The notes under the pieces were generated by a model that did no database searches, was not told where the DNA came from, and was given only the letters and a program-made list of their open reading frames with translations. Both the position numbers and the translations under genes were made by a program. Source: a virus (Duplodnaviria > Heunggongvirae > Uroviricota > Caudoviricetes). Taken from it: a stretch of 42,224 nucleotides of DNA. Location of the stretch: positions 101,319 to 143,542 of the IMG/VR virus record IMGVR_UViG_3300031853_000004. One strand, 5' to 3'. This document shows positions 1 through 42,224 of the stretch, in pieces; position 1 is the stretch's first letter; the number at the start of each line of letters is the position of its first letter.

Positions 1-3000
1 AGCAGTAATTTCAACTCTCTGTTTAATAGTATCTCCCCCAAGTTTATTAAATCCAGTTCCTTTAACAGACATTCCGCTAAATACTTTTAGCATGTCAGCC
101 ATATTTCTTACCATATTGACCGCATTTAAAATATTTTCAGTATCAGAAGAATTTAATACCAACTCTTTTTGATGTAACATTGCAATTCTTCCATCGCCAT
201 TTCAGTCACCAGTATAACCACCTGTATCGAACAGCTGTTCAGGTTTTACTCACCCAAGCCATCCGCCATCTTCAGGATCTTCCAAGTGTACAGAATAGTC
301 TCCGGTATATTGATATCCTCCAACAGAAGAACCTGAAAAATCTGAAATTCTCACCGCATTTGCCTGTCCAGAATACCAATTTCCTGCGGGGTCTTCTCCC
401 CAAGAGTCATAGTAGTATCAACCATTGAATCCTACAATATCTCCAACATGGAAGCCGCCTCTACTGCCACCGTCTCCATTACCTGAGATAGAAGGAGGTT
501 CAGGGACATTCCCATATTTATCTCTACGGCCAGCTGCAATATCATCAAGAATGGTTTGATAATTTAAATTCTGAGCTTTAGATTGATCTAAATCTTCTTG
601 TGCTTTTCGTAATTGTTGAGCAGTAACCGCACTTGAATTTTTAACATCATCTAGTTGCTTACGATATTCTTCAAGCTGCTCTGTAGCTTCAACTAATTGA
701 GCATTATCACCCATTAAAGCATCATTTAGCTCACGAGTAGCCGCGGCTAAATCTTTAGTTGAGTTAGTTGCTTCTATAATAGCACCATCAATATTATTAA
801 AACCATTAGTTACTATTGGAGCTACTTCATCTTCAATTAAAGTGCGATATTTTTGAGCTTCATTTTGTATATCATTGCTTGCTCGATTATTAACATTCAT
901 TAGAGTATCTATATCTTCGATAACTCCGTCTATAGTTTCATTTCATTGAATACCTACTTCTCCAAGAGACTCATCAGTTTTTTCTTGGATAGCCGTCATA
1001 GCTTGTTCGGCCATGTCTCTAATATTATCTGTACCAGTTTCAGTCATTCATTGAAGAGCACCAACCATACCCTCTCAAGAATCACCCAGCTCTTCTGAGT
1101 AGGCAGCCATATCTCTTGCAAAATCCTCTTCGAGTTTTTTAAGAGCATCCGCAGCATCTTTATCACCTTGCTCAGCTCTTTGAACCAAAGCTTCTCTTTG
1201 TTGGATATAATTTTGATATGCACTTAACCAATCTGAGTATGTATTCATTCTGTTTTCAGTAGACATATTATAAGCATCAAACTCAGTTTGTAATAAATCA
1301 GCTTCTTTATCTCTTACATCATTTTGATTAGCAGAATAAACATATCTGTAATTACCTTGAGTATCTCTGCGAAGACGCATTTGATTTTTATTATTTCTAG
1401 CGTCTTCTAATGCTATCTGTTTTTGAAGAATTTCAAGTTGAGCATTTGCATATTTTACATTAAACTCTGAAAGATGCTCTTGATCTTGTAGATATTTCAC
1501 TTGCTCTTCCATTGCATCTCTAATTTGATTTTGAATAGCTAAGCTTGAACCCTGAGCATCGTCCAAGAAGTCAAGATATTTAAGTCTAAGTTGTTCTATT
1601 AAGTTAGCTTTCTGTACTTCATCATAATATCTATCAGCATAATTTTTGTCACGTTCTCAGTCAGAAGATATATCATCTATATTACGAGTACCAAATAAAC
1701 GTTGATTTTCTTTCGCTGTAATTTCTTTAATTGCATTTTCAAAAGCCTTTTGCCAAGCATCCGCAACTTCTTTCTGAATTTCAATTAATCTATCTTCTGC
1801 TTCTTCCATATTAGTGCGGACTTGCTTTGCTATGTCAGAAGTTTTATCTTCAATCGCTTGATATCTTGCTACTCACTGTTCATAGATTAACTTTTGATCT
1901 CTGGCTTGCTGTAAGGTAGTACGACCTATTTGGTCATAAAGTTTAGATATGTTACCAAACTCTTCTTCTCCATATACCAGAGCTCGTACATCAGCTATTG
2001 TCTCAAGTTTATCAGTTAATCTATCATAACGATCAATTTGTTCTTCTTCTCTTTCAGCAATATCATCATAGCCATCTATGATATCTTCTTCAAGTTGTTC
2101 TCAAGCTTTTTCTGACTCTAAAGCTAACTCCCGCATTCTATTATAAGCATCTTCATATGCTTCATATAAAGCTGCGGTATTTTGCTGGAAAGGATTATTA
2201 GCTGCATTTGGATTATCTATCCAAGTTTGCAATCTAGCTAAATCTTGACTTGCCAAGCCTAACGCGCCAGTCCCTAAAGGATTATTAGCAGCCGCTCCTT
2301 GTTGCTGTCGGAAGAATGCCGCATATGATTGATACGTAGCACGACTCTCTGCATCAGTAGCTCTTCTAGCCATTTCTTCATTCTTGTCAATTAATGTTTG
2401 ATAATAATCTATAGCTTCTTTCTTGGTTCCACCAAAAATATTTTTAAGCTTCTCTGCATCTACTATAGTTGCTCTAAATGGAGAATCTGATTTATAATCT
2501 GTAAATAAACCAAGAAGTTCCGCAGCATTGTCTCGGAGTTCTTTAATATCATCTATTGCTTGTTGTGATGCTTTATATGCTTCAATCCGCAAATCTTCAA
2601 TAGCGTCTTTTAATTCTTCTATTTGATTTAGAGTTTCTTTAATTTCTTTACCTTGAAGTTCATCATAACGTTGGTAAAGATCTTTAAATTTATCCAGGTC
2701 TTTTTGAGCATTTTCTATAGCAAGTTCTAAATCTTCCTGACCTTCTTCTGTAGCGGTATTATTATATTCATTAATTAAATCATTGACTCTACCTTCAAGA
2801 GATTTTAAGACTTGAGGATAATTGGAAATAAATCCTTCTGAATCGAATTTCGTTCCAAAAGGAGAAAGTTGATTTCTTAAATCATTTCTTTCTTTTTCTT
2901 GGATAGCAAGTTTTTCTTTTTGGAGGTCAATCTCTTTTTCAAGCAAAGTGATTTGCTTATTCATATTGGCGCGACCTTCAGGGCCAATTAATCTATCAGT

Positions 3001-6000
3001 TTCTTGTTGAATTCCTGAAAGAGTTTCTTCAACATCATTCAACTGAGTATTAACTTTTTCATAAAGATCTATTTCTTCTTCGATAGGGTCTTTGGTCTTT
3101 GGCTCATAAGTATCTCCTGAGCCGCCACCGCCTCCACCGCCTCCTCCTCCTTTGCCTCCACCAGAGCCACCGGTATTCTTACGATAAGTACCCCCTCCAG
3201 AATTCCCACCTTTCTTTCTGAGAGTTACTTGAGGAACGGATATGTTAGATACACCTGTTTGAGCAAAACTGATTGCTGACTTTACGCTAGATCCTATGGC
3301 TGCTCCTGCTGCGCCTCCTGCAAAAGCTCCTACTACACTAGAAGCTACATCTGCCATTGCAGATCCAACATTATTTGTCATTTCTATAATTGGCATAGGA
3401 ATCGTTGCATTACTTATTTCAACTTCATATCCTATTCCATCAAAAGCATTATTAATAACTTCTGCAGCTTCTGGAGAGGCAGCCATCATCTCAGATAAAG
3501 CATCTAAGAATGGAGCATCATCTAGAGTTGCACCTACTTCTAAATCAGGTAAAGCTGCGTCTGCTATACTTAGTCATTCTATTAATTGAGGAATTTGTTG
3601 CTCTGTTAAAGAAGTAGTCTCTAAATATGCTTGTAAATTAATTGGATCAGCGAAGGCTTCTCTTAATCTATAAATAGCAGAAGTATCGCCTTCTGCTAAT
3701 TCTCCCAATGCTCTTAGCGTATCTTCGCTTTGTAAAAAAGTATCGGTAATTGCTGATGGATCAACGTTCAAAATTTGACTTAATATATTTTGTAAATCAG
3801 TATAAGCAGAAGCTATTTCTCCAGGTGAACCATTTGAAATTGCATCATTGATATTTTCTCATTTTTCAGATAATTCATCCATTCCATTTGCTGTTTCTAA
3901 CGCTTCAACCGCAAACTGTTTTAAATCTTCTTTTGCTTTATCTAAGGAATTTGCTAAATTTTTTACTTCTTTTTGTGTTTTTTCAAAATCAGGCGCTTCT
4001 TCAGACATGTTCGATAATGCTTTATTTGCTTCTTCATAAGAATTAGTTAATTCGTCTATAGTTTCTCTTAAAGTATTGATTTCTCCTTCATCAACACCAG
4101 CCCCACCGCTTGCTTTAAAGCGCTCAACGTAATCGTCAATAGGTACATCTTCCATTTTAGCTGTCTTAAAAATCTCTTCTATCTTCTCTTGAGAATATCT
4201 ACCTATTTTACTAAGATTTTCTTCGGAAGGCTCTTGTAAGACAGTTTTTAATATAACTTCTAAATTTTCTCCATTATTTAATCTATTAACGATATTTCTT
4301 AAATCTCTTTCAATTTCTTCTCTTGTTTTATCTTGATCAATTGCTCCAACAATTTTAAATTGATCTTTAATATCAATATTTTTTAATATTTCAGAAAAAT
4401 CAATATCTTTACCTTGTCCACTAAGAGATAATTCAACTTCTTTTACACCTAAAGTTGCTTTAGCACTCTCATCAGTAATTAACTTTAATGCTTGTTGTAT
4501 TTTTTGTAATTCAGAAAAAGTATTTTCTGAAAAATAATTTGAAACTAAATTATTATTATCTGACTGTAAAATATTTAAAATTTCTGATATATCTGTTATA
4601 TCTTCAAATTGCTCTTGGAAATCATTTTGTTGCGATCTCGCATTAAATTCACTCTGCTGTGCATCTTTTGCATTTTGAGCATCTTCTGAATTTAAAAAAT
4701 CTTGAGTTAATTTAATTGCTCGCTCTATTTCAGCATTAGTATCTTTTCAAGCTTTAGTTCTTTTTTCTTCATTAGAAGCATTATTACTTTCTTCTTGAAG
4801 CTTTTTAAACTCTTCTAGTCTGTTTTCCATCGTACCAATAATTGCAACATCATCAGATAAATCAAAGATATTTGTAGAAGAAAGAACGTCTCTTATCTCT
4901 TGACTTTTAGTTCCACCAATACCAAAACGTCCTCTATATAATTCACTTCCACTATTTATTGCAGCTTGCCCAAGTTTAGAGCCAGCAGCTCCGCCTTCTC
5001 ACCATTCTGTTCCAAGACTGTCTTTTCTAACTTGTTCAGCCGCATTAATTAAATCATCTAATTTAGCTTGATTGGCATTTTCAATAGCCTTCGCCAGACC
5101 ATTAAAATTATTTGCGGCAATCATAGCATCAGTACCTGCTATACCAAGTTCTATACCTAACTCTTTCGCACTATTCTTTAATTCATCAGAAACTTTTCCG
5201 CTTTCTTTAAAAGATTCATATAGCTTATTAAAATTATCAATTTTATTACTGAAATCTTCACTTTCAGTTTTTAATTCATCAAATAATTCTTTATTTTTTC
5301 TTCTTGTCTCTTTTACTGATTCTACATAAGAATTAAAAGCTGCTACTGCTACTCCAATAGCAGTTGCAAGAGCTAAAAAGGGATGAGCAAGAATAACAGC
5401 TTTTAAAGAAGAAAAACCATTTTTTACTAAATCTAGTATACTTGGTAACTTCGCAGCTTTTTGGTTTAATCCTTCTGTAGCAATATCAACCATTGCCATC
5501 CCTTTTTCAACGCCAGGAGCTGCATTTTTAAGTTCATTTAGTTTTTTGGTAGCTTCTGCTCCAGCATTTGAAACATTTTCAAGGTTTTTAGCATAATTAT
5601 TCATGCTACCGCCATTACTAATATGCTCAATCAATTCATCATAAGCCAAAATTCCTTGATCTTCGATTTTTTTTAATTCTGCAACTATGTCTGTTGATGA
5701 AGACGTGAATGTGTTTGAAAATATGGACAAAAGATCTTTTTGTTTTAAAGTATCAAAAGCTGTAACTAACTGAGGAACAGTCATACTTAAATTCATTATT
5801 GTCTGAAGAATTTTATCTCCAGTTGTTAAATCTTCATTAGATCAAATACTTCCTAAATTTTGAAAACTTTGTCAAGCAAAAGCTAATTGTCCAACAGCAG
5901 CAGTAGTATCAATAATAGATTTTATTTGTTTCTGATTATCTAATCCTTCATTAAAAGCTTTAGCTTCGCTTTCAGAACGTTGTTTCATAGCTTTTCCTTG

Positions 6001-8328
6001 AGCAAGACTAGATTCTCCGGTCATTAAAGTTCTCAATAAATTATCTATATTAACTCTACCAGAAGTTAAACCTTGAATAGATTCAATAAATTTAGTAGCT
6101 TCCAGCGTTAATTCTCTAAGCTCTTCTTCATTTTTATTAGCGCTACCTTCAAAATTAATCATTTTATTTTCAAGATTTTCAAGCTGTTCAGCCATTTGAT
6201 TAAATTCTTCTGTTTGTAAAACACCAGCTTCTCTAAAATCTTGTAAAGCATTACTGGCACCATTAAAAACATTTTTTAATTTATCTGCCTTTTGATCCAT
6301 TGTTAAAGTACCAGAGTTAAAATCTTTTTGCATTTGAATAACAGTTAATAAAGATTCTTTAAACTCTATTGCAGCACTTTTACCATCTTTAAAATTTTGC
6401 ACATATTGTTTTAAATTTTCTCCTTGAGAAAACTGACTTAACATTTCTGCAAGAGCCTGCGTATCTTTTCCCAAAGCAGTATCCTGTACTGCGGCTCCAA
6501 CTATACCGGCTGCTCGTATAGCTTTTTCCATTTTTTCAGTTTCTTGTGCTACCATATTAGAATTATTAGTAATATCTAATAAAATTCTATTATATTGTTC
6601 TGCTTGCTGCTCCGACATATTAGGCAAAGCCTCTTGTCCTTTCATAATAAAATCTACAGTATTTTTAGAAGCTTGTCCTTGAAATGTTGTCGGATCAGTA
6701 AAACCAAGTTGTCTTAATGTATCAGGAACATTTAAAGCATTATCTTTTCTAGCTTGTTCTATTTTACGATTTATATTGGCATCATTAATCATTTGAGCCA
6801 TATTGTTACTAAATAATTTACCAAATAAAGCGACTACTCCTGTTAAAACAGTTTGTCCTCCACCAAGAGAATCAACTAATTTCTTAATTAAATCTACAAA
6901 ACTAGTTAAAGCATCCACTGCTGGATAAAAATTATCTGGATTAAAAACTGAATTAAATAATCCTTCTAATGTTGCTTGAAGCTTTGCTGTTCTCCCAGCC
7001 ATTGAATTAATATATTCTTCATTCATTTGATCAAGAGTACCACTTGCATTTAATGAAGCTTTTGCGTATTGATCATACATTTCAGGAGAATTCATTAAAG
7101 CTTCAAAACGACCTAATTGATATTTTCCTGCTACAGTTTGCGCTATCGCAGCTTTTTGAGTAGAATCTAGATCACTTCAGATCTCCATCATATCTTCTAT
7201 CATATCACCAACACTGCGCATTTTACCTTCTGCGTCAAGGACTTCAACTCCTATTCCTTGAAGGGCGCTGGTAACTTTGCCAAGATCAACACCGTCTTCT
7301 AAAGTTTCTCCAGCTTTTAAATCAGAAAATCTAGCATATAAAGTTTTAAGACCATTGCCGATTTGTTCTGGAGCTTCTTTTGTTACAGACTCTATAGTTG
7401 CAATTTGAGCATTTAATTGTTCAAGACTAACATCAACAGTTGCTGCGGTAGAAGCTGCTTTTTGAGAAGCTTTTGCGAGTTCTTCTACGTCTGCTGCTGA
7501 TACATTTGCTACCATGGCTCACGAATCAAGTGCTTTTTCTAATTCCTCCATACTTCCTGATAAATGATATGCATTCATTAAAGCAGTAATTTGATCAGAG
7601 GTAGTCGCAGAATCTTGCTCTGAAGCATTAGCTAATTTAATTGATAATTCTGCTAATTGACTTGACTGTTGAAGATCAAATCCTTGCTGAGCAAATACTT
7701 GAGATCCTCGTGTAACATCTACCGTAGTTGCTCCTAAAGCCTTAGCAGCTTCATTAGCGCTTTTAGCATATTCATTCATCTGTTCACGAGAATAGTCTGT
7801 TACTAACATAATTTGAGTTAAAGAATCATCCAATTCTTTAACATAGTCAACACTTTGATGTAAAGAATTTAACATAGCACTAAAACCACTTGATACTACG
7901 CCTCATCTAACAGTATTAGATATAGTATTAAACATTTTATCTACTGTTGTAGAGCTACGTTTTAATCCTGTATCAATTTTACCAATTTGGCCAAGAAGAT
8001 TATTCATAGCAACTTGCCCTTGAGCACCGCTATTTTTAAAAGCTATCCCTAAATCTTTTGCTGTAACTCCCGCAGCCTGTATTTGTGCTTTAAATTTTGA
8101 TAAATCTAACATACCAAGAGAAGAGTTAAAAGAAGAAGACAGTGCTTTGTTCAATTCTTGTAGCTGTCTAATTGGTTCATTAAAATTTAATTTATCATTA
8201 AGATCGTTGCCTGATAATCTTCTTAAAGAGGCTTCAACTTCTCTAATTTGAGTTTGTAATTGCGTTAAGCCACTTGAATCAAGCTTAGTTGATATAGAAT
8301 ATTCTATAGTATTTGAATATTTCGCCAT
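1..8328 (-). CDS. Tape measure protein (>2775 aa, C-terminus runs off the window); requires TGA=Trp
   Basis: ATG at 8328 with RBS GAGGAGG. One frame open to position 1 with no TAA/TAG and 18 in-frame TGA (7903, 7519, 7177, 5872, 5842, 4999, 4747, 3859, 3574, 2101, 1873, 1657, 1075, 1048, 943, 418, 250, 202), joining nine track ORFs. TMP-type motifs NTVR(W)G, EI(W)SDLDSTQKAAIAQTVAG and FDTGGYTGD(W)NGDGRIAMLHQKELVLN; Gly-rich linker near 3120-3210. Confidence 0.93.
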
Positions 8329-8436
8329 GTCCTTGTACCTCCTCTACGCATGTTATTTTAAATCCATAACAAAATATCAATTATTTAAAATTACACCTAA
8401 AATATTTAAAAAATCTTTTGCTTGTCTAATAAAAAA

Positions 8437-8467
8437 ATGCCCTTACAAATTTAATCGTAAGAGCATT
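8437..8467 (-). terminator. Intrinsic terminator after the chaperone-like gene
   Basis: Minus-strand AATGCTCTTAC-loop-GTAAGGGCATT followed by a T-tract. Confidence 0.65.
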
Positions 8468-8471
8468 CTAA

Positions 8472-9038
8472 TTAATTAAATAAACTTTCTTCTGGTAATT
8501 CTATTTTTTTAGGTTCTTTTTCTTCTTGAATTTTATTATTCATTCCTCATTCATCTGCAACATTTAAAGTTTTTAAAGTATTATCATTATTCATAAAACT
8601 TTGCAATTCTTTAGTAAAAGTATCTAAATTATCAGAACTCATCATATCTGTTTGACTTAAAGCCCCTCCAAAAGAAAGAAGATATTCTTTATAGTCATTG
8701 AAATATTGTGTAGTTATACTACCTAAATAATCAAGATATGACATTGCACCTTCTGCGGTATTTATAGTTAATTCTTGATATTGATTAAATAAAGTTTGTA
8801 AAATCTCTTCTTTAATCATTTTATCCCAAGCTTCCATAGGATTGCGGTTAACCATATCTACAATTTCATCATCAATATCATCTACTAAATAAACAGCTAC
8901 TTTACACCAAAAAGCCTGCTCAAAGACATATTGATTAAGAAATCCATTATCATTAGCCGCATCTAAAGCAAAATTGATAATTTCATATCTCTCTTGAGTT
9001 GTAAGTGGACTAATAATTTCAAAATTTAAATCTAACAT
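8472..9038 (-). CDS. Hypothetical protein (188 aa), possible tail assembly chaperone; 1 in-frame TGA
   Basis: RBS AAGGAGG. The track ORF stops at TGA 8547; reading it as Trp extends to TAA 8472. The function guess rests only on position directly upstream of the TMP gene. Confidence 0.7.
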
Positions 9039-9074
9039 TTAACCTCCTTTTATTTCTTTATATTCAATAAATAT

Positions 9075-9103
9075 ATTATATCATATATTTATAGAGTTGT
9101 CAA
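9075..9103 (-). promoter_or_regulatory. Consensus sigma70/sigmaA promoter inside the late region
   Basis: TTGACA-17 nt-TATAAT with a TG extension, upstream of the ATG at 9038. Confidence 0.8.
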
Positions 9104-9110
9104 GTTTAAT

Positions 9111-10637
9111 TTATAATTTACTTAAAAGACTTTTAATATTAAGAGAAATTTTTATTTGAATTCCTTTTAATACATTATCAATCGCAGCTTCTCCAGCTTC
9201 CGCGCTTCCTCCACTAATAAAATTTTCTCAGTGAGCTTTACTTGCATTTATTACAACGCTATCTTGAGCATATGGATTTCATTGAGAAAACATATTCCCA
9301 GTAAAGCCATGAACATCCGCTTCTGAAATAACTTTTATCAAATCTCCTATATAATAAGTTTTTCCATTGTCAAAAAATACTAAATTATTTGCATTACTTG
9401 ATACCGTTAAATTTCCCATTGCTCCCATTAAAGCATCTAAAATTAATAATTTTCCTATTAATTGTTTATAAGTGCTTCAATAATTTTTAGCAATTCCTCT
9501 TTCAGAAGGATTTACAATTGCTCCTGCTAAATTTTTAATTCATATTTCTGAAGCCATATGAGAAGGCAGTCCATATTGAATTGCTCTTTGAGCGGCATAA
9601 TATATAGAACCAGCACTTGAAGCTATTGTAGTAAAATCTCCTAATTTATTTAAACTTTTATCACTATATTCTTTAACGGTACCTCCATATGTACCAGTTA
9701 TTCCATTGATAGAGGCTATAATTGAAGTATCACTAGTAGCAGTAATTTTTCTATTTGTAAAATCAGGTGCGGCATTATTTATAATATTTTGCATTTCCTT
9801 ATCTAAATGTTTAATAATATTTACAGATAAGTCTCCTGAACCAATAGTATATTTAGAATTACCAGTTCAGTTTGCATCTAAAACACTTCCTTTAAATAAT
9901 TTTTGTTTATTTCTCATTACATTATAGCTACAAGCTGTAAATAAAAACTCCGCATATAATGCATGAAAATCATGAGCTGTTTTTCTAAAAAAAGTAAAAC
10001 TATGTAGTCCTTGTTTTGAATCTTCTTTTAAAATATTTAAATTATTTTTAATTAAATTATATTCATTAATAATTTTTATAATACCTTCATTTTTAAAATT
10101 CCCTAAAGAAAAAAGGCCACTTTCTTGTAATTCTCTTGGAGCTTTATATCCAGCATCTAAACATCTATTAATGACATATTGTTTATATAAAGATGCTAAA
10201 GAGGACATTGCATCAAGAACTCTATCTTGCGCATCCATCATTGCAATTAATTCTTGTATTTGTCCATTATTTAAAGAATTAACTTTTTCAATATCAGATT
10301 TTGAACTATTTAAAGCACTATTTATTTTTGAAGAAAAAAGAGCTTCTGCTTCTTTTAAAGTAATACTATAATATTTATCTACTTCTGATTGTACACTTGC
10401 AATAAAACCAGAGTTAGTGTCATTTCCACCTCTAAAGAAATCATCAATATCATTAATGTCAACTTGATTTCCAAAAGAAGCTTCTGCTCTTGCAGAAAAT
10501 AATTGCGGCATCATTCTTTGAAAATAATTTTGTATAATTTTATCTTTTGTTTGAGTTAATAAAGAATTTACATCTTCGTTAGCTCAAAAATCTCTGGCAT
10601 AAAGATATAGACCTCCACTACTAACTCGTAAACTCAT
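9111..10637 (-). CDS. Hypothetical protein (508 aa) in the tail module; 6 in-frame TGA
   Basis: ATG 10637 with RBS GGAG. Joins track ORFs 9867..10514 and 9540..9794 through TGA at 10584, 9867, 9540, 9477, 9279 and 9228; ends at TAA 9111; no TGG codons. Confidence 0.8.
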
Positions 10638-10659
10638 TTATTCTCTCCAATCTATATAA

Positions 10660-10692
10660 AAAAAGAGGGCGATATAAAATCACCCTCTTTAA
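10660..10692 (-). terminator. Intrinsic terminator after the major tail gene
   Basis: AAAGAGGGTGA-loop-TCGCCCTCTTTTTTT on the minus strand. Confidence 0.75.
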
Positions 10693-10715
10693 ATCCTAAA
10701 TTAAGGCTCAATTGA

Positions 10716-11005
10716 TTAGTTGCCACCAGTTGTACTACCACCGGTTGTACTACCACCAGATTGTGTACCAGTAACTTGATCAAAGACTGATTTACCATAA
10801 AGACCGCTGAAATACTCATCGTCATCAGCTGTACGATTCTTGTGACCGATAATGTCTTTGTTAGCATAATTATGCTTAGCATCTTCGGGGTCAAGAATCT
10901 GAAGTGTAGCAAGAACTTTCTTTGTCTTATTAAACTTAGTATATGCTGGGAAGCAGTCAACAGTAAATGAGAATGTCGACGGATCGCCTGAGTTGGCCAT
11001 CGTAA
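10716..11005 (-). CDS. Major tail (tube) protein, exon 2
   Basis: After splicing the junction reads ...SNFT-F-TMANSGDPSTFSFTVDCFPAYTKFNKTKKVL...; ends at TAA 10716. Spliced product 374 aa with no TGA. Confidence 0.8.
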
Positions 11006-11178
11006 CATCATGTTCAGTTAAGTTCGCTACTCTTAACCCGTTCGTTCTATAACGAACAGCTGCATCTTTATATATACATGCAGATCAGACTATATCTTCA
11101 TCCTATTCTGGTATAAAACAGGAGCCTTCCACTTCGAGTCGCTTGACTCTACTTCCTTTCGGAATAGTCGTTGAACCT

Positions 11179-11688
11179 TTAAACTTGCCAAGTTTTCTTA
11201 TTTAAAATATAAGAAATATTTGAACGAGTACATCCTACTTGATCAGCGATTGCTTGCTGAGTAAACCCTTGTTCTCTTAAAGAAAAAATATTTTTTATAT
11301 CATCTTCTGTTAATTTAGAAAAATTACTTTTTACTCCTTTTCTGGTACTTAAAAGACCAGTTTTCCAAGCATGTTTAATATTTTCTTCTAAAGTAACCCA
11401 TTCCATATTATCAAAATTATTATTTAATTTATTCCCATCTTTATGATTTACTTGTAACTTCTCCATGTTTTCCACCGGTCTGAAAGCTATCATTAATAAA
11501 CGATGAATAGAATAACTTTCACTAGGAGTGACATCATCATATCTCATAAGATTAACTTGATAATATCCTCTTTTTAAAAATTTTGTTAAATTTCTATGGG
11601 AATATTCACTATAAACATCTCCATTTTCATAAATTCAATAATAATCTTTTACAATTGGAATAAAATCATTTATTTTTCTTTTTTTCAT
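11179..11688 (-). CDS. Intron-encoded HNH homing endonuclease (169 aa) with C-terminal HTH; 1 in-frame TGA at codon 18
   Basis: RBS AAGGAG, ATG 11688. MKKRKINDFIPIVKDYY(W)IYENGDVYS...QVNHKDGNKLNNNFDNMEWVTLEENIKHA (HNH motif)...TQQAIADQVGCTRSNISYIL (HTH). TGA at 11635. Confidence 0.88.
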
Positions 11689-11725
11689 ATAAATCTCCTT
11701 TAATTAAAAACTTTTATTATTTTTA

Positions 11726-11754
11726 ATTATACCAAAAAAGATTTATCTTGTCAA
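11726..11754 (-). promoter_or_regulatory. Consensus sigma70 promoter inside the intron, driving the HNH gene
   Basis: TTGACA-17 nt-TATAAT upstream of the ATG at 11688. Confidence 0.8.
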
Positions 11755-11845
11755 GTTTACTTGGCTGCTGATTATGCTACTTTTTGTAGCACGTCCCAGC
11801 AATTCAAAAGGTAAGAACTATACATTACTGTATAGCCACCCTTAC

Positions 11846-12680
11846 AGGTAAAGTTGGACTGTATCTTACCACGTGGAATAACGAACTGAGCAGGAAGATC
11901 CTGACCAGTAGCTTCTTCACGGAAAAGAGTATCCATCTCAATATAGTAATAGCCAGCAAATTCGTTTGCACTAATCTCAAGTTCCTGAGCGCCGCCACCG
12001 TGAACAGTATAGCAATCAATACGAACTGTATCACCAGCAACAACGCCAAGATCAGTATAATCTACAAGATCACCAGAAACAGCGATCTTAAAGAAAAGAT
12101 CTGTGACACCGTCAATATTAATAACACCGCGATCACCAACTGTAACGGCATTTGTTAAAGCTGCATCTGTAAAAATCTCTGCTTGAGAAATAGCAGATAA
12201 GAAGTTTTTAGGAGCACCTGCGCTATCAAGTGTAGTAGCATAAACAGGAGCTTCCTTAGTCACTACAAGAATATCTCCATCACGTACATCATGTGGAAGT
12301 TTAGCATAGAGATTAGAGCCAGTTCCTTCTATAACTAAGTCATAAACAGTATGTACGTAAACTTTCTTACCAGCAGTTTCGTTTGCTTTGCCCGTACCTT
12401 TAACGATACCAGCTCCAGATAGGATAGCAAAAGATTCTGGACTAATAAGAGCATCTTCAATAGTGGCTGTAAGAGTTTTCTCTCCATCCCAACCAATAAG
12501 ACGTGGGTTACCTTGTCCACCAGTGGCATATACCGTAGTAGCTGCCCCTTCGAGATTAGAGGTTTTAGCAGTATCGATGTAAAGGACTGGCTGCCCTGCA
12601 TCGAAGTGCTGGTTGCCGATATCGACAGAAGTTAGAGGTTTGAACACAACGTTCGCTACCTCGCGCACACCCATACGCAT
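11846..12680 (-). CDS. Major tail (tube) protein, exon 1
   Basis: RBS AAGGAGG, ATG 12680 (MRMGVREVANVVFKP). Motif PVLYIDTAKTSNLEGAATTVYATGGQGNPRLIGWDGE recalled from major tail proteins of large siphoviruses; located between head-tail genes and the TMP. The track ORF 11772..12737 reads into the intron. Confidence 0.8.
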
Positions 12681-12828
12681 GCTATCATCCTCCTTCAAAA
12701 AATTTTTCCTAGGAACTAATATTAAAACTGTATACAAGTTTCCTTTTTAAATATTATATAGGTTCGCGCTCCATATATAATATTATCCTTAATATAACAA
12801 ATTATCAATCAAGGCATCGATAACATTG

Positions 12829-13596
12829 TTAATAAATATATTTAGTCCACTCTTCAGGAACTTCCATTTTAGAATTATCCATTAGAGGGGTGATAGAAAT
12901 TTTTTGATAAAGGTCATAAGATTGTTTAAGGAAAAATCTCCTATAAACATCATATAATTGAAATGGAGTATAATTAAAAAATATATTTATATCCATTTGC
13001 AATCCAATAGCTAAAGAAGAAGCTATTTGTGCAAACATTGACTGATCTTTACTCTGTTCAGATCTTAATTGCGCAGTTTTTTTCCGTCCTGCTTTAATTT
13101 TATCAGCAATTTGTTTAGCCAAATCATTAGCAGGATTATATTCAACTTCTTCTTCTAAAGATTGAGCGATAAAAAGATTTTCAATCATATTTTTTAATAA
13201 ATCAAATGTAAAAGGATTTATTCTACTAACAACTATTTTCTTTTCATCTTGCTCAACAAAAAATATAATCTCATTATCTGTAAAATCTATATTATAATCA
13301 GGGAAAATAAATTCAAAATAATTTACTAAAATATTTCTAACAGTATTATCTTCTCTGATCATTGTCATTAATAATTGAAAATTAGAAAATATTTCTAATT
13401 CAGAATTGCCCCGTTTAATTTCAGCAACAAATTCATCTGTATGAACTATTAATTGAGTAGCAAACAAAAAATCATCTTCACCAAACATTACTATTTCTCC
13501 AATAGTAGGTGGTGATATAGCAATATTTAATCCTTCAATTAAAACAGACCTGCCACTTAAAAATAATCCAACTTTCCTTTTATCTCCATGTATCAT
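12829..13596 (-). CDS. Hypothetical tail-module protein (255 aa), no TGA
   Basis: Open in the standard code, TAA stop. The ATG at 13596 overlaps the end region of the upstream gene; weak RBS. Confidence 0.75.
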   Translation of the reverse strand: MIHGDKRKVGLFLSGRSVLIEGLNIAISPPTIGEIVMFGEDDFLFATQLIVHTDEFVAEIKRGNSELEIFSNFQLLMTMIREDNTVRNILVNYFEFIFPDYNIDFTDNEIIFFVEQDEKKIVVSRINPFTFDLLKNMIENLFIAQSLEEEVEYNPANDLAKQIADKIKAGRKKTAQLRSEQSKDQSMFAQIASSLAIGLQMDINIFFNYTPFQLYDVYRRFFLKQSYDLYQKISITPLMDNSKMEVPEEWTKYIY

Positions 13597-13598
13597 AA

Positions 13599-14222
13599 TT
13601 ATCAACCATTACCTGTTAAATCCTGCGGCGATGGTAAAGTATCATCAATTCTCTCACTATCATCTGCATTTCCATGAGTTGCTATATATCGTAAAACAAT
13701 ACCTCCAAGATATTCATTAAGAATAACTTCTGACGCACCCATAAAATTAAGAGTGCCAATACCTGAAAGTTTTGTTCCATTTAACATACCATCAATATAA
13801 CCTGCAATTTGATAAGGTCTCAACTTATAATCATCAAGTTCTCAATAGTCTAAATGTGAAATAATTGTAAAACTAATAGTGCAATTTCTATAATACTCGT
13901 TTGCGCTAGGAAGAAAATCATCAAATTCTAAAAGAATATAACTTCTTACTTCCTCATGTTCTCCAAAGGCTAATTTAGGAACATTTTTAATATATTGTAA
14001 ATTCTTCATCTCTTGGAGATTCATATTGTCAATTATTTCTTGAAATTGAACTTGAGATTCATCAAGACAATTTGGAGTATTAATTACTAAAAGTCTTTTT
14101 AATTTGTCACTATATGGGCGAGACTCTACAAAAAGTTTTCTTCAAATAGTCTCTTGATCAACTTCACAAGAAAGAAAAGTAGATTTAAAGTTATTAGCTA
14201 ACAACACCGACTGCTTGCGCAT
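13599..14222 (-). CDS. Putative tail terminator/completion protein (207 aa); 3 in-frame TGA
   Basis: RBS AGGAGG, ATG 14222. Joins track ORFs 13842..14024 and 13602..13823 through TGA 14142 and 13842; ends TGA-TAA. Motif HLDY(W)ELDDYKLRPYQIAGYIDGMLN. Function inferred from position. Confidence 0.75.
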
Positions 14223-15345
14223 TTCCACCTCCTGTGAACGATCCAATAGTAATAGGTAAAGTATAAATTTCACCTTCATCTGTTGTACAAGTTAAATTAA
14301 AAGAACCTTTACGGCCAGTCAATACTTCAATGTCACAAGATTTACCATCTTGTCTATTAATTCTAACTAAATCAGAATCAATCGTATAAGTTCCCGTACC
14401 TTTATAACTAACCAAACTGTAAGGATATATAACATCAGGACCAACAATGTAATTTCTCTGTCAGTCAATTGTACATTCTAAATTATAATCTCCATATGAT
14501 ATAGTATAATTACCTACTGCACCATCAAAAACTTTAATTTTACACATATTTCCATTATTAAGGACTTCAAGTATTCGCACTCTAGGATTACCAGTTACCT
14601 TCCATTCATATTTTTTCTTTAAATATGATTTAGGAATATAATATCCTACTTCCGAATCTTGCGATACAACTGTTTCACCAATAATGACAGAATCCTCTGT
14701 TTCTTTTTTAATTTCAGGCAATTCTGCTATTGGATTATCATAATACTCCTGAACCTCTAATTCAAGAATACCAGGAACAGAGATGCTGTCTGTTACTTGA
14801 ACTTCCCAAATATGATTATCAACTTTTATATGTGTAAAACGCTTAAAAAATTCTCGTGTTTGTGGAGTTAATTTTATATAAATTGTGCCAGATAGATTTA
14901 ATTCATTCACGTTAATTGCATTCTTAATAAACCAACGAAGATCTGTTTCAGTTGGTCCTTGAAAATACACTCAATATGATGTTCCATCAATCTCTAACGT
15001 ATATCTACAACGAATTATCTCAGATCTGAGGTAAGCAGTTTCTGTCAAAACTGGCAAATAAATCATTCAATGAGTTCCATCTGCCAATACTTCAAAAACG
15101 TCTCCAGATTCTAATCCAGAATCAAATTCAACAGATACAAATTTTTTATCATAATCTGCTTTTAATCCACCAGAGTCGGTGGTTATTAAAGCTGGTCAAG
15201 CAGAATGCAAAGGAGTTTTAATTAATCTAGAATTATAATCATTTTTTAATGCTCATTGTAAACTTTTTAATTTTTGTTTATTAATGCGGCCAAGCTGATC
15301 TCCACCTAACGCTGTAAGTCTTGCTGCCAAACTATTCCGTGACAT
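14194..15345 (-). CDS. Putative head-tail connector/closure protein (383 aa); 5 in-frame TGA
   Basis: RBS AGGAGG, ATG 15345. TGA at 15253, 15196, 15067, 14971 and 14461 join track ORFs 14461..14970 and 14194..14415; beta-rich, Ig-like C-terminus; TAA stop. Confidence 0.75.
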
Positions 15346-15357
15346 AGGCCGCACCTC

Positions 15358-15663
15358 CTAATCAATATCTTTTTTAAGTTTATCAATCAAAGAACAGCAT
15401 TCAAAGATAGTTCTACGATAAGCCATAAAATCATCTGAAAGTTGTTCAAGTCCTTTTAATTTAAAAATTAAAGAAACTAAATTTTCAAGTTTAGGAAAAC
15501 AACCCTGCATACCTAAAAATTCTATAATAACAGTTTCTAAAAGTTTATCTCACTCTTGATTTTCTTCTAACATTGGGAGAAGTTTAAAAGTAAGTTTTTG
15601 TTGTTTATTTAAAATGTTGATAATTGTATTTTTATCAATTGAAATATTATATATCGTTTCCAT
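15358..15663 (-). CDS. Hypothetical head-tail module protein (101 aa); 1 in-frame TGA; absent from the ORF track
   Basis: METIYNISID...LPMLEENQE(W)DKLLETV...YRRTIFECC...; TGA 15550; the TAG stop overlaps the next RBS. Confidence 0.75.
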
Positions 15664-15664
15664 G

Positions 15665-16168
15665 TTACACCCTTTCAAATCGTTTGTCAGGTGCGTCATA
15701 GTTCATAATTTTATACATAGATGATCTAACATGTCCATCAGAATCGTATTCACGTCTAGAGTATAAACGTTGCATTTTAAGAGCCTTCAATTCATAAGAT
15801 TCTTTTAGACTTATTAATTGTTTTATATGAGCTGCTTGACTGGTAAACTTAAAATCTGATCCACTGTATTTTTGTCTAACGAGATCAACATTAGCTATTT
15901 GATACCCAAGCCATTCACATATCATATAAAGTCTAATAATAGTCATTTCAGTAGATGTTAATTTAACTGTAAAAGATTGATTATCAAAATCAAAAACAAA
16001 AGGTGTTTCTCAGCGAGGAAACTCAAAACTATTAATTGCTGCAACTAATAATTCTTGTAAAACCTCTTTTGTATCTTCTTCAGTCATTTCCATGTACATG
16101 TCATCAGTAATTCCCGCAAGGAAAAAATCATACATATCTTGAAAAGAGGTAGGTGATTCTTCTGCCAT
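15665..16168 (-). CDS. Putative head-tail adaptor protein (167 aa); 1 in-frame TGA
   Basis: RBS GGAGG, ATG 16168. TGA 16010 joins the N-terminus to track ORF 15665..15946 (EWL...KYSGSDFKFTSQAAH). Function inferred from position. Confidence 0.72.
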
Positions 16169-16192
16169 ATTCCTCCCTCCTTTTCTTTGTCT

Positions 16193-16744
16193 CTATTGGA
16201 CTCTGCGTCCTTGTGGTTTCACTTCTTTATTTGAACCAACTCGGCGAGTTTTACGCTCTGTTGGAGTATCTTCAACTAAACTATTTAGCTCTTCCGCATA
16301 ACTAATCATTTTTGTAATATCATGACCGGTTTCTTGCTGAATTAAACGATGCTTATTAATATCTGGAATTTGAAGAATTACTGCTTGACTTACAATAGTA
16401 TCAACAATTCCAATAGGAGCAAAATCCAAAGCATCTGCTAATTCATCAATAGAACCATTAAGTAAAACTCTTTTAACATCATTTAAAGTCCAAGAGTACT
16501 CATGAGTAAAAAGATCTTCTGAAATACCAAACTCTGCGGCGAGGTCTTGATTCTCTACTGCAAGATAATCTTGTAATAGCTTTGAACCTCCTGGAAGGTA
16601 CCAAAGTTGACGCAATTCAGCGGCAGTTAGCTCTTTTGTTTCAAAACCTCTAAAGACTCTTCGTACTCGTAGTTCTGGAATTGTAAAAGCTACTATTTGG
16701 TCTGTTAGGTTGCGGACTCGAACTGTAATATCATCTTTAATCAT
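16193..16744 (-). CDS. Conserved head-module hypothetical protein (183 aa), no TGA
   Basis: RBS AAGGAG, ATG 16744; open in the standard code; TAG stop; both Trp codons are TGG. Confidence 0.8.
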   Translation of the reverse strand: MIKDDITVRVRNLTDQIVAFTIPELRVRRVFRGFETKELTAAELRQLWYLPGGSKLLQDYLAVENQDLAAEFGISEDLFTHEYSWTLNDVKRVLLNGSIDELADALDFAPIGIVDTIVSQAVILQIPDINKHRLIQQETGHDITKMISYAEELNSLVEDTPTERKTRRVGSNKEVKPQGRRVQ

Positions 16745-16779
16745 TTTCAATCTCCTTTTAATCTCCATTTTATAAAATA

Positions 16780-16800
16780 GGGGAGGAAGAAATCCTCCCC
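16780..16800 (-). terminator. Intrinsic terminator ending the capsid transcript
   Basis: GGGGAGGA-loop-TCCTCCCC followed by TATTTT. It lies after the capsid-extension ORF, not after the MCP. Confidence 0.75.
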
Positions 16801-16832
16801 TTTAATTAAATTAATGTTCGGATGTAAATCCT

Positions 16833-18095
16833 TTATTCTGGTATTACCTCATATCAGTCGCCATTCTTTTCAGACTTGAATCCATCCGCAACAAAGTTTG
16901 TATTAGCTCCTTCTGCTAAATTGTTGGCAGGGTTAAATTTATAGAACTTACCGCCTTCAACTAAAATACTAGAAGGACTATATATACCACCTGCGTAAGC
17001 AGATTCATTCATGTCAAGCATATTTAAACCATACTTAAAGTTACCATTTGAATCATAAGTTTCGTTGGTATCAGGAACTATATTAAAGACTCCACCTTTA
17101 ATTACGGCATCCCCGCCATAATATTTATAGTTTGCTCCAGACCCTCCTGGTTGTCCAGCTTGTAAGACACTGGTTTTACCAGTAAAATTACCAGATTCAA
17201 GAATTAACTTAGAAGGATAGTCTCCTGCTAGGTGACCAACTAAGAACGCATAATCTCTACCATATTCAATAGCACCCGTACCGACACTATCCTTCACAGT
17301 TATCTCACCATAATCTACTCTTAAAGCATAACTTGAAGAAGCAGAACCTGTAAGAGTATGTCCATTAAGGTCAAAAGTTAATTTAAAATCTTGCACTCTT
17401 GGAGCTGTACCTGAAAATCAAATTGACTCTGTAGTATCATTATTTAAAACTATAGTATCTCCATTTTGAGCTGCTTTAAAAGCATTTCCTAATGTTTTAT
17501 AATATACTCCATTAATAGAGGCAGATGGAATATAAAAAGTTATTTTAGCTTCCGCATACTTTCCATCTTTACTTACTCTAAAAATTGCTTGACCTGGCTG
17601 TAAAGGTGTAATAAAAATATCATCTTCTATTTTTTCAACTATCGCTGCATCTTGATTATTAGATGTAATTATGTAATCAGAAATATTAACTATATTATTA
17701 TTAATTTTTAACGTAGTTATTTTTTCTGCACCATCTGTTAATAATTTATCTGTGCTATCTGTTAAAATAGTTGCCGCAGGCGAATAATTAACAGGAACGG
17801 TGTCATAAACAGCATTATCTTTTATAAGTTTGATAATAGTTGTTCCTACACTAAGATCTGTTGAATTGGCGCGAGTTATATTTAAAGTTCCTACGCCTTT
17901 AGAAGTAAAGTTTGTATTACCTGATTGTATTAAAACACCAGAGTTATCAATTAATGACCAACCTTCTTTATCCTCTGCGGTCAAAGGCTCTCCATCGGCG
18001 CGACTAAGCGTTATTTTCAAAGGAGTTGACGCAGAGGTTAAAGAATAGTTATCTGCATTAAAACTTACCTGATAATTCTCGTCAGGATTTACCAC
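16833..18095 (-). CDS. Ig-like plus adhesin/beta-helix-like domain protein (420 aa), in frame with the MCP (possible readthrough extension); 2 in-frame TGA
   Basis: TGA 17418 and 16854 join the track ORFs; TAA at 16833. Motif ASINGVYYKTLGNAFKAAQNGDTIVL...LTFDLNGHTL resembles bacterial surface-protein repeats. Only a weak AGGA precedes the GTG at 18095. Confidence 0.7.
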
Positions 18096-18104
18096 CGGGT
18101 CGTC

Positions 18105-19196
18105 CTAATCACCGATCTCCTTGCGGCGAGTACGTGTATCATCAAGTGAAGAATCTTTGTAAGCGCAAATCCAATTAATTTGACCCATATGAGCGACGGT
18201 ACCAACGCCTACCTTCTGATACATCTGAACATCGGTTGACCAATCTTCATTGTTATCAGTGGTACGAAGTAGAAGTTGCCCCTCAAAGACAATTTTAACA
18301 GGCTTCTCTGTGCCAGTAGGAATAATATAAGCAGTTGAAGGATTAACGACAAAATTAGTATTTGTCTCATCAACAAGACCCTGCTGTAGAATTACAACAT
18401 TATGACCCTTATAATTACCGAGCCAACCATCTGCCCACATACGATCTTTCATAGCGTCAGACCAACGACCCTCAGAAGGAATCATCTTATTGGCAAACGC
18501 TTGTGTACAATAAATTGTTGCACGGCCATACTGATCAGCAATAGCGAGTAACTCATCCATTACTTCCTCGTCAAAGCCATTGACAGTTGCTTTATTAACC
18601 TCAGGAATGTCGGCAATCATAGCAGTAAGAGCCGCAGCTACCTCACGAGCAATGAAATAGTCAAACTCCTCCATGATAATCTGAGAATAATCAGCGAGTG
18701 ACCAACGTCCGTCAAGAACTTCTTCGAAGCCAATGCGGACTGCGCTGGTGATAGCACCAGTCTCAACTGTCATCTCAGCACCATCAAGCATGAATGTCTC
18801 GTAACGAGCTGCAAGCGCGCCACGGGTAACAAATGTACGAGCACGACGCTTAGAAGCTTCAGTTACACGAATCTTAAATACTGCACGATCACCCTGAGCA
18901 ATATGCTCAACATCAGCAAATTGCATATACATTTTATCGACACGGGCAGGAATAACCTCTTCAAGCACATGAGAAACTAGAGCAAAAACCTCGTCACGAT
19001 TAGCTTTCCAAGTATAATAATCTACTTTACCGCCATTATAACCAAGTCTTTCAGAAAGCTCTTTTGCAAGAACTTCATTCACTTGTTCAATAGAATACTG
19101 TTCATTCTTACCATTAAAGGAGAAATTAACAGAAGTGCCTTTATCTGCACGAACTGCCTGTTTAGCAAGCATTTCTAAATCTTTAAAATCTAGCAT
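18105..19196 (-). CDS. Major capsid protein (363 aa), no TGA
   Basis: Strong RBS GGAGG. Located after the protease/scaffold and accessory genes; size and codon bias of a highly expressed gene; 7 Trp, all TGG; ends in TAG. Confidence 0.8.
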   Translation of the reverse strand: MLDFKDLEMLAKQAVRADKGTSVNFSFNGKNEQYSIEQVNEVLAKELSERLGYNGGKVDYYTWKANRDEVFALVSHVLEEVIPARVDKMYMQFADVEHIAQGDRAVFKIRVTEASKRRARTFVTRGALAARYETFMLDGAEMTVETGAITSAVRIGFEEVLDGRWSLADYSQIIMEEFDYFIAREVAAALTAMIADIPEVNKATVNGFDEEVMDELLAIADQYGRATIYCTQAFANKMIPSEGRWSDAMKDRMWADGWLGNYKGHNVVILQQGLVDETNTNFVVNPSTAYIIPTGTEKPVKIVFEGQLLLRTTDNNEDWSTDVQMYQKVGVGTVAHMGQINWICAYKDSSLDDTRTRRKEIGD

Positions 19197-19216
19197 ATCT
19201 ATTTTCCTCCCTTCAA

Positions 19217-19708
19217 TTAAGCCTTAGTTACTTGGAGTTTAAGACCGGGCTGACCATCAGGCATAGTTGTCTCTTTAACAATTGTGCACTCAAGATCGCC
19301 TGTGCCAACCTCAAGAATACCCTCGTCGCCAGGAGTAAGTACCTGACCAACAGAGTAGGTAGCATTAGCAACATTATTTGTAGTGAAAATATCACCAGCG
19401 TGCATTACGAATACACGAGGATACATCTTACCATCGTAGAAATCCGCAGCCTGCATAGCATAGTCGCGATGCATCTGGTGACGCTCATCATAGAGCTTCT
19501 CCTCATTAAAGACCATCATCCAAGGACCTTCGCCAGTGAAATTCACTTCACCGTTAGCATAATCATACTTTACAAAGGTGCCCTGCTCAAGGATATCAAT
19601 CCCATCAGCCGCAGGAAGCTGACCATAGACTTGGCCGTTGCGAGGAGCAGAAAGGTGATTAGGCTCAACAACTGCGAAGCCTAGTTTACCATCAAAAGTA
19701 ATAGCCAT
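19217..19708 (-). CDS. Putative capsid accessory/decoration protein (163 aa), no TGA
   Basis: RBS AAGGAG; between scaffold and MCP; GC3-enriched codons like the MCP. Confidence 0.7.
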   Translation of the reverse strand: MAITFDGKLGFAVVEPNHLSAPRNGQVYGQLPAADGIDILEQGTFVKYDYANGEVNFTGEGPWMMVFNEEKLYDERHQMHRDYAMQAADFYDGKMYPRVFVMHAGDIFTTNNVANATYSVGQVLTPGDEGILEVGTGDLECTIVKETTMPDGQPGLKLQVTKA

Positions 19709-19729
19709 TTATCTAACTCCTTAATTTAA

Positions 19730-21040
19730 TTATTTGCTTGCATTACGAAGAGCACGCTGTAAATCTGTTAGCTGCTCTGTAGTTGTTTCATCCTCAAGGG
19801 AGAAAGTCATTTCAGGGGAAGGCTCGTCGTCAGACTGCCCATCTACCTTGGTAAAATCTACATTCTGTTCAACGTACATAATAGCTAATTTAGCTTTAAT
19901 ATCGTCGTAAGAATATTCAGCCATGTGATCAACAATTTCTTGCTTATCTTCGTCAGAAAGCATGAAATAGCTATCAATCAAAGACTGTTTCTGTTGATTC
20001 TCAATTTTTAGCTTAAAATTACGTAACTCCATAACCTCTGCGCGAAGAGATTCAAGTTCGTTATTCATTGCATTAAATTGCTCTTCAGAAAATTCTGAAT
20101 CTGTATTATCACTATCTTCAGACTCTTCATGAACATATTCTTCATCTTCAACAATGGAATCGTCCTTGTCGTCATCCTCTGTTTCGTCTGAATCAACATC
20201 TTCATCTTCTACAGTTTCAATTTCTTCTGTAGTATTTTCAAAATCCGTACTCTCTTCAGTTGCGGTATCATCTACCTGCTCAGGAGCTACTTCATTCTCA
20301 AATTCTTGATCTTCAGTATTAGACATATTCAACCCTCCTTTGCTATTTAAGGTTTCTTTTAGCTCTTGCATCATCGTAAACAAAGTATTTTCAAAACTCT
20401 CTTTAGAAAAATTTGAACTTACTTGCGGAGATGTAATAGAGCTTCCTTCATAGCAAGGCTCAACGTCATCTCCCAGAATACATAGTTTACTAAAAACTGC
20501 ATCGTTAATAATAAAGAAATCTACACCCAATTCTCTATCTTCTGCCCAGTGACCCTCTAATGATTCACCGTCAAGCTCCATTGAATGCGGCTGACCTTCT
20601 TCAATAACTTTTGTAAGCTCTGGAAATTGTCCAGTTCATAAATAGCCAGTTGTCATCATATAAGTTCGCTCAACTTTATTATCAAATTCATCTGTGTCTG
20701 TAAAATTTTGAAATCAAATTTTTGAATCAGGAGCTACAAAGCCATAAGGAACAGTTTTACAGGAAAAACTAATTTCTCCATCTTCGATATGAATTACATG
20801 ACCATGATCACCAAAATCTTCTTTTTTTTCATTGTAGGCCGCTACTATTGGCGTTCCTCTTAAAGTTTTAGCCATTTTTAAAGCGGTATCTTTATTAATA
20901 TATGAATGATTTCTATTATGACCAAGGTAAAAAACTTTAATTTCGCAAGTTGAAATTAGTGGTGAAAGATCGGAAGGTGTAAGATTTATAAATTCTGGAT
21001 TATCAATGGTAGATACCTCAGATCTATTTTTTAACGCCAT
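19730..21040 (-). CDS. Prohead protease/scaffold protein (436 aa); 2 in-frame TGA
   Basis: RBS AAGGAGG. TGA 20714 and 20636 (GYL(W)TGQFPE) join the track ORFs; long acidic coiled-coil C-terminus typical of scaffolds. Confidence 0.8.
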
Positions 21041-21053
21041 CTATACCTCCTTC

Positions 21054-22601
21054 CTAACTTTCGGACTCTTTATTACGTCTTGTTTTGTCAGACTGCTCAT
21101 CCTCTGGTAATGGAGGACGTCCGCCCTGACTACCCGCAGATGGTTTATTACCGGTTTGTGTTTTAGATTCTCCTACTGTACCAGCTGTAGTAGTTGAAGA
21201 CGCAGGAGGTCTAAATACTTCATCTAAATGAAGAATATCATTCTCAAATATTGCGGTTGATAACACAACACTTTGAGATTGTCCAAGAGCAACTTGAGGT
21301 AAAAGTTTAGAGAAACCAATTTGAGTTTGCTCTTTATAGACTTTGGATAAATCTTTATAATTATAACCGGTAGTTGGTAACATCTGCACGGTGTAACGAA
21401 GCTTTTTAACATTTTTATTAAAAGGCTTCAAGAGACTCTCTGCATAACTTCCAAATTGAAGTAGCAAATCAGTCATTGTGGCTTCGTCATTCACAATAGA
21501 TTTCTCTAAAGCGAGGTTGCCAGTGGTATTAAACAACATTTGACTAGCGCCAGCTTCATTGTATACAGTTCTTTCCACTTTATCTAACTGGTCCGCGGCC
21601 GACATATTAGAATGATCTGATAAATCTTCTACAGCAACGTCCGCAAACGTAGTTAACACATCAACACCAATTGTTTCTCCAAGCATAGCAACAGCATTTT
21701 TATGTAATTCTTTACCTTCTTCTATATCAAAAACAGGAATACTATTTTTATCCATAGGAAGTTGTTGAACTACTAATCTTAAAAGTTGCTGTTCCATTTT
21801 CTTTTTATCTAACTCTTGAGCATCTTCTAAGTCTAATAACTTGGGAACAATTGAAAAGAAAAATGGGGTATCTGAATTATTTAAATTAAATTTTACCGCT
21901 TTTTCAGCATCTAAACCAATTCATCCATCATTCTTAGTGTCTTCTCCTTCAAGAGCGCCTTTTTTGTATTTTATATATCCTTGTTGGAACTCTTTTGGAA
22001 AAGCTTTTAATACTTTCATTCTTTTCTTTGTAGTTGTAAAACAATCATCGAAGAAACGCACATTAAATTCAATAATAGGATTACCATTTAATTTAAAATT
22101 ACTGCGCGAATATTTAATAGGAAGCTCCTGTAAAGAAATCATAGTATCATTTCCTACTTTATAACCATAGTAACAACCATTTTTTATTACTTTAAGCGCA
22201 ATTTCTCCAAATAATTTTTTTAAATTACACCTATCCAAGAGAAGAACAGATTTCATTCAGCCTTCAATAATTTTATTATCTTTGATTTTTTCGTCTATGC
22301 GGATAGGCGTGACGAATCAATCATAACGATATAGATACGCCATATATCTACAAAGTCGAGAATAAATACCACTTACTGTAAAAAAGTAATTTGAAATTGC
22401 TCGCATCTCTTCTAAATTATTGGATTGAATTGCGCGTTCTCAACGAAGCCGCAAATCATTTTTTCGAGCTCGTCTTTCATTAACTTTTTTAAGGTCTAAA
22501 AGAACTTCATCTCTGTAAGCAGTACCACCAATTCTCATTTTGTTAAAATCATAAGAAGGACGCTGTTGTTCAGTCGCAGAGACCAAACGAATATCATTCA
22601 T
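21054..22601 (-). CDS. Portal protein (515 aa); 4 in-frame TGA
   Basis: RBS AAGGAGG, ATG 22601. TGA at 22440, 22317, 22257 and 21921; motif SGIYSRLCRYMAYLYRYD(W); no TGG; TAG stop; position between TerL and protease. Confidence 0.82.
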
Positions 22602-22615
22602 TGAACTCGACCTCC

Positions 22616-22972
22616 TTAATACCCCGCTTGATGCATAATATAATCATAAGTGATTCTATTTTCATCATAATGAGGAATAGTAATTAATTGTATACCATGC
22701 TTTAAGCAATAGTTCTTTTTTTGAGTATCATTATATTGTTGCCTATTTTTTCCTTTTTCGCCACCAAATTTAGAAACTCCTTGATAATGCTGTCTACCTT
22801 GAGCTTCTATTAAAAAATCTAATTGTCCATCGTCATTAAATACAGCGAAGTCGAATCTCAATGGCCTTCCGCTTGAAGCGACTAAATCATCGAATGTATA
22901 CTCTTCTTCAAAAGGAACGTCATAGTCTGTTAAAATATTGTGTATCTTTACTTCCATTTTTGATGATAACAT
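22616..22972 (-). CDS. PD-(D/E)XK-like endonuclease (118 aa)
   Basis: RBS AAGGAG, ATG 22972; motif LRFDFAVF...LIEAQGRQHY...NDTQKKNYCLKHGIQLITIPHY. Confidence 0.7.
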   Translation of the reverse strand: MLSSKMEVKIHNILTDYDVPFEEEYTFDDLVASSGRPLRFDFAVFNDDGQLDFLIEAQGRQHYQGVSKFGGEKGKNRQQYNDTQKKNYCLKHGIQLITIPHYDENRITYDYIMHQAGY

Positions 22973-23006
22973 ACTATTGCACTCCTTTCTCACTATTACT
23001 CTAAAG

Positions 23007-23046
23007 TATATAAAATTTAGATAAAACAAATTATTCAATTTTGCCC
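23007..23046 (-). promoter_or_regulatory. Candidate phage-specific or activator-dependent promoter motif
   Basis: GGGCAAAATTGAATAAT-N17-TATATA, with an identical 17-mer and identical spacing at 42014-42053. Confidence 0.5.
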
Positions 23047-23067
23047 TAATTTTTTAAAAATTTTTTA

Positions 23068-24813
23068 TTAGTCAAAAAACATGAAACCAGATAAATCCCG
23101 CATTTTTCTCTTAGTTGATCTGTCCTCTTGGAGCTTACAATAGTATAAACCATAAATGAGTCCAGAAAATTTATCTTTTTGAATTTTTTTGCTTGAACGT
23201 TTTAAAATAATATTCGCTCCTTCATGCTCTTGAATAAGATTCATCATTTCTTCTTTAAGAGATGATGTTTTTACGAAAGGCATTAAATATTCTGCTCGTT
23301 GACTAGGACTCATTTTTTTACCTTGAGCTTGTGTCATTAATTTATTTTTAGCAATTTGTTCATCTACTAAGAAATTAATACGACCCGCATTTATTTCTGC
23401 TTGACAGTAAGCATACATTTCAGAATTTAATGGAGCATTTGCTTTCATTACATACATTGCATTTTCAATTGTATTTTCCGTTTTCATATTTCTATATTTA
23501 AAATCATCATCATTGTAAACGCCTCAATTGTACAAGGTTTCTCCAGTATCAGGATCAATAGTATCCATTGTCAACATATCAACTAAACCTTGACCTAAAC
23601 CATTACCGTCTATTACCGCAATTTGACATTTATAAAGATTAAATAATCTTTTTAATTTAAGAGCTTGCATGCCAAAATGTTCCTCATCAAAAGAATAAAT
23701 ATTAACAACTCTTTTTCTTGGGGTATCTCCAGCTCCAGGAGTGACTTTTATAATAATAACTTCAGTTGTACAATTAAAACGACCAACATCAACACCCATA
23801 ATATAATAACCATCTTTGGATGTTCGATTGCTAAATTTTCACTCTGCCTGATTAATTTTTCTTTGTTTATCAAAACGTTCTGAAGAGAAGAATGCTGATT
23901 CTATATCTCCCGTCCAATGAGATTCATATTCTCGTTCAAATGAAGCTTCATTATATGTCCCGTCCATTTTTAAGGTACGAATGAAATCTTTATCAAATAA
24001 GCCTTCCATCATTGGAACTCTTCAACTACCACCTAAAACAATTGCTTCATTTGGTCTTGCAACAGATTGACAAAAAGTTTGAATTAATTTTTCATATCAA
24101 ACTGTATTTTTATATCCCGCAGTTGTTACATAAATTTCACTTTTATTTAATTGTTCTCTTGGATCTGAAGTTCCTTGAACTTGTCTGTCAACATTTAAAG
24201 TTGGTTTAAGAACTTCATTATATATATCCTGATCTACACCCACACATTCTTCTACAAGTAACGATTGTAGACGAGATCCTCTTGAATTTTCATTCGCGGC
24301 AATATTACGTAAAATTGAACCATTCACAAAAGCGTAAGTTACTGAATCTTTTGTTTGAGAAGTCCTAGCTGCCATACCTCTAGTATCTCATATTATCTCT
24401 TTACCCATAGCCGGAATCAATTTACATATCTCCATAACCTTAGAGCTTACAATTTGAGCTGACTGTTCTTTACCTCCCGCCGCAGTACCAATTGTCGCTC
24501 CTGGGTACAGGATGCATTTTAACATTAGGCCCATCACACTCATAAAAGATTTTGATCAAGCCCGCACAAAAGTTCCATACAGATATTTATGTCTAAAAAG
24601 TGCACGTAAAAATAATCTTTGATATGCTCTAAATCGAAAATTATAAGGGTTTCCAAGAGAGAGATAATAATCTACAAGTTTGTCAGGATAAACTCTTCAA
24701 TAAGCAATTAAATTACGATACGCTTCAATATTTTTAATGATATGTTCTTTTAAAGAGTCAGGATCTCAATCCTTCTTTTTACTTGATGGTCTAATAATAT
24801 CTTTTAAAGCCAT
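23068..24813 (-). CDS. terL: Terminase large subunit (581 aa); 8 in-frame TGA
   Basis: ATG overlaps the upstream TAA (TAATG). TGA at 24766, 24697, 24556, 24388, 24097, 24022, 23839 and 23524. Walker-A-like RA(W)SKS, Walker-B-like LLVEE, TTAGY, nuclease motifs GVDVGR and DKFSG. Confidence 0.88.
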
Positions 24814-26066
24814 TATATCTCACCTGCCTCAACCATCCGAAGCAATTCTTCTGCTTCTGCTTCAATTTCATTTTCATATTCAACAGGACTTTTTTCTCTA
24901 TCTTTTTCATATTTTTCTTCTCTAAGTCGTTGTTGTTCAGCTTCTTCCGCAGATGTGACAAGACCAAGATTTACGTCAAGAGATTCATCTTCTTGCTTTT
25001 CAAGCTTTGCAATATAAGACTCAATTAAGTCTCCAAGTCGTAGCTCATCTGCCGCGAGATGATAGGTGTAAGCTTTTAAATCTTTTAATTCAAAATCAAT
25101 TACATCTTGAGGATACTGATTAGGATCAAATTGCGGCAACGCTTCAATAATACCTCCATTTTTTTCACAAAGCGCAGCTAATTCTCCAATAGTAGAAAGA
25201 AGTTCTCTTTTTTCTTCTTTCTTTTGTGCTTCTGTAAAACGACCTGATTTACGAAGTTGATCAAAGACGGTTGCGAGATTTTTATAAGCTGTTATATCTC
25301 CAGTATCTAGAGCTTCATCCATCTTTAAAGAAGTTTTGCACATTTTCTTTAAAACTTCTTCTCGGTCAGAGTTTAAATCATACTCTTCCGCATATTTTTG
25401 ATACATTGTTTCCATTGTAATTCATTGTTGAGGATTATACATTACTCCTCATTTTAAAAGTAAATAATCAATATCTTCTTGAGTTAATTGATTTGATCAA
25501 TATGTATCATCTTTTGCATAAGGAGGTTTTTCTTCTTTTTCTTCTTCCTCTTGAATATCCATATCAACAAAATCTATATTTTCTCCAAGAGAAGAAGGTT
25601 CAGTAAGTGTGCGGTATTCTGCTTCTGAAATTTCACCTGCGTCTAATTTTCGTTTTAGTTCTTCTTTATTTAAGTTTTCTTTTTCTGCGAGTGCTTTAGG
25701 TTTATATTCTTTTCCTTGCGATTTTGCCCGAGCTTCGTCGTAAGTGTCAGCTGAATGTTCATAACGTATATCTTCATATTGTTTCATATTCATTGTTCGT
25801 ATATAATTACCTATAACAGACTTTGGGCCAAACTTACCGGGATTCCGCATATAGATTTTATTTGTAAGCTCTACTCATTTTTCTTTAATGTAAGGAACAT
25901 CAAATTCTTTTAGAATTCAGTCGAAAGTACTTCTATCTCGATTATCTATATATTGAGTTAAACAATCTTTACAAAGCTTATAACGTTCTCCTGATTTCAT
26001 TTTAAAGAATTCTGTTTCTCTTAATGACCTCCCGCACTTTTCACATTTTTTCTTTGCTACAGTCAT
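24813..26066 (-). CDS. Zn-ribbon protein (417 aa), putative terminase small subunit-like; 5 in-frame TGA
   Basis: RBS AAGGAGG, ATG 26066. CEKC...CKDC at the N-terminus; TGA at 25917, 25875, 25497, 25449 and 25422 (LK(W)GVMYNPQQ(W)); directly upstream of terL. The TerS role is inferred from position. Confidence 0.7.
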
Positions 26067-27149
26067 TTATTTTTCCTCCTTCCCATTGCGGCACTCTCTA
26101 CATTGACTATAAAAACCTTCTTTATTGGAATTTTTAGGGAAGAAGAAAGGATGTGCAGGCATGACCTTCCCGCACTTTGAACAAGTTTTCCAATTTAAAG
26201 AAGAATCTGTTTTATAATTGTTTAAGTAATGTTTTAAAATGTAGCGTTTTTGTACTTCTTTAGAGATTAATTTGGGAATGCGTCTTCTTCAAATAGAAGA
26301 ATAATACTGTTCTGTATGATTAACTCCATAATGTTTTAAAACTAATTCTTGAATTTGTTTGTTAGAGCGTCCATCTACTTTTCAAATTAAAATATCTCAA
26401 AGCATTGGGTATTTTTGTTCTAAAGCTGCGGATGCTACCTCTTCTAAATCTATTAAGTGTCAAAGCATATCACTTTCTAAAAGATATCAAGATTCTTCTT
26501 TTAGTGGTTGGTAGTATTGAAGAAGAAAAGATACGTGATCTGGATTTAAAAGAGTGAGTAGATCATCGCTATATGGGTATCCATCTTTTCAGTAAACTGT
26601 TTCTGGAATATCAATATTTGCTAAATATTGTGTTTTATTAGTGGATATGTTGAGTGCCATTTTATGAGAACTTTTTATTAGATAAAGTTGTTTTCAAGTT
26701 TCTATAATAGTTTTTTTTAAGTTTTTGCGGCGTTGACCTGTTGCGTGTTGATATTGTCATTCTAATTTTTTTATTACGTTAAGTCCTTCAGCTATGCCTG
26801 GAATATTTTTTATATCTTCTTTAGTTAGAGGATCTTTATTGTCAAGTTTCATTTCTTTGTTATCACACATGATAGAATAAAGTCCATCTTCTCCATTTTC
26901 TAATCTATCAATTAAACCTTCATAAGATATCTGTCTTTTGTCTATTGTATGTTCTCTATTGGGAGTTGTTATTGGATAATCTTCTTTACGTTCTTTTTTA
27001 GTTTGATTTTTATCTCGGGTAAAAAGTAGATAATCCCCCAACAGAGAAAGTTCATTAGAGTTTGGGGTATATTTTGATAAAAGTTTATCAACAAATTCTT
27101 TGCGGGATTCGATGGTTTGTAAGGAATAATCTAAAAACAAGGTTCGCAC
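26067..27149 (-). CDS. First gene of the late block: putative transcriptional regulator with HTH-like segment and C-terminal Zn finger (about 360 aa); 8 in-frame TGA
   Basis: TGA at 26757, 26694, 26589, 26487, 26460, 26397, 26382 and 26289; TAA 26067; C-terminal CSKC...CREC; HTH-like DILI(W)KVDGRSNKQIQELV. Start is GTG 27149 or TTG 27140. Confidence 0.72.
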
Positions 27150-27174
27150 ACCTCCTTTCTTTTTTTATATAAAT

Positions 27175-27203
27175 ATTTTAACATTTTTTTAATTAAAAGT
27201 CAA
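27175..27203 (-). promoter_or_regulatory. Sigma70-type promoter for the late block
   Basis: TTGACT-17 nt-TAAAAT with a TG extension. Confidence 0.7.
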
Positions 27204-27268
27204 GAACTTTTTTATATTTTATATAAAATTTTTGTGAAAAAAATTATTACTTTTTGCCCTAAAATTTC

Positions 27269-27297
27269 TTGACGAGTTAAAAAATATATGGTATAAT
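27269..27297 (+). promoter_or_regulatory. Sigma70-type promoter (divergent)
   Basis: TTGACG-17 nt-TATAAT upstream of 27323. Confidence 0.75.
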
Positions 27298-27322
27298 TTA
27301 ATTAAAAGAAAGGAGAAAAAAT

Positions 27323-27541
27323 ATGAAAGAATATATGAGTAAATTTACTGATCTTGCAGACGATGCGAATGCGATCGAAAAATTGTTTGAGGAACTTTAT
27401 AAAGATTGTAAGGGAAATGCGAAAAAAGAGAAGGCTTTATATGATATCCTAGAAAATCAGATGTGGAAAAGTTGGAGAGATAAAACTATTGATGCAAGAA
27501 CAGCTTATTTGTATAAAAGATTAATGGATAGGATTTCATAA
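27323..27541 (+). CDS. Hypothetical protein (72 aa)
   Basis: RBS AAGGAG; TAA stop; Trp=TGG. Confidence 0.8.
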   Translation: MKEYMSKFTDLADDANAIEKLFEELYKDCKGNAKKEKALYDILENQMWKSWRDKTIDARTAYLYKRLMDRIS

Positions 27542-27819
27542 TCAAAAACTGAAAAATGATTTAGAAGATTTTTTGTGCGTGGCCCCGACTCACCCTTAAT
27601 ACTTTTATGTAATAGCCCGAATGTACCCGCCCTATTAGATAGCGCACGATGTATTGGCGCACGATGCTATAGCGTGCCGTTATCATGTGTAACTGTACAA
27701 AATACTCTAAGAAATAAATGTGTGCAGATTGTGAAGAATTGTGTTTCTCAGCTGTTCGTCTGTAGGCGCGTGTTATTATTAAGTCGTAAAGAAAAACTCC
27801 AGCAGAGAGGAACACAAAA

Positions 27820-27951
27820 ATGGCAACTATTTCAATCACAATGGCAATTATCACAATCGTTTCAGTTTTTTATGCAATGGCAAAATATCCGATTGAAAAT
27901 AGCCAAATTGATAAAATGTGGGATGAAACACTTCAAAGAGATTGGACATAA
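27820..27951 (+). CDS. Small membrane-anchored protein (43 aa)
   Basis: RBS GAGAGG; hydrophobic N-terminus MATISITMAIITIVSVFYAM; followed by a hairpin at 27952-27980. Confidence 0.65.
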   Translation: MATISITMAIITIVSVFYAMAKYPIENSQIDKMWDETLQRDWT

Positions 27952-27980
27952 AAAAAGGAACCTAAAAGGTTCCTTTTTTA
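27952..27980. terminator. Bidirectional terminator
   Basis: AAAAAAGGAACC-loop-GGTTCCTTTTTT. Confidence 0.75.
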
Positions 27981-28197
27981 TTATAGCTCAACATCAAAAT
28001 TTTAACTACCATTCTTATATAATATTTCAAAATACTAAGTCGATCCCCTATATCTTTTATGTATTAACATAGATAGCATCAAAACGTTATGACCGCTCAC
28101 CACAATTTCTCTACCGTTCGCGGTAACTATTGACTCTAGCTATCGTATGCTGTATATTATTAGTAAAGAGAAGATAACAAACAGAGAGGATAGGACA

Positions 28198-28389
28198 ATG
28201 AAGAACGTAGTAGCAATTAAGGATATGACCAACGGCCTTAATGAAAAACTCGCAAACGTTGGTGATAGGTTTGAGGTAGATAATATTAGGGAAAACAGGA
28301 AGTATGGAAAATTCTATGATTTAAATGGTATCAAACACAATCTCACAATACATGAAAGTGTCTTTAGTGAGTATTTTAAAGAGGTCTAA
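28198..28389 (+). CDS. Hypothetical protein (63 aa)
   Basis: RBS GAGAGGA; upstream promoter with TTGACT; TAA stop followed by a GAGGTC/GACCTC hairpin. Confidence 0.75.
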   Translation: MKNVVAIKDMTNGLNEKLANVGDRFEVDNIRENRKYGKFYDLNGIKHNLTIHESVFSEYFKEV

Positions 28390-28635
28390 CAAAGACCTCT
28401 TTTTTTATGTCTAAAAGAAGATATCACATAAAAGTTATCGTGGTTGGGCGAAATTGTACCACACGCACACAAAGACTGTCAAGCGAGAATTTTATTTTTT
28501 CCACTCACATTTATAATTCTACCGTTCACCATTCACCCACATTTTACTACCGTTCATCCGTGATGCTTGACGTACTAGCAACACAAGAGTATAGTATTAG
28601 ATAGTTAAAGGATACAACAAAGAGAGGACAGAACA

Positions 28636-28782
28636 ATGACCGTAGCAGAGTTAATAAAGCAGCTTCAGGAAATGCCCCAAGATAAGGAAATTAATATTCC
28701 TGTTGATGATTATGGCTATGGGCCAGTTAGAAGAGTAGAGATAGACGAAACGTTTGATGTGGTTCTTATAGATTGCGACTAA
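28636..28782 (+). CDS. Hypothetical protein (48 aa)
   Basis: RBS GAGAGGA; MTVAELIKQLQEMPQD...; terminator 28801-28829. Confidence 0.75.
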   Translation: MTVAELIKQLQEMPQDKEINIPVDDYGYGPVRRVEIDETFDVVLIDCD

Positions 28783-29058
28783 ACATTTATCATAAATAAT
28801 AAAAAAGGGCTCAAACGAGCCCTTTTTTATTGCATAAAATTGTTATTACAAAAATGGTATCGAGGTTGGGCGAAAAATTATAACACGCCGGCACAGAGTT
28901 TGTCAAGAGAAACATTCAAATTACCGCTCACGTCTACAATTCTACCATTCACCGTTCATCCATAATTTACTACCGCTCACGGTAAAGCATTGACACATTC
29001 AGCTAGTAAGCGTATAGTATTAGATAGTTAAAGGATACAACAAAGAAAGGATAGAACA

Positions 29059-29274
29059 ATGACTATCAAGTACACCAACAATGACCTCGTTTCTCGCGCG
29101 CTTGACATTATCGGTTACACCATTGATGATATTGTTAAAGTATTTGAAGGTGGCGCGGCCTTGTTTCTTGAATTGTGCGACGGTTCTACTCTGTGCAAAC
29201 AAGTTTACAACGGTTTAACAATATGGAAATACAATAGCAACAATTACACACCTGAAACTTTCATCCTTGATTAA
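29059..29274 (+). CDS. Hypothetical protein (71 aa)
   Basis: RBS GAAAGGA; promoter with TTGACA and TATAGT; terminator 29273-29302. Confidence 0.75.
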   Translation: MTIKYTNNDLVSRALDIIGYTIDDIVKVFEGGAALFLELCDGSTLCKQVYNGLTIWKYNSNNYTPETFILD

Positions 29275-29972
29275 AAGAAGCCTTTTAAGGCTTCTTTTTT
29301 TTATGTTGACGCACATAAAAGACTAAACCAATTCTAAGCGATTCTGACAATCGCACTTATTAAAATAAGCAAAAAAGCAAATAGGCCCTTAGAATGGCTT
29401 AGAATGGCTCAAACGCTAAAAAATTGTGGAGGCGACTAGAAAAAACCGACAGAAAAAAGTTTTCAACATCGGGGTTTAAAACGTCTCACAATCGCTCTAT
29501 TTTGTTAAAAACTCGTATCCTGAAATTGAATATAAAAGCTTTTCAACAAAGTTGTTAACATCAAACAATTAAATAATTACTTTTACTATTGGACATAAAA
29601 ATATTAATTAATAAGTTCATGATAAAAGACTAAACAATTGAATATCAAAACATTAACCAACAACATAAAAGCTATATCACATAAAAATTATCGAGGTTGG
29701 GCGAAATTTTACCACACCGCGCTAGTAAAAGTCAAATGAAGATTTTGCAAATGCGAGTTTATGCACATAATCTTCACAAAGTCCTAAAATATCAGATAGT
29801 TAACAAAAAACATTACAAATGTTATGTACCAAACATATATATATTTACTATCTGCTAAAAAACACCTATGTTTACCTGCTGTTTCACAAAACGTCCACAA
29901 CTAACGATTCTCGGTTGCAAACATTTTAAATAGGCGTATAGTATATATTAACAACGAAAGAAAGGAATTGAA

Positions 29973-30443
29973 ATGTCCAACTTGACCATGCACGCCCACC
30001 TTGCAAACACCTACCAGAACCATGCCTATACTCATAACTATATATTCACTTTTAGTTATAGGGGCGTTGTGTATGCTGTTACGATGTTTGATGTCGATAC
30101 GGCCGAGCTGATGAATATTACAAAAATTGATAAGGCATCGCGTGGCGCGGGCTACAGTCTGCGTTTTCGTCCCACCAATGCTATAAAGCAATATTTGGTA
30201 GCTATGGGCGCCGATACTCTGTGCAGCGTGGAATATTTCAACTCTTTAGTTAAAAGTCATAAGTACAACAAAGGCGAAACGGCAGAAATGCTCGTTACCG
30301 AACAGCTGTTCGGACAAAAGTGGGAAAAAGATAGCGTGCCTTTTACAATGGCGGGCGATATAGAGGATAATGGTATAGCTTTCCAACATAAGCATGAGGG
30401 CGCCACGTTCTGCAATGAAAAAACCCTACGCAATCTCTGCTAG
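29973..30443 (+). CDS. Conserved phage hypothetical protein (156 aa), possibly PD-(D/E)XK-like fold
   Basis: RBS GAAAGGA; motif YNKGETAEMLVTE...WEKDSVPF...GDI...FQHK; TAG stop. Confidence 0.75.
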   Translation: MSNLTMHAHLANTYQNHAYTHNYIFTFSYRGVVYAVTMFDVDTAELMNITKIDKASRGAGYSLRFRPTNAIKQYLVAMGADTLCSVEYFNSLVKSHKYNKGETAEMLVTEQLFGQKWEKDSVPFTMAGDIEDNGIAFQHKHEGATFCNEKTLRNLC

Positions 30444-30582
30444 GGTCTACCCTATAAGGGCGTTAGCTCTAATGCCGGCGCCCTTATATGGAGAATATGT
30501 GCAGATATGCAATTCTCCAATAGAATGGCTATATGATAGGTTATTATAGATATATAAGCAAATCCAAGAGAAAGGTAAAACC

Positions 30583-30816
30583 ATGGAAAGCACCTATATC
30601 GCAAAAATTTTTATAAATCTTGACAATGGAGATAAGATTCTTTATGATGAAATTTCTCTGTCAGAAGACTTTTCTAATGACCAATTTAATCAAATGCTTA
30701 ATGATTGTCTCTCGCAAATTAATCATAACACATATTTACAATTTTATAAAACAATTATTTTTACAAACCATGTCTCAAAAATCAACATAGAAACTTCAGT
30801 AGATTATCATTATTAA
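30583..30816 (+). CDS. Hypothetical protein (77 aa)
   Basis: RBS GAAAGG; TAA stop. Confidence 0.7.
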   Translation: MESTYIAKIFINLDNGDKILYDEISLSEDFSNDQFNQMLNDCLSQINHNTYLQFYKTIIFTNHVSKINIETSVDYHY

Positions 30817-30977
30817 ACAAACAGACCTAAGTAAGTCTTTAAACTGCTTAATTTTTTACACGGCAGATCCTTGCGGTGATCTTGCTGCATAAATATTTTA
30901 AAGTCCTGTGCCGGCAGATCCGTATCAAATATTTAACTATATCTCTAAACAAAAAGAGTGCTTGCGCACTCTTTCTA

Positions 30978-31220
30978 TTATAATCTAATTGTAGTAATAA
31001 CACCATCCTTAATCTTGATAGCTCGACGGTCGCCCTCTTCACGACCAAACACTTCAAATAGTGATTCATTTTTAAGAACCTCGACGCGGCCAACGTTTGA
31101 ATGTTTGATAAAGTAACGAGCTTCTTTCTCGGCATCCCGCAGAGTATTAAAGTTTGAATGAGTAATGATATCATTGGTGAAACGAGCAAAAGCAACTACG
31201 AAATAGATATTACATGCCAT
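30978..31220 (-). CDS. Hypothetical protein (80 aa)
   Basis: RBS GAAAGGA; promoter TTGACA-17-TATAGT; terminator about 30951-30975. Confidence 0.75.
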   Translation of the reverse strand: MACNIYFVVAFARFTNDIITHSNFNTLRDAEKEARYFIKHSNVGRVEVLKNESLFEVFGREEGDRRAIKIKDGVITTIRL

Positions 31221-31418
31221 GACAAAATCCTTTCTCTTTAACGCTACATATACTATAGTTCATCTATTGGAATATGTCAATAGCTTCATAAAATCTACAC
31301 AAACGCGTGCCGGCGCAGAATATGTAGATTTTGTGAATGAAAATTTTTCTTGCTTCCCGCTTTATAATCTGGTATAATTATATTAGAAATAAAAAAGACG
31401 AAAGATTGGAATTGAAAA

Positions 31419-31568
31419 ATGCTATTGTTCCTCGGATGGGTTGTATTTTCTATTATCATGATACTTATTAGTGTATTTCTTGACAAAAATTATTATCTTG
31501 GTTTCTGGTACTATTGTTTTATTGGTTTACTTTTTGGAGTTGTAACTGCTATTTTTTCAATCCTTTAA
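31419..31568 (+). CDS. Small two-helix membrane protein (49 aa)
   Basis: Two hydrophobic segments; upstream TATAAT; weak RBS. Confidence 0.55.
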   Translation: MLLFLGWVVFSIIMILISVFLDKNYYLGFWYYCFIGLLFGVVTAIFSIL

Positions 31569-31610
31569 AATGAAAATTAAACTTGTTTCCTCCAAGAGAA
31601 AGGTAAAAAG

Positions 31611-31880
31611 ATGAAAGATTTTAAAAGTTATCACGTGGTTATTGATATTGATTTTTTAAATAACCGCGGCCTGCTTGGTAATTATCATAATACTTATGAT
31701 TCAAAATTGGAAATGAAAGCTATTAATAAATACAAAGATGCTATTTGGGATATCCAAGGTTTAATCAATAATTCTATTTCTATTAATCAAGATTTTTATA
31801 TCAATGCTAATATTACACTTTATGGTATTACTTTTGAAAATGAATATATTATTATGCGTCACCTTGAGCTAACATTATAA
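31611..31880 (+). CDS. Hypothetical protein (89 aa)
   Basis: RBS GAAAGG; TAA stop. Confidence 0.72.
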   Translation: MKDFKSYHVVIDIDFLNNRGLLGNYHNTYDSKLEMKAINKYKDAIWDIQGLINNSISINQDFYINANITLYGITFENEYIIMRHLELTL

Positions 31881-32013
31881 ATGAAAATGAAAAAGGGATT
31901 GTTTTTTGATTCCTTTTTCATTATCATTTTGCCCGGCACTCAATTATGAAAATTTTGTGAAGAACCTAAAACTATGCTATACTTTAATCAAGTCAAAGAG
32001 AGAGGAAATATTA

Positions 32014-32274
32014 ATGAATACTATTTATGGATGTTACTTCACAGATAATGATAGTGAAGAAATGTTATTATTTGCTTGTGATACAGTTGAACAAGTAATA
32101 GTTGCTATATATAAAGATATAGATGAACATTTGTTTTTTCCGATAGAAGAAATTAGACTTGATTGGGATTGTGAAAATGACGAAAATCCAACATGGGGCT
32201 TAATAAATATCTTTGCTGATAATGCGTTGCAATGTCGTTTTGTTTTTGAAAGAATCCCTTACATAAAAAAATAA
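32014..32274 (+). CDS. Acidic hypothetical protein (86 aa)
   Basis: RBS GAGAGG; TAA stop; followed by the pseudoknot motif. Confidence 0.72.
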   Translation: MNTIYGCYFTDNDSEEMLLFACDTVEQVIVAIYKDIDEHLFFPIEEIRLDWDCENDENPTWGLINIFADNALQCRFVFERIPYIKK

Positions 32275-32386
32275 AATAAATAACCTGAGCATGTTATAAA
32301 ACTGCTTTTGTGTATTTTCTATGAATAGACCTATTCTGTAGTAAGATATAAGAGTAAAGAAAACCACGAAAGAAGAGGGTCTAAAA

Positions 32387-32605
32387 ATGCGTAAAGAAGA
32401 TAAAGAAAAGAATCTTTCATTAGCTATTACAATTTGGTACGCCATTATTCAAAAACGAGGATATTTTGATTATTGGTTGGATTATAAAGAATGTGAACAA
32501 TGGATTATGAAACAATATCCAAATATCAAAAAAACTATAATTCATAAAGCCTTTTGGCATTATGTAAAAAAAGATACAGAATTCCTAGAAGAATTTGAAT
32601 GTTAA
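32387..32605 (+). CDS. Hypothetical protein (72 aa)
   Basis: RBS GAGGG; 4 Trp, all TGG; TAA stop. Confidence 0.72.
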   Translation: MRKEDKEKNLSLAITIWYAIIQKRGYFDYWLDYKECEQWIMKQYPNIKKTIIHKAFWHYVKKDTEFLEEFEC

Positions 32606-32744
32606 AATAAAATATCCCGAGCAATGATATAAAAAGGCTCAATAATCTTTAAGTTATCAATCTGTCCGGCGCAACTTATGAAGATTTTATGAATTGCAAA
32701 AACATGTGGTAACATAGTATTATCCAAGAGAGAAAGGAAAATAA

Positions 32745-32813
32745 ATGGAATTCATTCTTAGTATTGTTTTATTTACTCTATTGGGCACTATGGCAATCGT
32801 ACAGATTGGATAA
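32745..32813 (+). CDS. Hydrophobic mini-protein (22 aa)
   Basis: Same CCAAGAGA..AAGG RBS cassette as its neighbours; MEFILSIVLFTLLGTMAIVQIG. Confidence 0.5.
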   Translation: MEFILSIVLFTLLGTMAIVQIG

Positions 32814-33048
32814 TTGATGACAAGGCGAGTATTTTTTAAAATTATTCCTACTATTTTGATTGGAGTTAAGGCCGCACTGTGCGGCCTCCCTTATCTTATA
32901 ACTTTTAAAGTATCATGATCACCGGCATGAAACATCAAATGATTAATAATTCACAATTCCTACAAATATAAAAATGACAATTAACTTGAGATTCAAACAG
33001 TCTATAATAATAATTGTCAGAAAGAAAGAACTAAAAGAAAGGATAAAA

Positions 33049-33291
33049 ATGTTTTATGCCTACCGTGCGAATGATGCTGAAAGTTTGATGATTAATCCTT
33101 CTACAGGCGACCATCTTTTTTTTGATATGGACACTCTTAAAAAGGCTGTAGAAGAAGATGCTAAAGAAGAAATGTATGAAGATGGAGATTCAATTCCTTA
33201 TATTCTTATTGACCTAAAAAATAAAACTTTCAAAACTCTTAAAGTTTACTATGTTATTACTTATACTACTAAAATTAAAATAGAGGATTAG
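33049..33291 (+). CDS. Hypothetical protein (80 aa)
   Basis: RBS GAAAGGA; TAG stop; followed by the pseudoknot motif. Confidence 0.72.
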   Translation: MFYAYRANDAESLMINPSTGDHLFFDMDTLKKAVEEDAKEEMYEDGDSIPYILIDLKNKTFKTLKVYYVITYTTKIKIED

Positions 33292-33562
33292 TTATTTGTC
33301 CTGAGCATGACTTAAAACTACTCATTTTTTATATCTTTTCTATAAAAAATTTTAATTTTTTGCATAAAAATGTGTACAAAGATCGTGCCGGCCGCACTTT
33401 TCAACATTATTTTCAACAAAAAAGAATTAAAAATCGATCAGTTTTCAACAAAAATAATATAATTTTCTCTAAAAACAATTAAAATGTGGAGATTCTATGG
33501 AGCTATTGACTTTAAAAAGCAAATGCCTATAATAATAATTGTGTCCAAGAGAAAGGAAAAAT

Positions 33563-34267
33563 ATGAAAAAGGTATTTGCAATTCTTGACATTGAGACTGT
33601 AACCGATGCTCGTTTGGCTTTTGATATTGCATGGATTGTATGTGACTCAAAGGGTAATGAGCTTGAGCGTTACAATGCACTTGTTAAAGATATTATTGAT
33701 AGTCCTTTTGGAATGGCATTTCTTAGGCGAGATAGTTTCATTAAGAACAAGGCTCAAATGTATATTGATGCTATTGTTTTTAATAGTATGGATATTAAAC
33801 CTTTTGAAGAAATTATGCAAGATTTTAATTCAATTTCAAAGCGTTACAATGCTAAAACTGTTATGTGCGCCTACAATGCAAAGTTTGATTTTAACGTTCT
33901 GAATGATAATGCAAGTTATATTTATGGATGCGGCGATGCATTTTTTGATGATGATATTGAAATTGTTGATATCATGACAATGGCATTGGCTACTATTTGT
34001 GATACTAATAAATATATTCTTTGGTGTATTCAGAATGGAATGGTAACAGAAAAAAATAACATTAGGACTAATGCACAAACTGTTTATGCTTACATGCTTA
34101 ATAATGCTGAATTTGTAGAAGCACATCACGCACTAGAAGATTGTGAAATTGAAAAAGATATATATTTTAAGGCTCGCAAGCGTAAGCAAAAGCATCACAA
34201 AGATTTTGCAATGCCAATGTTTAGGTGTCCTGAGTGGAAAAAAGTACAATCTAGGAATGTTCATTAA
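33563..34267 (+). CDS. DEDDh 3'-5' exonuclease (DnaQ-like, 234 aa)
   Basis: ExoI LDIET, ExoII AYNAKFD, ExoIII HHALED; RBS GAAAGG; promoter TTGACT-17-TATAAT. Confidence 0.88.
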   Translation: MKKVFAILDIETVTDARLAFDIAWIVCDSKGNELERYNALVKDIIDSPFGMAFLRRDSFIKNKAQMYIDAIVFNSMDIKPFEEIMQDFNSISKRYNAKTVMCAYNAKFDFNVLNDNASYIYGCGDAFFDDDIEIVDIMTMALATICDTNKYILWCIQNGMVTEKNNIRTNAQTVYAYMLNNAEFVEAHHALEDCEIEKDIYFKARKRKQKHHKDFAMPMFRCPEWKKVQSRNVH

Positions 34268-34437
34268 TTAAAAATGGGCGGGGAAAATTAAATTCCTCGC
34301 CTTATTTTTATATCTTCTGAACTGTGGAGATTTTATGGGGTTGCGCCGGCGCGATCAAAATATGAAGATTTTGTGAATCAGTCTAAAATATGGTATTCTA
34401 TAAGTGTAAAAAGAATTCTGGCTGAAAGGACTTAACC

Positions 34438-34641
34438 ATGATTTATTCTTTTATTCTTGAAGGCGAAAACATTGATGGCGATATCCTCACATTATGCGTT
34501 GAATTTGAAAACGTCGAATCCTTTAAGGATGCTTGTGAGTTAGCCGAACTTGAAGCTATCCACATGCTTGAATCTGAAGAAGGCGGACATATTGATATTT
34601 TTGATATTGATGGGAATTTCATCAATGATGTAGAAGTATAA
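34438..34641 (+). CDS. Acidic hypothetical protein (67 aa), paralog of 41414..41608
   Basis: Shares GE.(I/L)DGD and GGHID.F...D.F..DVEV with 41414..41608. Confidence 0.75.
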   Translation: MIYSFILEGENIDGDILTLCVEFENVESFKDACELAELEAIHMLESEEGGHIDIFDIDGNFINDVEV

Positions 34642-34789
34642 CCAACAAACATCCTAGGCACGATGTAAAACTACCTACATAATTTTTTAAACGATCGTGC
34701 CGGCACGAAATGTGAAAATTCTATGGAGAAAGCTAGACTGTGTTAATATATAAGTGTAAGAAAAAACCAATAAAAGAAAGGCAATAAAA

Positions 34790-34957
34790 ATGTTTATTTA
34801 CAAGATTTTTGAAAATATTTGTTTAAAGTTTGAAACATTTTTTTGTTTTTGTGCCAAATACATTAATTGGAATTTTTTTCAGCCAATTGTTATGTTTTTT
34901 AATGATTGTGCATGGTATTGGGATGATAAAATTAATGATATTAGAATAGCAGACTAA
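34790..34957 (+). CDS. Aromatic-rich small protein (55 aa)
   Basis: RBS GAAAGG; TAA stop; followed by the pseudoknot motif. Confidence 0.6.
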   Translation: MFIYKIFENICLKFETFFCFCAKYINWNFFQPIVMFFNDCAWYWDDKINDIRIAD

Positions 34958-35070
34958 ATTAATAATTTATCCTAGGCACGATGTAAAAAGGCCTTTATGA
35001 ATTTTCTATGAACCAGCCTATTTTATAGTAAGACATAAGAGTAAGAGAAACCACGAAAAAAGGAAACAAA

Positions 35071-35238
35071 ATGACTGCTAACGACCTACTCATTGAAATT
35101 TTGAGTAATGCTTGTACACTTGACGCTGATATTCAAATTGCTACATATAATTATGATTTAGACGATTATGAATTTTGGCCGCTTGAAAAAGCATTTATTA
35201 ATTATGATGAAAAAAATATTACACTAATCGCTAATTAA
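35071..35238 (+). CDS. Small acidic protein (55 aa)
   Basis: RBS AAGGA; TAA stop; followed by the pseudoknot motif. Confidence 0.65.
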   Translation: MTANDLLIEILSNACTLDADIQIATYNYDLDDYEFWPLEKAFINYDEKNITLIAN

Positions 35239-35375
35239 TTAATAACATCCTGAGCATGATGTAAAAAGGCTTATATAATTTTCTTAAATTTTGCACCGGC
35301 GCGAATGTGTAGATTCTATGGAGACACTAAAGATGTGCTATACTTTAATCAAGTCGAAGAGAGAGAGGATTAAAC

Positions 35376-35609
35376 ATGCAACACATCAAACTTTGGGTAA
35401 TCACTGTTAACCCAAAACAGGGCTATGGAGCGCCTTACTATTTTATATATCAAAATGGTGATAACGCAATGAATAAATTTCAAGAATTAATTAATAAATA
35501 TAATCTTAGTATTGTCGGATTGTTGAGGAATGAAGCAATTGCGGGAGATGATGGCGACCATAAACATATTAATAGAATAATAATTGAACCTGATTATACT
35601 TGTGATTAA
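35376..35609 (+). CDS. Hypothetical protein (77 aa)
   Basis: RBS GAGAGGA; TAA stop. Confidence 0.72.
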   Translation: MQHIKLWVITVNPKQGYGAPYYFIYQNGDNAMNKFQELINKYNLSIVGLLRNEAIAGDDGDHKHINRIIIEPDYTCD

Positions 35610-35624
35610 AGAAAGGAAAATAAA

Positions 35625-35753
35625 ATGCTTATTTGGATTTGTGATTTTAATGCTCATGTAAAGTATCCTTGCACCGACTTAATTACGGCGAGTAAATGGT
35701 ATCATTATCTTGTTGATATTAAAAATCATACTGATTGTGCAATAACAGATTAA
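35625..35753 (+). CDS. Small protein (42 aa)
   Basis: RBS GAAAGGA; TAA stop; followed by the pseudoknot motif. Confidence 0.62.
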   Translation: MLIWICDFNAHVKYPCTDLITASKWYHYLVDIKNHTDCAITD

Positions 35754-35840
35754 CATAATTATCCTGAACAAGATATAAAACTGTTCATTTTTTTATTTTA
35801 ATAGTTAAAAATTTTATTGTGCGCCGGATCTACCTTTAAT

Positions 35841-35854
35841 CGAACATGCGTTCT
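35841..35854. promoter_or_regulatory. LexA (SOS/Cheo)-like box
   Basis: CGAAC-ATGC-GTTCT; related boxes at 36220, 36778 and 39051. Confidence 0.55.
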
Positions 35855-35961
35855 GTAGTACCGGCGTGAAATGTGGAGATAATATGAAGCTATTGACATA
35901 GAAAAATGTTCCCCTATAATAATAATTGTCAAAAAGAAAAACCAAAAGAGAGGATAAAAAA

Positions 35962-36144
35962 ATGGCTAAATCTAAATATATAACAGTTTCTTTAGATATT
36001 AATTTTTATGACATTGATGGAATTGAGGGACTTCTTGAAATGCTTAAATATAATCATACAACGATTCTTGATATTATTATAGAAGGATACTCTTCAGACT
36101 ATGGAACATCAATTAAAAAAATAGAGGAACATAAATTTAACTAA
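35962..36144 (+). CDS. Hypothetical protein (60 aa)
   Basis: RBS GAGAGGA; promoter TTGACA-17-TATAAT; followed by the pseudoknot motif. Confidence 0.7.
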   Translation: MAKSKYITVSLDINFYDIDGIEGLLEMLKYNHTTILDIIIEGYSSDYGTSIKKIEEHKFN

Positions 36145-36426
36145 AAATGTTATCCTGAGCAGGATAAAAAACTACTCTTTTTTTAATTTAATATACCATG
36201 CGCCAAGTTCACTTCTGATCGAACATCTGTTTTGTAGCACTGGCGCATGTAGTTTCACTTTTTATGAGTGCCGATCCTCTTAAATCAATATCTTAACCAT
36301 TCACAATTCCTACAGATATAAAAATGACAATTGACTCAATCTAAGAAGTGTCTATAATAATAATTGTCAGAAAGAAAAGGTTCCCCAATAAGACTTGAGC
36401 CTAATAGCTCGGGAAGGTTGGTCACT

Positions 36427-36660
36427 ATGGCTAACACGGTTACATATGCAAACGCACTCGCCGCTGTGGTTAATCAACAGGACGAAATCGAACGGCTTAA
36501 GGTCGAAAACGCGAAGTTAAGAGAACTAATACAAAGAAGAGTTAAAGACTATATGTATGAGAATTGCAGCGATTGCTGGGGCGGTCTCTGCGAAGAGTGT
36601 CAATGTTGGATATCCGAATGCGCGAACGAGCTTTGTGAGCTCAGAGTTGAAGTGAAGTAA
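36427..36660 (+). CDS. Chimeric hypothetical protein (77 aa): coiled coil plus Cys-rich segment
   Basis: A 29-nt leader/N-terminus segment is identical to that of 38281, then unrelated sequence (EIERLKVENAKLREL...CSDC...CEECQC). Confidence 0.72.
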   Translation: MANTVTYANALAAVVNQQDEIERLKVENAKLRELIQRRVKDYMYENCSDCWGGLCEECQCWISECANELCELRVEVK

Positions 36661-36777
36661 CTATCACTCCTGAGCATGAGTCTAAACCGCTCATTTTTTA
36701 TGTCCAAATAGTTAAATTTTGATTTGATGCAATTCAATTTTTGATGTAGGGTCTGCCCGGCACGATCTTTTTTAGTC

Positions 36778-36791
36778 CGAACTGACGTTCG
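36778..36791. promoter_or_regulatory. LexA (SOS/Cheo)-like box
   Basis: CGAAC-TGAC-GTTCG, with perfectly palindromic arms. Confidence 0.6.
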
Positions 36792-37158
36792 ATAATTATG
36801 CCGGCGCGAATCTATAACTTTAAAGTTATGAACAATCAAAAAATTTTATATAAATAGTCATCATAAACGGCCGCAACATTATAACATGCCCGCCGCAATC
36901 TTGTCAAGAGAAACCGATCAATTCACAAATTCCCCACAAATAAGAAAAGAAATCATTTTAGTACAAGTCCTGATATTCGATTTTAGAATTTAATTAATCT
37001 ATTTATTAAAAACACCTCGATCTACCTGCGGTTTCACAAAATCTGCAAATATAAAAATGACAATTGTATTGTACGTTAAAAGTAGTATAGTAATAATTGT
37101 CAGGGGGACAAAGAGTCCCAATCCAATCGACCCTGCGGGGTCAAGAAAGGGGTGCCCT

Positions 37159-37533
37159 ATGGCTACCACCACTTATTTCACCGCTCTGTCCACCGCGATT
37201 GATTTCCTTAAGGCTAACGATTTTGATAATCAAGACGTTATCGACAAGCTCACTACTCTGCGTGACCAAAAGGCCACTAAGGCAAAGAATGGGCAAAAGT
37301 CCACGGCTCGCAAGGGCAATGAGGTGTTGGCTCAAAACGTAGTCGATGCTATTCGCAATAGCGGCGAGACTGAGGTTAAGGCCGCATGGATTCGCGATAA
37401 CGTGGATGGTATTAACACCACTCCAAAGGCCGTGGCCGTTATCAACGTAGGCATTGACATGGGCATTCTCAAGAGTCGCCGCATTGAAAAGAGTGCTACT
37501 CGTAACGAGCTTGTCTATTCGGTAGCCGAGTAG
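37159..37533 (+). CDS. Putative winged-helix DNA-binding protein (124 aa), paralog A
   Basis: Closely similar to 38281..38655 (same length; shared DVIDKL.TLR.QKATK and KSATRNELVY); wHTH-like C-terminus. Confidence 0.75.
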   Translation: MATTTYFTALSTAIDFLKANDFDNQDVIDKLTTLRDQKATKAKNGQKSTARKGNEVLAQNVVDAIRNSGETEVKAAWIRDNVDGINTTPKAVAVINVGIDMGILKSRRIEKSATRNELVYSVAE

Positions 37534-38280
37534 TTAAAAGGGTTATGGGGTTCCCAATAAAAACCCCAACCATTTAACCTCTTCTATTGAAAAGATTCTT
37601 ATGCATCCACCTTAATGTTTTTATTAAATCCTATCCACCCCATAACAAAGGAGTTATGATGCATCCACCATAATGTTACAAAAGGGGAATATAGCATTTT
37701 GAGCGTTTGGCTATTAGTACCCTTAAATATTAAAACGCTCTACCTTGCAAGTATTCTAGACCATGCTTGCAAGGTATAATTTTAAGTAAATAATTAAGAT
37801 TTTTATGCAAGTATCGATCAGGATTATAATTAAAATTTTTATCTAGGATCCGCCGGCACGATCTCACTAAAACCAAACAAATATTTGATCATTATGCCGG
37901 CGCAGATCTATAACTTTAAGATCATACTTGATCGAAAAATTTTAACTAATATTCTGATATAAGAATTTTACATAAAAGATCATCGTAGATGGCCGCAAAA
38001 TTATAGCATGCCCGCAACCAATATGTCAATGTCATTCACCGATTCACAAACTTCTCACAAATCAAAAATACAATCATTTTTGGTGCCAGTTTTGATGTGC
38101 CATTTTAGCTTCCCATTAACTTTTTGATAAAAACCAAGCGATCTACCTGCGGCTTTACAAAATCTACAAATATAAAATTGTGAATTGTACTGCACAAAAT
38201 TATGTGCATAATAATAATTGTCAGGGGGAAAGAGGTTCCCCCAATGGATTCGCCCCATCGGGCGGGAGAGGTTGGTCACT

Positions 38281-38655
38281 ATGGCTAACACGGTTACTTA
38301 TTTTATCGCCCTTGATACCGCTATCAAGTTCTTGGAAGATAACGGGTTCGATAACAAGGATGTTATCGACAAATTGGTCACTCTGCGTAAGCAGAAGGCC
38401 ACCAAGAATACCGCTGGGAAGAAGTCCGCGGCGCGTGAGAAGAACGAGGATTTCGCGAATGCGCTGGTTAAGGCCATGCGCGACGCTGGCGAAACCGAAA
38501 TTCGCGCGGCATTCGTTCGCGATAACGTGGACGGTGTCAACACGATTGCCAAGGCTGTGGCTGTACTCAATGTTGCAGCGGATATGGGCTTGATTGTCAC
38601 TGAGAAGCGCGCAAAAAGCGCTACCCGCAACGAGCTGGTTTACAAACTCGCATAA
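38281..38655 (+). CDS. Putative winged-helix DNA-binding protein (124 aa), paralog B
   Basis: Paralog of 37159; homologous downstream hairpin GGGTTATGGGGTTCCC...AAACCCC. Confidence 0.75.
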   Translation: MANTVTYFIALDTAIKFLEDNGFDNKDVIDKLVTLRKQKATKNTAGKKSAAREKNEDFANALVKAMRDAGETEIRAAFVRDNVDGVNTIAKAVAVLNVAADMGLIVTEKRAKSATRNELVYKLA

Positions 38656-39334
38656 TCACAGGGTTATGGGGTTCCCCTAAAAAACCCCTCGCATAAAAAA
38701 TAGTATCGTTGAGGTAGTGTGAAGCCGTGAGCCGCTACCTCAACGTTTATTTTTTTATATCCAATAGTTTCATCTTTTATGTCCAAGAGGATCGGTAAAG
38801 TAATTAAAATTTTTATGCGGCGCCGGCAGGATCCAGCACATCAAATATTTAATCAGGATCGCCGGCGATCGTGCATCAAACATTTAACTAATTTTTTTAA
38901 CTAAATTTTTATATAAAAATTCATAGTAGCCGGCCGTGACATTATACCACATCCGCGACATCTTGTCAAGCAAAATCCACAAATCCTACAAAATGTATTT
39001 TCTATGAAGTCCCTAAAATCGTGATACAATGTTATGGGGTTATATCCAATCGAACACATGTTTGATAACATTAAAAAATAGAACATCAGTTCTATAATGT
39101 ATAAGCATATAAATCTTGAAACCATATTCGATCGAACCTCCCTCGCGCGTCCTATACGGCGACTTTTCATAGAAATGGGGTTCTATACGCCAACAAGCCA
39201 TAGATCCTGAAATTCAACCATCCAATAGAAAGAAACAAAATAAAGGACGTGCGGCATCTCGCTATACGTCTTTCAAGAAGAATAATATATAAAAATTTTA
39301 ACTAGCATATTGATATAAAAAATTAAAAATGAAA

Positions 39335-39369
39335 TAAAAAAAGACCCTGCGGTATGAAACGCAGGGCCT
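39335..39369 (-). terminator. Intrinsic terminator
   Basis: GCCCTGCG-loop-CGCAGGGT followed by T7 on the minus strand. Confidence 0.75.
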
Positions 39370-39407
39370 TAATCAAGAAATAATTAGTCTAATCAAATGC
39401 AGCAAAA

Positions 39408-39770
39408 TTAGACCTTTGGCTTCCTCTTCTTCACTAGGGTAATTTCAAAGAGGTCGCCATTTATGTCAACCTGAACTTGACGTTCAGGGTTAACAACGTT
39501 AATTGATCCAGTGTCTTCCAGAGCCGCAGCCACCATCTCAATAATCATACGCTTCTGATCATCAGGCTTTCTAGTGACCTTGCGCTTTGGCTTATCAGGC
39601 ATAGTAGGAGCATCTACATCAAAACCATGATCCGCCGCATAAGCCATCATTGTTTGTCTATTGGAAAGTCCTTGGCGTTTTCCCTTACGAAGCACCTCCG
39701 CGGGAATATCAATCTCTTGAGCAACGCCATTCTTATCAGTGAACTTATAACGCATATCTCCTACAGCCAT
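39408..39770 (-). CDS. Conserved phage hypothetical protein (about 120 aa)
   Basis: RBS GGAG; TAA stop; basic C-terminus ITLVKKRKPKV. Confidence 0.75.
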   Translation of the reverse strand: MAVGDMRYKFTDKNGVAQEIDIPAEVLRKGKRQGLSNRQTMMAYAADHGFDVDAPTMPDKPKRKVTRKPDDQKRMIIEMVAAALEDTGSINVVNPERQVQVDINGDLFEITLVKKRKPKV

Positions 39771-39861
39771 TTAAACTCCTTAAAGACTCAATCTGATAAT
39801 TGGGGCTATATTTTAGTTGCCGCCCCATGCAACATATCGAAAGGAAAGAAGTGGGTAAGAC

Positions 39862-40209
39862 TTACTCTGCAATCACGCGATAAGTCTTGGCCTTAGACTT
39901 CTGCTCAGGCTCTACAACCTCAACCTTGCCCGCAGCAACAAGGCCACGGAGTGCACCAGAAACCTGGGGCGAAGAGAAACCTAGAGCATCCGCGATATCC
40001 TTAACCGCGACAGGCTCATCCATACCAGCAAGGTAATCAGCAATAGCGTCGCGACGCTCCTGAACCTCGGGGTTAGTCTTACGAGGAGCCTTCTTACGAT
40101 TCTCTAGCTGCTCAATCTTAGTGTTGCAAAACTCTACGATCTGTGCATCATCAGCGCACTTTTCAGCGATCATAGCGAACATCTGCTTCTGTGTAATCTT
40201 CTCTGCCAT
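39862..40209 (-). CDS. Winged-helix DNA-binding protein (115 aa)
   Basis: RBS AAGGAG; promoter TTGACA-17-TATAAT; HTH motif VAVKDIADALGFSSPQVSGALRGLVAAGKV. Confidence 0.8.
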   Translation of the reverse strand: MAEKITQKQMFAMIAEKCADDAQIVEFCNTKIEQLENRKKAPRKTNPEVQERRDAIADYLAGMDEPVAVKDIADALGFSSPQVSGALRGLVAAGKVEVVEPEQKSKAKTYRVIAE

Positions 40210-40354
40210 AATAAAATCTCCTTTTCTATCTGGTCTTTAATGACCTTCTTTTAATTTACTAATATTATACTATTTCTTTTTAAGTTTGTCAAGAGTTTTT
40301 TTATCTCCTTTGGCGGAAAATTTTTAGCAACGCCGCACCATCCTTAAAGCAACG

Positions 40355-40375
40355 TTACCACTATCTTCAGTCCAT
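40355..40375 (-). other. Promoter- and RBS-equipped minigene ATG GAC TGA AGA TAG TGG TAA
   Basis: TTGACT-17-TATAAT at 40412-40440 and RBS AAGGAG 5 nt before the ATG at 40375. Confidence 0.55.
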
Positions 40376-40859
40376 AGGAATCTCCTTTTCTCTCTCAACT
40401 TCTTTACTTATATTATACTATATCTTTTAGAAGAAGTCAAGAACTTTTTTTTGAAAATGAAAAATTTTTTTCTTAAAGATTAGAAATGAAATTGATCTAG
40501 GGAAGTTGAAAATGAAAATCCTTTTACCATTCCAAGAGAAGTTGGAAATGAAAATGCATAAAGGGATCCTACGAAGTCTCTTCCGCAATTCCTTCTTCCG
40601 CGCTTTCTCCCATGCGGAAGCCTTCTCGAAGTTCGCTTGAATCTTCTTTCGCTTTATTTCATTGCTTTTCCTTTGTTTTTTTCTCCATATGTTCTTTTGC
40701 TTAAATATTTTATTTATCTTCTTTGCTTTCGCTTTTCAAGCTCTCTTCTCGAAGATCGCCTTCTATTATAGCATATTTTTTTCTAAAAGTCAATATTTTA
40801 AGCTAAAAGTTTACAAAATTGTAACATTTCTCTCAAAGCATGACTTGTGAAATATTAGG

Positions 40860-40932
40860 TGGGCCTGGTTCGAATCGAACGAACGATCCATCGATTATGA
40901 GTCGATTGCATTAACCACTATGCTACAGGCCC
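40860..40932 (-). tRNA. tRNA with CAT anticodon, probably tRNA-Ile2 (lysidine type, reads AUA)
   Basis: Cloverleaf GGGCCTG...ATCGA-CTCATAA-TCGAT...CAGGCCC-A. C4-G69 and C5-G68 are the known E. coli TilS determinants. No complete encoded CCA. Confidence 0.85.
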
Positions 40933-40942
40933 AAGAAAAATC

Positions 40943-41019
40943 TGGTGGGAACAGTCCGATTTGAACGAACGATCTTCCGATTATCGGTCGGATGCTCTAG
41001 CCAACTGAGCTATGTTCCC
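40943..41019 (-). tRNA. tRNA-Ile(GAT)
   Basis: Cloverleaf, anticodon arm TCCGA-CCGATAA-TCGGA, encoded CCA. Confidence 0.92.
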
Positions 41020-41025
41020 ATATGA

Positions 41026-41098
41026 TGAAACCTCTGGGACTCGAACCCAGAACCTGTGAATTAAAAGTTCACACTTTAACCAATTAAGCTAAGGTTTC
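41026..41098 (-). tRNA. tRNA-Lys(TTT)
   Basis: Cloverleaf, anticodon arm GTGAA-CTTTTAA-TTCAC; followed by TCA instead of CCA. Confidence 0.88.
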
Positions 41099-41104
41099 AT
41101 ATTT

Positions 41105-41160
41105 TAGTACTTGTTAGTCTAAATCAGCAACACCACGTGAAGGTCAGTACTATAGTTGCC
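41105..41160 (-). ncRNA. HDV-like theta ribozyme abutting the tRNA-Leu 3' end
   Basis: GGCAAC TA TAGTACT G ACC TTCACGT GGT GTTGCT GATTTAGA CTAACA AGTACTA: P1 GGCAAC/GTTGCT with G1.U, P2 TAGTACT/AGTACTA, P3 ACC/GGT with a 7-nt L3, J4/2 CTAA. G1 immediately follows the tRNA discriminator. Confidence 0.85.
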
Positions 41161-41242
41161 TGCGGGATGTGAGATTCGAACTCACACGCTATCAAGCACT
41201 GCATTTTGAGTGCAGGGCGTCTGCCAATTCCGCCAATCCCGC
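41161..41242 (-). tRNA. tRNA-Leu(CAA)
   Basis: Type II cloverleaf, anticodon arm CTGCA-CTCAAAA-TGCAG, long variable arm; no encoded CCA. Confidence 0.92.
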
Positions 41243-41252
41243 CTATAAAACG

Positions 41253-41411
41253 TTATACTTCCTGTACGATCAACATGTCAAGGGAAGGCCGCACTTCTAC
41301 AATCTCGTATATACGTCCAAGAGAAGAGAAAATTTGTCCAACCTGCGGCACTCCGTAAAAGAGAACACTCTGAACGCTAGATCCATCACGATAAACAAAA
41401 TGACGAGCCAT
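41253..41411 (-). CDS. Small hypothetical protein (52 aa)
   Basis: RBS GGAGG overlapping the upstream gene end; MARHFVYRDGSSVQSVLFYGVPQVG...; TAA stop. Confidence 0.65.
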   Translation of the reverse strand: MARHFVYRDGSSVQSVLFYGVPQVGQIFSSLGRIYEIVEVRPSLDMLIVQEV

Positions 41412-41413
41412 AG

Positions 41414-41608
41414 TTAAACCTCCACATCAAACGCAAAATCATCAGTCTCAGCATAAAATGCATCTATATGACCACCATAAGGTCTAATAGCATCATAGGC
41501 TTTCCATTTAGCGAATTCCTCTGTAATGGGTTCCATTGATTCAAAACTAATTAAATCTCCATCAAGAGTTTCGCCAGTGAAATAATAGTAATCGCGAGGT
41601 GGTTTCAT
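41414..41608 (-). CDS. Hypothetical protein (64 aa), paralog of 34438..34641
   Basis: RBS AAGGAG, ATG 41608; ends GGHIDAFYAETDDFAFDVEV. Confidence 0.75.
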   Translation of the reverse strand: MKPPRDYYYFTGETLDGDLISFESMEPITEEFAKWKAYDAIRPYGGHIDAFYAETDDFAFDVEV

Positions 41609-41653
41609 TTGTAACTCCTTTACTATTGGGTTCCTCCCTCTCAATCTATATAT

Positions 41654-41682
41654 ATTATACTATATTTTTTTTAGACTGTCAA
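41654..41682 (-). promoter_or_regulatory. Consensus sigma70 promoter for the small-ORF/tRNA operon
   Basis: TTGACA-17 nt-TATAAT. Confidence 0.8.
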
Positions 41683-41843
41683 GTAAAATTTTAATAATTT
41701 CAATAAAAATAATATTCTAGAAAAGAATATTTAATGTCATTAATATTCTAATTTAGAATATTGAGCAGGCATAAAAATAACCTACGATCGACAAATATAA
41801 AAGTATTAATAGTTAAAATTTTTATTTCTCATATTTGTATCAT

Positions 41844-42008
41844 GTTGGAGTCGACAACACAATACCGCATCTTAATCTAAACGTCTCTTATCATATACAT
41901 ATCCACTTTGATGATCGCCTACTCGGTACTCGTTTGCAATACTTTCCCTACTTTGTTCCAAGCGCTTCTAATAGAAGTGGAACACCCTTTATCAGCTTTC
42001 ACCAACGC
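41844..42008 (-). ncRNA. Candidate structured ncRNA (about 165 nt), unassigned
   Basis: ORF-less and GC-enriched; ends can pair (GTTGG/CCAAC); nested hairpin TGTTCCA-CTTCT/AGAAG-TGGAACA; begins just downstream of the promoter motif at 42014-42053. Confidence 0.4.
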
Positions 42009-42013
42009 TATAT

Positions 42014-42053
42014 TATATAGAAATTAGCTTAAGCTGATTATTCAATTTTGCCC
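42014..42053 (-). promoter_or_regulatory. Second copy of the candidate phage-specific promoter motif
   Basis: GGGCAAAATTGAATAAT-N17-TATATA, identical in sequence and spacing to 23007-23046. Confidence 0.5.
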
Positions 42054-42224
42054 CCAGAATTTTAAAAATTTTTTCATCCAATAGAAGCTAAAAATTTTAG
42101 GAAAAAATTGTCGCGGGCTTATCATTTCAACCTTAAAAATAGCATAAAAACCAAGTAGATTTAAACGGAAAAATAACATAAAAAACTAGTCATGACAAAT
42201 TATACGTAAAAAAATTTTATCGAG

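What the first reader, a model, noticed from the sequence alone, without database searches (positions are those of the whole stretch)
1..27149. Whole morphogenesis block uses TGA as tryptophan (opal recoding)
Seen: 14 minus-strand genes are interrupted only by TGA (about 65 in frame versus about 20 TGG by my count), never by TAA/TAG or frameshifts. Reading TGA through restores full-length TMP (>2775 aa), TerL (581), portal (515) and protease/scaffold (436). Known: stop-codon-recoded gut phages have been described, most often with TAG reassigned; TGA recoding is the rarer type. Inference: the TGAs fall where I recall conserved Trp in these families (GYTGD-W, YRYD-W, GYL-W-TG, AY-W-RVYPD, GGS-W-RVP), so the meaning is Trp (code-4-like) rather than Gly.
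Basis: partly seen in the sequence, partly recalled or inferred. Interest (0 to 1): 0.92.

Follow-up and report, generated by a model that had tools for sequence, protein, structure and literature searches.

The report
Phage late genes read TGA as tryptophan
This is the head-and-tail gene block of a 143.5-kb cattle-gut phage in which 14 of 21 genes use the stop codon TGA for tryptophan, a kind of phage recoding already described, and the phage's own unusual TGA-reading tRNA lies elsewhere on the genome.

Summary
Window 1-27149 holds 21 minus-strand ORFs. Fourteen carry 67 in-frame TGA, against 34 TGG in the block (20 in those 14 genes), with no internal TAA or TAG. Reading TGA as sense raises coverage from 0.74 to 0.95.

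The meaning is tryptophan, not glycine:
- Of 37 TGA sites with orthologues in related phages, 26 are mostly Trp. True TGG sites score 15 of 22. Gly appears in 1 of 163 cells.
- Six of eight TerL TGA sites are Trp, Phe or Tyr in cultured standard-code phages.
- All six TGA sites of the phage's endolysin align to TGG in a high-GC Atopobiaceae genome.
- Adding TGA to TGG restores the Trp-codon frequency of the TGA-free replication genes.

"Whole block" overstates it. Seven genes are TGA-free, including the capsid and major tail proteins.

ARAGORN and Rfam miss the decoder. A hairpin scan found a 96-nt tRNA at genome 26449-26544, outside the window. It has anticodon UCA, discriminator G73, an encoded CCA end and an extra arm that copies the Trp anticodon loop. 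It lies upstream of the lysis genes.

This matches the published stage-biased TGA recoding of gut phages (Borges et al.). The scan found this before, on this genome's adjacent window and on other DNA. It is a new member of a known kind, of low to moderate interest.

The parts
1..8328 (-). Tail tape measure protein. 2776 aa lie in the window and 2806 aa in the full record; the 3' end lies 92 nt before the window start. 18 TGA, 7 TGG.
   Evidence: Open under table 4. phrog_4211 and ten other tape measure families, E down to 2e-80. Full extent. Five TGA sites align in relative G001: 4 Trp, 1 Val.
8472..9038 (-). 188-aa ORF of unknown function. 1 TGA at codon 164, 2 TGG.
   Evidence: No PHROG match. 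The TGA site is TGG in G001.
9111..10637 (-). 508-aa ORF of unknown function. 6 TGA, 0 TGG.
   Evidence: No Pfam or PHROG match. No orthologue was aligned, so the meaning of TGA here rests on the rest of the block.
10652..11011 (-). 119-aa ORF, TGA-free (1 TGG).
11179..11688 (-). HNH homing endonuclease inserted in the tail module. 1 TGA at codon 18, which may lie upstream of the true start. 3 TGG.
   Evidence: phrog_59, E 1e-39. Counts.
11772..12737 (-). Virion structural protein, probably the major tail protein. TGA-free (2 TGG).
   Evidence: phrog_2729. The homologue in Bacillus phage Thrax3 is annotated major tail protein.
12829..13605 (-). 258-aa ORF (phrog_4051), TGA-free (1 TGG).
13599..14279 (-). 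226-aa virion structural protein. 3 TGA, 0 TGG.
   Evidence: phrog_6123. TGA46 and TGA146 are Trp in all relatives aligned.
14194..15354 (-). 386-aa ORF. 5 TGA, 3 TGG. The start codon is uncertain, because the ORF overlaps the next gene by 86 nt.
   Evidence: Four of five TGA sites are majority Trp in relatives.
15358..15795 (-). 145-aa ORF. 3 TGA, 0 TGG. The start is uncertain, because it overlaps 15665-16168.
   Evidence: phrog_29637. TGA82 is Trp in relatives.
15665..16168 (-). 167-aa ORF. 1 TGA at a variable site, 1 TGG.
   Evidence: phrog_3853. The site is Glu, Gly or Lys in relatives.
16193..16768 (-). 191-aa ORF, TGA-free (2 TGG).
16833..18095 (-). 420-aa ORF. 2 TGA at codons 226 and 414, 1 TGG. 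It lies in frame after the capsid gene's TAG stop.
18105..19196 (-). Probable major capsid protein (SPbeta YonB-like). 7 TGG, 0 TGA.
   Evidence: Atlas feature search: 85 of 100 hits are YonB capsid clusters, score 0.99. phrog_4088. Its position after portal and the 436-aa gene fits a capsid gene. P(0 TGA among 7 Trp codons) = 5e-4 given the block's TGA share of 0.66. It is TGA-free in all relatives.
19217..19708 (-). 163-aa ORF, TGA-free (1 TGG).
19730..21040 (-). 2 TGA, 1 TGG.
   Evidence: phrog_3313, function unknown. TGA109 and TGA135 are Trp in all six relative groups.
21054..22601 (-). Portal protein, 515 aa. 4 TGA (codons 54, 95, 115, 227), 0 TGG.
   Evidence: phrog_2739, E 1.5e-77. Site 227 is Trp in 108 of 118 distant portals. 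Sites 95, 115 and 227 are Trp in all six relative groups.
22616..23038 (-). 140-aa ORF with no Trp codon of either kind.
23068..24813 (-). Large terminase (SPbeta YonF type), 581 aa. 8 TGA (codons 16, 39, 86, 142, 239, 264, 325, 430), 1 TGG.
   Evidence: phrog_2, phrog_15503, phrog_24618. Translation. Column tallies. It is 31-42% identical to the terminases of cultured Bacillota phages.
24813..26066 (-). 417-aa ORF just upstream of TerL (phrog_3314, function unknown). 5 TGA, 0 TGG.
   Evidence: Four of five TGA sites are Trp in relatives.
26067..27149 (-). 360-aa helix-turn-helix or sigma-region-4-like protein, the first gene of the block. It is either a small terminase or a late regulator; this is unresolved. 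8 TGA, 1 TGG.
   Evidence: phrog_5767 'sigma factor', E 2e-25. Atlas leads to GerE/Sigma70_r4. Five of eight TGA sites are majority Trp in relatives.

Best explanation
The window is the virion-assembly block of a 143.5-kb tailed phage from cattle gut. The phage belongs to the SPbeta-like lineage (YonF terminase, YonB capsid). It writes two thirds of the tryptophans in this block as TGA. Its replication and early genes use only TGG and avoid TGA, so an unmodified standard-code host can translate them. Late genes (tail, head, packaging and also lysis) need TGA to be read as Trp. The likely decoder is a phage tRNA at genome 26449-26544 on the minus strand, outside the window. It is 96 nt long, with anticodon UCA, an A1-U72 pair, discriminator G73, an encoded CCA end and a non-canonical T-loop. 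An extra arm carries the loop GUCCAAA, which copies the anticodon loop of tRNA-Trp. The host's tryptophanyl-tRNA synthetase probably charges it and it competes with release factor 2 at UGA. Shown here: the in-frame TGAs, their Trp meaning, the stage bias, and the existence, fold and covariation of the tRNA. Inferred: the host's code, charging with Trp, the role of the extra arm, the timing of tRNA expression, and the idea that the most abundant virion proteins stay TGA-free because suppression is incomplete.
For: In-frame TGA.

Trp meaning:
- Codon-level TGA/TGG interchange in relatives.
- Family and distant homologues.
- Cultured standard-code phages.
- All 6 endolysin TGA sites equal TGG in a GC-0.59 Atopobiaceae MAG gene.

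Stage bias:
- Replication region 31-70 kb has 156 TGG and 13 TGA in 12101 codons. Most of those TGA sit at the ends of greedy ORFs.
- Late region 76.5-128.5 kb has 128 TGA and 57 TGG in 16484 codons.
- Trp-codon density there is 3.5 per 1000 without TGA and 11.2 with it, against 12.9 in replication genes.
- Whole-genome coverage rises from 0.744 to 0.872.

Decoder:
- A hairpin scan found one intergenic UCA arm.
- The minimum-free-energy fold is a five-arm cloverleaf of -38.7 kcal/mol, z = -2.6.
- 16 of 20 IMG/VR pattern hits have the same architecture. Extra-arm pairs 2-5 are paired in 14 of 14 sequences, with 4-5 pair types each, and G73 is present in 13 of 14.
- When only the second arm and T-arm are fixed, 7 of 8 two-arm tRNAs carry UCA in the first arm.
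- The tRNA lies after an HNH gene and upstream of a 520-aa ORF and two TGA-bearing endolysins. Consensus sigma-70 promoters sit on the same strand.

Other points: no RF1/RF2 or TrpRS domain was found in the record. The nearest cultured phages infect Enterococcus, Geobacillus, Bacillus and Lactococcus. The pattern matches Borges et al., preprint 10.1101/2021.08.26.457843.
Against: - No expression, charging or peptide data exist for this phage.
- The tRNA is missed by ARAGORN defaults and by Rfam RF00005 at E up to 10. Its fold z-score alone is modest.
- Which of its two anticodon-like arms enters the ribosome is not shown.
- The TGA-using relatives G001 and G003 carry a homologous two-arm tRNA whose first loop is A(C/A)GCAAA, not UCA. 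The decoder story is therefore incomplete for the family.
- The host is unknown. Endolysin similarity points to Atopobiaceae and terminase similarity to Bacillota.
- Up to about ten ORFs have a TGA within the last few codons, which could be a real stop.
- Thirteen of the 18 tape measure TGA sites and all six in 9111-10637 have no aligned orthologue.
Confidence: 0.8

Rival explanations
1. The host itself uses table 4, for example a Mycoplasmatales-type bacterium, and the phage simply shares its host's code with no code switch.
For: The ORF structure under TGA = sense is identical under this model. The genome is AT-rich (GC 0.32), like code-4 bacteria. The host was not identified.
Against: Replication genes use TGG and avoid TGA: 156 TGG against 13 mostly end-of-ORF TGA. 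A code-4 host would not impose this. Only 63 of 180 ORFs hold any TGA. The phage carries its own UCA tRNA, which is unnecessary in a code-4 host. The nearest cultured relatives infect standard-code Bacillota. The endolysin's closest bacterial homologue is in high-GC Atopobiaceae. Borges et al. use a low share of recoded genes as the sign of a standard-code host.
Confidence: 0.06
2. TGA is read as Trp, but the 96-nt tRNA is not the decoder. Instead, host tRNA-Trp(CCA) reads UGA by near-cognate pairing once the phage disables or outcompetes RF2, or a remodelled CCA tRNA acts like the Hirsh suppressor.
For: Relatives G001 and G003 use TGA but show no UCA anticodon. Their two-arm tRNA has a canonical CUCCAAA loop and an aberrant D region. 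G002 and G005 have a one-arm CCA tRNA. Borges et al. found suppressor tRNAs in only 35% of TGA-recoded genomes. It is established that tRNA-Trp(CCA) is the main natural UGA misreader.
Against: G000 has a well-folded UCA tRNA of a recurrent, covarying class. No RF-related gene or obvious RF2 antagonist was found, although unknown proteins abound. Decoding 207 in-frame TGA by misreading alone would be very inefficient.
Confidence: 0.1
3. TGA means glycine (table 25), as in phages of Absconditabacteria and Gracilibacteria.
For: Coding density is the same as under table 4. Distant portals show Gly in 28 of 118 sequences at one variable site.
Against: Gly is opposite TGA in 1 of 163 cells in relatives and in none of 48 cells in cultured phages. 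TGG is depleted reciprocally. The tRNA has the Trp identity marks G73, A1-U72 and a CCA loop copy.
Confidence: 0.01
4. The TGAs are real stops, from decayed genes, an assembly error or programmed fragmentation.
For: None beyond the table-11 reading.
Against: Conservation continues across every TGA, and full-length homologues exist. The coding frame has no TAA or TAG in 8849 codons, against about 600 in each off frame. The same sites are TGA or TGG in independent assemblies. The stretch, or parts of it, is held in runs from 17 studies.
Confidence: 0.01

Closest known systems
TGA-recoded 'Agate' phages and other stage-biased alternatively coded gut phages (Borges et al., preprint 10.1101/2021.08.26.457843; later in Nature Microbiology 2022, from my own knowledge)
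   Same: Large phages of about 127-154 kb from cattle, pig and other animal guts. TGA aligns with Trp. TGA accumulates in structural and lysis genes while the replication genes stay in standard code. Close relatives differ in TGA load. The suppressor tRNA is often not detected by standard tools.
   Different: Clade membership could not be tested, because none of their sequences is available here. In this genome the decoder is a five-arm tRNA with a Trp-anticodon-loop copy, a feature that paper does not describe. The capsid and major tail genes are TGA-free.
Code-change module of Jade phages (suppressor tRNA + TrpRS + RF1 upstream of the lysis cassette; same preprint, Fig. S6)
   Same: The TGA suppressor tRNA lies upstream of TGA-bearing lysis genes.
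   Different: No TrpRS or RF1 is present in this record. The tRNA follows an HNH endonuclease gene.
phAss-1 group of human-gut phages (PMC10607447)
   Same: Genome of about 136 kb. Its terminase is 43% and its capsid 42% identical to this phage's. Stop-codon recoding affects structural genes.
   Different: phAss-1 reassigns TAG, not TGA (abstract).
SPbeta-like siphoviruses of Bacillota (Enterococcus phages H1, VRE9 and EF1, Geobacillus E3, Lactococcus 949/AM group, Bacillus PBC2/Thrax)
   Same: YonF-type terminase, YonB-type capsid, genomes of 125-170 kb and the same gene order.
   Different: They use the standard code and have Trp, Phe or Tyr where this phage has TGA. Identity is only 31-42%.
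Native table-4 decoding in Mycoplasma and Spiroplasma (tRNA-Trp UCA, no RF2)
   Same: UGA is read as Trp by a UCA-anticodon tRNA.
   Different: There the whole genome uses TGA and the cell lacks RF2. Here only about a third of ORFs use it, and the decoder is phage-borne with an extra arm.

Membership tests
Alternatively coded (TGA to Trp) phages with stage-biased recoding | Conserved genes are interrupted in frame by TGA only | tested here: met
   67 TGA, 0 TAA and 0 TAG in 8849 codons of 21 ORFs.
Alternatively coded (TGA to Trp) phages with stage-biased recoding | Coding density rises by more than 5% under table 4 for contigs of at least 100 kb (criterion of Borges et al.) | tested here: met
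   Whole record 0.744 to 0.872. Block 0.740 to 0.946.
Alternatively coded (TGA to Trp) phages with stage-biased recoding | TGA aligns with Trp in homologues | tested here: met
Alternatively coded (TGA to Trp) phages with stage-biased recoding | Recoding is concentrated in structural and lysis genes, with replication genes in standard code | tested here: met
Alternatively coded (TGA to Trp) phages with stage-biased recoding | Phage-encoded suppressor tRNA with anticodon UCA | tested here: met
   Genome 26449-26544, minus strand. Cloverleaf fold, and 85 bits against a class model that includes it. Function was not tested.
Alternatively coded (TGA to Trp) phages with stage-biased recoding | The host uses the standard code | tested here: inconclusive
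   Host not identified. Cultured relatives infect Bacillota. The closest endolysin homologue is in Atopobiaceae. Early genes are TGA-free.
Agate clade (Borges et al.) | Placement inside the clade on the large-terminase tree | not testable with these tools
   No Agate reference sequences are held. Size, cattle origin and TGA pattern are consistent.
Table-25 phages (TGA = Gly) | TGA aligns with Gly | tested here: not met
   Gly in 1 of 163 cells and 0 of 48 cells.
Phages of native table-4 hosts | TGA is used for Trp throughout the genome, early genes included | tested here: not met
   The 31-70 kb region has 156 TGG against 13 TGA, and 63 of 180 ORFs hold any TGA.
SPbeta-like phage lineage | YonF-type large terminase and YonB-type capsid protein | tested here: met
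   tblastn gives 31-42% identity over more than 90% of TerL, to records annotated YonF or terminase. The capsid link rests on an atlas feature match and tblastn. Pfam YonB is not in the local library.

The most novel reading that the evidence does not exclude
The code switch is carried out by a five-arm opal suppressor tRNA that keeps tryptophan identity although its anticodon is UCA. It does so by displaying a copy of the tRNA-Trp anticodon loop (GUCCAAA) on an extra arm, together with A1-U72 and G73, so that the host TrpRS still charges it. Because this suppression is incomplete, TGA density would set not only the timing but also the yield of late proteins. That would explain why the capsid and major tail proteins are kept TGA-free. 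Within this one phage family the tRNA occurs in three states. G002 and G005 have one arm with CCA and few TGA. G001 and G003 have two arms with a non-UCA first loop and moderate TGA. This genome has two arms with UCA and heavy TGA. The states could be steps on the way to recoding. I found no published description of such a tRNA, but the scan has already noted the class on other DNA.
Probability: 0.4. Interest if true: 0.7.

Novelty: new member of a known kind. Interest (0 to 1): 0.3.

Why it matters
For annotation, a table-11 reading cuts 14 virion genes into about 40 fragments, so records of this phage family need table 4. For biology, this is a clean example of two coding regimes in one genome, and internal statistics alone (reciprocal TGG depletion) reveal what TGA means. 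The more useful leads lie outside the given finding. Standard tRNA finders miss the decoder because of its extra arm and odd T-loop, which may partly explain why only about a third of TGA-recoded phages were reported to have a suppressor. The TGA-free capsid gene also suggests a cost of suppression that can be tested.

Tried and rejected
- Pfam found nothing for ten block proteins at E up to 0.01. PDB sequence searches for the capsid protein and TerL were empty.
- ARAGORN at default and relaxed settings, and Rfam RF00005, gave no credible UCA tRNA. Two low-score ARAGORN 'tca' calls inside the window (29292-29375 and 39064-39155) fold poorly and were rejected.
- RF-1, PCRF and class-Ib synthetase domains are absent from the record.
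- BLAST of the 96-nt tRNA against five relatives found nothing. A loop-pattern search in those relatives gave only chance hits. A hairpin scan of the whole G001 record found no UCA arm.
- Contigs from four public runs were laid on portal and TerL to look for TGA/TGG polymorphism. None of the listed differences falls on a TGA codon, and 316 differences were not shown, so this was uninformative.
- T-arm-like motifs at genome 30806-31042 and 26131-26147 are tRNA fragments or odd tRNA-like elements without a UCA loop.
- Pfam PF27364 (YonB) is not in the local library.
- Selenocysteine was considered and dropped. With 207 sites genome-wide and Trp in homologues, there was no reason to look for SECIS elements.
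- TAG reassignment was rejected, because coverage rises only from 0.74 to 0.78.
Full report
WHAT THE WINDOW IS

The window is the last 42,224 bases (101319-143542) of a single-contig IMG/VR virus record of 143,542 bases. The record is linear, and CheckV estimates it as 100% complete. GC content is 0.32. The exact sequence occurs in a bovine gut metagenome. Diverged relatives occur in bovine and sheep gut runs; in all, 17 studies hold the stretch or part of it.

THE OBSERVATION

Under table 11 the left 27 kb breaks into about 40 ORFs with a median of 141 aa. With TGA read as sense it becomes 20-21 minus-strand ORFs with a median of 361 aa, and coverage rises from 0.740 to 0.946. Reading TAG as sense barely helps (0.776).

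- The 21 frames hold 67 TGA, 34 TGG and no internal TAA or TAG in 8849 codons. The two off frames hold 585 and 655 TAA plus TAG.
- Fourteen genes carry TGA, and those 14 hold 20 TGG.
- PHROGs confirms the large terminase (23068-24813), the portal (21054-22601) and the tape measure protein (1-8328). The tape measure protein is 2806 aa in the full record. Pfam recognised none of them.

WHAT TGA MEANS

Four lines of evidence agree on tryptophan.

1. Internal statistics.
- In the late region (genome 76.5-128.5 kb) TGG occurs 3.5 times per 1000 codons. In the replication region (31-70 kb) it occurs 12.9 times.
- Adding TGA brings the late region to 11.2. TGA therefore fills the gap left by TGG.

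2. Codon-level comparison with ten related IMG/VR loci in six groups.
- Window TGA codons align to TGG 121 times, TGA 65, Tyr codons 23 and Phe codons 9.
- Per site, 26 of 37 TGA sites are majority Trp, the same rate as genuine TGG sites (15 of 22). Gly appears in 1 of 163 cells.
- The complete relative G001 gives 31 Trp at 42 TGA sites.

3. Homologues whose genetic code is not in doubt.
- In six cultured phages of Enterococcus, Geobacillus, Brevibacillus, Bacillus and Lactococcus, six of the eight TerL TGA sites are Trp, Phe or Tyr. The other two are variable, and none is Gly.
- Portal site 227 is Trp in 108 of 118 distant portals.
- Outside the window, all six TGA codons of the phage's endolysin align to TGG in a GC-0.59 Atopobiaceae MAG gene that is 59% identical.

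- AY-W-RVYPD is Trp in 115 of 115 family homologues and GGS-W-RVP in 120 of 120.
- YRYD-W is Trp in all six relative groups.

Table 25 (Gly) is excluded. Coding density cannot separate tables 4 and 25, but the alignments do.

HOW FAR THE RECODING GOES

"Whole block" overstates it, because seven of the 21 genes have no TGA.
- The probable major capsid protein (18105-19196) is YonB-like by atlas features and by tblastn to SPbeta-like phages. It has 7 TGG and no TGA. Given the block's TGA share of 0.66, this has P = 5e-4. It is TGA-free in every relative as well.
- The probable major tail protein (11772-12737) is also TGA-free.

Genome-wide, 63 of 180 ORFs of at least 60 aa hold TGA. Large replication genes have none: the 1244-aa, 699-aa, 647-aa and 630-aa ORFs carry 4-16 TGG each and 0 TGA.

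TGA is at most a rare stop. All ORFs end in TAA (142) or TAG (38) when TGA is read through, and about ten have a TGA within the last few codons that could be a true stop.

Relatives differ widely in TGA load. L007-L009 have 4-5 TGA against 43-49 TGG in the same genes. This is the pattern Borges et al. describe for Agate phages.

THE DECODER

ARAGORN and Rfam list about 11 tRNAs, none with anticodon UCA. No release-factor or class-Ib synthetase domain is present.

A scan for 5-bp stems closing a YUUCARN loop gave ten hits, of which one is intergenic. It lies in the tRNA region, on the same strand as the other tRNAs there. The surrounding 96 nt (genome 26449-26544, minus strand) fold at minimum free energy into a five-arm cloverleaf of -38.7 kcal/mol (z = -2.6):
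- a 7-bp acceptor stem with A1-U72, discriminator G73 and an encoded CCA end;
- a D hairpin;
- an anticodon arm with loop CUUCAAA;
- a 6-bp extra arm with loop GUCCAAA;
- a T arm whose loop, GGCGGUA, is non-canonical, which explains the failed detection.

The architecture recurs in other phages.
- A pattern fixing only the two loops found 20 IMG/VR loci. Sixteen have the same five-arm form with unrelated stem sequences.
- In 14 distinct sequences, extra-arm pairs 2-5 are paired in 14 of 14, with 4-5 pair types each. G73 is present in 13 of 14.
- RNAalifold recovers all five helices, with compensatory changes at 16 of 20 pairs.
- When only the second arm and the T arm are fixed, 7 of 8 two-arm tRNAs have UCA in the first arm.

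The tRNA follows an HNH endonuclease gene by 2 nt. It lies upstream of two more tRNAs, a 520-aa ORF and two endolysin genes with 6 and 2 TGA. Four consensus or near-consensus sigma-70 promoters lie on the same strand within 5 kb.

From established knowledge, bacterial TrpRS recognises G73, the anticodon and A1-U72. The natural reading is that the extra arm preserves recognition by TrpRS after the anticodon changed from CCA to UCA. This is inference; nothing here shows charging or decoding.

WHAT THE DECODER STORY DOES NOT EXPLAIN

A covariance model of the class scores 85 bits on this genome. It also finds homologous genes in relatives.
- G001 and G003 use TGA moderately. They have a two-arm tRNA whose first loop is A(C/A)GCAAA, not UCA, and whose second loop is the canonical CUCCAAA.
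- G002 and G005 have few TGA. They have a one-arm CCA version with A73.
- I cannot say how G001 and G003 decode TGA. A Hirsh-type mechanism (a CCA tRNA with a remodelled body) is a speculation only.

COMPARISON WITH WHAT IS KNOWN

Stage-biased TGA-to-Trp recoding has been described for the Agate, Jade and other clades. The features include TGA-free replication genes, TGA-rich structural and lysis genes, closely related standard-code relatives, and suppressor tRNAs detected in only 35% of genomes (preprint 10.1101/2021.08.26.457843).

This phage fits that description in size, habitat and pattern. Clade membership could not be tested. phAss-1 (PMC10607447) is a TAG-recoded member of the same broad lineage, with a terminase 43% identical.

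The scan had already reached the same reading on the adjacent window of this genome (e1-1834747). It had also noted the two-arm suppressor class on other DNA. I re-derived both independently here.

VERDICT

The finding as stated is a new member of a known kind and of modest interest. The tRNA is the more novel element, but it lies outside the window and has been noted before by this scan.

Noticed in passing
G000:C1:26449-26544, minus strand (L023:950-1045:-); outside the window: A 96-nt five-arm tRNA with anticodon UCA, G73, an encoded CCA end, an extra arm with loop GUCCAAA and a non-canonical T-loop GGCGGUA. ARAGORN defaults and Rfam miss it. It is the likely TGA decoder, 2 nt after an HNH gene and upstream of the lysis genes.
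   Followed up: yes
L014:697-783:- (G003), L035:15347-15433:+ (G001), L079 (IMGVR_UViG_3300040801_001280): A variant of the two-arm tRNA. The first arm has the loop A(C/A)GCAAA, or an 8-nt AUCGCAAA, instead of UCA. The D arm is a GAAA-tetraloop hairpin whose stem covaries, and the second arm is the canonical CUCCAAA. These phages still use TGA for Trp, and how they decode it is unexplained.
   Followed up: partly
L012:1417-1498:- (G002) and L015:2012-2093:+ (G005); also L012 about 1623-1734: Relatives with very few TGA carry an 82-nt tRNA-Trp(CCA)-like gene with A73. Its anticodon arm differs from this phage's UCA arm by one loop base. Next to it lies a 109-nt Rfam tRNA match with an insertion of about 24 nt.
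   Followed up: partly
G000:C1:30640-31160, minus strand (L023): Repeated consensus sigma-70 promoters (TTGACA/TTGACT, 17 nt, TATAAT) are each followed by a similar leader and by tRNA-like pieces. One piece has a good acceptor and T arm but an oversized D loop and no recognisable anticodon (about 30797-30910). A T-arm-like hairpin at 31026-31042 is followed by what looks like a tRNA 5' half.
   Followed up: no
G000:C1:22982-24019 (L057:10982-12019:-) against L060, L061 and L063: The endolysin's catalytic domain is 59% identical to genes on GC-0.59 contigs of a sheep-gut Atopobiaceae MAG and 48% identical to one in an Olsenella MAG. This is a possible host lead, at odds with the phage's GC of 0.32 and its Bacillota-phage-like terminase. 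L062, in a 'Bacillales' MAG, is a TGA-recoded phage contig (14 TGA, 4 TGG in the match).
   Followed up: partly
window 38180-38593 (+): A 137-aa ORF with 9 TGG lies in a GC-richer stretch (0.42). It ends at TGA under table 11, and read-through would add 28 codons. It is a candidate for a genuine TGA stop in the otherwise TGA-free right half of the window.
   Followed up: no
window 16833-18095 and 18105-19196 (-): The capsid gene ends in TAG, and the next ORF (420 aa, GTG start) lies in the same frame 9 nt downstream.
   Followed up: no
window 22254-22446: A 193-nt contig from a bovine-gut metatranscriptome library is identical to the window. It spans three portal TGA codons (54, 95, 115) unchanged. 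If it is RNA, the TGAs are not edited away, but DNA carry-over cannot be excluded.
   Followed up: partly
window 11179-11688 (-) and G000:C1:26547-27290 (-): HNH homing endonuclease genes sit inside the tail module and directly upstream of the suppressor tRNA. In both, the called ORF contains TGA (in 11179-11688 at codon 18, which may precede the true start).
   Followed up: no
G000:C1:53359-53545 (+): Two adjacent type-II tRNAs, Ser(GCU) and a second with loop CUAGAAA. ARAGORN reads the second as anticodon AGA, and A34 is unusual for bacteria and phages.
   Followed up: no

Follow-up and report, generated by a model that had tools for sequence, protein, structure and literature searches.

A homing endonuclease gene with an in-frame TGA in the tail-tube intron of a phage that reads TGA as tryptophan: suppressor dependence of probably neutral origin

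Introduction

A homing endonuclease gene that sits inside an intron of a phage tail-tube gene raises an unusual question. The gene has a promoter of its own, of the type used by the host, and its 18th codon is TGA, which the standard code reads as a stop. Has this mobile element adopted the altered genetic code of its phage as a lock on its own expression? Or is the TGA a tolerated consequence of that code, the first sign of a decaying gene, or a codon that lies ahead of the true start of translation?

The stretch of DNA analysed here (the window, 42,224 nucleotides) comprises bases 101319-143542 of the 143,542-bp IMG/VR phage record IMGVR_UViG_3300031853_000004. All of the relevant genes lie on the minus strand. 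Positions are those of the window unless they are given as genome positions.

TGA as a Tryptophan Codon in Late Genes

The phage genome is 143.5 kb long with 32% G+C. When it was read with code 4, the coverage by long open reading frames rose from 0.60 to 0.77. In the GH25 lysin gene, TGA codons 11 and 153 align with Trp residues of solved GH25 enzymes, including the Trp of the W-I-A motif. The match of TGA to conserved Trp and the gain in coding density under code 4 place this phage among those recoded from TGA to Trp. TGA is found only in the structural block, in the GH25 and CHAP lysis genes and in a few small unannotated ORFs, and the genes encoding DnaE, NrdD, gyrase, DnaB and RecJ are free of it. 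Judged from the sequence, TGA is a Trp codon in this phage and is used in late and lysis genes only. Decoding of TGA as Gly (code 25) was ruled out, as TGA aligns with Trp in the GH25 enzymes. A host that natively uses code 4 (a wall-less Mollicute) is unlikely, since the phage encodes GH25 and CHAP lysins with peptidoglycan-binding domains; the TGA-free early genes of the phage further oppose such a host.

TGA accounts for 123 of the 175 Trp codons in the late genes (70%). A bias of TGA toward the 5' ends of the late genes was looked for and is absent, the positions being uniform along the genes (KS p 0.72). Despite their late class, the genes for the most abundant virion proteins avoid TGA: seven TGG and no TGA occur in the capsid-like gene (18105-19196), and three TGG and no TGA in the tail-tube gene (exon 1, 11846-12680). 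This avoidance suggests that suppression is costly in highly expressed genes. Another gene (8472-9038, minus strand) lies behind a perfect promoter and contains a single TGA, at codon 164 of 188, which could be either a true stop or the beginning of a 24-residue extension that depends on the suppressor. Recoding is seen in relatives of the tube gene at 59-71% identity (L014-L024), but the closest relative (L013, 75% identity) shows none. Short evolutionary distances have therefore sufficed for the code to change within this group; L013 has no TGA in frame.

A Putative Suppressor tRNA

Genome 26448-26544, minus strand: putative tRNA with anticodon UCA, which forms a cloverleaf on re-folding

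CUUCAAA forms the anticodon loop of the cloverleaf, which also has a long extra arm and a 3' end, G-CCA, that is encoded in the gene. The locus matches the Rfam tRNA-Sec model weakly (25.2 bits, E 0.0077). ARAGORN at default settings and RF00005 detected no suppressor tRNA in the genome and missed this locus; the reading that the phage has no suppressor tRNA was dropped, as genome 26448-26544 folds as a cloverleaf with a UCA anticodon. The phage thus encodes a tRNA with anticodon UCA, a putative suppressor.

The genome also contains a second TGA-bearing HNH gene, outside the window (genome 26547-27290, minus strand), with TGA at codons 16 and 109. A gap of 3 nt separates its end from the tRNA(UCA) gene. 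As this HNH gene carries TGA and abuts the tRNA, its own translation would need the neighboring tRNA.

A Group I Intron in the Tail-Tube Gene

11846-12680, minus strand: exon 1 of an SPbeta YomU-like tail-tube gene (phrog_2729 virion structural protein, E 1.1e-44), with its start set at the ATG that aligns with the starts of homologues
11006-11845, minus strand: group I intron of 840 nt in this gene, identified from the two halves of RF00028 and the restored frame
10716-11005, minus strand: exon 2 of the tail-tube gene, stop codon included, identified from the junction and from comparison with homologues
10662-10690, minus strand: strong intrinsic terminator after exon 2 (12-bp stem with 5 G-C pairs, T run)

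RF00028 matches the insert at both ends, at 11709-11801 (20.7 bits) and at 11067-11246 (31.1 bits). Neither half reaches the gathering score of 50, since the model is split by an ORF in P6. The 5' splice site lies after ...AACTTTACCT, and P1, as read from the sequence, pairs ACCU (ACCU/GUAA at the splice site) with GGGU, the U-G wobble included. The 3' splice site lies after ...CATGATG, with a terminal G (the intron ends ...GAUG). Deletion of 11006-11845, with 11846 joined to 11005, gives the continuous reading ...KIQSNFTFTMANSGDPSTF..., and the spliced frame across the junction is the same as in the intronless homologues L013, L014, L017 and L025; L032 differs by one residue. On the restored frame, the 5' U-G pair and the terminal G, the insert is accepted as a group I intron, and its splicing is predicted. 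No other group I introns were detected in the genome, nor does it contain GIY-YIG genes. In one relative (L005), the homologous tube gene carries Pfam YomU_Tube and adjoins homologues of YomV and YomW as well as the tape-measure gene. The terminator after exon 2 would end both the tube and the endonuclease transcripts.

The tail-tube gene is a hot spot for introns. Three insertion sites were seen, all with related HNH endonuclease genes: the site of 11006-11845, a site 29 nt downstream (after ...GDPS) and a site between codons 54 and 55. The loci with tube-gene introns are L002, L004, L005, L006 and L026, along with L035, L038 and L041 (at about 2680-3500).

The Endonuclease and Its Cassette

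11179-11688, minus strand: I-HmuI-like HNH homing endonuclease gene of 169 codons under code 4, with HNH_3 and HTH_7 domains
11695-11701, minus strand: Shine-Dalgarno AAAGGAG, six bases before ATG 11688, read directly
11726-11754, minus strand: intron-internal sigma-70 consensus promoter TTGACA-17-TGnTATAAT at intron P6, 12 of 12 positions matching

Promoter, Shine-Dalgarno and ORF form a cassette within the P6 region of the intron. The encoded protein consists of an N-terminal beta-sheet, an HNH motif and a C-terminal helix-turn-helix, and Pfam recognizes HNH_3 (33.8 bits, cut-off 24.8) and HTH_7. The catalytic His and Asn residues are in place, with N81, H82, N90, N94 and N103 invariant in 38 sequences. 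An AlphaFold (AF2) model built from these 38 sequences is confident from residue 1 (pLDDT 94.1). In a fold search the top match, over the full length, was 1u3e_M (E 3.2e-09, probability 1.00, 179 aligned columns), and in sequence searches the only solved homologue was PDB 1U3E (E 5.8e-12), which is I-HmuI, the HNH nicking endonuclease of the DNA polymerase intron of Bacillus phage SPO1. Both proteins share the order of N-terminal sheet, HNH motif and C-terminal helix-turn-helix, and both are encoded in a phage group I intron. The two differ in that they are only about 23% identical and occupy different host genes; I-HmuI, moreover, contains no recoded codon and has Gln at the position of the TGA discussed below. 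With the HNH_3 domain and its catalytic residues, the full-length fold and the empty alleles of relatives, the gene appears to encode an intact I-HmuI-like enzyme, presumably a nicking one. Its closest homologue (L002) is 53% identical over residues 3-169; the nearest homologues are 53-70% identical and come from loci that show no sign of recoding.

The earlier note on this DNA had described a perfect TTGACA-17-TATAAT promoter and a strong ribosome-binding site inside the intron, and both were found as described. The window contains five exact copies of the 29-nt pattern (9075-9103, 11726-11754, 38941-38969, 40264-40292 and 41654-41682), far more than the 0.01 copies expected from shuffles. 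There are roughly two dozen perfect promoters in the whole genome, most of them correctly oriented before genes in TGA-free regions, and only three within the 50-kb structural block. The endonuclease promoter is of the class that precedes the TGA-free early genes of the phage. Some near-perfect promoters precede TGA-rich genes, such as genome 12857-13576 with 10 TGA. The related introns of L002, L004 and L026 retain the two hexamers, their 17-nt spacing and the TG but have a different spacer sequence; in the intron of L005 the internal promoter is deleted.

11689-11746, minus strand: predicted hairpin in which the promoter spacer is paired with the Shine-Dalgarno (-13.7 kcal/mol, z -3.27)

Only 2 of 200 shuffled sequences fold as well as this hairpin. 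RNA that begins after the -10 hexamer has no such pairing (-2.2 kcal/mol), so the hairpin would be restricted to read-through transcripts that begin upstream. The hairpin is not conserved: in L002 and L004 the z-scores are near 0, and L026 has a different structure. On predicted folding, sequestration of the Shine-Dalgarno is a possible second gate on translation, and the lack of conservation in L002 and L004 makes it no more than a lead.

A Sense TGA at Codon 18

11635-11637, minus strand: in-frame TGA, codon 18, read as Trp (...KDYY-TGA-IYENGDVYS)
11545-11547, minus strand: first in-frame start downstream of the TGA (Met48), a candidate alternative start with the nearest GAGG about 20 nt upstream

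The earlier note had read the TGA as the Trp of DYY-W-IYENG, with a 17-aa peptide under the standard code and TGG for the other three Trp. The frame 11179-11688 confirms each of these points: table 11 gives a 17-aa peptide, Trp codons 97, 108 and 167 are TGG, and TGA accounts for one Trp codon of four. Apart from this TGA, the 169 codons contain no stop or frameshift. Residues 3-17 and 19-47, on either side of the TGA, align with full-length homologues, and Tyr17 and Gly23 are identical in 35 of 35 homologues. Because homology is unbroken across the TGA, with the invariant Tyr17 and Gly23 around it, the TGA can be taken as a sense codon that is most likely read through. Given that TGA is read as Trp and that the phage encodes tRNA(UCA), the full-length enzyme needs suppression.

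What kind of position has been recoded? Codon 18 lies within a strand (E17-20) of the model, and the aligned residue of I-HmuI is Gln. In the 35 homologues, column 18 is occupied by 13 different residues (Thr 6, Tyr 6, Ile 4, Leu 3, Ser 3, Phe 3, Arg 3, Glu 2, and Val, Met, His, Lys and Trp one each), which places it among the alignment's most variable columns, and all four nearest relatives have Thr. Whether the position is aromatic in homologues had been proposed as a test of the earlier reading; it is not a conserved aromatic position.

Relatives of the Intron and of the Endonuclease

At the site in question, no intron is seen in 29 related tube-gene loci (47-75% identity), two of which end too early to tell, nor in the 11 TGA-recoded loci among them. 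A long residence of the intron in a recoded lineage, which the earlier note had proposed, is unsupported by these sequences because the relatives show no intron at this site and the three conserved Trp of the endonuclease are still encoded by TGG.

The same promoter-endonuclease cassette is found in standard-code relatives, that is, in loci whose neighboring genes show no sign of recoding. There, codon 18 is ACT (Thr), and the gene has no TGA. The comparison of this codon between recoded and standard-code phages, as suggested in the earlier note, thus yielded data on the standard-code side; close homologues of the endonuclease in other recoded phages were searched for and none were found. One further gene of L002, a syntenic gene of 508 aa, is too diverged for TGA positions to be read from it. 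Among 80 more distant homologues, internal TGAs occur only in L084, a recoded phage fragment. Its free-standing tandem-HNH gene (L084 2521-3408; G001 28117-29004) has TGA for all four of its Trp, the first at codon 4, and the 22 genes around it have no TGA and 46 TGG. The phage studied here also has a third HNH gene, located in the early region (genome 59391-60245), that is free of TGA and lies behind a perfect promoter.

Damage is seen in three of the four related endonuclease sequences. L004 has a frameshift, L026 has a frameshift in an A run at about 4860, and L005/L006 have a TAA at about codon 57. Homopolymer sequencing errors are a possible source of such breaks.

Neutral Consequence, Lock, Decay or Late Start?

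Taken together, the locus is probably best explained as follows. The tail-tube gene of a TGA-to-Trp phage is split by a mobile group I intron that carries, in its P6 loop, an endonuclease cassette in which codon 18 is a sense TGA, decoded as Trp presumably by the phage tRNA(UCA) at genome 26448-26544. Full-length endonuclease would then be made only where this tRNA is present and charged, as would the products of the tail, head and lysis genes. The dependence on suppression would be a real consequence of the code, and its origin most likely neutral: the TGA may stem from a substitution that the protein tolerates, at a surface site in the first main beta-strand where residues vary, and that the phage-wide code change rendered harmless. 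Delayed production of the endonuclease is a plausible side benefit. The neutral origin is favored because column 18 has been filled by 13 residues, the standard-code cassettes have ACT, TGA encodes one Trp of four, and TGA positions are uniform along the late genes. Four observations count against this explanation, namely the promoter class shared with TGA-free genes, the TGA at codon 16 of the second HNH gene, the four of four TGA in L084 and the TGA preference reported for Agate phages.

The same four observations bear on a different explanation, in which selection has maintained the TGA near the 5' end as a timing lock. Messenger RNA from the host-type promoter would yield a harmless 17-aa peptide until the suppressor tRNA accumulates, and nicking, or the passage of ribosomes through the intron, would be confined to a late window. 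The earlier note had taken this view. Its premises, a host-type promoter and a dependence on suppression, hold; the selected lock itself does not follow from them, as there is one TGA and the standard-code cassettes have none. That an early-class promoter lies within a late operon argues for the lock, as does the place of the TGA at codon 18 of 169; I-TevI provides a precedent for delay, by sequestration of the ribosome-binding site (PMC3073962). Transcription of the endonuclease may well precede suppression, which is the setting where a gate would matter. A timing gap is unproven, however, because the nearest consensus promoter upstream of the tRNA(UCA) is also host-type. The lock is further opposed by the single TGA at a non-conserved position, by a use of TGA below the late-gene average, by the standard-code relatives that retain the promoter without such a gate, and by the third HNH gene, with its perfect promoter and no TGA. 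Selection for late-only cleavage, the other outcome that the earlier note had offered, is not demonstrable from one TGA, and the late genes show no 5' bias of TGA. As far as the sequence goes, a single TGA at this codon looks indistinguishable from drift, and no evidence was seen of a specially evolved lock. A selected lock in this gene is thus possible but rather doubtful, while it is credible that endonucleases as a class are under selection to be gated by recoded stops.

An extension of the lock would stack two translational gates. The hairpin would silence the endonuclease on the tube pre-mRNA, where ribosomes would then leave the folding of the ribozyme undisturbed, and the TGA would block transcripts from the host-type promoter until the code switch. 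This arrangement is a speculative one and, on present indications, unlikely.

Could the TGA instead be a nonsense mutation in a gene that is heading for loss? Loss of the endonuclease gene is common once an intron has become fixed, and three of the four related endonucleases are broken. Decay of this copy is nevertheless improbable: TGA is a sense codon in this phage, the 169 codons hold no second stop or frameshift, the promoter, the Shine-Dalgarno and all catalytic residues are intact, and the structural model is confident throughout.

A start past the TGA at ATG 11547, which the earlier note had named as an observation that would overturn its reading, was rejected as highly improbable. This ATG is the next start available past the TGA, and an active enzyme of 122 aa made from it would retain the HNH motif and the helix-turn-helix, but Met48 has no Shine-Dalgarno at a usable distance, lies inside strand E42-49 and would cost the protein five of its six N-terminal strands along with the invariant Tyr17 and Gly23 and the near-invariant Tyr42. 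The first 17 codons, which lie ahead of the TGA, share homology with the N-termini of family members.

Relation to Known Systems

The concept of gating by recoded stops is already published. In Agate phages, an intron endonuclease family is reported to prefer TGA over TGG significantly, and in-frame stops have been proposed to block production of the endonuclease until late infection (Borges et al., bioRxiv 10.1101/2021.08.26.457843). The phage described here adds a further example. It resembles the Agate phages in its intron homing endonuclease, in the restriction of TGA-to-Trp to late and lysis genes, and in genome size, low G+C and close standard-code relatives. As in that proposal, an in-frame TGA would withhold the endonuclease until the code changes, and the recoded stop lies in an otherwise intact endonuclease gene. 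In contrast to the Agate case, where the intron is in an early gene and TGA is preferred, the intron here is in the late tail-tube gene, the endonuclease has its own early-class promoter, and only one of four Trp codons is TGA. No preference for TGA over TGG is apparent in this gene; set against the 123 of 175 in the late genes, the probability of one or fewer TGA among four is 0.08.

A second parallel is the T4 td intron, in which I-TevI is encoded with an internal promoter and a hairpin in the P6 loop that sequesters the ribosome-binding site (PMC3073962). Translation of I-TevI is thereby delayed, and loss of this control impairs splicing (PMC3073962). The endonuclease described here is likewise a P6-loop ORF with its own promoter, its predicted hairpin would hide the Shine-Dalgarno in read-through RNA only, and the predicted outcome, delayed or restricted translation of the endonuclease, is shared. 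The two systems differ in the promoter, which is late in T4 and matches the host sigma-70 consensus here. A further difference is that the hairpin here has support in one sequence (z -3.3) only and is not shared by relatives. Finally, the recoded stop codon is an extra layer in the present case.

Concluding Remarks

What does this locus mean for the biology of recoded phages? Caution is due, since neutral drift would be expected to leave such a mark, a lone recoded stop at a variable site, in any gene that is not needed before the code switch. If the two-gate reading were true, selfish endonucleases of recoded phages would repeatedly gain recoded stops as a fitness-sparing device, and the carriers of standard-code cassettes (L002, L004 and L026) would serve as natural controls. 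The occurrence of the same promoter-endonuclease cassette without TGA in standard-code relatives makes the timer hypothesis testable and gives the locus its comparative value. To conclude, this case adds a clean and well-delimited example to the proposal that stop codon recoding in phages gates harmful or late-acting proteins, selfish endonucleases included.

What the first reader, a model, noticed from the sequence alone, without database searches (positions are those of the whole stretch)
16833..19196. Major capsid amber stop followed in frame by a 420-aa display domain: candidate programmed readthrough
Seen: the MCP ends GGT GAT TAG GAC GAC CCG GTG GTA AAT CCT. The downstream ORF is in the same frame, begins with a linker-like DDPVVNPD, has only a weak AGGA before its GTG, and the first terminator (16780-16800) lies after it. 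A CCTGA/TCAGG stem sits at 18068-18086. Known: phages make minor extended capsid/tail proteins bearing Ig-like domains by frameshift or readthrough (T7 10B, A118 Cps-L, SPP1 gp17.1*, Q-beta A1). Inference: a 787-aa MCP fusion would display an Ig-like plus adhesin/beta-helix-like domain. It would need both leaky TAG and TGA=Trp (2 TGAs), a double recoding, whereas the plain MCP needs neither.
Basis: partly seen in the sequence, partly recalled or inferred. Interest (0 to 1): 0.82.

Follow-up and report, generated by a model that had tools for sequence, protein, structure and literature searches.

The report
Leaky amber stop extends phage capsid protein
The major capsid gene of this 143-kb gut or rumen phage ends in a conserved TAG stop that most likely lets a minority of ribosomes read on into an in-frame linker and adhesin-like domains. 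Related phages appear to make the same kind of fusion through a TGA stop or a -1 frameshift.

Summary
The HK97-fold major capsid protein gene (18105-19196, minus strand) ends GAT TAG. The same frame stays open for 423 more codons to TAA 16833-16835, if the two TGA codons are read as Trp, as this phage's late genes require.

Comparative evidence strongly favours programmed TAG readthrough.
- All 15 related loci that carry this extension have TAG at the junction, the same frame and no other stop. The three relatives first compared that lack it end in TAA.
- The extension begins with a Pro/Asp/Glu linker of very variable length.
- Sister lineages have no start codon for 38-67 codons after the stop.
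- Standard-code relatives join other adhesin-like cargo through an in-frame TGA, or through a -1 shift at A_AAA_AAA_G.
- No in-frame junction uses TAA.
- A context (T-STOP-RNN-GAN-CCG-G) is conserved despite saturated synonymous divergence.

The phage encodes no suppressor tRNA, and no stimulatory RNA structure was found. Nothing was tested at the protein level.

I rate it a new variant of a known kind. Capsid extension by recoding is known through frameshifting in T7, T3, A2 and A118, and through readthrough in the RNA phage Q-beta. My searches found no report of readthrough in a tailed dsDNA phage capsid gene.

The parts
18108..19196 (-). Major capsid protein coding region (363 aa, YonB/SPbeta-type, HK97 fold). 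It has no TGA codon and 7 TGG.
   Evidence: ORF. PHROG 4088, E 5e-56. 23-45% identical to MCPs or hypothetical proteins of SPbeta-like, Enterococcus and Bacillus phages, some annotated as major capsid protein. Relatives carry the precomputed Pfam PF27364 YonB. The AlphaFold model matches HK97-fold capsids, Foldseek prob 1.0, E 1e-8.
18105..18107 (-). TAG, the proposed leaky stop at the MCP-extension junction.
   Evidence: TAG in 15 of 15 loci that carry this extension, versus TAA in the three relatives first compared that lack it. Neighbouring genes use mostly TAA. Synonymous divergence between these lineages is 0.6-2.3 per site.
18092..18108 (-). Conserved junction context T-TAG-GAC-GAC-CCG-GTG-G (consensus T-STOP-RNN-GAN-CCG-G). 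It includes GTG 18095..18093, a possible secondary start.
   Evidence: In 20 readthrough-type representatives, base -1 is T in 20 of 20, against 7 of 24 MCP genes without an extension. G, A, C, C, G, G at +4, +5, +7, +8, +9 and +10 after the stop are each present in 16-19 of 20. The first Pro codon after the stop is CCG in 19 of 23 loci, although CCG is 4% of Pro codons in this phage's late genes. GTG is 7% of Val codons.
18078..18104 (-). Short linker DDPVVNPDE. Relatives have up to about 27 extra Pro/Asp/Glu/Thr residues here.
   Evidence: Alignment A1 and junction translations.
17775..18077 (-). Ig-like beta-sandwich domain 1 (extension residues about 10-110).
   Evidence: AlphaFold model with pLDDT about 90 or more. 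Foldseek hits to tandem Ig-like domains of S-layer proteins, invasin and intimin.
17529..17774 (-). Ig-like beta-sandwich domain 2 (extension residues about 111-192).
   Evidence: Pfam HL_N-beta matches 7 of 14 family members and CBM_X2 matches 4 of 14.
16836..17528 (-). C-terminal beta-rich domain (extension residues about 193-423), the best-conserved part of the extension. Its N-terminal motif resembles the cap of right-handed beta-helix domains. Its fold is not confidently assigned.
   Evidence: Many invariant columns in A1. The model has low pLDDT after residue 310. Only a weak profile match to the cap motif of the beta-helix cargo of relatives.
17418..17420 (-). In-frame TGA read as Trp (extension residue 229).
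   Evidence: Close relatives also have TGA (Trp) at this position.
16854..16856 (-). In-frame TGA read as Trp (extension residue 417, an invariant Trp).
   Evidence: 11 of 12 relatives have TGG at the aligned position and one has TGA.
16833..16835 (-). TAA, the final stop of the extended product.
16779..16801 (-). Intrinsic terminator after the extension (9-bp stem, 6 G-C pairs, T tract). No terminator lies between the MCP and the extension.

Best explanation
The MCP gene and the 423 codons after it form one recoded cistron. Most ribosomes terminate at UAG 18107..18105 and release the 363-aa HK97-fold capsid protein. A minority decode the UAG with a near-cognate aminoacyl-tRNA. No suppressor tRNA is encoded, and the residue inserted is unknown. 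These ribosomes continue through a short acidic, proline-containing linker into two Ig-like domains and a beta-rich C-terminal domain, reading two UGA codons as Trp like all other late genes of this phage.

The 787-aa product would co-assemble through its MCP part. A few capsomer positions would then display a tethered adhesin-like module on the head surface, probably for weak binding to carbohydrates on cells or in gut or rumen material.

The leakiness is probably set by a short linear context (T before the stop; RNN-GAN-CCG-G after it) rather than by an RNA structure. TAG is used because TGA, the leaky stop used by standard-code relatives, is a sense codon in this phage.

Shown here: the anatomy, the code, the folds, the conservation and the parallel junction types in relatives. 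Inferred: readthrough itself, its frequency, incorporation into capsids and the binding function.
For: 1. All 15 loci with a homolog of this extension, spanning 7 MCP clusters at 95% identity plus a lineage whose MCP is only 49% identical, have TAG, the same frame and no other stop. The three relatives first compared that lack the extension end in TAA. Flanking genes are mostly TAA: 12 of 12, 12 of 15 and 10 of 14.
2. dS between these lineages is 0.6-2.3, so a neutral TAG/TAA site would have turned over. dN/dS of the extension is 0.14-0.24.
3. The sequence after the stop is x-(D/E)-P followed by a Pro/Asp/Glu linker that varies by about 27 residues. That makes sense as a tether to an upstream domain and not as the N-terminus of a free protein.
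4. L008 and L009 have no in-frame ATG, GTG or TTG for 67 and 38 codons after the TAG. Most TGA-junction relatives have none for 20-66 codons.
5. A survey of MCP loci found these junction types. 13 standard-code loci have MCP-TGA-in-frame linker plus cargo of 212-570 codons. About 30 loci have the cargo in the -1 frame behind CTA_AAA_AAA_G, five codons before the MCP stop. The cargo of L056 (TGA, in frame) is 48-52% identical to three of the four -1-frame cargos aligned (25% to the fourth). No in-frame extension follows TAA. At the level of 95% clusters the counts are 0 TAA and 18 non-TAA with an in-frame extension, against 21 TAA and 6 non-TAA without one. Fisher p = 8e-8, not corrected for phylogeny.
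6. The TGA-junction phages G001 and G002 are standard code in their structural genes. G002 ends 24 of 140 genes in TGA.
7. The junction context is conserved and uses the rare codons CCG and GTG.
8. The Shine-Dalgarno match before the GTG is weak and not conserved: -2 to -5.7 kcal/mol, near background in several relatives.
9. The only terminator follows the extension.
10. The MCP has an HK97 fold with a low-confidence, probably flexible C-terminal tail.
Against: There is no protein-level or ribosome-level evidence.

The GTG three codons after the TAG is invariant in the main lineage, although GTG is a rare Val codon. It could therefore serve as a start by termination-reinitiation, giving a free 420-aa protein instead of, or in addition to, the fusion.

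No suppressor tRNA, release-factor gene or stimulatory RNA structure was found, so the source of leakiness is unexplained.

How this phage decodes UGA as Trp is also unknown, so its translation biology is not understood.

The comparisons are among related phages. Counts of loci overstate the number of independent events.
Confidence: 0.78

Rival explanations
1. The 420-aa ORF is a separate gene. Ribosomes terminate at the TAG and reinitiate, or initiate afresh, at GTG 18095. The free Ig-like and beta-rich protein then decorates the capsid or acts elsewhere. The shared frame is a by-product of a fixed 9-nt spacing.
For: The GTG is invariant in the main lineage although GTG is only 7% of Val codons. 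Gene callers predict stand-alone proteins of 420-446 aa. Stop-to-start spacing of 9 nt is typical of translational coupling. The window has an AGGA 7 nt upstream of the GTG.
Against: The Shine-Dalgarno match is weak and not conserved (TAGAGT, TAGACT, TAGATT, TAGAAC in relatives). The product would begin with a flexible Pro/Asp/Glu linker of variable length. L008 and L009 carry the same extension with no start codon for 38-67 codons. Coupling does not explain why the stop is always TAG and never TAA. It also does not explain why relatives use in-frame TGA or a -1 slippery site to reach their cargo. The three codons between the TAG and the GTG vary like coding sequence: GAN with third-position changes only, and AGT/AGC.
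Confidence: 0.12
2. TAG is fully decoded as an amino acid at this site by an unrecognised suppressor, or is reassigned late in infection. In that case every capsid subunit would carry the extension.
For: The closest complete relative in GenBank, phAss-1, belongs to the TAG-recoded 'code 15' clade. This phage already recodes TGA without a detectable suppressor tRNA.
Against: 36 of 173 provisional genes end in TAG, and ORF coverage does not improve when TAG is opened. No CUA-anticodon tRNA was found. Relatives reach the same architecture by a -1 frameshift, which is inherently sub-stoichiometric. Fitting 420 extra residues on every subunit would be sterically demanding; this last point is inference.
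Confidence: 0.05
3. The arrangement is the remnant of an ancestral MCP-domain fusion that was broken by a nonsense mutation. The downstream ORF is no longer expressed.
For: Fused MCP plus Ig-like domains exist in other phages. I recall phi29 gp8 as an example, from general knowledge and not tested here.
Against: The extension is under purifying selection (dN/dS 0.14-0.24) and is intact in all lineages. The TAG and its context are conserved across saturated synonymous divergence.
Confidence: 0.02

Closest known systems
Q-beta A1 (readthrough) protein and the luteovirus/polerovirus CP-readthrough domain
   Same: A leaky stop at the end of the coat gene gives a minor C-terminally extended coat protein that is incorporated into the virion and displays an extra domain. 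No dedicated suppressor tRNA is involved.
   Different: Those are small RNA viruses with UGA (Q-beta) or UAG (luteovirids). Here the virus is a tailed dsDNA phage of about 143 kb with an HK97-fold MCP. The stop is UAG in a phage that reads UGA as Trp, and the cargo is Ig-like plus beta-rich. There is no homology. Comparison from general knowledge.
MCP C-terminal extension by programmed frameshifting: T7 10B, T3, Lactobacillus phage A2, Listeria A118, A500 and PSA
   Same: Same outcome and logic: a fixed minority of capsid subunits carries a C-terminal, often Ig-like, surface domain encoded directly downstream (Atkins et al. 2016, PMC5009743). Relatives of this phage (L071-L097) have exactly this form, with an A_AAA_AAA_G -1 site.
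   Different: In the window the extension is in the zero frame behind a stop codon, with no slippery site, so the recoding event is readthrough and not frameshifting.
Stop-codon-recoded gut phages (TGA=Trp 'code 4' and TAG=Gln 'code 15'; phAss-1, PMC10607447)
   Same: Most early genes are free of in-frame TGA and many late structural genes are full of it. The MCP family is shared with phAss-1 at 42% identity.
   Different: That phenomenon is global reassignment of one stop codon. The feature here is site-specific partial leakage of a different stop codon that otherwise still terminates genes. The phAss-1 paper does not contain the words readthrough or frameshift.
Ig-like capsid decoration proteins (T4 Hoc type)
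   Same: Ig-like domains displayed on the head surface, thought to mediate weak adherence. Cited from general knowledge.
   Different: Hoc is a separate protein that binds the assembled lattice. Here the display module is covalently part of a subset of MCP subunits.

Membership tests
Programmed stop-codon readthrough of a coat protein gene (Q-beta A1 / luteovirid CP-RTD type) | An in-frame ORF directly follows the coat-gene stop and lacks an initiation site of its own | tested here: met
   Same frame in all 15 loci with the extension. No start codon for 38-67 codons in L008 and L009, and for 20-66 codons in most TGA-junction relatives. In the window lineage a GTG exists but without a conserved Shine-Dalgarno sequence.
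Programmed stop-codon readthrough of a coat protein gene (Q-beta A1 / luteovirid CP-RTD type) | The stop codon identity and its context are conserved, and the stop is of a leaky type rather than TAA | tested here: met
   TAG or TGA, never TAA, at 18 of 18 in-frame junction clusters. Conserved context T-STOP-RNN-GAN-CCG-G.
Programmed stop-codon readthrough of a coat protein gene (Q-beta A1 / luteovirid CP-RTD type) | Both the short and the extended product are made, and the extended one is a minor virion component | not testable with these tools
   This needs virion SDS-PAGE and mass spectrometry, or ribosome profiling.
MCP extension by programmed ribosomal frameshift (T7 10B, A2, A118 type) | A slippery sequence near the MCP 3' end, with the extension ORF in the -1 or +1 frame | tested here: not met
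   In the window the extension is in frame 0 and there is no heptanucleotide slippery site before the TAG. The feature is met in relatives L071-L097: CTA_AAA_AAA_G with a -1 ORF of 282-310 codons.
HK97-fold major capsid protein, YonB (SPbeta-type) family | HK97 fold, family-level sequence match, and position between the scaffold/protease and head-completion genes | tested here: met
   Foldseek prob 1.0, E 1e-8, to many HK97-fold capsids. phrog_4088, E 5e-56. PF27364 is precomputed on relatives that are 47-90% identical. The order YonD-like, 163-aa protein, MCP is shared. The local Pfam copy gave no hit to the window protein.
TGA=Trp (code 4) late-gene-recoded phage | In-frame TGA in late genes at conserved Trp positions, with most early genes free of TGA | tested here: met
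   TGA/TGG interchange at the invariant Trp 49 and Trp 417.
TGA=Trp (code 4) late-gene-recoded phage | A phage-encoded UCA suppressor tRNA (common in such phages but not universal) | tested here: not met
   ARAGORN and Rfam find 9-11 tRNAs and none has a UCA or CUA anticodon. Low-threshold candidates have poor structures.
Ig-like surface display or adhesin module | Ig-like beta-sandwich fold | tested here: met
   Two domains with pLDDT of about 90 or more. Foldseek hits to tandem Ig-like domains. Pfam HL_N-beta and CBM_X2 hits in family members.
Ig-like surface display or adhesin module | Binding to a carbohydrate or cell-surface ligand | not testable with these tools
   Inference only. The cargo of TGA-junction relatives matches PF20585, 'putative pectate lyase-like adhesive domain'.

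The most novel reading that the evidence does not exclude
SPbeta-type (YonB-MCP) phages of gut and rumen Firmicutes carry a general, modular system for displaying adhesin-like cargo on a fraction of capsid subunits. The system switches freely between three recoding devices: UGA readthrough, UAG readthrough and -1 frameshifting. The choice of leaky stop tracks the phage's genetic code, so UAG takes over where UGA has become Trp. The conserved context T-STOP-RNN-GAN-CCG-G would then be a genuine bacterial readthrough signal, the first defined for tailed dsDNA phages.
Probability: 0.5. Interest if true: 0.88.

Novelty: new variant of a known kind. Interest (0 to 1): 0.8.

Why it matters
If confirmed, this would be the first documented programmed stop-codon readthrough in a capsid gene of a tailed dsDNA phage that I could find.

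It would give a natural series in which one outcome, a minor capsid subunit carrying a displayed domain, is reached by UAG readthrough, UGA readthrough or -1 frameshifting in close relatives.

It would show how a phage that has turned UGA into a sense codon re-creates a leaky stop with UAG. That links site-specific recoding with genome-wide code change.

It offers a short candidate readthrough context for Gram-positive hosts that can be tested with reporters.

In practice, gene callers currently annotate these extensions either as separate genes that begin with a linker or as code-15 artefact fusions. Both give wrong virion protein inventories for an abundant group of gut and rumen phages.

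It also points to natural C-terminal display sites on this capsid family.

Tried and rejected
- A single-sequence MCP scan of viral contigs found nothing. An alignment-based scan was needed.
The consensus energy is -1.7 kcal/mol, no pair covaries convincingly, and the window fold has z = 0.33 against shuffles.
- Suppressor tRNA: ARAGORN at default and relaxed thresholds and the Rfam tRNA model found none. Two low-score 'tca' candidates at genome 130610-130693 and 140382-140473 have poor stems and no T-loop, and I rejected them.
- Release-factor gene: none.
- Homology between the window's C-terminal domain and the cargo of relatives: hhalign found only a weak match to the N-terminal cap motif (9.6-29% probability), so the cargos are treated as different modules. 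The two relative cargo types match only over the linker and the first 60 columns.
- Shine-Dalgarno energy ranking against all ORFs was too noisy to decide anything, because the crude gene calls are unreliable.
- The 740-aa homologs are not MCP fusions. They have a different N-terminal region, and the context of P0028 was uninformative.
- PDB sequence searches gave nothing useful.
Full report
**What is in the window.** The window is the last 42 kb of a single-contig 143.5-kb phage genome. On the minus strand lies a late block in the order terminase, portal, scaffold/protease, a 163-aa protein, MCP and tail genes. This block is open only if TGA is read as Trp. ORF coverage of positions 1-27200 rises from 0.67 (code 11) to 0.985 (code 4). 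Across the genome, most early and replication genes have no in-frame TGA and use TGG. Many late genes carry TGA, up to 21 in one gene.

The MCP ORF (18105..19196, minus strand, 363 aa) ends GGT GAT TAG. The next codons, GAC GAC CCG GTG GTA AAT CCT, continue in the same frame for 423 codons to TAA 16835..16833, with TGA at 17420..17418 and 16856..16854. The only minus-strand terminator in the region follows the extension, at 16801..16779.

**The two halves.**
- The upstream protein is a true MCP. It matches phrog_4088 (E 5e-56). It is 23-45% identical to proteins of phAss-1, SPbeta-like, Enterococcus and Bacillus phages, some of which are annotated as major capsid protein. Its relatives carry Pfam PF27364 (YonB). 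An AlphaFold model built on 37 relatives matches HK97-fold capsid proteins (Foldseek prob 1.0, E 1e-8). Its last residues are modelled with low confidence.
- The extension models as two confident Ig-like sandwiches (residues about 10-192) followed by a conserved beta-rich domain of uncertain fold.

**The extension is an insertion between conserved genes.** In phAss-1 (code 15), MT836163 (code 11) and Enterococcus phage EF1, the homolog of the gene that follows the extension here (16193..16768) comes directly after the MCP. In all three the MCP ends in TAA.

**Close and middle-distance relatives.** Protein and DNA searches recovered 15 loci with a homolog of the extension, at 57-92% identity.
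- In all 15 the MCP ends in TAG, the extension is in the same frame and no other stop intervenes.
- Flanking genes use mostly TAA.
- Synonymous divergence between these lineages is 0.6-2.3 per site, so a neutral TAG/TAA site would not have stayed fixed.
- dN/dS of the extension is 0.14-0.24.
- The sequence after the stop is x-(D/E)-P, followed in relatives by a Pro/Asp/Glu/Thr linker that varies in length by about 27 residues. This is a tether, not a plausible N-terminus of a free protein.
- In the lineage of L008 and L009 (MCP 49% identical, extension 57% identical) there is no in-frame ATG, GTG or TTG for 67 and 38 codons after the TAG.
- Longer 'MCP' proteins found in the database (439-591 aa) turned out to be gene-caller artefacts. 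TAG had been read as Gln on contigs whose other genes have no in-frame TAG. They are further examples of MCP-TAG-linker-cargo, with a pectate-lyase-like domain or an acidic tail as cargo.

**Family survey.** An alignment-based scan returned 80 more YonB-type MCP loci. They fall into three groups.
- Thirteen have MCP-TGA followed in frame by a linker (TDPVPEPDPE...) and 212-570 codons of cargo. The cargo matches PF20585, 'pectate lyase-like adhesive domain', or Beta_helix. Their structural regions are fully open under the standard code. One complete genome of this type ends 24 of 140 genes in TGA, so TGA is a real stop there. Most have no start codon for 20-66 codons after the TGA.
- About 30 loci have the linker and cargo in the -1 frame behind CTA_AAA_AAA_G, five codons before the MCP stop. 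This is a classic X_XXY_YYZ site. That cargo is 48-52% identical (three of the four aligned; the fourth 25%) to the in-frame cargo of the TGA-junction locus L056.
- Loci without an extension end mostly in TAA and never in TGA.

At the level of 95% MCP clusters, in-frame extensions follow 0 TAA and 18 TAG or TGA stops. The other clusters have 21 TAA and 6 TAG. Fisher p = 8e-8, uncorrected for phylogeny. On an MCP tree the TAG type needs at least 5 changes of state. A TAG-junction locus (L030) groups next to a TGA-junction clade that carries the same cargo, though that fork is below the tree's support star (89/79).

**The junction signal.** In 20 representative readthrough-type junctions:
- The base before the stop is T in 20 of 20, against 7 of 24 MCP genes without an extension. 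For example, CGT-TGA contrasts with CGC-TAA for the same Arg.
- The base after the stop is a purine in 19 of 20.
- G, A, C, C, G and G at +4, +5, +7, +8, +9 and +10 are each present in 16-19 of 20.
- The first Pro codon after the stop is CCG in 19 of 23 loci, although CCG makes up 4% of Pro codons in this phage's late genes.

**Mechanism and what is missing.** The best reading is partial near-cognate decoding of UAG in competition with release factor 1, tuned by this linear context. It would give a minor 787-aa MCP fusion that co-assembles and displays the module. I base the expectation that C-terminal MCP fusions face outward on T7 10B display, from general knowledge.

The phage encodes no CUA or UCA suppressor tRNA and no release factor. 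The cause of leakiness and the way UGA is read as Trp therefore remain unexplained.

The invariant GTG in the window's lineage leaves room for an additional free product made by reinitiation. The lack of a conserved Shine-Dalgarno sequence and the sister lineages without a start codon argue that this is not the primary route.

**Literature.** MCP extension by -1 or +1 frameshifting is established for T3, T7, A2, A118, A500 and PSA (PMC5009743). Readthrough is known for Q-beta. Full-text searches found no report of stop-codon readthrough in a tailed-phage capsid gene. The phAss-1 paper mentions neither readthrough nor frameshifting.

**Verdict.** Confidence is about 0.78, short of protein evidence. 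It is a new variant of a known kind, with a family-wide pattern that is more interesting than the single locus.

Noticed in passing
L071-L097 and related IMG/VR loci (for example L085:4023-4952): About 30 related phages have CTA_AAA_AAA_G five codons before the MCP stop. A linker plus beta-helix ORF of 282-310 codons sits in the -1 frame with no start of its own. These are candidate -1 programmed frameshifts in the capsid gene.
   Followed up: partly
L034-L040, L049, L050, L055, L056, L101, L104: Standard-code relatives have MCP-TGA followed in frame by a Pro/Glu linker and cargo of 212-570 codons, pectate-lyase-like or beta-helix. These are candidate UGA readthrough sites.
   Followed up: partly
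L041:4096 and L057:4288: Two MCP genes classed as lacking an extension end in TAG with the same context (T-TAG-RNN-GAN-CCA). A short in-frame tail of 22-28 codons follows, sharing the peptide ...NPDSLF. These may be short readthrough tails.
   Followed up: no
Own genome G000:C1:27575-28233 (minus strand), outside the window: A full-length ROOL RNA (Rfam RF03087, 284 bits) sits next to a tRNA cluster.
   Followed up: no
Whole genome G000: Late genes need TGA=Trp (up to 21 TGA per gene), yet no UCA suppressor tRNA and no release-factor gene are detectable. How UGA is decoded is unexplained.
   Followed up: partly
Own genome G000:C1:53455-53545 (plus strand), outside the window: ARAGORN predicts a tRNA-Ser with anticodon AGA, unusual for bacteria, directly after a low-scoring tRNA-Ser(GCU).
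   Followed up: no
window 18105-19708: The MCP (7 TGG, 0 TGA) and the 163-aa protein upstream (1 TGG, 0 TGA) avoid TGA entirely, while many neighbouring late genes, including the portal, terminase, scaffold and large tail genes, use it. The abundant capsid subunit can therefore be read under either code.
   Followed up: partly
window 16168-16195: The gene after the extension (16193..16768) also ends in TAG. The ATG of the next gene follows in frame 8 codons later. I judged this a probable coincidence (one chance in three) and did not examine it in relatives.
   Followed up: no
L006:5418-6473: One relative carries a LAGLIDADG homing-endonuclease gene inserted among the head-completion genes downstream of the extension.
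   Followed up: no
L114 (273-kb contig), proteins P0028, P0029 and P0032: These 740-aa proteins share the two Ig-like domains and the C-terminal domain of the extension (44-54% identity). They start with an unrelated region of about 330 residues and are not next to a YonB-type MCP.
   Followed up: partly

Follow-up and report, generated by a model that had tools for sequence, protein, structure and literature searches.

A TGA-free early block and a TGA-rich late block in a rumen phage point to stage-biased recoding of TGA to tryptophan

The right-hand third of a rumen phage genome raises the question of why two neighboring gene blocks should use one codon so differently: TGA is frequent in frame in the late genes, and is neither a sense codon nor a stop in the small early genes that diverge from them. 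The original prediction was that this pattern reflects a temporal switch in a standard-code host, in which early genes are translated by the unmodified host and late genes become translatable only after the phage has supplied a UGA-reading tRNA. We analyzed the window, meaning the whole stretch of 42,224 nucleotides (features in Table 1), together with the complete genome of about 143.5 kb (176-bp terminal repeat, 32% GC, CheckV completeness 100%), which comes from a bovine gut metagenome; no public sequencing run is listed as RNA data containing it. The likely answer is stage-biased recoding of the stop codon TGA to Trp, in a phage whose host we infer to use the standard code.

Table 1. Features located in the window (window coordinates).
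Feature	Position	Strand	Details
Late (virion) block in window	1..27149	-	TerL 23068-24813, portal 21054-22601; in-frame TGA frequent
First late gene, 360 aa	26067..27149	-	8 TGA/1 TGG; divergent from early block; labeled "sigma factor" by PHROGs
Six co-oriented near-consensus sigma-70 promoters	27269..36358	+	27269, 28990, 30620, 33506, 35893, 36331; plus several intrinsic terminators
Early block, 25 small RBS-led ORFs (25-234 aa)	27323..38655	+	0 in-frame TGA, 29 TGG, 20 TAA/5 TAG
Four TGA-free ORFs	39408..41644	-	39408-39770, 39862-40209, 41253-41411, 41414-41644; consensus promoters at 41682, 40292
Minigene ATG GAC TGA AGA TAG	40361..40375	-	Promoter 40440-40412 (11/12 sigma-70), strong SD
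tRNA cluster Met(CAT), Ile(GAT), Lys(TTT), Leu(CAA)	40858..41242	-	No UGA reader among them

ORFs were called with TGA as a sense codon and only TAA and TAG as stops, with starts picked by RBS, so that the codon counts are not circular. Between 27323 and 41644 this yielded 29 small ORFs, 25 on the plus strand and 4 on the minus strand, which together comprise 2,362 codons and contain 30 TGG and no in-frame TGA; the two other frames of the same ORFs hold 201 TGA, a rate at which about 100 would be expected in frame. This agrees well with the roughly 27 genes and 29 TGG first counted, the plus strand alone accounting for 29 TGG. All 29 ORFs end in TAA (24) or TAG (5). The absence of TGA stops is a genome- and lineage-wide trait and no peculiarity of the early block: the probability of finding none among 29 is 0.23-0.45 at the lineage TGA-stop rate of 2.7-5%, and 0.028 at the 11.6% rate of a standard-code relative (G006). 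Nowhere in the genome is TGA an unambiguous stop; a search of the non-late genes for true TGA stops found TGA to be about twice as frequent as TGG in the final 12 codons, every case being ambiguous. Nearly all of the early-block ORFs are without known families, as a Pfam search gave no match and the sole PHROGs match is phrog_20187 (ORF 33563-34267); on the minus strand, ORF 39862-40209 encodes a winged-helix MarR-like protein. The minigene at 40375 had been regarded as the only exception to TGA avoidance. It is real, consisting of AAAAGGAGA, 5 nt and ATG GAC TGA (AGA TAG) at 40375-40361(-), and its product is Met-Asp under the standard code and Met-Asp-Trp-Arg when UGA is read; it is not conserved among the relatives compared. 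A second small exception had been overlooked, namely an ORF at 40688(-) whose codon 10 is TGA.

In the late genes, alignments with homologs indicate that TGA is read as Trp. Eight TGA codons of TerL align with W/F/Y columns of standard-code homologs, and the TGA columns of the first late gene are TGG-encoded Trp in three standard-code relatives (L024, L025, and L026). The code-25 reading, with TGA as Gly, was ruled out by alignments. Another late-block protein, with a length of 2,776 aa or more, extends past the start of the window. The "sigma factor" label of the first late gene has PHROG 5767 as its sole support, with Pfam blank, and confident AlphaFold models of its product (pLDDT 82 for the whole and 92 for the C-terminal half) gave only generic helical matches in Foldseek against the PDB and in VIA-align wide. 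The idea that the code switch gates a late sigma factor was therefore dropped as a claim.

Across the genome, ORFs with in-frame TGA number about 52 of 180 (~29%) and are strongly clustered, with a load that reaches 21 UGA in a single gene. The TGA:TGG ratio is 0:30 in the early block, at most 10:133 in replication genes, 18:25 in the lysis cassette, and 131:67 in the late block, so that TGA makes up none of the 30 early Trp codons, at most 7% of those in replication genes, and 42-66% in lysis and virion genes (66% in the late block). The difference between early and late genes is highly significant (Fisher test, p=3.5e-13), and the non-late remainder does not approach the late frequency of TGA-Trp. 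Strict code neutrality of the early region is therefore borne out by the 29 ORFs, but it is not an early-only property, as the TGA-poor state extends to the replication genes. Sense TGA also occurs, at aligned positions, in a few middle or accessory genes (genome 31924-32733, 48849-49766, and 13783-14280), and the accessory genes that use TGA outside the late block include RuvC-like and HNH genes, making the partition graded and not strict. It is also conserved: in three recoded relatives, divergent upstream blocks contain 3 TGA and 48 TGG, compared to 54 TGA and 43 TGG on the late side.

The promoter classes split at the same boundary as the codons. Sigma-70 matches with at most one mismatch number 58 in the genome against 14 expected and follow the direction of the early and middle genes, and only 3 co-oriented matches occur in the 57-kb late block. 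Within the window, the six promoters and the terminators split the early block into short transcription units.

The tRNAs of the window read only Met, Ile, Lys, and Leu codons and none has a UCA anticodon, so the UGA reader had been expected elsewhere in the genome. It is indeed present as a 96-nt tRNA(UCA) at genome (G000) position 26449-26544(-), outside the window, and belongs to a covarying phage tRNA family with compensatory changes in 21 of 25 pairs among 18 members. The molecule has A1-U72, G73, and CCA and folds into a cloverleaf (-38.7 kcal/mol, z=-3.2), with a long extra arm that displays CCA in its loop. It is an atypical two-hairpin tRNA and scores 25 bits against the Rfam tRNA-Sec model. 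No UCA tRNA was detected in the genome by ARAGORN (default, with introns, and relaxed at ps80-95) or by Rfam RF00005, BLAST of the tRNA against the records of five relatives gave no match, and pattern and ARAGORN searches of a recoded relative (G005, 90% complete) returned no credible UCA tRNA. The ncRNA/tRNA operon to which the tRNA(UCA) belongs has a perfect host-type promoter at 28531(-) and a terminator at 25681(-), and the tRNA is followed directly by the lysis cassette (520-aa, GH25, and CHAP genes), which bears TGA. The further suggestion that RF1, TrpRS, or an RF2 inhibitor might be encoded found no support: the genome contains no RF1, RF2, or TrpRS gene and no recognizable RF2 antagonist, and searches of the complete genome for the RF-1, PCRF, and tRNA-synt_1b domains (PF00472, PF03462, and PF00579) gave 0 matches, with positive controls.

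Together, these features would fit the following sequence of events. The genes for early host takeover, and most of those for replication, would have the same reading whether UGA is a stop or Trp and, being neutral to its meaning, would be translatable by an unmodified standard-code host; they would be transcribed from host sigma-A-type promoters. The operon with the atypical tRNA(UCA) would likewise be transcribed from a host sigma-A-type promoter, and the host TrpRS would presumably attach Trp to the tRNA. Translation of the lysis cassette and the virion genes might then become possible when tRNA(UCA) has reached a sufficient level. Decoding in genes with up to 21 UGA would take place in competition with the RF2 of the host, and the phage encodes neither RF1 nor TrpRS. 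It is conceivable, if rather improbable, that the code-neutral early block itself supplies the missing half of the switch, an RF2 antagonist. This might be one of the approximately 25 early proteins without known relatives, or the probably strongly expressed minigene, which ends at UGA and has a near-consensus promoter and SD, and which might act as a sink for RF2 or sense the decoding of UGA.

The promoter partition is indirect evidence for this order of events. The host-type promoter of the tRNA operon would allow the tRNA to be made from the first minute, and the delay in its appearance is assumed. The partition could instead be real without acting as an early-late timer. Recoding might, for example, keep the virion and lysis genes from being expressed out of context or captured by competing elements, or it might simply mark genes that tolerate it because they are required only at high levels of the phage tRNA. 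Immediate expression from a perfect promoter would suit such a role, as would the graded TGA density and the use of TGA by the RuvC-like and HNH genes. However, it is the lysis cassette and the virion genes that bear the heaviest TGA loads, in agreement with the published timing model, and the promoter classes divide at the same boundary, and we therefore regard a partition without a timer as unlikely.

A switch of this kind also presupposes a host in which UGA is a stop, and the host would most likely be a standard-code low-GC member of the Bacillota. Indirect support for a standard-code host comes from the Firmicutes-type promoters, from the standard-code relative G006, and from a candidate MAG described below. 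For the catalytic domain of the GH25 lysin, the nearest lysins (59%) are encoded on Atopobiaceae MAG contigs, and a lysin scan of GTDB genomes recovered high-GC contigs of Atopobiaceae/Olsenella MAGs together with a single phage contig that had been binned; the 61% GC of the Atopobiaceae contigs makes them a poor fit to a phage of 32% GC. The one low-GC candidate MAG (G001), tied to the phage by a binned related phage contig only, has prfB and a TGA-free rpoB. Spacer-like searches of this MAG and 60 relatives gave just short, weak AT-rich matches. That this MAG and its relatives are small-genome Bacilli (0.9-2.4 Mb) would also be in keeping with a host that itself reads UGA as Trp, as do code-4 Bacilli/Mollicutes-type organisms, in which case the TGA-free early block would be due to ancestry or chance; the AT-rich phage genome and its lack of an unambiguous TGA stop agree with this. 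Nevertheless, in such a host TGG should drift to TGA at 32% GC, as it has in the late block, and the early and replication genes have not followed, nor have the early-gene orthologs of recoded relatives (below). In addition, the phage has its own tRNA(UCA), bears in-frame TGA in ~29% of its genes as opposed to ~90% for host-matched phages, and has a standard-code relative with TGA stops, and the candidate MAG has prfB and an rpoB without TGA. We found nothing pointing to a code-4 host, and consider one very unlikely.

It is scarcely credible that the early block is instead a recent or fast-turnover accessory import from standard-code phages with no selection on the codon, as might be argued from the lack of known relatives for most early ORFs, the homologs in compared relatives for only 11 of 29, and the 38-42% GC of the 36-40 kb part of the window (32% in the genome), because the orthologs of these 11 genes in recoded relatives (34-80% identity) have 43 TGG and 0 TGA, late genes at similar divergence interchange TGG and TGA, and the long-resident replication genes avoid TGA likewise.

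Stage-biased recoding of TGA to Trp thus remains our preferred reading, and the phenomenon itself is already published: Borges et al. (10.1101/2021.08.26.457843) proposed a code-switch model for TGA-to-Trp recoding in gut and rumen Firmicutes phages, including the "Agate" clade, a ~127 kb lineage from cattle and pig. The present genome is a clean example of it and introduces no new principle. As in those phages, TGA aligns to Trp, accumulates in structural and lysis genes while DNA-replication genes lack it (here nearly so, with at most 10 TGA), and seldom serves as a stop, and the likeness extends to a phage-encoded suppressor tRNA, a ruminant gut source, a size of 130-150 kb, and close relatives with the standard code. 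The comparison with Agate is one of such shared features, and the decoder differs from those of the survey in being a two-hairpin tRNA invisible to standard tools. Jade phages have RF1 and TrpRS, which are optional and confined to some clades, and this genome has neither. The same survey found about 90% of genes recoded in phages with a host-matched code and 26-71% in those with standard-code hosts, a range into which the ~29% of this phage falls. A phage matched to a host of the same code was rejected as a model, since ~90% recoded genes without stage bias would be expected, rather than ~52 clustered among 180. In code-25 Absconditabacteria phages (10.1101/2021.08.26.457843), in-frame TGA is also an amino acid, but it is Gly, affects ~90% of genes, and shows no stage bias, in contrast to Trp, ~29%, and a sharp bias here.

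By its gene content, the phage is an SPbeta-like siphovirus, with a YonF-type terminase (TerL gives YonF-annotated tblastn matches) and a YonG/YonD/YonB-type late order (Pfam YonG_N, YonD_N, and YonB on syntenic genes of relatives, L078-L081). TerL is 41% identical to YonF of SPbeta-type siphoviruses of Bacillus, Enterococcus, and Geobacillus (VRE9_4, H1, EF1, and E3), which are of similar genome size and whose YonB, YonD, and YonG_N homologs occur in the same order in relatives of this phage. These siphoviruses use the standard code throughout, unlike the phage described here, and no YonO-type RNA polymerase was recognized among its large proteins. Its TerL is 43% identical to that of phAss-1 (proposed Phassvirus; Babkin et al., 2023, PMC10607447), a phage of ~136 kb with a likewise SPbeta-like layout, recoded late genes, and suppressor tRNAs, although in phAss-1 it is TAG that is recoded (code 15), with three tRNA-Sup(CTA), and not TGA.

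The genome therefore offers a complete, well-partitioned example of a code switch, with a strictly TGA-free early module conserved in relatives and a partition into host-type and non-host-type promoters at the same boundary, and it would be a good template for experiments on lysis timing by recoding. The more original element of the finding is the atypical tRNA. A suppressor was detected in only 35% of the code-4 phages surveyed (10.1101/2021.08.26.457843), and two-hairpin tRNAs missed by standard tools may explain this figure; the tRNA(UCA) of this phage, which escapes both ARAGORN and the Rfam tRNA model, suggests that suppressor tRNAs are under-counted in surveys.

The 29 early ORFs (2,362 codons in total), called with TAA and TAG as sole stops, TGA permitted as sense and starts picked by RBS, contain 30 TGG codons and no in-frame TGA, although the two other frames hold 201 TGA. 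They end in TAA (24) or TAG (5), which agrees with the original observation of about 27 genes that write some 29 Trp codons only as TGG and stop only at TAA or TAG. A minigene had been named as the sole TGA exception; it is real, but a second short ORF also has an early TGA. With TGA readthrough the minigene would extend from two codons to four and the second ORF from nine to 39, so that their predicted products would differ between two decoding states. Most early genes (window 27300-36430) share a leader, (A)AAGAGAGGA/AAAGAAAGGA, 6-8 nt before the ATG, and their RBS context looks conserved. The block also includes an island of 38-42% GC (window 36700-39000), where two paralogous 124-aa genes are interspersed with three paralogous ORF-free units of ~200-250 nt, candidate small RNAs that each begin at a perfect TTGACA-N17/18-TATAAT promoter and contain GC-rich CGGCCGG/GCCGGCG motifs.

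Alignments show that TGA encodes Trp in the recoded genes: all eight TGA codons of TerL align to W/F/Y columns of standard-code homologs, and TGA positions in the first late gene correspond to TGG-Trp in standard-code relatives. In-frame TGA occurs in ~29% of the genome's ORFs. The TGA:TGG ratio is 131:67 in the late block, 18:25 in the lysis cassette and tRNA island, and 0:30 in the early block (early vs. late, Fisher p = 3.5e-13). Late-gene TGA frequencies do not extend to the replication block (gyrase, RecJ, DnaE, NrdD), which has at most 10:133. The absence of TGA stops is genome-wide rather than particular to the early block, with at most ~7 candidates, all ambiguous, in the whole genome. 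Even in a standard-code Agate relative only 2.7% of stops are TGA (Borges et al., 10.1101/2021.08.26.457843), and at a rate of 2.7-5% the probability of none among 29 genes is 0.23-0.45. Since the replication block is also TGA-poor, aligned positions in some non-late genes hold TGA as a genuine sense codon, and TGA stops are lacking beyond the early block, the partition is graded, with the early block as its clean extreme. In a RuvC-like gene conserved Trp is written TGA, and the terminal GCT TGA TAA coincides exactly with the homologs' end, which may be a former TGA stop with a TAA backup.

As noted originally, none of the four tRNAs in the window has a UCA anticodon, and ARAGORN and Rfam searches of the whole genome returned 11 tRNAs, none with UCA. 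The UCA-anticodon tRNA expected elsewhere in the genome was found as a 96-nt gene whose minimum-energy fold is a cloverleaf. Besides a 7-bp acceptor stem (A1-U72) and a 6-bp D stem, this has CUUCAAA as anticodon loop, an extra arm of 6 bp that is closed by the loop GUCCAAA, and a T arm; the discriminator is G73, and CCA is encoded at the end. Against Rfam tRNA-Sec the gene reaches 25 bits, under the family threshold. A pattern scan of IMG/VR yielded 31 contigs, 22 of them with a full cloverleaf, and 18 aligned members show compensatory changes in 21 of 25 pairs; the pattern itself included the extra-arm loop, whose conservation is thus by construction, whereas the stem covariation is not. The RF1 or TrpRS genes also suggested did not materialize, as the genome has no RF-1, PCRF or TrpRS/TyrRS domain. 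A perfect sigma-70 promoter at genome 28531(-) and a terminator at 25681(-) flank the tRNA(UCA) gene, which shares its operon with ROOL RNA, tRNA-Pro, YrlA-like RNA, tRNA-Met and tRNA-Thr and is immediately upstream of TGA-bearing genes for a 520-aa protein, the GH25 lysin and a CHAP protein. A weak HDV-like match directly 3' of tRNA-Pro shares its position with "theta" ribozymes, reported to adjoin phage tRNAs (PMC10879173).

Coordinates of features in the window and in the whole virus record (genome)
Feature	Coordinates	Strand	Remarks
Virion block	window 1-27149	-	TerL, portal, giant protein
Giant protein	within window 1-27149	-	at least 2,776 aa
Portal	window 21054-22601	-	
TerL	window 23068-24813	-	
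TTTTAGGGCAAAA motif	window 27254-27264; genome 128581, 101221, 76101, 29101	-	
Early ORFs (25)	window 27323-38655	+	
Early ORFs (4)	window 39408-41644	-	
Candidate small-RNA promoters	window 36907, 38029, 38969	-	
124-aa paralogs	window 37159-37533, 38281-38655	+	
Minigene	window 40361-40375	-	ATG GAC TGA, then AGA TAG; strong SD, 11/12 promoter
Short ORF	window 40569-40688	-	MEKKTKEKQ-TGA; strong promoter upstream
Terminal direct repeat	genome 1-176, 143367-143542		
PHROG matches	genome 7976-9121, 14785-16972	-	
RuvC-like gene	genome 13783-14280	-	
GH25 endolysin	genome 22982-24019 (L007:2982-4019)	-	6 in-frame TGA
YrlA-like Y RNA	genome 26065-26179	-	37 bits, below threshold
tRNA(UCA)	genome 26449-26544	-	
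HDV-like ribozyme	genome 27417-27479 (L007:7417-7479)	-	RF02682, 23.9 bits, E=0.29
ROOL RNA, full-length	genome 27575-28233 (L007:7575-8233)	-	RF03087, 284 bits
TROVE/vWA (Ro60-like) protein	genome 34923-36374	-	
tRNA-Trp(CCA) of G006	G006 16216-16297 (L035)	-	82 nt, small extra arm

The record (143,542 bp, 32% GC, CheckV completeness 100%) is complete, as its last 176 nt repeat the first 176 (98.9% identity), despite its database class of "linear, no end repeats"; a bovine gut metagenome is the sole public run containing the entire stretch. The window corresponds to genome positions 101319-143542, at the right-hand end of the record. TerL shares 41-48% identity with terminases of phAss-1, Enterococcus phages VRE9_4, H1 and EF1, and Geobacillus E3, and the Pfam families YonG_N, YonD_N and YonB occur on close relatives' syntenic genes, sequence evidence that the phage is an SPbeta-like siphovirus. 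Matches to phrog_1211 (the PurZ-like "2-aminooxy adenylosuccinate synthetase" family), RNA ligase and polynucleotide kinase hint that the phage may modify bases and repair tRNAs.

In three recoded relatives found via the first late gene, the divergent upstream blocks together contain 3 TGA and 48 TGG, and the late sides 54 and 43. Orthologs of 11 of the 29 early proteins were identified in the compared relatives (29-80% identity), and their alignments in TGA-recoded relatives hold 0 TGA and 43 TGG, while TGG and TGA exchange freely in the first late gene at similar divergence, which argues for lineage-wide selection against TGA in early genes. G006 is a standard-code relative of 138.5 kb; TGA makes up 11.6% of its stops, and it encodes a tRNA-Trp(CCA).

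Across the genome, 58 sites match the sigma-70 consensus with no more than one mismatch (14 expected), and many of them have the extended -10 element TRTG, as is typical for sigma-A promoters of Gram-positive bacteria. These sites run in the direction of the early, accessory and replication genes, with only three co-oriented matches in the 57-kb late block, and the early block is divided by six promoters and several terminators into short units. This pattern of predicted promoters and terminators supports calling the block early. The motif TTTTAGGGCAAAA, followed after 4-6 nt by TATAAT or TAATAAT, recurs ahead of three late genes (the first one, the 1,835-aa gene and one more) and ahead of the ncRNA island, and is a candidate phage-specific promoter; its copies are too few for statistics (three window matches at one mismatch, two expected).

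As to the host, the GH25 catalytic domain shares 59% identity with lysins on Atopobiaceae MAG contigs of 61% GC; the closest cellular homologs of the endolysin (48-59%) lie on 60-61% GC Atopobiaceae/Olsenella MAG contigs, an odd match for a phage of 32% GC. By binning only, a related recoded phage contig is assigned to a low-GC Bacilli MAG of 1.5 Mb; this MAG (G001) encodes prfB, and its rpoB lacks TGA. Spacer-like searches of G001 and 60 of its relatives gave no host link. Phages of standard-code hosts have 26-71% of genes recoded, and ~90% where phage and host codes match (Borges et al., 10.1101/2021.08.26.457843); the ~29% here falls inside the former range and far from the latter.

Overall, the TGA-free early block is confirmed, and the codon partition and phage tRNA(UCA) support a proposed early-to-late code switch, in which a standard-code host and the timing are inferred. 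The arrangement and model were already reported by Borges et al. (10.1101/2021.08.26.457843) for TGA-recoded Agate phages of ~127 kb from cattle, among others; in that model expression of standard-compatible early genes comes first, suppressor tRNAs follow, and translation of the recoded genes for structure and lysis comes last; phAss-1, a relative of the present phage, recodes TAG instead. The present phage thus adds an example to a known arrangement, and its interest is modest.

Follow-up and report, generated by a model that had tools for sequence, protein, structure and literature searches.

Which RNA element recurs behind the stop codons of small early genes in the genome of this rumen or gut phage, and what might it do there? 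The window, meaning the whole stretch of 42,224 nucleotides analysed (positions 101,319 to 143,542 of IMG/VR record IMGVR_UViG_3300031853_000004), was originally predicted to carry nine covarying H-type pseudoknots just downstream of such stops. All nine are present, with first stems (S1) starting at 32280, 32612, 33298, 34649, 34968, 35245, 35760, 36150 and 36666, and the nine predicted stop positions coincide with the ends of listed open reading frames (ORFs); the count itself rises to ten with a further copy at 30823–30850. Every copy lies on the + strand behind the TAA or TAG stop of a small early ORF. A covariance model built from the pseudoknot family returns exactly ten matches in the 143,542-base genome, all on the + strand at window positions 30820–36695 and with E values from 1.7e-8 to 4.3e-4, and the next best match has an E value of 0.37. 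The ten-copy set is far beyond chance.

With segments written in the order S1, loop 1 (L1), stem 2 (S2), junction, S1, loop 3 (L3) and S2, copy 0 (30823–30850; AGAC-C-TAAGTA-A-GTCT-TTAAAC-TGCTTA; model E 4.0e-7) follows the TAA at 30814–30816 that ends ORF 30583–30816, and is itself followed by A + TTTTTT at 30851–30857. Copy 1 (32280–32308; ATAAC-C-TGAGCA-T-GTTAT-AAAAC-TGCTTT) lies behind the TAA at 32272–32274, and copy 2 (32612–32641; ATATC-C-CGAGCA-AT-GATAT-AAAAA-GGCTCA), which lacks a T-run, uses a second tail register (register B) wherein S2 is GAGC/GCTC. Copy 3 (33298–33324; GTC-C-TGAGCA-T-GAC-TTAAAAC-TACTCA, then TTTTTT) is the one that follows TAG, the other nine stops being TAA. Compensatory S2 changes are evident in copy 4 (34649–34677; ACATC-C-TAGGCA-C-GATGT-AAAAC-TACCTA), which pairs TAGG with CCTA, and across six base pairs in copy 7 (35760–35787; TATC-C-TGAACA-A-GATA-TAAAAC-TGTTCA, then TTTTTTT). 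The lowest model score (E 4.3e-4) belongs to copy 5 (34968–34995; TATC-C-TAGGCA-C-GATG-TAAAAA-GGCCTT), whose S2 is AGGC/GCCT in register B. Copy 6 occupies 35245–35273 (ACATC-C-TGAGCA-T-GATGT-AAAAA-GGCTTA), and copy 8 (36150–36178; TTATC-C-TGAGCA-G-GATAA-AAAAC-TACTCT, then a T-run) has a weak S2 and an alternative fold as a 7-bp plain hairpin, UUAUCCU/AGGAUAA. Copy 9 (36666–36693; ACTC-C-TGAGCA-T-GAGT-CTAAAC-CGCTCA, then TTTTTT) ends the series.

From copy 0 to copy 9, the spacers between stop and S1 measure 6, 5, 6, 6, 7, 10, 6, 6, 5 and 5 nt. The short spacing originally described thus holds, with the single value given as 11 nt becoming 10–11 nt depending on whether S1 is read as TATC or ATC. 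T-tracts had also been predicted behind several copies. Six or more T residues directly behind S2, or after one A, are found at five (30823, 33298, 35760, 36150 and 36666), and TTTTGTG, partly overlapping S2 of the copy at 32280, is a possible sixth.

The ORFs ahead of the knots form an array on the + strand from 30583 to 36660 (30583–30816, 31906–32274, 32387–32605, 33049–33291, 34438–34641, 34790–34957, 35071–35238, 35376–35609 with 35625–35753, 35926–36144 and 36364–36660), and no Pfam match to any of them exceeds the curated cut-off. The same array includes an exonuclease-like gene (33563–34267, + strand) that ends instead at an ordinary intrinsic terminator (34276–34310, + strand), a 10-bp GC-rich hairpin at 34276–34302 plus a T-tract, which provides a contrast case inside the array. 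A second plain GC hairpin, at 32869–32887, follows a 22-codon mini-ORF. The replacement of ordinary hairpins in this stretch, as originally inferred, is therefore incomplete. Four pairs of sigma-70-like promoter hexamers (32981–33008, 33506–33533, 35893–35920 and 36331–36358, + strand), each with the extended box TATAATAATAATTGT and each followed by a strong Shine-Dalgarno sequence, are predicted to restart transcription behind knots.

The repeated motif is a real, selected RNA pseudoknot in which both helices covary, as was originally proposed. Across the family it is a compact H-type fold of about 33 nt. S1 has 3–6 bp of free sequence with an invariant closing C-G pair, L1 is a single C, S2 has 6 bp (UGAGCA/UGCUCA or compensated variants), the junction is one A or U, and the A-rich L3 ends in AAAC or AAAA. 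Among 149 covariance-model hits, all four Watson-Crick pair types occur in S1, and the four inner S2 pairs show two-sided changes in 35 cells and breaks in 5, a count made with a model that does not encode S2 pairing. The S1 pairs originally quoted are correct, as are the S2 pairs (TGAGC/GCTCA, TAGG/CCTA, AGGC/GCCT and TGAACA/TGTTCA), to which the tenth copy adds TAAGTA/TGCTTA. S1 sequence varies from copy to copy even within one phage, and conservation is strong at the helical junction and near-invariant at the unpaired L1 C and L3 AAA. The module is self-contained, with unconserved flanks. Either helix alone is weak, at −1.1 to −6.1 kcal/mol with unremarkable z-scores, values that describe nested folds rather than the pseudoknot. 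Consistent with the original failure to name a family, no Rfam 15 family matches, with ribozyme families and PreQ1 giving no hit even at E values up to 10, and a literature search found no paper describing the pseudoknot.

Judged from sequence matches, the element is not private to this phage and is common to more than a hundred unrelated phages. A pattern scan of IMG/VR gives at least 114 loci; S1 is complementary in 130 of 134 pattern matches, which contain 72 different S1 sequences, and a descriptor scan yields 216 matches versus 13 in reversed-sequence controls. Cultured carriers are ParMal1, DSS3phi2, S-RIM4, S-EIVl and Labelle, and the uncultured crAss-like cr7_1 is another. The carriers are phages of Actinobacteria, Cyanobacteria and Alphaproteobacteria, and probably of Bacteroidota and Firmicutes, and their knots lie at the 3′ side of genes that are mostly small and belong to early regions or regions of DNA metabolism. 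BLASTP among five knot-bearing phages reveals no protein common to them, which fits an RNA that acts alone against general host machinery. A search at BLAST sensitivity finds the pseudoknot in none of 5,426 E. coli genomes.

Placement also follows rules. In 166 of 207 members, the 60 nt ahead of the knot contain the end of a same-strand ORF of 50 codons or more; for opposite-strand ORFs the figure is 42 of 207. Stop and knot are never less than 4 nt apart, with a mode of 5–6 nt and 74 members at 4–8 nt, whereas the starts of generic GC hairpins from these loci are unrestricted, 76 of 279 falling at −12 to +3. Where cultured phages are annotated, 5–21 nt separate the end of the coding sequence from the start of the knot. 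The lower limit fits the leading edge of the terminating ribosome's footprint, so that a role connected with the ribosome has to be taken seriously as a rival to the explanation preferred below. Both this hard limit and the breadth of the family in unrelated phages had escaped the first reading of the sequence.

The context 3′ of the knots varies among a U-tract, a ribosome-binding site, a tRNA and a promoter, and the downstream sequence is unconserved over the family, with no common expression platform. A T-run occurs within 9 nt in 47 of 193 members. Of 204 members, 42 carry CC behind S2 and 22 carry CCA, the latter partly from one lineage. In one phage lineage, the knot ends 1–8 nt ahead of the 5′ end of tRNA-Asp. 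Often the knot is followed by a G-poor, C/A-rich unstructured leader, with the next start 20–40 nt downstream. Neighbouring genes run in the same direction in 112 cases and in the opposite direction in 15, a share that by our own estimate is not visibly above expectation for phage gene arrays and so gives no sign of operon-end enrichment. Among the 41 of 207 members without a 50-codon upstream ORF, a handful have no upstream ORF at all, and some of these sit about 25–30 nt behind a box resembling a T7-type promoter. One bacterial family has its UGA stop codon within the knot, which a ribosome must therefore open.

The fold, the family and its placement rules are established here, and from them we infer, tentatively, that the pseudoknot caps a cistron at its 3′ boundary and is itself proof against translation, serving as a terminator surrogate and an exonuclease block. 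The 6-bp S2 could be spanned across its deep groove by a one-base loop, and the placement of L3 might let it run along the minor groove of S1. Behind the stop, the knot would occupy the first position at which a terminating ribosome need not unfold it, so that translation of the gene would leave it intact. In the five or six of the ten copies with a U-tract after S2, closing of S2 may replace the terminator hairpin, and termination there would make each small early gene its own unit ahead of the next promoter. A 3′ end formed by termination or processing would leave the knot flush at the end, and 3′-to-5′ exonucleases would be stopped just behind an intact stop codon. In the tRNA-Asp lineage, RNase P cleavage at the abutting tRNA would make the knot 3′-terminal. 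Blocking of post-termination ribosomes could be a side effect or second use. The scarcity of T-runs over the family and the weakness of each helix alone argue against termination as the general role, and a plain barrier leaves the conservation of L1, L3 and S2 sequence across host phyla without explanation, which argues against the cap itself. Members without an upstream ORF, the bacterial family with UGA in the knot and the lack of operon-end enrichment were also counted against it.

A close rival, possible though somewhat doubtful, is that the knot is a sequence-conserved version of the ‘ribosome termination structure’ (RTS), which at the mRNA-entry edge would halt sliding and unwanted re-initiation by post-termination 70S or 30S ribosomes, so that cistrons are translated independently. 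The 4-nt limit and 5–6-nt mode, which generic hairpins lack, speak for this insulator, as does the resemblance of the one-base L1, one-base junction and A-rich L3 to frameshift-stimulating knots, which with such architecture resist the ribosomal helicase. The ribosome is, moreover, a partner common to all hosts, as suits five phages with no shared protein, and the C/A-rich leader and nearby next start would fit. The published RTS signal has the same position and an insulating effect on re-initiation (PMC7518266), although generic hairpins suffice there, leaving conserved sequence without reason. Some members have no upstream ORF, most knots in the window precede T-runs and new promoters rather than a nearby start codon, and the spacing is just as compatible with a knot set as near the stop as it can be while escaping unwinding. 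Stimulation of stop-codon read-through, as by the MuLV knot, or of −1 frameshifting has the 5–7-nt spacer in its favour and AAAAAAA ahead of one copy (stop at 32274), yet is highly improbable. Nine of ten stops are TAA, a second in-frame stop limits the gain to 2–16 codons, as the original dismissal of read-through anticipated, the shifted frames are for the most part short and their few longer open stretches, at most 63 codons, are unconserved, nine copies lack a slippery site, and downstream sequence is unconserved. The sequence thus contradicts a recoding signal.

Three further readings concern the RNA's partners or its DNA. RNase P cuts pseudoknotted tRNA-like ends of plant viral RNAs, a precedent for the unlikely reading in which the knot directs cutting of polycistronic early transcripts, either as a tiny self-cleaving ribozyme or as a substrate of a universal RNase such as RNase P, with S2 stacked coaxially on S1 as an acceptor-like minihelix. 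The near-invariant L1 C, L3 AAA and closing C-G of a self-contained module, its intercistronic position, its abutment to tRNA genes and the CC or CCA behind S2 would suit processing; against it, no ribozyme family matches, 33 nt with one-base loops offer scant room for an active site, and CCA occurs only in a minority, partly one lineage. A site for a small molecule or protein (a riboswitch-like aptamer, the target of a phage or host regulator or nuclease by which early genes are turned off, or a decoy for a host defence, for instance the endoribonuclease of a type III toxin–antitoxin system) is rather improbable. Its topology, a hairpin with an A-rich tail and tail–loop pairing, resembles the preQ1-I aptamer and the predicted TenpI antitoxin knots (PMC12283969), and the conserved junction and several early-region copies would fit, but PreQ1 is not matched, the single A/U junction lacks a ligand-pairing C, no expression platform is common to the family and no protein to five carrier phages, copies are neither tandem nor beside a toxin gene, and S1 differs among copies of one phage. 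Very unlikely is a recombination boundary for swapping small genes between phages, with little RNA function. Small gene 34438–34641 and its knot do lie downstream of the exonuclease-like gene here and upstream of it in relative L004, conservation between relatives is limited to short islands that include knots, and the family is dispersed over unrelated phages. A DNA site, however, needs neither compensatory changes in two interleaved helices nor strict strand bias and a 4-nt limit, and with S1 different in almost every copy, identity tracts reach only about 10–12 bp.

The pseudoknot is thus a new, widespread and unnamed gene-boundary RNA, whose proposed function as a cap can be set beside known systems. 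Compact H-type recoding knots (luteovirid knots such as that of BWYV for −1 frameshifting, MuLV for read-through) lie 5–8 nt from the decoded codon and share its short S1, very short L1 starting with C, extruded junction base and A-rich L3. The phage element differs in having no slippery site in nine copies, no extended downstream frame, mostly TAA stops, an S2 of 6 bp rather than 3, and multiple copies per genome in DNA phages. The preQ1-I aptamer (RF00522), at about 34 nt, likewise pairs its loop with sequence behind an A-rich tail, but its model gives no match at E 10, its junction is a longer loop with a ligand-pairing C, and it resides in 5′ leaders of queuosine genes, unlike ten knots behind ORFs within 6 kb. 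Intrinsic terminators and 3′ stabilizer hairpins, such as REP elements and the hairpins that RNase III leaves on early mRNAs of T7, share the cistron 3′ end, and the U-tract directly behind about a quarter of the family is terminator-like; the knot, in contrast, comprises two interleaved short helices with weak nested energies rather than one GC-rich stem, is conserved in sequence across phyla, and mostly lacks a U-tract. PeSL (promoter-early stem-loop) cassettes of T4-type phages, reportedly described by Arbiol et al. in 2010 as lineage-specific promoter-plus-hairpin units, similarly punctuate arrays of small early genes shuffled between relatives, and the pseudoknot differs from them in being promoter-independent and common to unrelated phage families. 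The RTS signal, centred about 5 nt behind the stop, where the mRNA emerges from the shielding of a terminating ribosome, was proposed to insulate cistrons; it is a statistical feature of generic hairpins, demonstrated with a synthetic operon in E. coli (Chemla et al. 2020, Nat Commun; PMC7518266). The phage element shares this placement directly 3′ of stop codons, and differs in being absent, at BLAST sensitivity, from E. coli genomes, in having some copies without an upstream ORF and, where RTS has no conserved sequence or fold, in forming one conserved pseudoknot family.

Ten copies of a roughly 33-nt H-type RNA pseudoknot, called here the knot, follow the stop codons of small early genes on the plus strand of the window, starting at positions 30823, 32280, 32612, 33298, 34649, 34968, 35245, 35760, 36150 and 36666 (copies 0–9). 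The original prediction had counted nine; all of these are present, and scanning with a structure descriptor and with a covariance model recovered a tenth (30823-30850). The covariance model R1, built from 135 family members, yields exactly ten matches over the whole 143,542-base IMG/VR phage record of which the window is the final 42 kb (E values of 1.7e-8 to 4.3e-4, all on the plus strand), and the best non-knot match in the same genome has an E value of 0.37. The stop codons ahead of the ten knots are nine TAA and one TAG, and the spacers between stop and first helix (S1) measure 6, 5, 6, 6, 7, 10, 6, 6, 5 and 5 nt. The proposed spacing of 5–7 nt is thus seen, in nine copies rather than eight, and the single long spacer is 10 nt instead of 11.

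The knots occur in an array of small plus-strand ORFs at 30.5–36.7 kb of the window, most of which have a promoter-like sequence of their own together with a strong Shine-Dalgarno sequence. No array ORF matches Pfam above the curated cut-off except an exonuclease-like gene (33563-34267), which matches a PHROG. After a 22-codon hydrophobic mini-ORF (MEFILSIVLFTLLGTMAIVQIG; 32746-32814) with a good ribosome-binding site, a GC hairpin without a T-tract (32869-32887) stands in place of a knot. The closest relatives of the window phage encode an exonuclease-like protein that is 84–88% identical, and conservation between these genomes is confined to islands. In one relative (locus L004), the small gene at 34438-34641 and its knot lie on the opposite side of the exonuclease-like gene, which indicates that the knot moves together with the gene, forming the 3′ terminus of a cassette that is shuffled.

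From 5′ to 3′, the knot comprises the first strand of S1 (3–6 nt), a one-base loop (C), the hexamer UGAGCA or a variant, a single A or U (two bases in copy 2), the second strand of S1, an A-rich loop ending in AAAC or AAAA, and a complementary hexamer that closes the second helix (S2). Its tail occurs in two registers, AAAAC-UGCUCA and AAAAA-GGCUCA, the latter with a 5-bp S2. With one base bridging a 6-bp S2 and the A-rich loop running beside a short S1, the knot has the classical H-type geometry, as in the T2 gene 32 knot and the frameshift knots of luteovirids. Nested folding gives either helix alone, at −1.1 to −6.1 kcal/mol, energies that leave out the pseudoknot contribution, so stability, if any, must come from the knot.

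Both helices are supported among 149 model-aligned sequences, which bears out the earlier proposal of a selected, covarying pseudoknot and places the element in the H-type structural class; the base pairs originally quoted for the window copies are also correct. All four Watson–Crick pair types occur at two positions of S1 (for example, AU 65, GC 40, UA 22 and CG 21), and its closing C-G pair is invariant. The four inner S2 pairs exhibit 35 double-sided changes versus 5 broken cells, and because the model encodes S2 as sequence only, such double changes are penalized rather than favoured. S2 cells are paired in 93.7% of cases, a value that falls to 25–39% once the 3′ partner is slid by 1–3 columns. 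The compensated variants are TAGGCA/TGCCUA, UGAACA/UGUUCA, UGGACA/UGUCCA, UGGGCA/UGCCCA, UAAGCA/UGCUUA, UAGUCA/UGACUA and CAAGCA/UGCUUG.

An IUPAC pattern that specifies the loop, A-tract and tail but leaves S1 free occurs at no fewer than 114 IMG/VR loci. Among the pattern matches listed, S1 reaches at least 3 bp in 130 of 134 and at least 4 bp in 108 of 134, with 72 different S1 sequences. A structure descriptor returns 216 matches in 1.27 Mb versus 13 in reversed-sequence controls. The flanks are not conserved, and the six bases 3′ of S2 are G-poor. In named phages, BLAST and the model also detect the knot, which in every case lies shortly after an annotated CDS: the Autographiviridae Paracoccus phages ParMal1 and ParKuw1, the N4-like roseophage DSS3phi2 and its relatives, the T4-like cyanophage S-RIM4, cyanophage S-EIVl (seven copies), Mycobacterium phage Labelle and the crAss-like phage cr7_1 (two copies). 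Megablast of the window region against named phages gives no match. Applied to 596 Gb of prokaryote genomes, the same pattern finds mainly chance matches that lack S1 (only 43 of 119 have an S1 of at least 3 bp); about 30 matches, from Saccharibacteria, Clostridia, Actinobacteria, Deltaproteobacteria and other groups, appear genuine. At BLAST sensitivity, 5,426 complete E. coli genomes yield no knot.

At gathering scores, Rfam 15 annotates only four tRNAs in the window and only tRNAs in 28 further knot-bearing loci, and at E ≤ 10 it matches no knot in the region 32000-37000, in agreement with the earlier statement that it could not be assigned to a named family. Searching the literature by topic and for sequence strings turned up no account of the knot, and neither a genome-language-model preprint nor a catalogue of 10,000 candidate phage RNAs mentions it. 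The element is a new, widespread and unnamed RNA family of known structural class. The original interpretation is partly supported: what stands is a covarying RNA pseudoknot without an Rfam family.

In 166 of 207 members, the 60 nt ahead of the knot contain the end of a same-strand ORF of 50 codons or more, compared with 42 on the opposite strand. Spacers in these 166 members have a mode of 5–6 nt (4 nt in 7, 5 nt in 24, 6 nt in 21, 7 nt in 11 and 8 nt in 11, followed by a tail), and none is shorter than 4 nt save one outlier that resembles an artefact. Generic GC hairpins near ORF ends at the same loci begin at any offset, with 76 of 279 starting between −12 and +3. Takyar, Hickerson and Noller reportedly observed in 2005 that about four bases past the A-site codon lie within the mRNA channel and that unwinding occurs from about +11 of the first P-site base. 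On such ribosome-channel geometry, a 4-nt spacer is the nearest position at which a structure survives a ribosome on the stop codon.

Downstream contexts vary. Among 193 family members, a T-run lies within 9 nt in 47, and a Shine-Dalgarno sequence with a start codon follows 10–40 nt away in about 48. Cyanophages and roseophages have a C/A-rich leader of 20–33 nt before the next start, and the window has new promoters downstream of its knots. In one aquatic-phage lineage (L042, L073, L066, L086, L024, L010, L029, L084, L078, L054 and L101), an ORF ending in ...SAF-stop precedes the knot, and the 5′ end of a tRNA-Asp(GTC) lies 1–8 nt past it. A minority of members have no upstream ORF. At four loci with one knot each (L086, L090, L033 and L021), a conserved box resembling T7/SP6-type phage promoters (GATTAGGGCGATCATAGAAATACTATAGAGC) lies about 25–30 nt upstream of the knot with no ORF between.

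Other repeated elements occur in the window. Five copies of an intergenic box, ATGTGGAGATTCTATGGAG, where none is expected by chance (33484-33502, 34322-34340, 34710-34728, 35305-35323 and 35871-35889), lie between a knot and the next promoter, usually adjoined by a CCGGCGCG-like GC island that is upstream in most copies; this box may bind a regulator. An extended −10 box, TATAATAATAATTGT, occurs six times (33003-33017, 33528-33542, 35915-35929, 36353-36367, 37086-37100 and 38207-38221), with a TTGACN or TTAACT −35 hexamer 16 nt upstream in four, and looks like a class of strong early promoters for host RNA polymerase. Two leaders, each about 70 nt long and nearly identical (TTTTCTATGAA..CCTATT..TAGTAAGAYATAAGAGTAA..ACCACGAAA; 32309-32386 and 34996-35070), separate knot 1 and knot 5 from the ORFs that come next, and may represent a second promoter or leader class. 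No phage RNA polymerase was seen among phage ORFs of at least 450 amino acids. The phage also encodes DNA polymerase III alpha, gyrase A and B, anaerobic ribonucleotide reductase, RecJ and DnaB, as well as, outside the window, a TROVE-domain (Ro60-like) protein (G000:C1:34923-36374, minus strand). A tape-measure frame (2101-7095, minus strand) contains TGA in frame six times but neither TAA nor TAG, indicating that late genes read TGA as sense; ARAGORN lists no suppressor tRNA in the phage genome.

The conserved loop UGA was considered as a stop codon and rejected for phages, in which a long ORF seldom ends there and CAAGCA/TGCTTG variants occur. It does serve as a stop codon in one bacterial family of 20-codon ORFs (consensus MKRYAVPRIAHCSEGCxxxS), found on eight MAG contigs (L165, L171, L182, L195, L212, L230, L203 and L151) from Aminicenantes, Deltaproteobacteria, Acidimicrobiaceae and other bacteria. 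Each such ORF has a promoter and Shine-Dalgarno sequence, ends on the UGA within the knot loop and is followed by an ordinary terminator. Variation falls at synonymous positions, and the 20-residue peptide, which is too short for homology search, matches nothing in Pfam or NCBIfam.

The function we rank first, tentatively, is that of a putative translation-proof 3′ cap, which would double as a terminator surrogate where a U-tract adjoins. This ranking reflects the constant feature of the family, a cistron 3′ end bearing a structure placed to stay unopened by translation, and the expected 3′-end contexts (a U-tract or an abutting RNase P site), which leave the knot flush at the end. A U-tract follows five or six of the ten window copies and, within 9 nt, 47 of 193 family members. 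A consensus terminator scan of the window calls no knot a terminator, and the nested stems range from −1 to −6 kcal/mol. A putative ribosome insulator comes close behind, as a possible but less favoured function; it best accounts for the spacing, and the ribosome termination structure (RTS), an mRNA structure 3′ of stop codons (Chemla et al. 2020), provides a published analogue. All-against-all BLASTP finds no protein common to five carrier phages, with just three unrelated pairwise links, which favours an RNA acting by itself or on host machinery that is universal.

More speculative, and in our view unlikely, is the reading that the knot belongs to a new class of functional RNA working on its own. 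It would then be a self-cleaving ribozyme, the smallest in nature, that cleaves phage transcripts where genes meet, or else an element dedicated to ribosome binding that governs termination and recycling. On either view, horizontal transfer would have carried it among phages of five or more bacterial phyla, and some bacteria would have recruited it, with a 20-codon ORF ending on the UGA inside the knot. Below the insulator we place a putative processing site, as ribozyme or RNase P substrate, then a putative ligand or protein site, and then a recombination boundary and no more, an improbable reading. Recoding by read-through or −1 frameshifting is by far the least credible, being contradicted by the stop codons, TAA in all copies but one. 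As originally described, downstream frames are short and unconserved: in-frame extensions span just 2–16 codons, shifted frames and downstream sequence lack conservation, and a slippery-like run occurs in one copy only. Conservation of the S2 sequence and loop bases is unexplained by any of these functions and may reflect tertiary contacts that stabilize so small a knot.

A 33-nt RNA conserved nearly base for base among phages of Mycobacterium, Synechococcus and Ruegeria/Paracoccus, crAss-like gut phages and the TGA-recoded rumen or gut phage of the window, and absent from Rfam and searchable papers, points to a general, unrecognized rule of phage mRNA architecture. The minimum of 4 nt after the stop links an RNA fold, in quantitative terms, to the terminating ribosome's footprint. 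Because several carriers are cultured, end protection, hairpin-less termination, translational insulation and cleavage are directly testable. As a compact, host-independent boundary module, the knot would serve as an insulator in synthetic biology, and also as a gene-end annotation marker in metagenomic phages.

Two known RNA types of similar form were rejected as matches. The knot has no match to the preQ1-I riboswitch (RF00522), follows ORFs instead of lying in the 5′ leader of queuosine or transport genes, and has a single A or U as the loop between P2 and P1, where the riboswitch has a ligand-pairing C. Antitoxin RNAs of type III toxin–antitoxin systems (ToxI/CptI/TenpI), tandem repeats that precede a terminator and a gene for an endoribonuclease toxin, do not fit copies that are dispersed, one per gene end, about 280–1,460 nt apart, and the ORFs flanking the knots have no family match. 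The RTS signal peaks 5 nt after stop codons (PMC7518266), and the knot family likewise begins about 5 nt past the stop (minimum 4, mode 5–6). The family is placed like an RTS or a terminator, yet is distinct from both.

Follow-up and report, generated by a model that had tools for sequence, protein, structure and literature searches.

The window analysed here, 42,224 nucleotides in length, represents the last 42 kb (G000:C1:101319-143542) of a 143,542-bp virus genome recorded in IMG/VR. The record is linear, with a CheckV value of 100% and a GC content of 32%, and codes for a terminase large subunit, a portal protein and other PHROG matches of a tailed phage. Coordinates in the 41xxx and 40xxx range follow the numbering of the window, while those preceded by 'G000' follow the numbering of the whole record.

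At the end of the window, ARAGORN and Rfam were in agreement on four tRNA genes, all of them on the minus strand. These are tRNA-Leu(CAA) (41161–41242; 55.4 bits with Rfam RF00005), tRNA-Lys(UUU) (41026–41098), tRNA-Ile(GAU) (41019–40946, with an encoded CCA that extends it to 40943) and tRNA-Met(CAU) (40860–40932, trailer CCU). The tRNA-Leu is a type II tRNA with a long variable arm and has A41161 as its discriminator base. It has no encoded CCA, its trailer being GGCAAC. Similarly, tRNA-Lys, the first base of which is G41098 in the Rfam alignment, is followed by UCA and has no CCA. Upstream of this array, and on the same strand, a sigma-70-type site (TTGACA-17 nt-TATAAT; 41654–41682) was found that agrees with the consensus at 12 of 12 positions and may thus function as a promoter. 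Two small ORFs (41414–41644 and 41253–41411, minus strand) lie between this site and the tRNAs, and the stop codon of the second one is located 10 nt ahead of tRNA-Leu.

The spacer of about 61 nt between tRNA-Leu and tRNA-Lys was fully accounted for by the structural parse, with no remainder. It consists of a 56-nt element on the minus strand (41105–41160), predicted to be a self-cleaving, theta-type minimal HDV-like ribozyme, and a 6-nt linker, AAAUAU (41099–41104), that would form the RNase P 5' leader of tRNA-Lys. The sequence-only reading of this locus had proposed a minimal HDV-type nested double pseudoknot at this very place, having a G1.U cut site directly after the discriminator A of a tRNA-Leu devoid of CCA, a catalytic cytosine in J4/2, and tRNA-Lys downstream. 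All of these features, along with the strand and the coordinates, were reproduced in our analysis: the element could be parsed completely and in register, and it ends 6 nt before G41098.

Read from its 5' end, the element begins with the 5' strand of P1 (GGCAAC, 41155–41160, G1 being G41160), J1/2 (UA), the 5' strand of P2 (UAGUACU, 41146–41152), an unpaired G (41145) and the 5' strand of P3 (ACC, 41142–41144). Next comes the loop L3 (UUCACGU, 41135–41141), composed of U, the UC that forms the 5' strand of P1.1 (U41140 and C41139), and ACGU. It is followed by the 3' strands of P3 (GGU, 41132–41134), P1 (GUUGCU, 41126–41131) and P1.1 (GA, 41124–41125), by L4 (UUUAGA, 41118–41123) and J4/2 (CUAACA, 41112–41117), and finally by the 3' strand of P2 (AGUACUA, 41105–41111). 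All six pairs of P1 and all seven pairs of P2 can form, ACC pairs with GGU in P3, and P1.1 is made up of the pairs G41125-C41139 and A41124-U41140. The predicted fold is a nested double pseudoknot in which P4 is reduced to a loop. The G1.U wobble at the predicted cut site is G41160.U41126, and C41117 is the predicted catalytic cytosine. Scission is predicted between A41161 and G41160, i.e., at a distance of 0 from the discriminator of tRNA-Leu.

An equivalent register is also available, in which P2 is formed by AGUACUG and AAGUACU with a terminal G.A mismatch, and J4/2 becomes CUAAC. In either register, certain traits of the element might slow down the reaction. The 6-bp P1, the AU-rich and palindromic P2, the U-A pair in P1.1 and the irregularity at the P2/P3 junction (an unpaired G or a G.A mismatch) could each act as a brake. 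An unpaired purine at the same place is also present in the ribozymes L067 and L070 of related phages.

We assessed how readily such an arrangement arises by chance. A single match to the core pattern ACCTNCNCGYGGT-N6-7-GR-N5-8-CTAA was present in the window, whereas 100 dinucleotide shuffles gave an expectation of 0.00. The pattern occurred once in the whole 143.5-kb genome as well, and the reversed control gave no match. When the core was held fixed and its flanks (20 nt upstream and 12 nt downstream) were shuffled 200,000 times, all 13 pairs of P1 and P2 were obtained in a fraction of 1e-5, and at most one mismatch in a fraction of 3.6e-4, with a permissive parser that allowed 60 registers. 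A generic HDV descriptor, applied genome-wide, returned the window ribozyme as the only match having a GC-rich P3 and a short L4. When the descriptor was changed so as to demand A, G, or U in place of the catalytic C, all the matches in the genome were at unrelated, AU-rich places.

Other general-purpose searches were negative. The spacer had no Rfam match at the gathering score, nor at E<=10 over 501 nt, and the gathering thresholds of the HDV-type families (e.g., RF00094 and RF02682) were not reached. The Rfam HDV models cover subgroups that possess a P4, and pairs in a pseudoknot cannot be scored by them. For the 56-mer, nested minimum-free-energy folding was no better than for shuffled sequences (z = 0.54); this test is uninformative, since the method cannot represent a double pseudoknot. 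A distant blastn search of the locus against GenBank phages detected only unrelated tRNA-Leu genes, and in IMG/VR the 3' half of tRNA-Leu matched only unrelated tRNAs, most of them followed by CCA.

Theta ribozymes have been described as minimal HDV-like ribozymes with a cleavage site at most 5 nt from the 3' end of a phage tRNA; in 77% of the cases the distance is at most 1 nt (Kienbeck et al. 2024, Nat Commun 15:1559, PMC10879173). Four theta-tRNA pairs, two of them with tRNA-Leu, cleave in vitro in a Mg2+-dependent manner, and are inactivated by a C-to-U mutation (PMC10879173). Published examples next to tRNA-Leu include tRNA-Leu0024_theta0009 and tRNA-Leu0112_theta0016 (PMC10879173). The window ribozyme has the same order and lengths of domains as these ribozymes, the same G1.U, the catalytic C as the first base of J4/2, a distance of 0, a tRNA-Leu partner lacking CCA, and a phage of the Caudoviricetes type as its host genome. 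In terms of the published architecture, it has a P1 of 6 bp starting from G1, a short J1/2, a P2 of 7 bp, a P3 of 3 bp, an L3 of 7 nt, a two-pair P1.1 and a short L4. Its J4/2 conforms to CNRA with at most one extra nucleotide, C41117 being the first base of CUAA(C), and its parse has the same field structure as the rnarobo_seq entries listed in the supplementary data.

Among the supplementary entries listed, the core of theta-1786 (ACC, U, UC, ACGU, GGU, followed later by GA, UUUAGA, and CUAA) is identical to that of the window ribozyme, letter by letter. This UC/GA core with UUUAGA is listed there 105 times as theta-1786, and theta-2210 (Supplementary Data File 2, among the entries listed) has a closely similar core in which UC/GA and UUUAGA are both present; L4 is thus the same in all three. 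We had considered that a P1.1 of the UC/GA type might lie outside the published motif, on the ground that the entries listed in Data File 1 contained at least 1439 CC cores and no TC core (0/1439). This idea was rejected in view of theta-1786 and theta-2210. Nevertheless, the U-A/C-G form of P1.1 is the minority form among theta ribozymes. The window ribozyme also differs from the published ones in having new P1 and P2 sequences, a J4/2 of 5–6 nt and the unpaired G or G.A at the P2/P3 junction, and its exact sequence had no match among the supplementary entries listed. Its alternative register requires a single G.A mismatch in P2. Since published entries among those listed carry an analogous A.A mismatch together with CTAAT, a 5-nt J4/2, the window ribozyme is likely to match the RNArobo descriptor of the authors.

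A nested double pseudoknot is also found in the HDV/CPEB3 family and in the drz-Mtgn minimal HDV-like ribozymes of the human microbiome (ref. 18 in PMC10879173), as is a cytosine in J4/2 that serves as the general acid. Compared with these ribozymes, the window ribozyme has a 6-nt loop in the place of P4, does not match the Rfam HDV models, and has a predicted function tied to the 3' end of a tRNA. Judged by its sequence and predicted fold, it adds a new sequence to the published theta family, whose occurrence next to tRNA-Leu and in code 4 phages is already contained in Kienbeck et al. (2024). It would thus be one more well-controlled case of a phage tRNA whose 3' end is made by a ribozyme, leaving the published picture unchanged.

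To see how the element varies, the UC/GA form of the core was scanned for in IMG/VR. The 17 loci obtained were split cleanly into two groups. In 10 of them, P1 and P2 were complete or nearly so, although built from unrelated sequences. In the other seven, at most 5/7 pairs per helix could form and no tRNA was adjacent; these look like chance matches from their sequences. tRNAs at a distance of 0 from G1 were seen only in the well-paired group, namely tRNA-His (L002/L006/L018), tRNA-Pro (L004), and tRNA-Trp (L010).

A search with the portal protein yielded 26 related contigs (55–72% identity), which, together with the record of L002, made up a set of 27 records. A pattern in which P1, P2, and P1.1 were left free gave eight matches in these records and none in the reversed control. 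In all the eight matches P1 was paired at 7/7 positions and P2 at 6–7/7, and this set had not been filtered for pairing. Two of the records (G018 and G022) contain a tRNA-Leu(CAA) that can be aligned with the tRNA-Leu of the window; its A73 is directly followed by G1 of a canonical CC/GG theta ribozyme, and then by a tRNA-Gln. The P1 and P2 of this ribozyme are wholly different from those of the window ribozyme, whereas the unpaired purine before P3 and the CUAAYA junction are shared. Three others (G017, G026, and G027) carry the UC/GA form with a CUAAYA junction behind a tRNA-His. Within one phage clade, tRNA-Leu(CAA) thus appears to keep a theta ribozyme while the helices and the P1.1 pair of the latter turn over by compensatory change.

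When 13 distinct ribozymes from IMG/VR, including that of the window and several from related phages, were compared, each position of P1 and of the inner part of P2 showed 3–5 standard pair types and no non-standard pair. Pairs were counted from the structural parse, the MAFFT alignment being inconsistent with the structure at its ends. Altogether 234 of the 240 P1/P2 cells were paired, a figure that is overstated because matches that did not pair had been discarded before the table was built. The bimodal split of the 17 loci and the unfiltered set of eight matches are free of this bias. G1.U was invariant in all 13 ribozymes, as was the P3 strand ACC, and the first P1.1 pair covaried, being U-A in eight, C-G in four and U.G in one. 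The invariant columns common to the window ribozyme and the other 12 were A17-C19, U20, C22, C24-G25, G27-U29, and C44-A47.

The sequence-only reading had also suggested that the genome be searched for more theta ribozymes. With a relaxed descriptor, two more HDV-like candidates were indeed found. One of them (G000 27416-27479) lies directly after tRNA-Pro(UGG) (27480-27552). In this candidate G1 is paired with C, P1.1 has just one good pair and P4 is a real hairpin; it matched the Rfam HDV-F-prausnitzii model with a sub-threshold score of 23.9 bits. Its weakened P1.1 and its G1-C pair raise the possibility that degenerate copies exist in this phage. The other (G000 29759-29809) is located inside a non-coding RNA array away from tRNAs, and has a P3 of GCC/GGC and an L3, UUCACGU, that is the same as in the window ribozyme. 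HDV-like folds away from tRNAs were also seen in related phages (L064 and L071).

Taken as a whole, the anatomy of the element, its non-random occurrence, its exact abutment to the tRNA, its covariation and the identity of its core with that of theta-1786 are best explained if it is an active theta-type ribozyme that matures the 3' end of tRNA-Leu(CAA), and we consider this highly probable. The following course of events may be envisaged. A single transcript, probably starting from the promoter-like site at 41682–41654, would comprise the two small ORFs, tRNA-Leu, the ribozyme, tRNA-Lys, tRNA-Ile, and tRNA-Met. The RNA of the spacer would fold into the nested double pseudoknot of P1, P1.1, P2 and P3, with P4 as a loop, and, with catalysis by C41117 and a bound Mg2+, the phosphate on the 5' side of G41160 would be attacked by the 2'-OH of A41161. 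Ribozymes of the HDV family cut 5' of G1, and the ends so produced are a 2',3'-cyclic phosphate and a 5'-OH. Cleavage here, presumably co-transcriptional, would release a tRNA-Leu that ends at the discriminator A73 with a 2',3'-cyclic phosphate. A73 is expected to be an identity base for LeuRS. RNase P would free the 5' ends of the tRNAs and, at tRNA-Lys, discard the 5'-OH ribozyme along with the 6-nt linker. Before tRNA-Leu could be charged, the cyclic phosphate would have to be removed and CCA added. The end could be healed by host enzymes, or by a Pnk-HDIG protein or a metallophosphoesterase of the phage itself.

A tRNA that ends in a cyclic phosphate needs healing, and the genome offers candidate enzymes for this purpose; in the main text of the theta paper, cyclic phosphate is mentioned 0 times (PMC10879173). 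A minus-strand cluster of RNA-repair genes was found at G000 14785-19030. It encodes an Rnl1-like RNA ligase (phrog_562, E = 5.5e-47; TIGR02308), a 340-aa Pnk-HDIG protein, a 145-aa ORF with no assigned function, a metallophosphoesterase, and a 265-aa nucleotidyltransferase of the Pol-beta type that is RlaP-like. The genes for the Pnk-HDIG protein, the metallophosphoesterase and the nucleotidyltransferase are at G000 15950-16972, 17476-18237 and 18230-19030, respectively. In the Pnk-HDIG protein, a P-loop polynucleotide kinase domain, which in the PDB best matched the kinase domain of Clostridium thermocellum Pnkp, is followed by an HDIG motif (YHDIGK) at the C terminus. Another RNA ligase (PF09414, phrog_548) is encoded outside the cluster, at G000 6724-7659. 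The suggestion of the sequence-only reading that a phosphatase or a CCA enzyme may be encoded elsewhere in the genome was therefore upheld in part. Pnk-HDIG, metallophosphoesterases, the RlaP-like nucleotidyltransferase and two RNA ligases are present, but profile searches of the genome detected no PF01743 (PolyA_pol/CCA-adding enzyme), no PF13563 (2H phosphoesterase) and no TIGR02306 (DRB0094 ligase). The CCA-adding enzyme and the DRB0094 ligase, both reported as enriched in the theta paper (PMC10879173), are thus absent from this genome.

The 265-aa nucleotidyltransferase itself had no Pfam or NCBIfam match, and a sequence search of the PDB returned nothing. It is RlaP-like only by way of homologues (~47% identity) that carry PF10127. 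Its AlphaFold (AF2) model, with a pLDDT of 96.3, was closest to ANT(4') and HalB nucleotidyltransferases (TM ~0.46). We considered whether it could be a CCA-adding enzyme, and rejected this candidate, as there was no family match and the nearest structures were ANT(4')/HalB and not CCA-adding enzymes. The gene is present in 5/6 ribozyme-bearing related records and in 1/2 large records without a pattern match. For the Pnk-HDIG fusion, a survey of eight related records gave kinase-only matches in two, and hence no support for co-occurrence with the ribozymes.

A 2025 preprint describes the addition of 1–2 nucleotides by RlaP to the 3'-OH ends of RNA during tRNA repair (PMC12776372). Counterparts of the activities of T4-type repair (Pnkp and Rnl1) and of RlaP (PF10127; PMC12776372) are found in the cluster of this genome. 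Healing of a 2',3'-cyclic phosphate and extension of an RNA 3' end require activities of this kind, and from their annotation these enzymes could act on the product of the ribozyme. The classical role of T4-type repair, however, is the restoration of tRNAs cut by nucleases, and this role accounts for the genes of the cluster equally well. Since the phage has no canonical CCA-adding enzyme, CCA is most likely added by the host. A route to the tRNA 3' end that is largely independent of the host, in which the theta ribozyme cuts, Pnk-HDIG or the metallophosphoesterase opens the cyclic phosphate and the RlaP-like nucleotidyltransferase helps to rebuild the tail, seems to us doubtful. If it were true, the RNA-repair cluster would be a part of the ribozyme system and not only an answer to anticodon nucleases of the host.

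It is conceivable that the ribozyme is active while its main job is something other than 3' maturation. It might time or limit the supply of tRNA-Leu, the cyclic phosphate acting as a brake, or it might serve to separate the tRNAs downstream from the mRNA-tRNA portion of the transcript that precedes them. Regulatory and concentration-based roles have been discussed by Kienbeck et al., and 42% of the published theta occurrences do not adjoin tRNAs (PMC10879173), as is the case for the tRNA-free folds at G000 29759-29809 and at L064/L071. The phage's own genes for Pnk-HDIG and phosphoesterase could also gate the maturation. However, maturation, unlike mere insulation, requires a cut precisely behind the discriminator of a tRNA devoid of CCA, and such a cut is predicted here as well as at four other independent tRNA partners. 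Besides, conservation of the Pnk-HDIG fusion does not extend to the ribozyme-bearing relatives. We therefore regard a role other than maturation as improbable.

A decaying or inactive theta relic, with the 3' end of tRNA-Leu being produced by host RNase Z or exonucleases, appears still less probable. The U-A pair in P1.1, the unpaired G at the P2/P3 junction and the P1 of only 6 bp would suit such a relic, and so would the tRNA-Pro-linked fold with its weakened P1.1 and G1-C pair. But all the positions that are invariant in the 13 ribozymes and in the published entries are intact in the window ribozyme, including the catalytic C. Its core of UC/GA and UUUAGA recurs many times among the theta-1786 entries listed, and its P1 and P2 are perfectly paired, whereas drift would have eroded them. 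As for a chance resemblance within a tRNA spacer, the RNA is short and AU-rich, and the Rfam models lend it no support. This explanation is effectively refuted by the near-zero expectations from the shuffles, the exact abutment to the tRNA and the homologous arrangement in related phages, and is left with a negligible probability. Maturation of tRNA-Leu(CAA) by an active ribozyme thus remained the preferred reading.

The sequence-only reading had further held that the genome reads TGA as a sense codon, and this was substantiated. In the portal protein, three columns with a conserved Trp (98, 118, and 232) have TGA in 9–14 and W in 13–18 of 27 sequences. When ORFs were called with code 4, the longest increased from 1270 to 2812 aa and the coverage of the late region rose up to 0.93–0.99. 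The late block on the minus strand became continuous, with one 2776-aa ORF that contains 18 TGA codons. On the strength of these sequence data, the reading of TGA as Trp in this phage is confirmed. As the portal Trp columns hold either TGA or TGG, the clade comprises both recoded and unrecoded members.

ARAGORN, run on the whole genome, reported no tRNA with a UCA anticodon, and it missed an opal suppressor as well as a tRNA-Thr. The suppressor was located at about G000 26453-26544, with the anticodon loop CUUCAAA and a weak, tRNA-Sec-like Rfam match. Its acceptor end is followed by an encoded CCA and not by a ribozyme. In published data, more than 70% of the theta matches lie behind tRNA-Met, suppressor tRNAs or tRNA-Leu, suppressors constitute about 20% of the theta-linked tRNAs, and code 4 is predicted for 6.0% of the phages with a tRNA-linked theta ribozyme (PMC10879173). 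The earlier proposal of a theta ribozyme serving a non-suppressor tRNA in an opal-recoding phage was correct as to the partner, tRNA-Leu, but the combination is less novel than had been implied. The published association of theta ribozymes with suppressors is absent here, the opal suppressor of this phage having CCA and no ribozyme. Because the ribozymes serve ordinary, CCA-less tRNA-Leu and tRNA-Pro instead, the genome speaks against theta ribozymes being tied to code switching in general.

A census of tRNA trailers in the genome showed that CCA is encoded in the tRNAs for Thr, Gly, Ser, and Ile, as well as in the opal suppressor. Only tRNA-Leu(CAA) and tRNA-Pro(UGG) combine the absence of CCA with a following HDV-like fold, in agreement with the published theta partners, only 4.5% of which have an encoded CCA (PMC10879173).

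A second tRNA-linked HDV-like fold was found in the whole phage record at G000:C1:27416-27479 (L033:9416-9479 in the locus cut from it; minus strand), immediately 3' of a tRNA-Pro(UGG) without CCA (G000:C1:27480-27552). It was parsed as GACAUGA/CA/GGAUGAU/ACC/UCUACGC/GGU/UCAUGUC/AU/P4 hairpin/CUAAA/GUCAUCU. The fold carries a G1-C pair instead of the usual G.U, and its P1.1 has only one good pair. Against the Rfam HDV-F-prausnitzii model it reached 23.9 bits, where the gathering score is 44. The tRNA-Pro gene and this fold have a full-length ROOL RNA (RF03087, 284 bits; G000:C1:27575-28233, L033:9575-10233, minus strand) just upstream of them.

A third minimal HDV-like candidate was located at G000:C1:29759-29809 (L033:11759-11809, minus strand), within a gene-free RNA array and with no recognised tRNA adjoining. 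Its P3 is GCC/GGC, its P1.1 is one pair, and its L3, UUCACGU, is identical to that of the window ribozyme. Sub-threshold matches to YrlA (Y RNA-like) were also obtained on the minus strand at L033:8065-8179 (37.4 bits) and L033:12964-13058 (22.7 bits), both containing tRNA-like modules.

An opal-reading tRNA with the anticodon loop CUUCAAA was identified at G000:C1:~26453-26544 (L033:8453-8544, minus strand). Its CCA is encoded and it has no ribozyme. ARAGORN missed this tRNA, and its match in Rfam, to a tRNA-Sec-like model, was no more than weak (25.2 bits). When the portal genes (window 21054-22601, minus strand, and loci L038-L063 of related phages) were aligned, TGA-recoded and non-recoded members were mixed in the clade: at the conserved Trp columns, the recoded portals carried between 1 and 4 TGA codons in frame, and the other members had zero.

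An RNA-repair cluster at G000:C1:14785-19030 (L032:14785-19030, minus strand) comprises, besides a 145-aa ORF, genes for an Rnl1-like ligase, a P-loop Pnk with a fused HDIG domain, a metallophosphoesterase and an RlaP-like Pol-beta nucleotidyltransferase. An additional RNA ligase (PF09414) lies at G000:C1 6724-7659. In two related phages (G018:C1:60254-62664 and G022:C1:10847-13144; loci L064 and L071), a canonical theta ribozyme with the P1 strand GAGAUAC stands isolated, ~1.5 kb from the RlaP-like nucleotidyltransferase gene.

Near-perfect sigma-70 consensus sites lie on both sides of the tRNA array and on the same (minus) strand, three in all, at window 41654-41682 (12/12), 40765-40793 (11/12) and 40412-40440 (11/12), which suggests early transcription of this block by host RNA polymerase.
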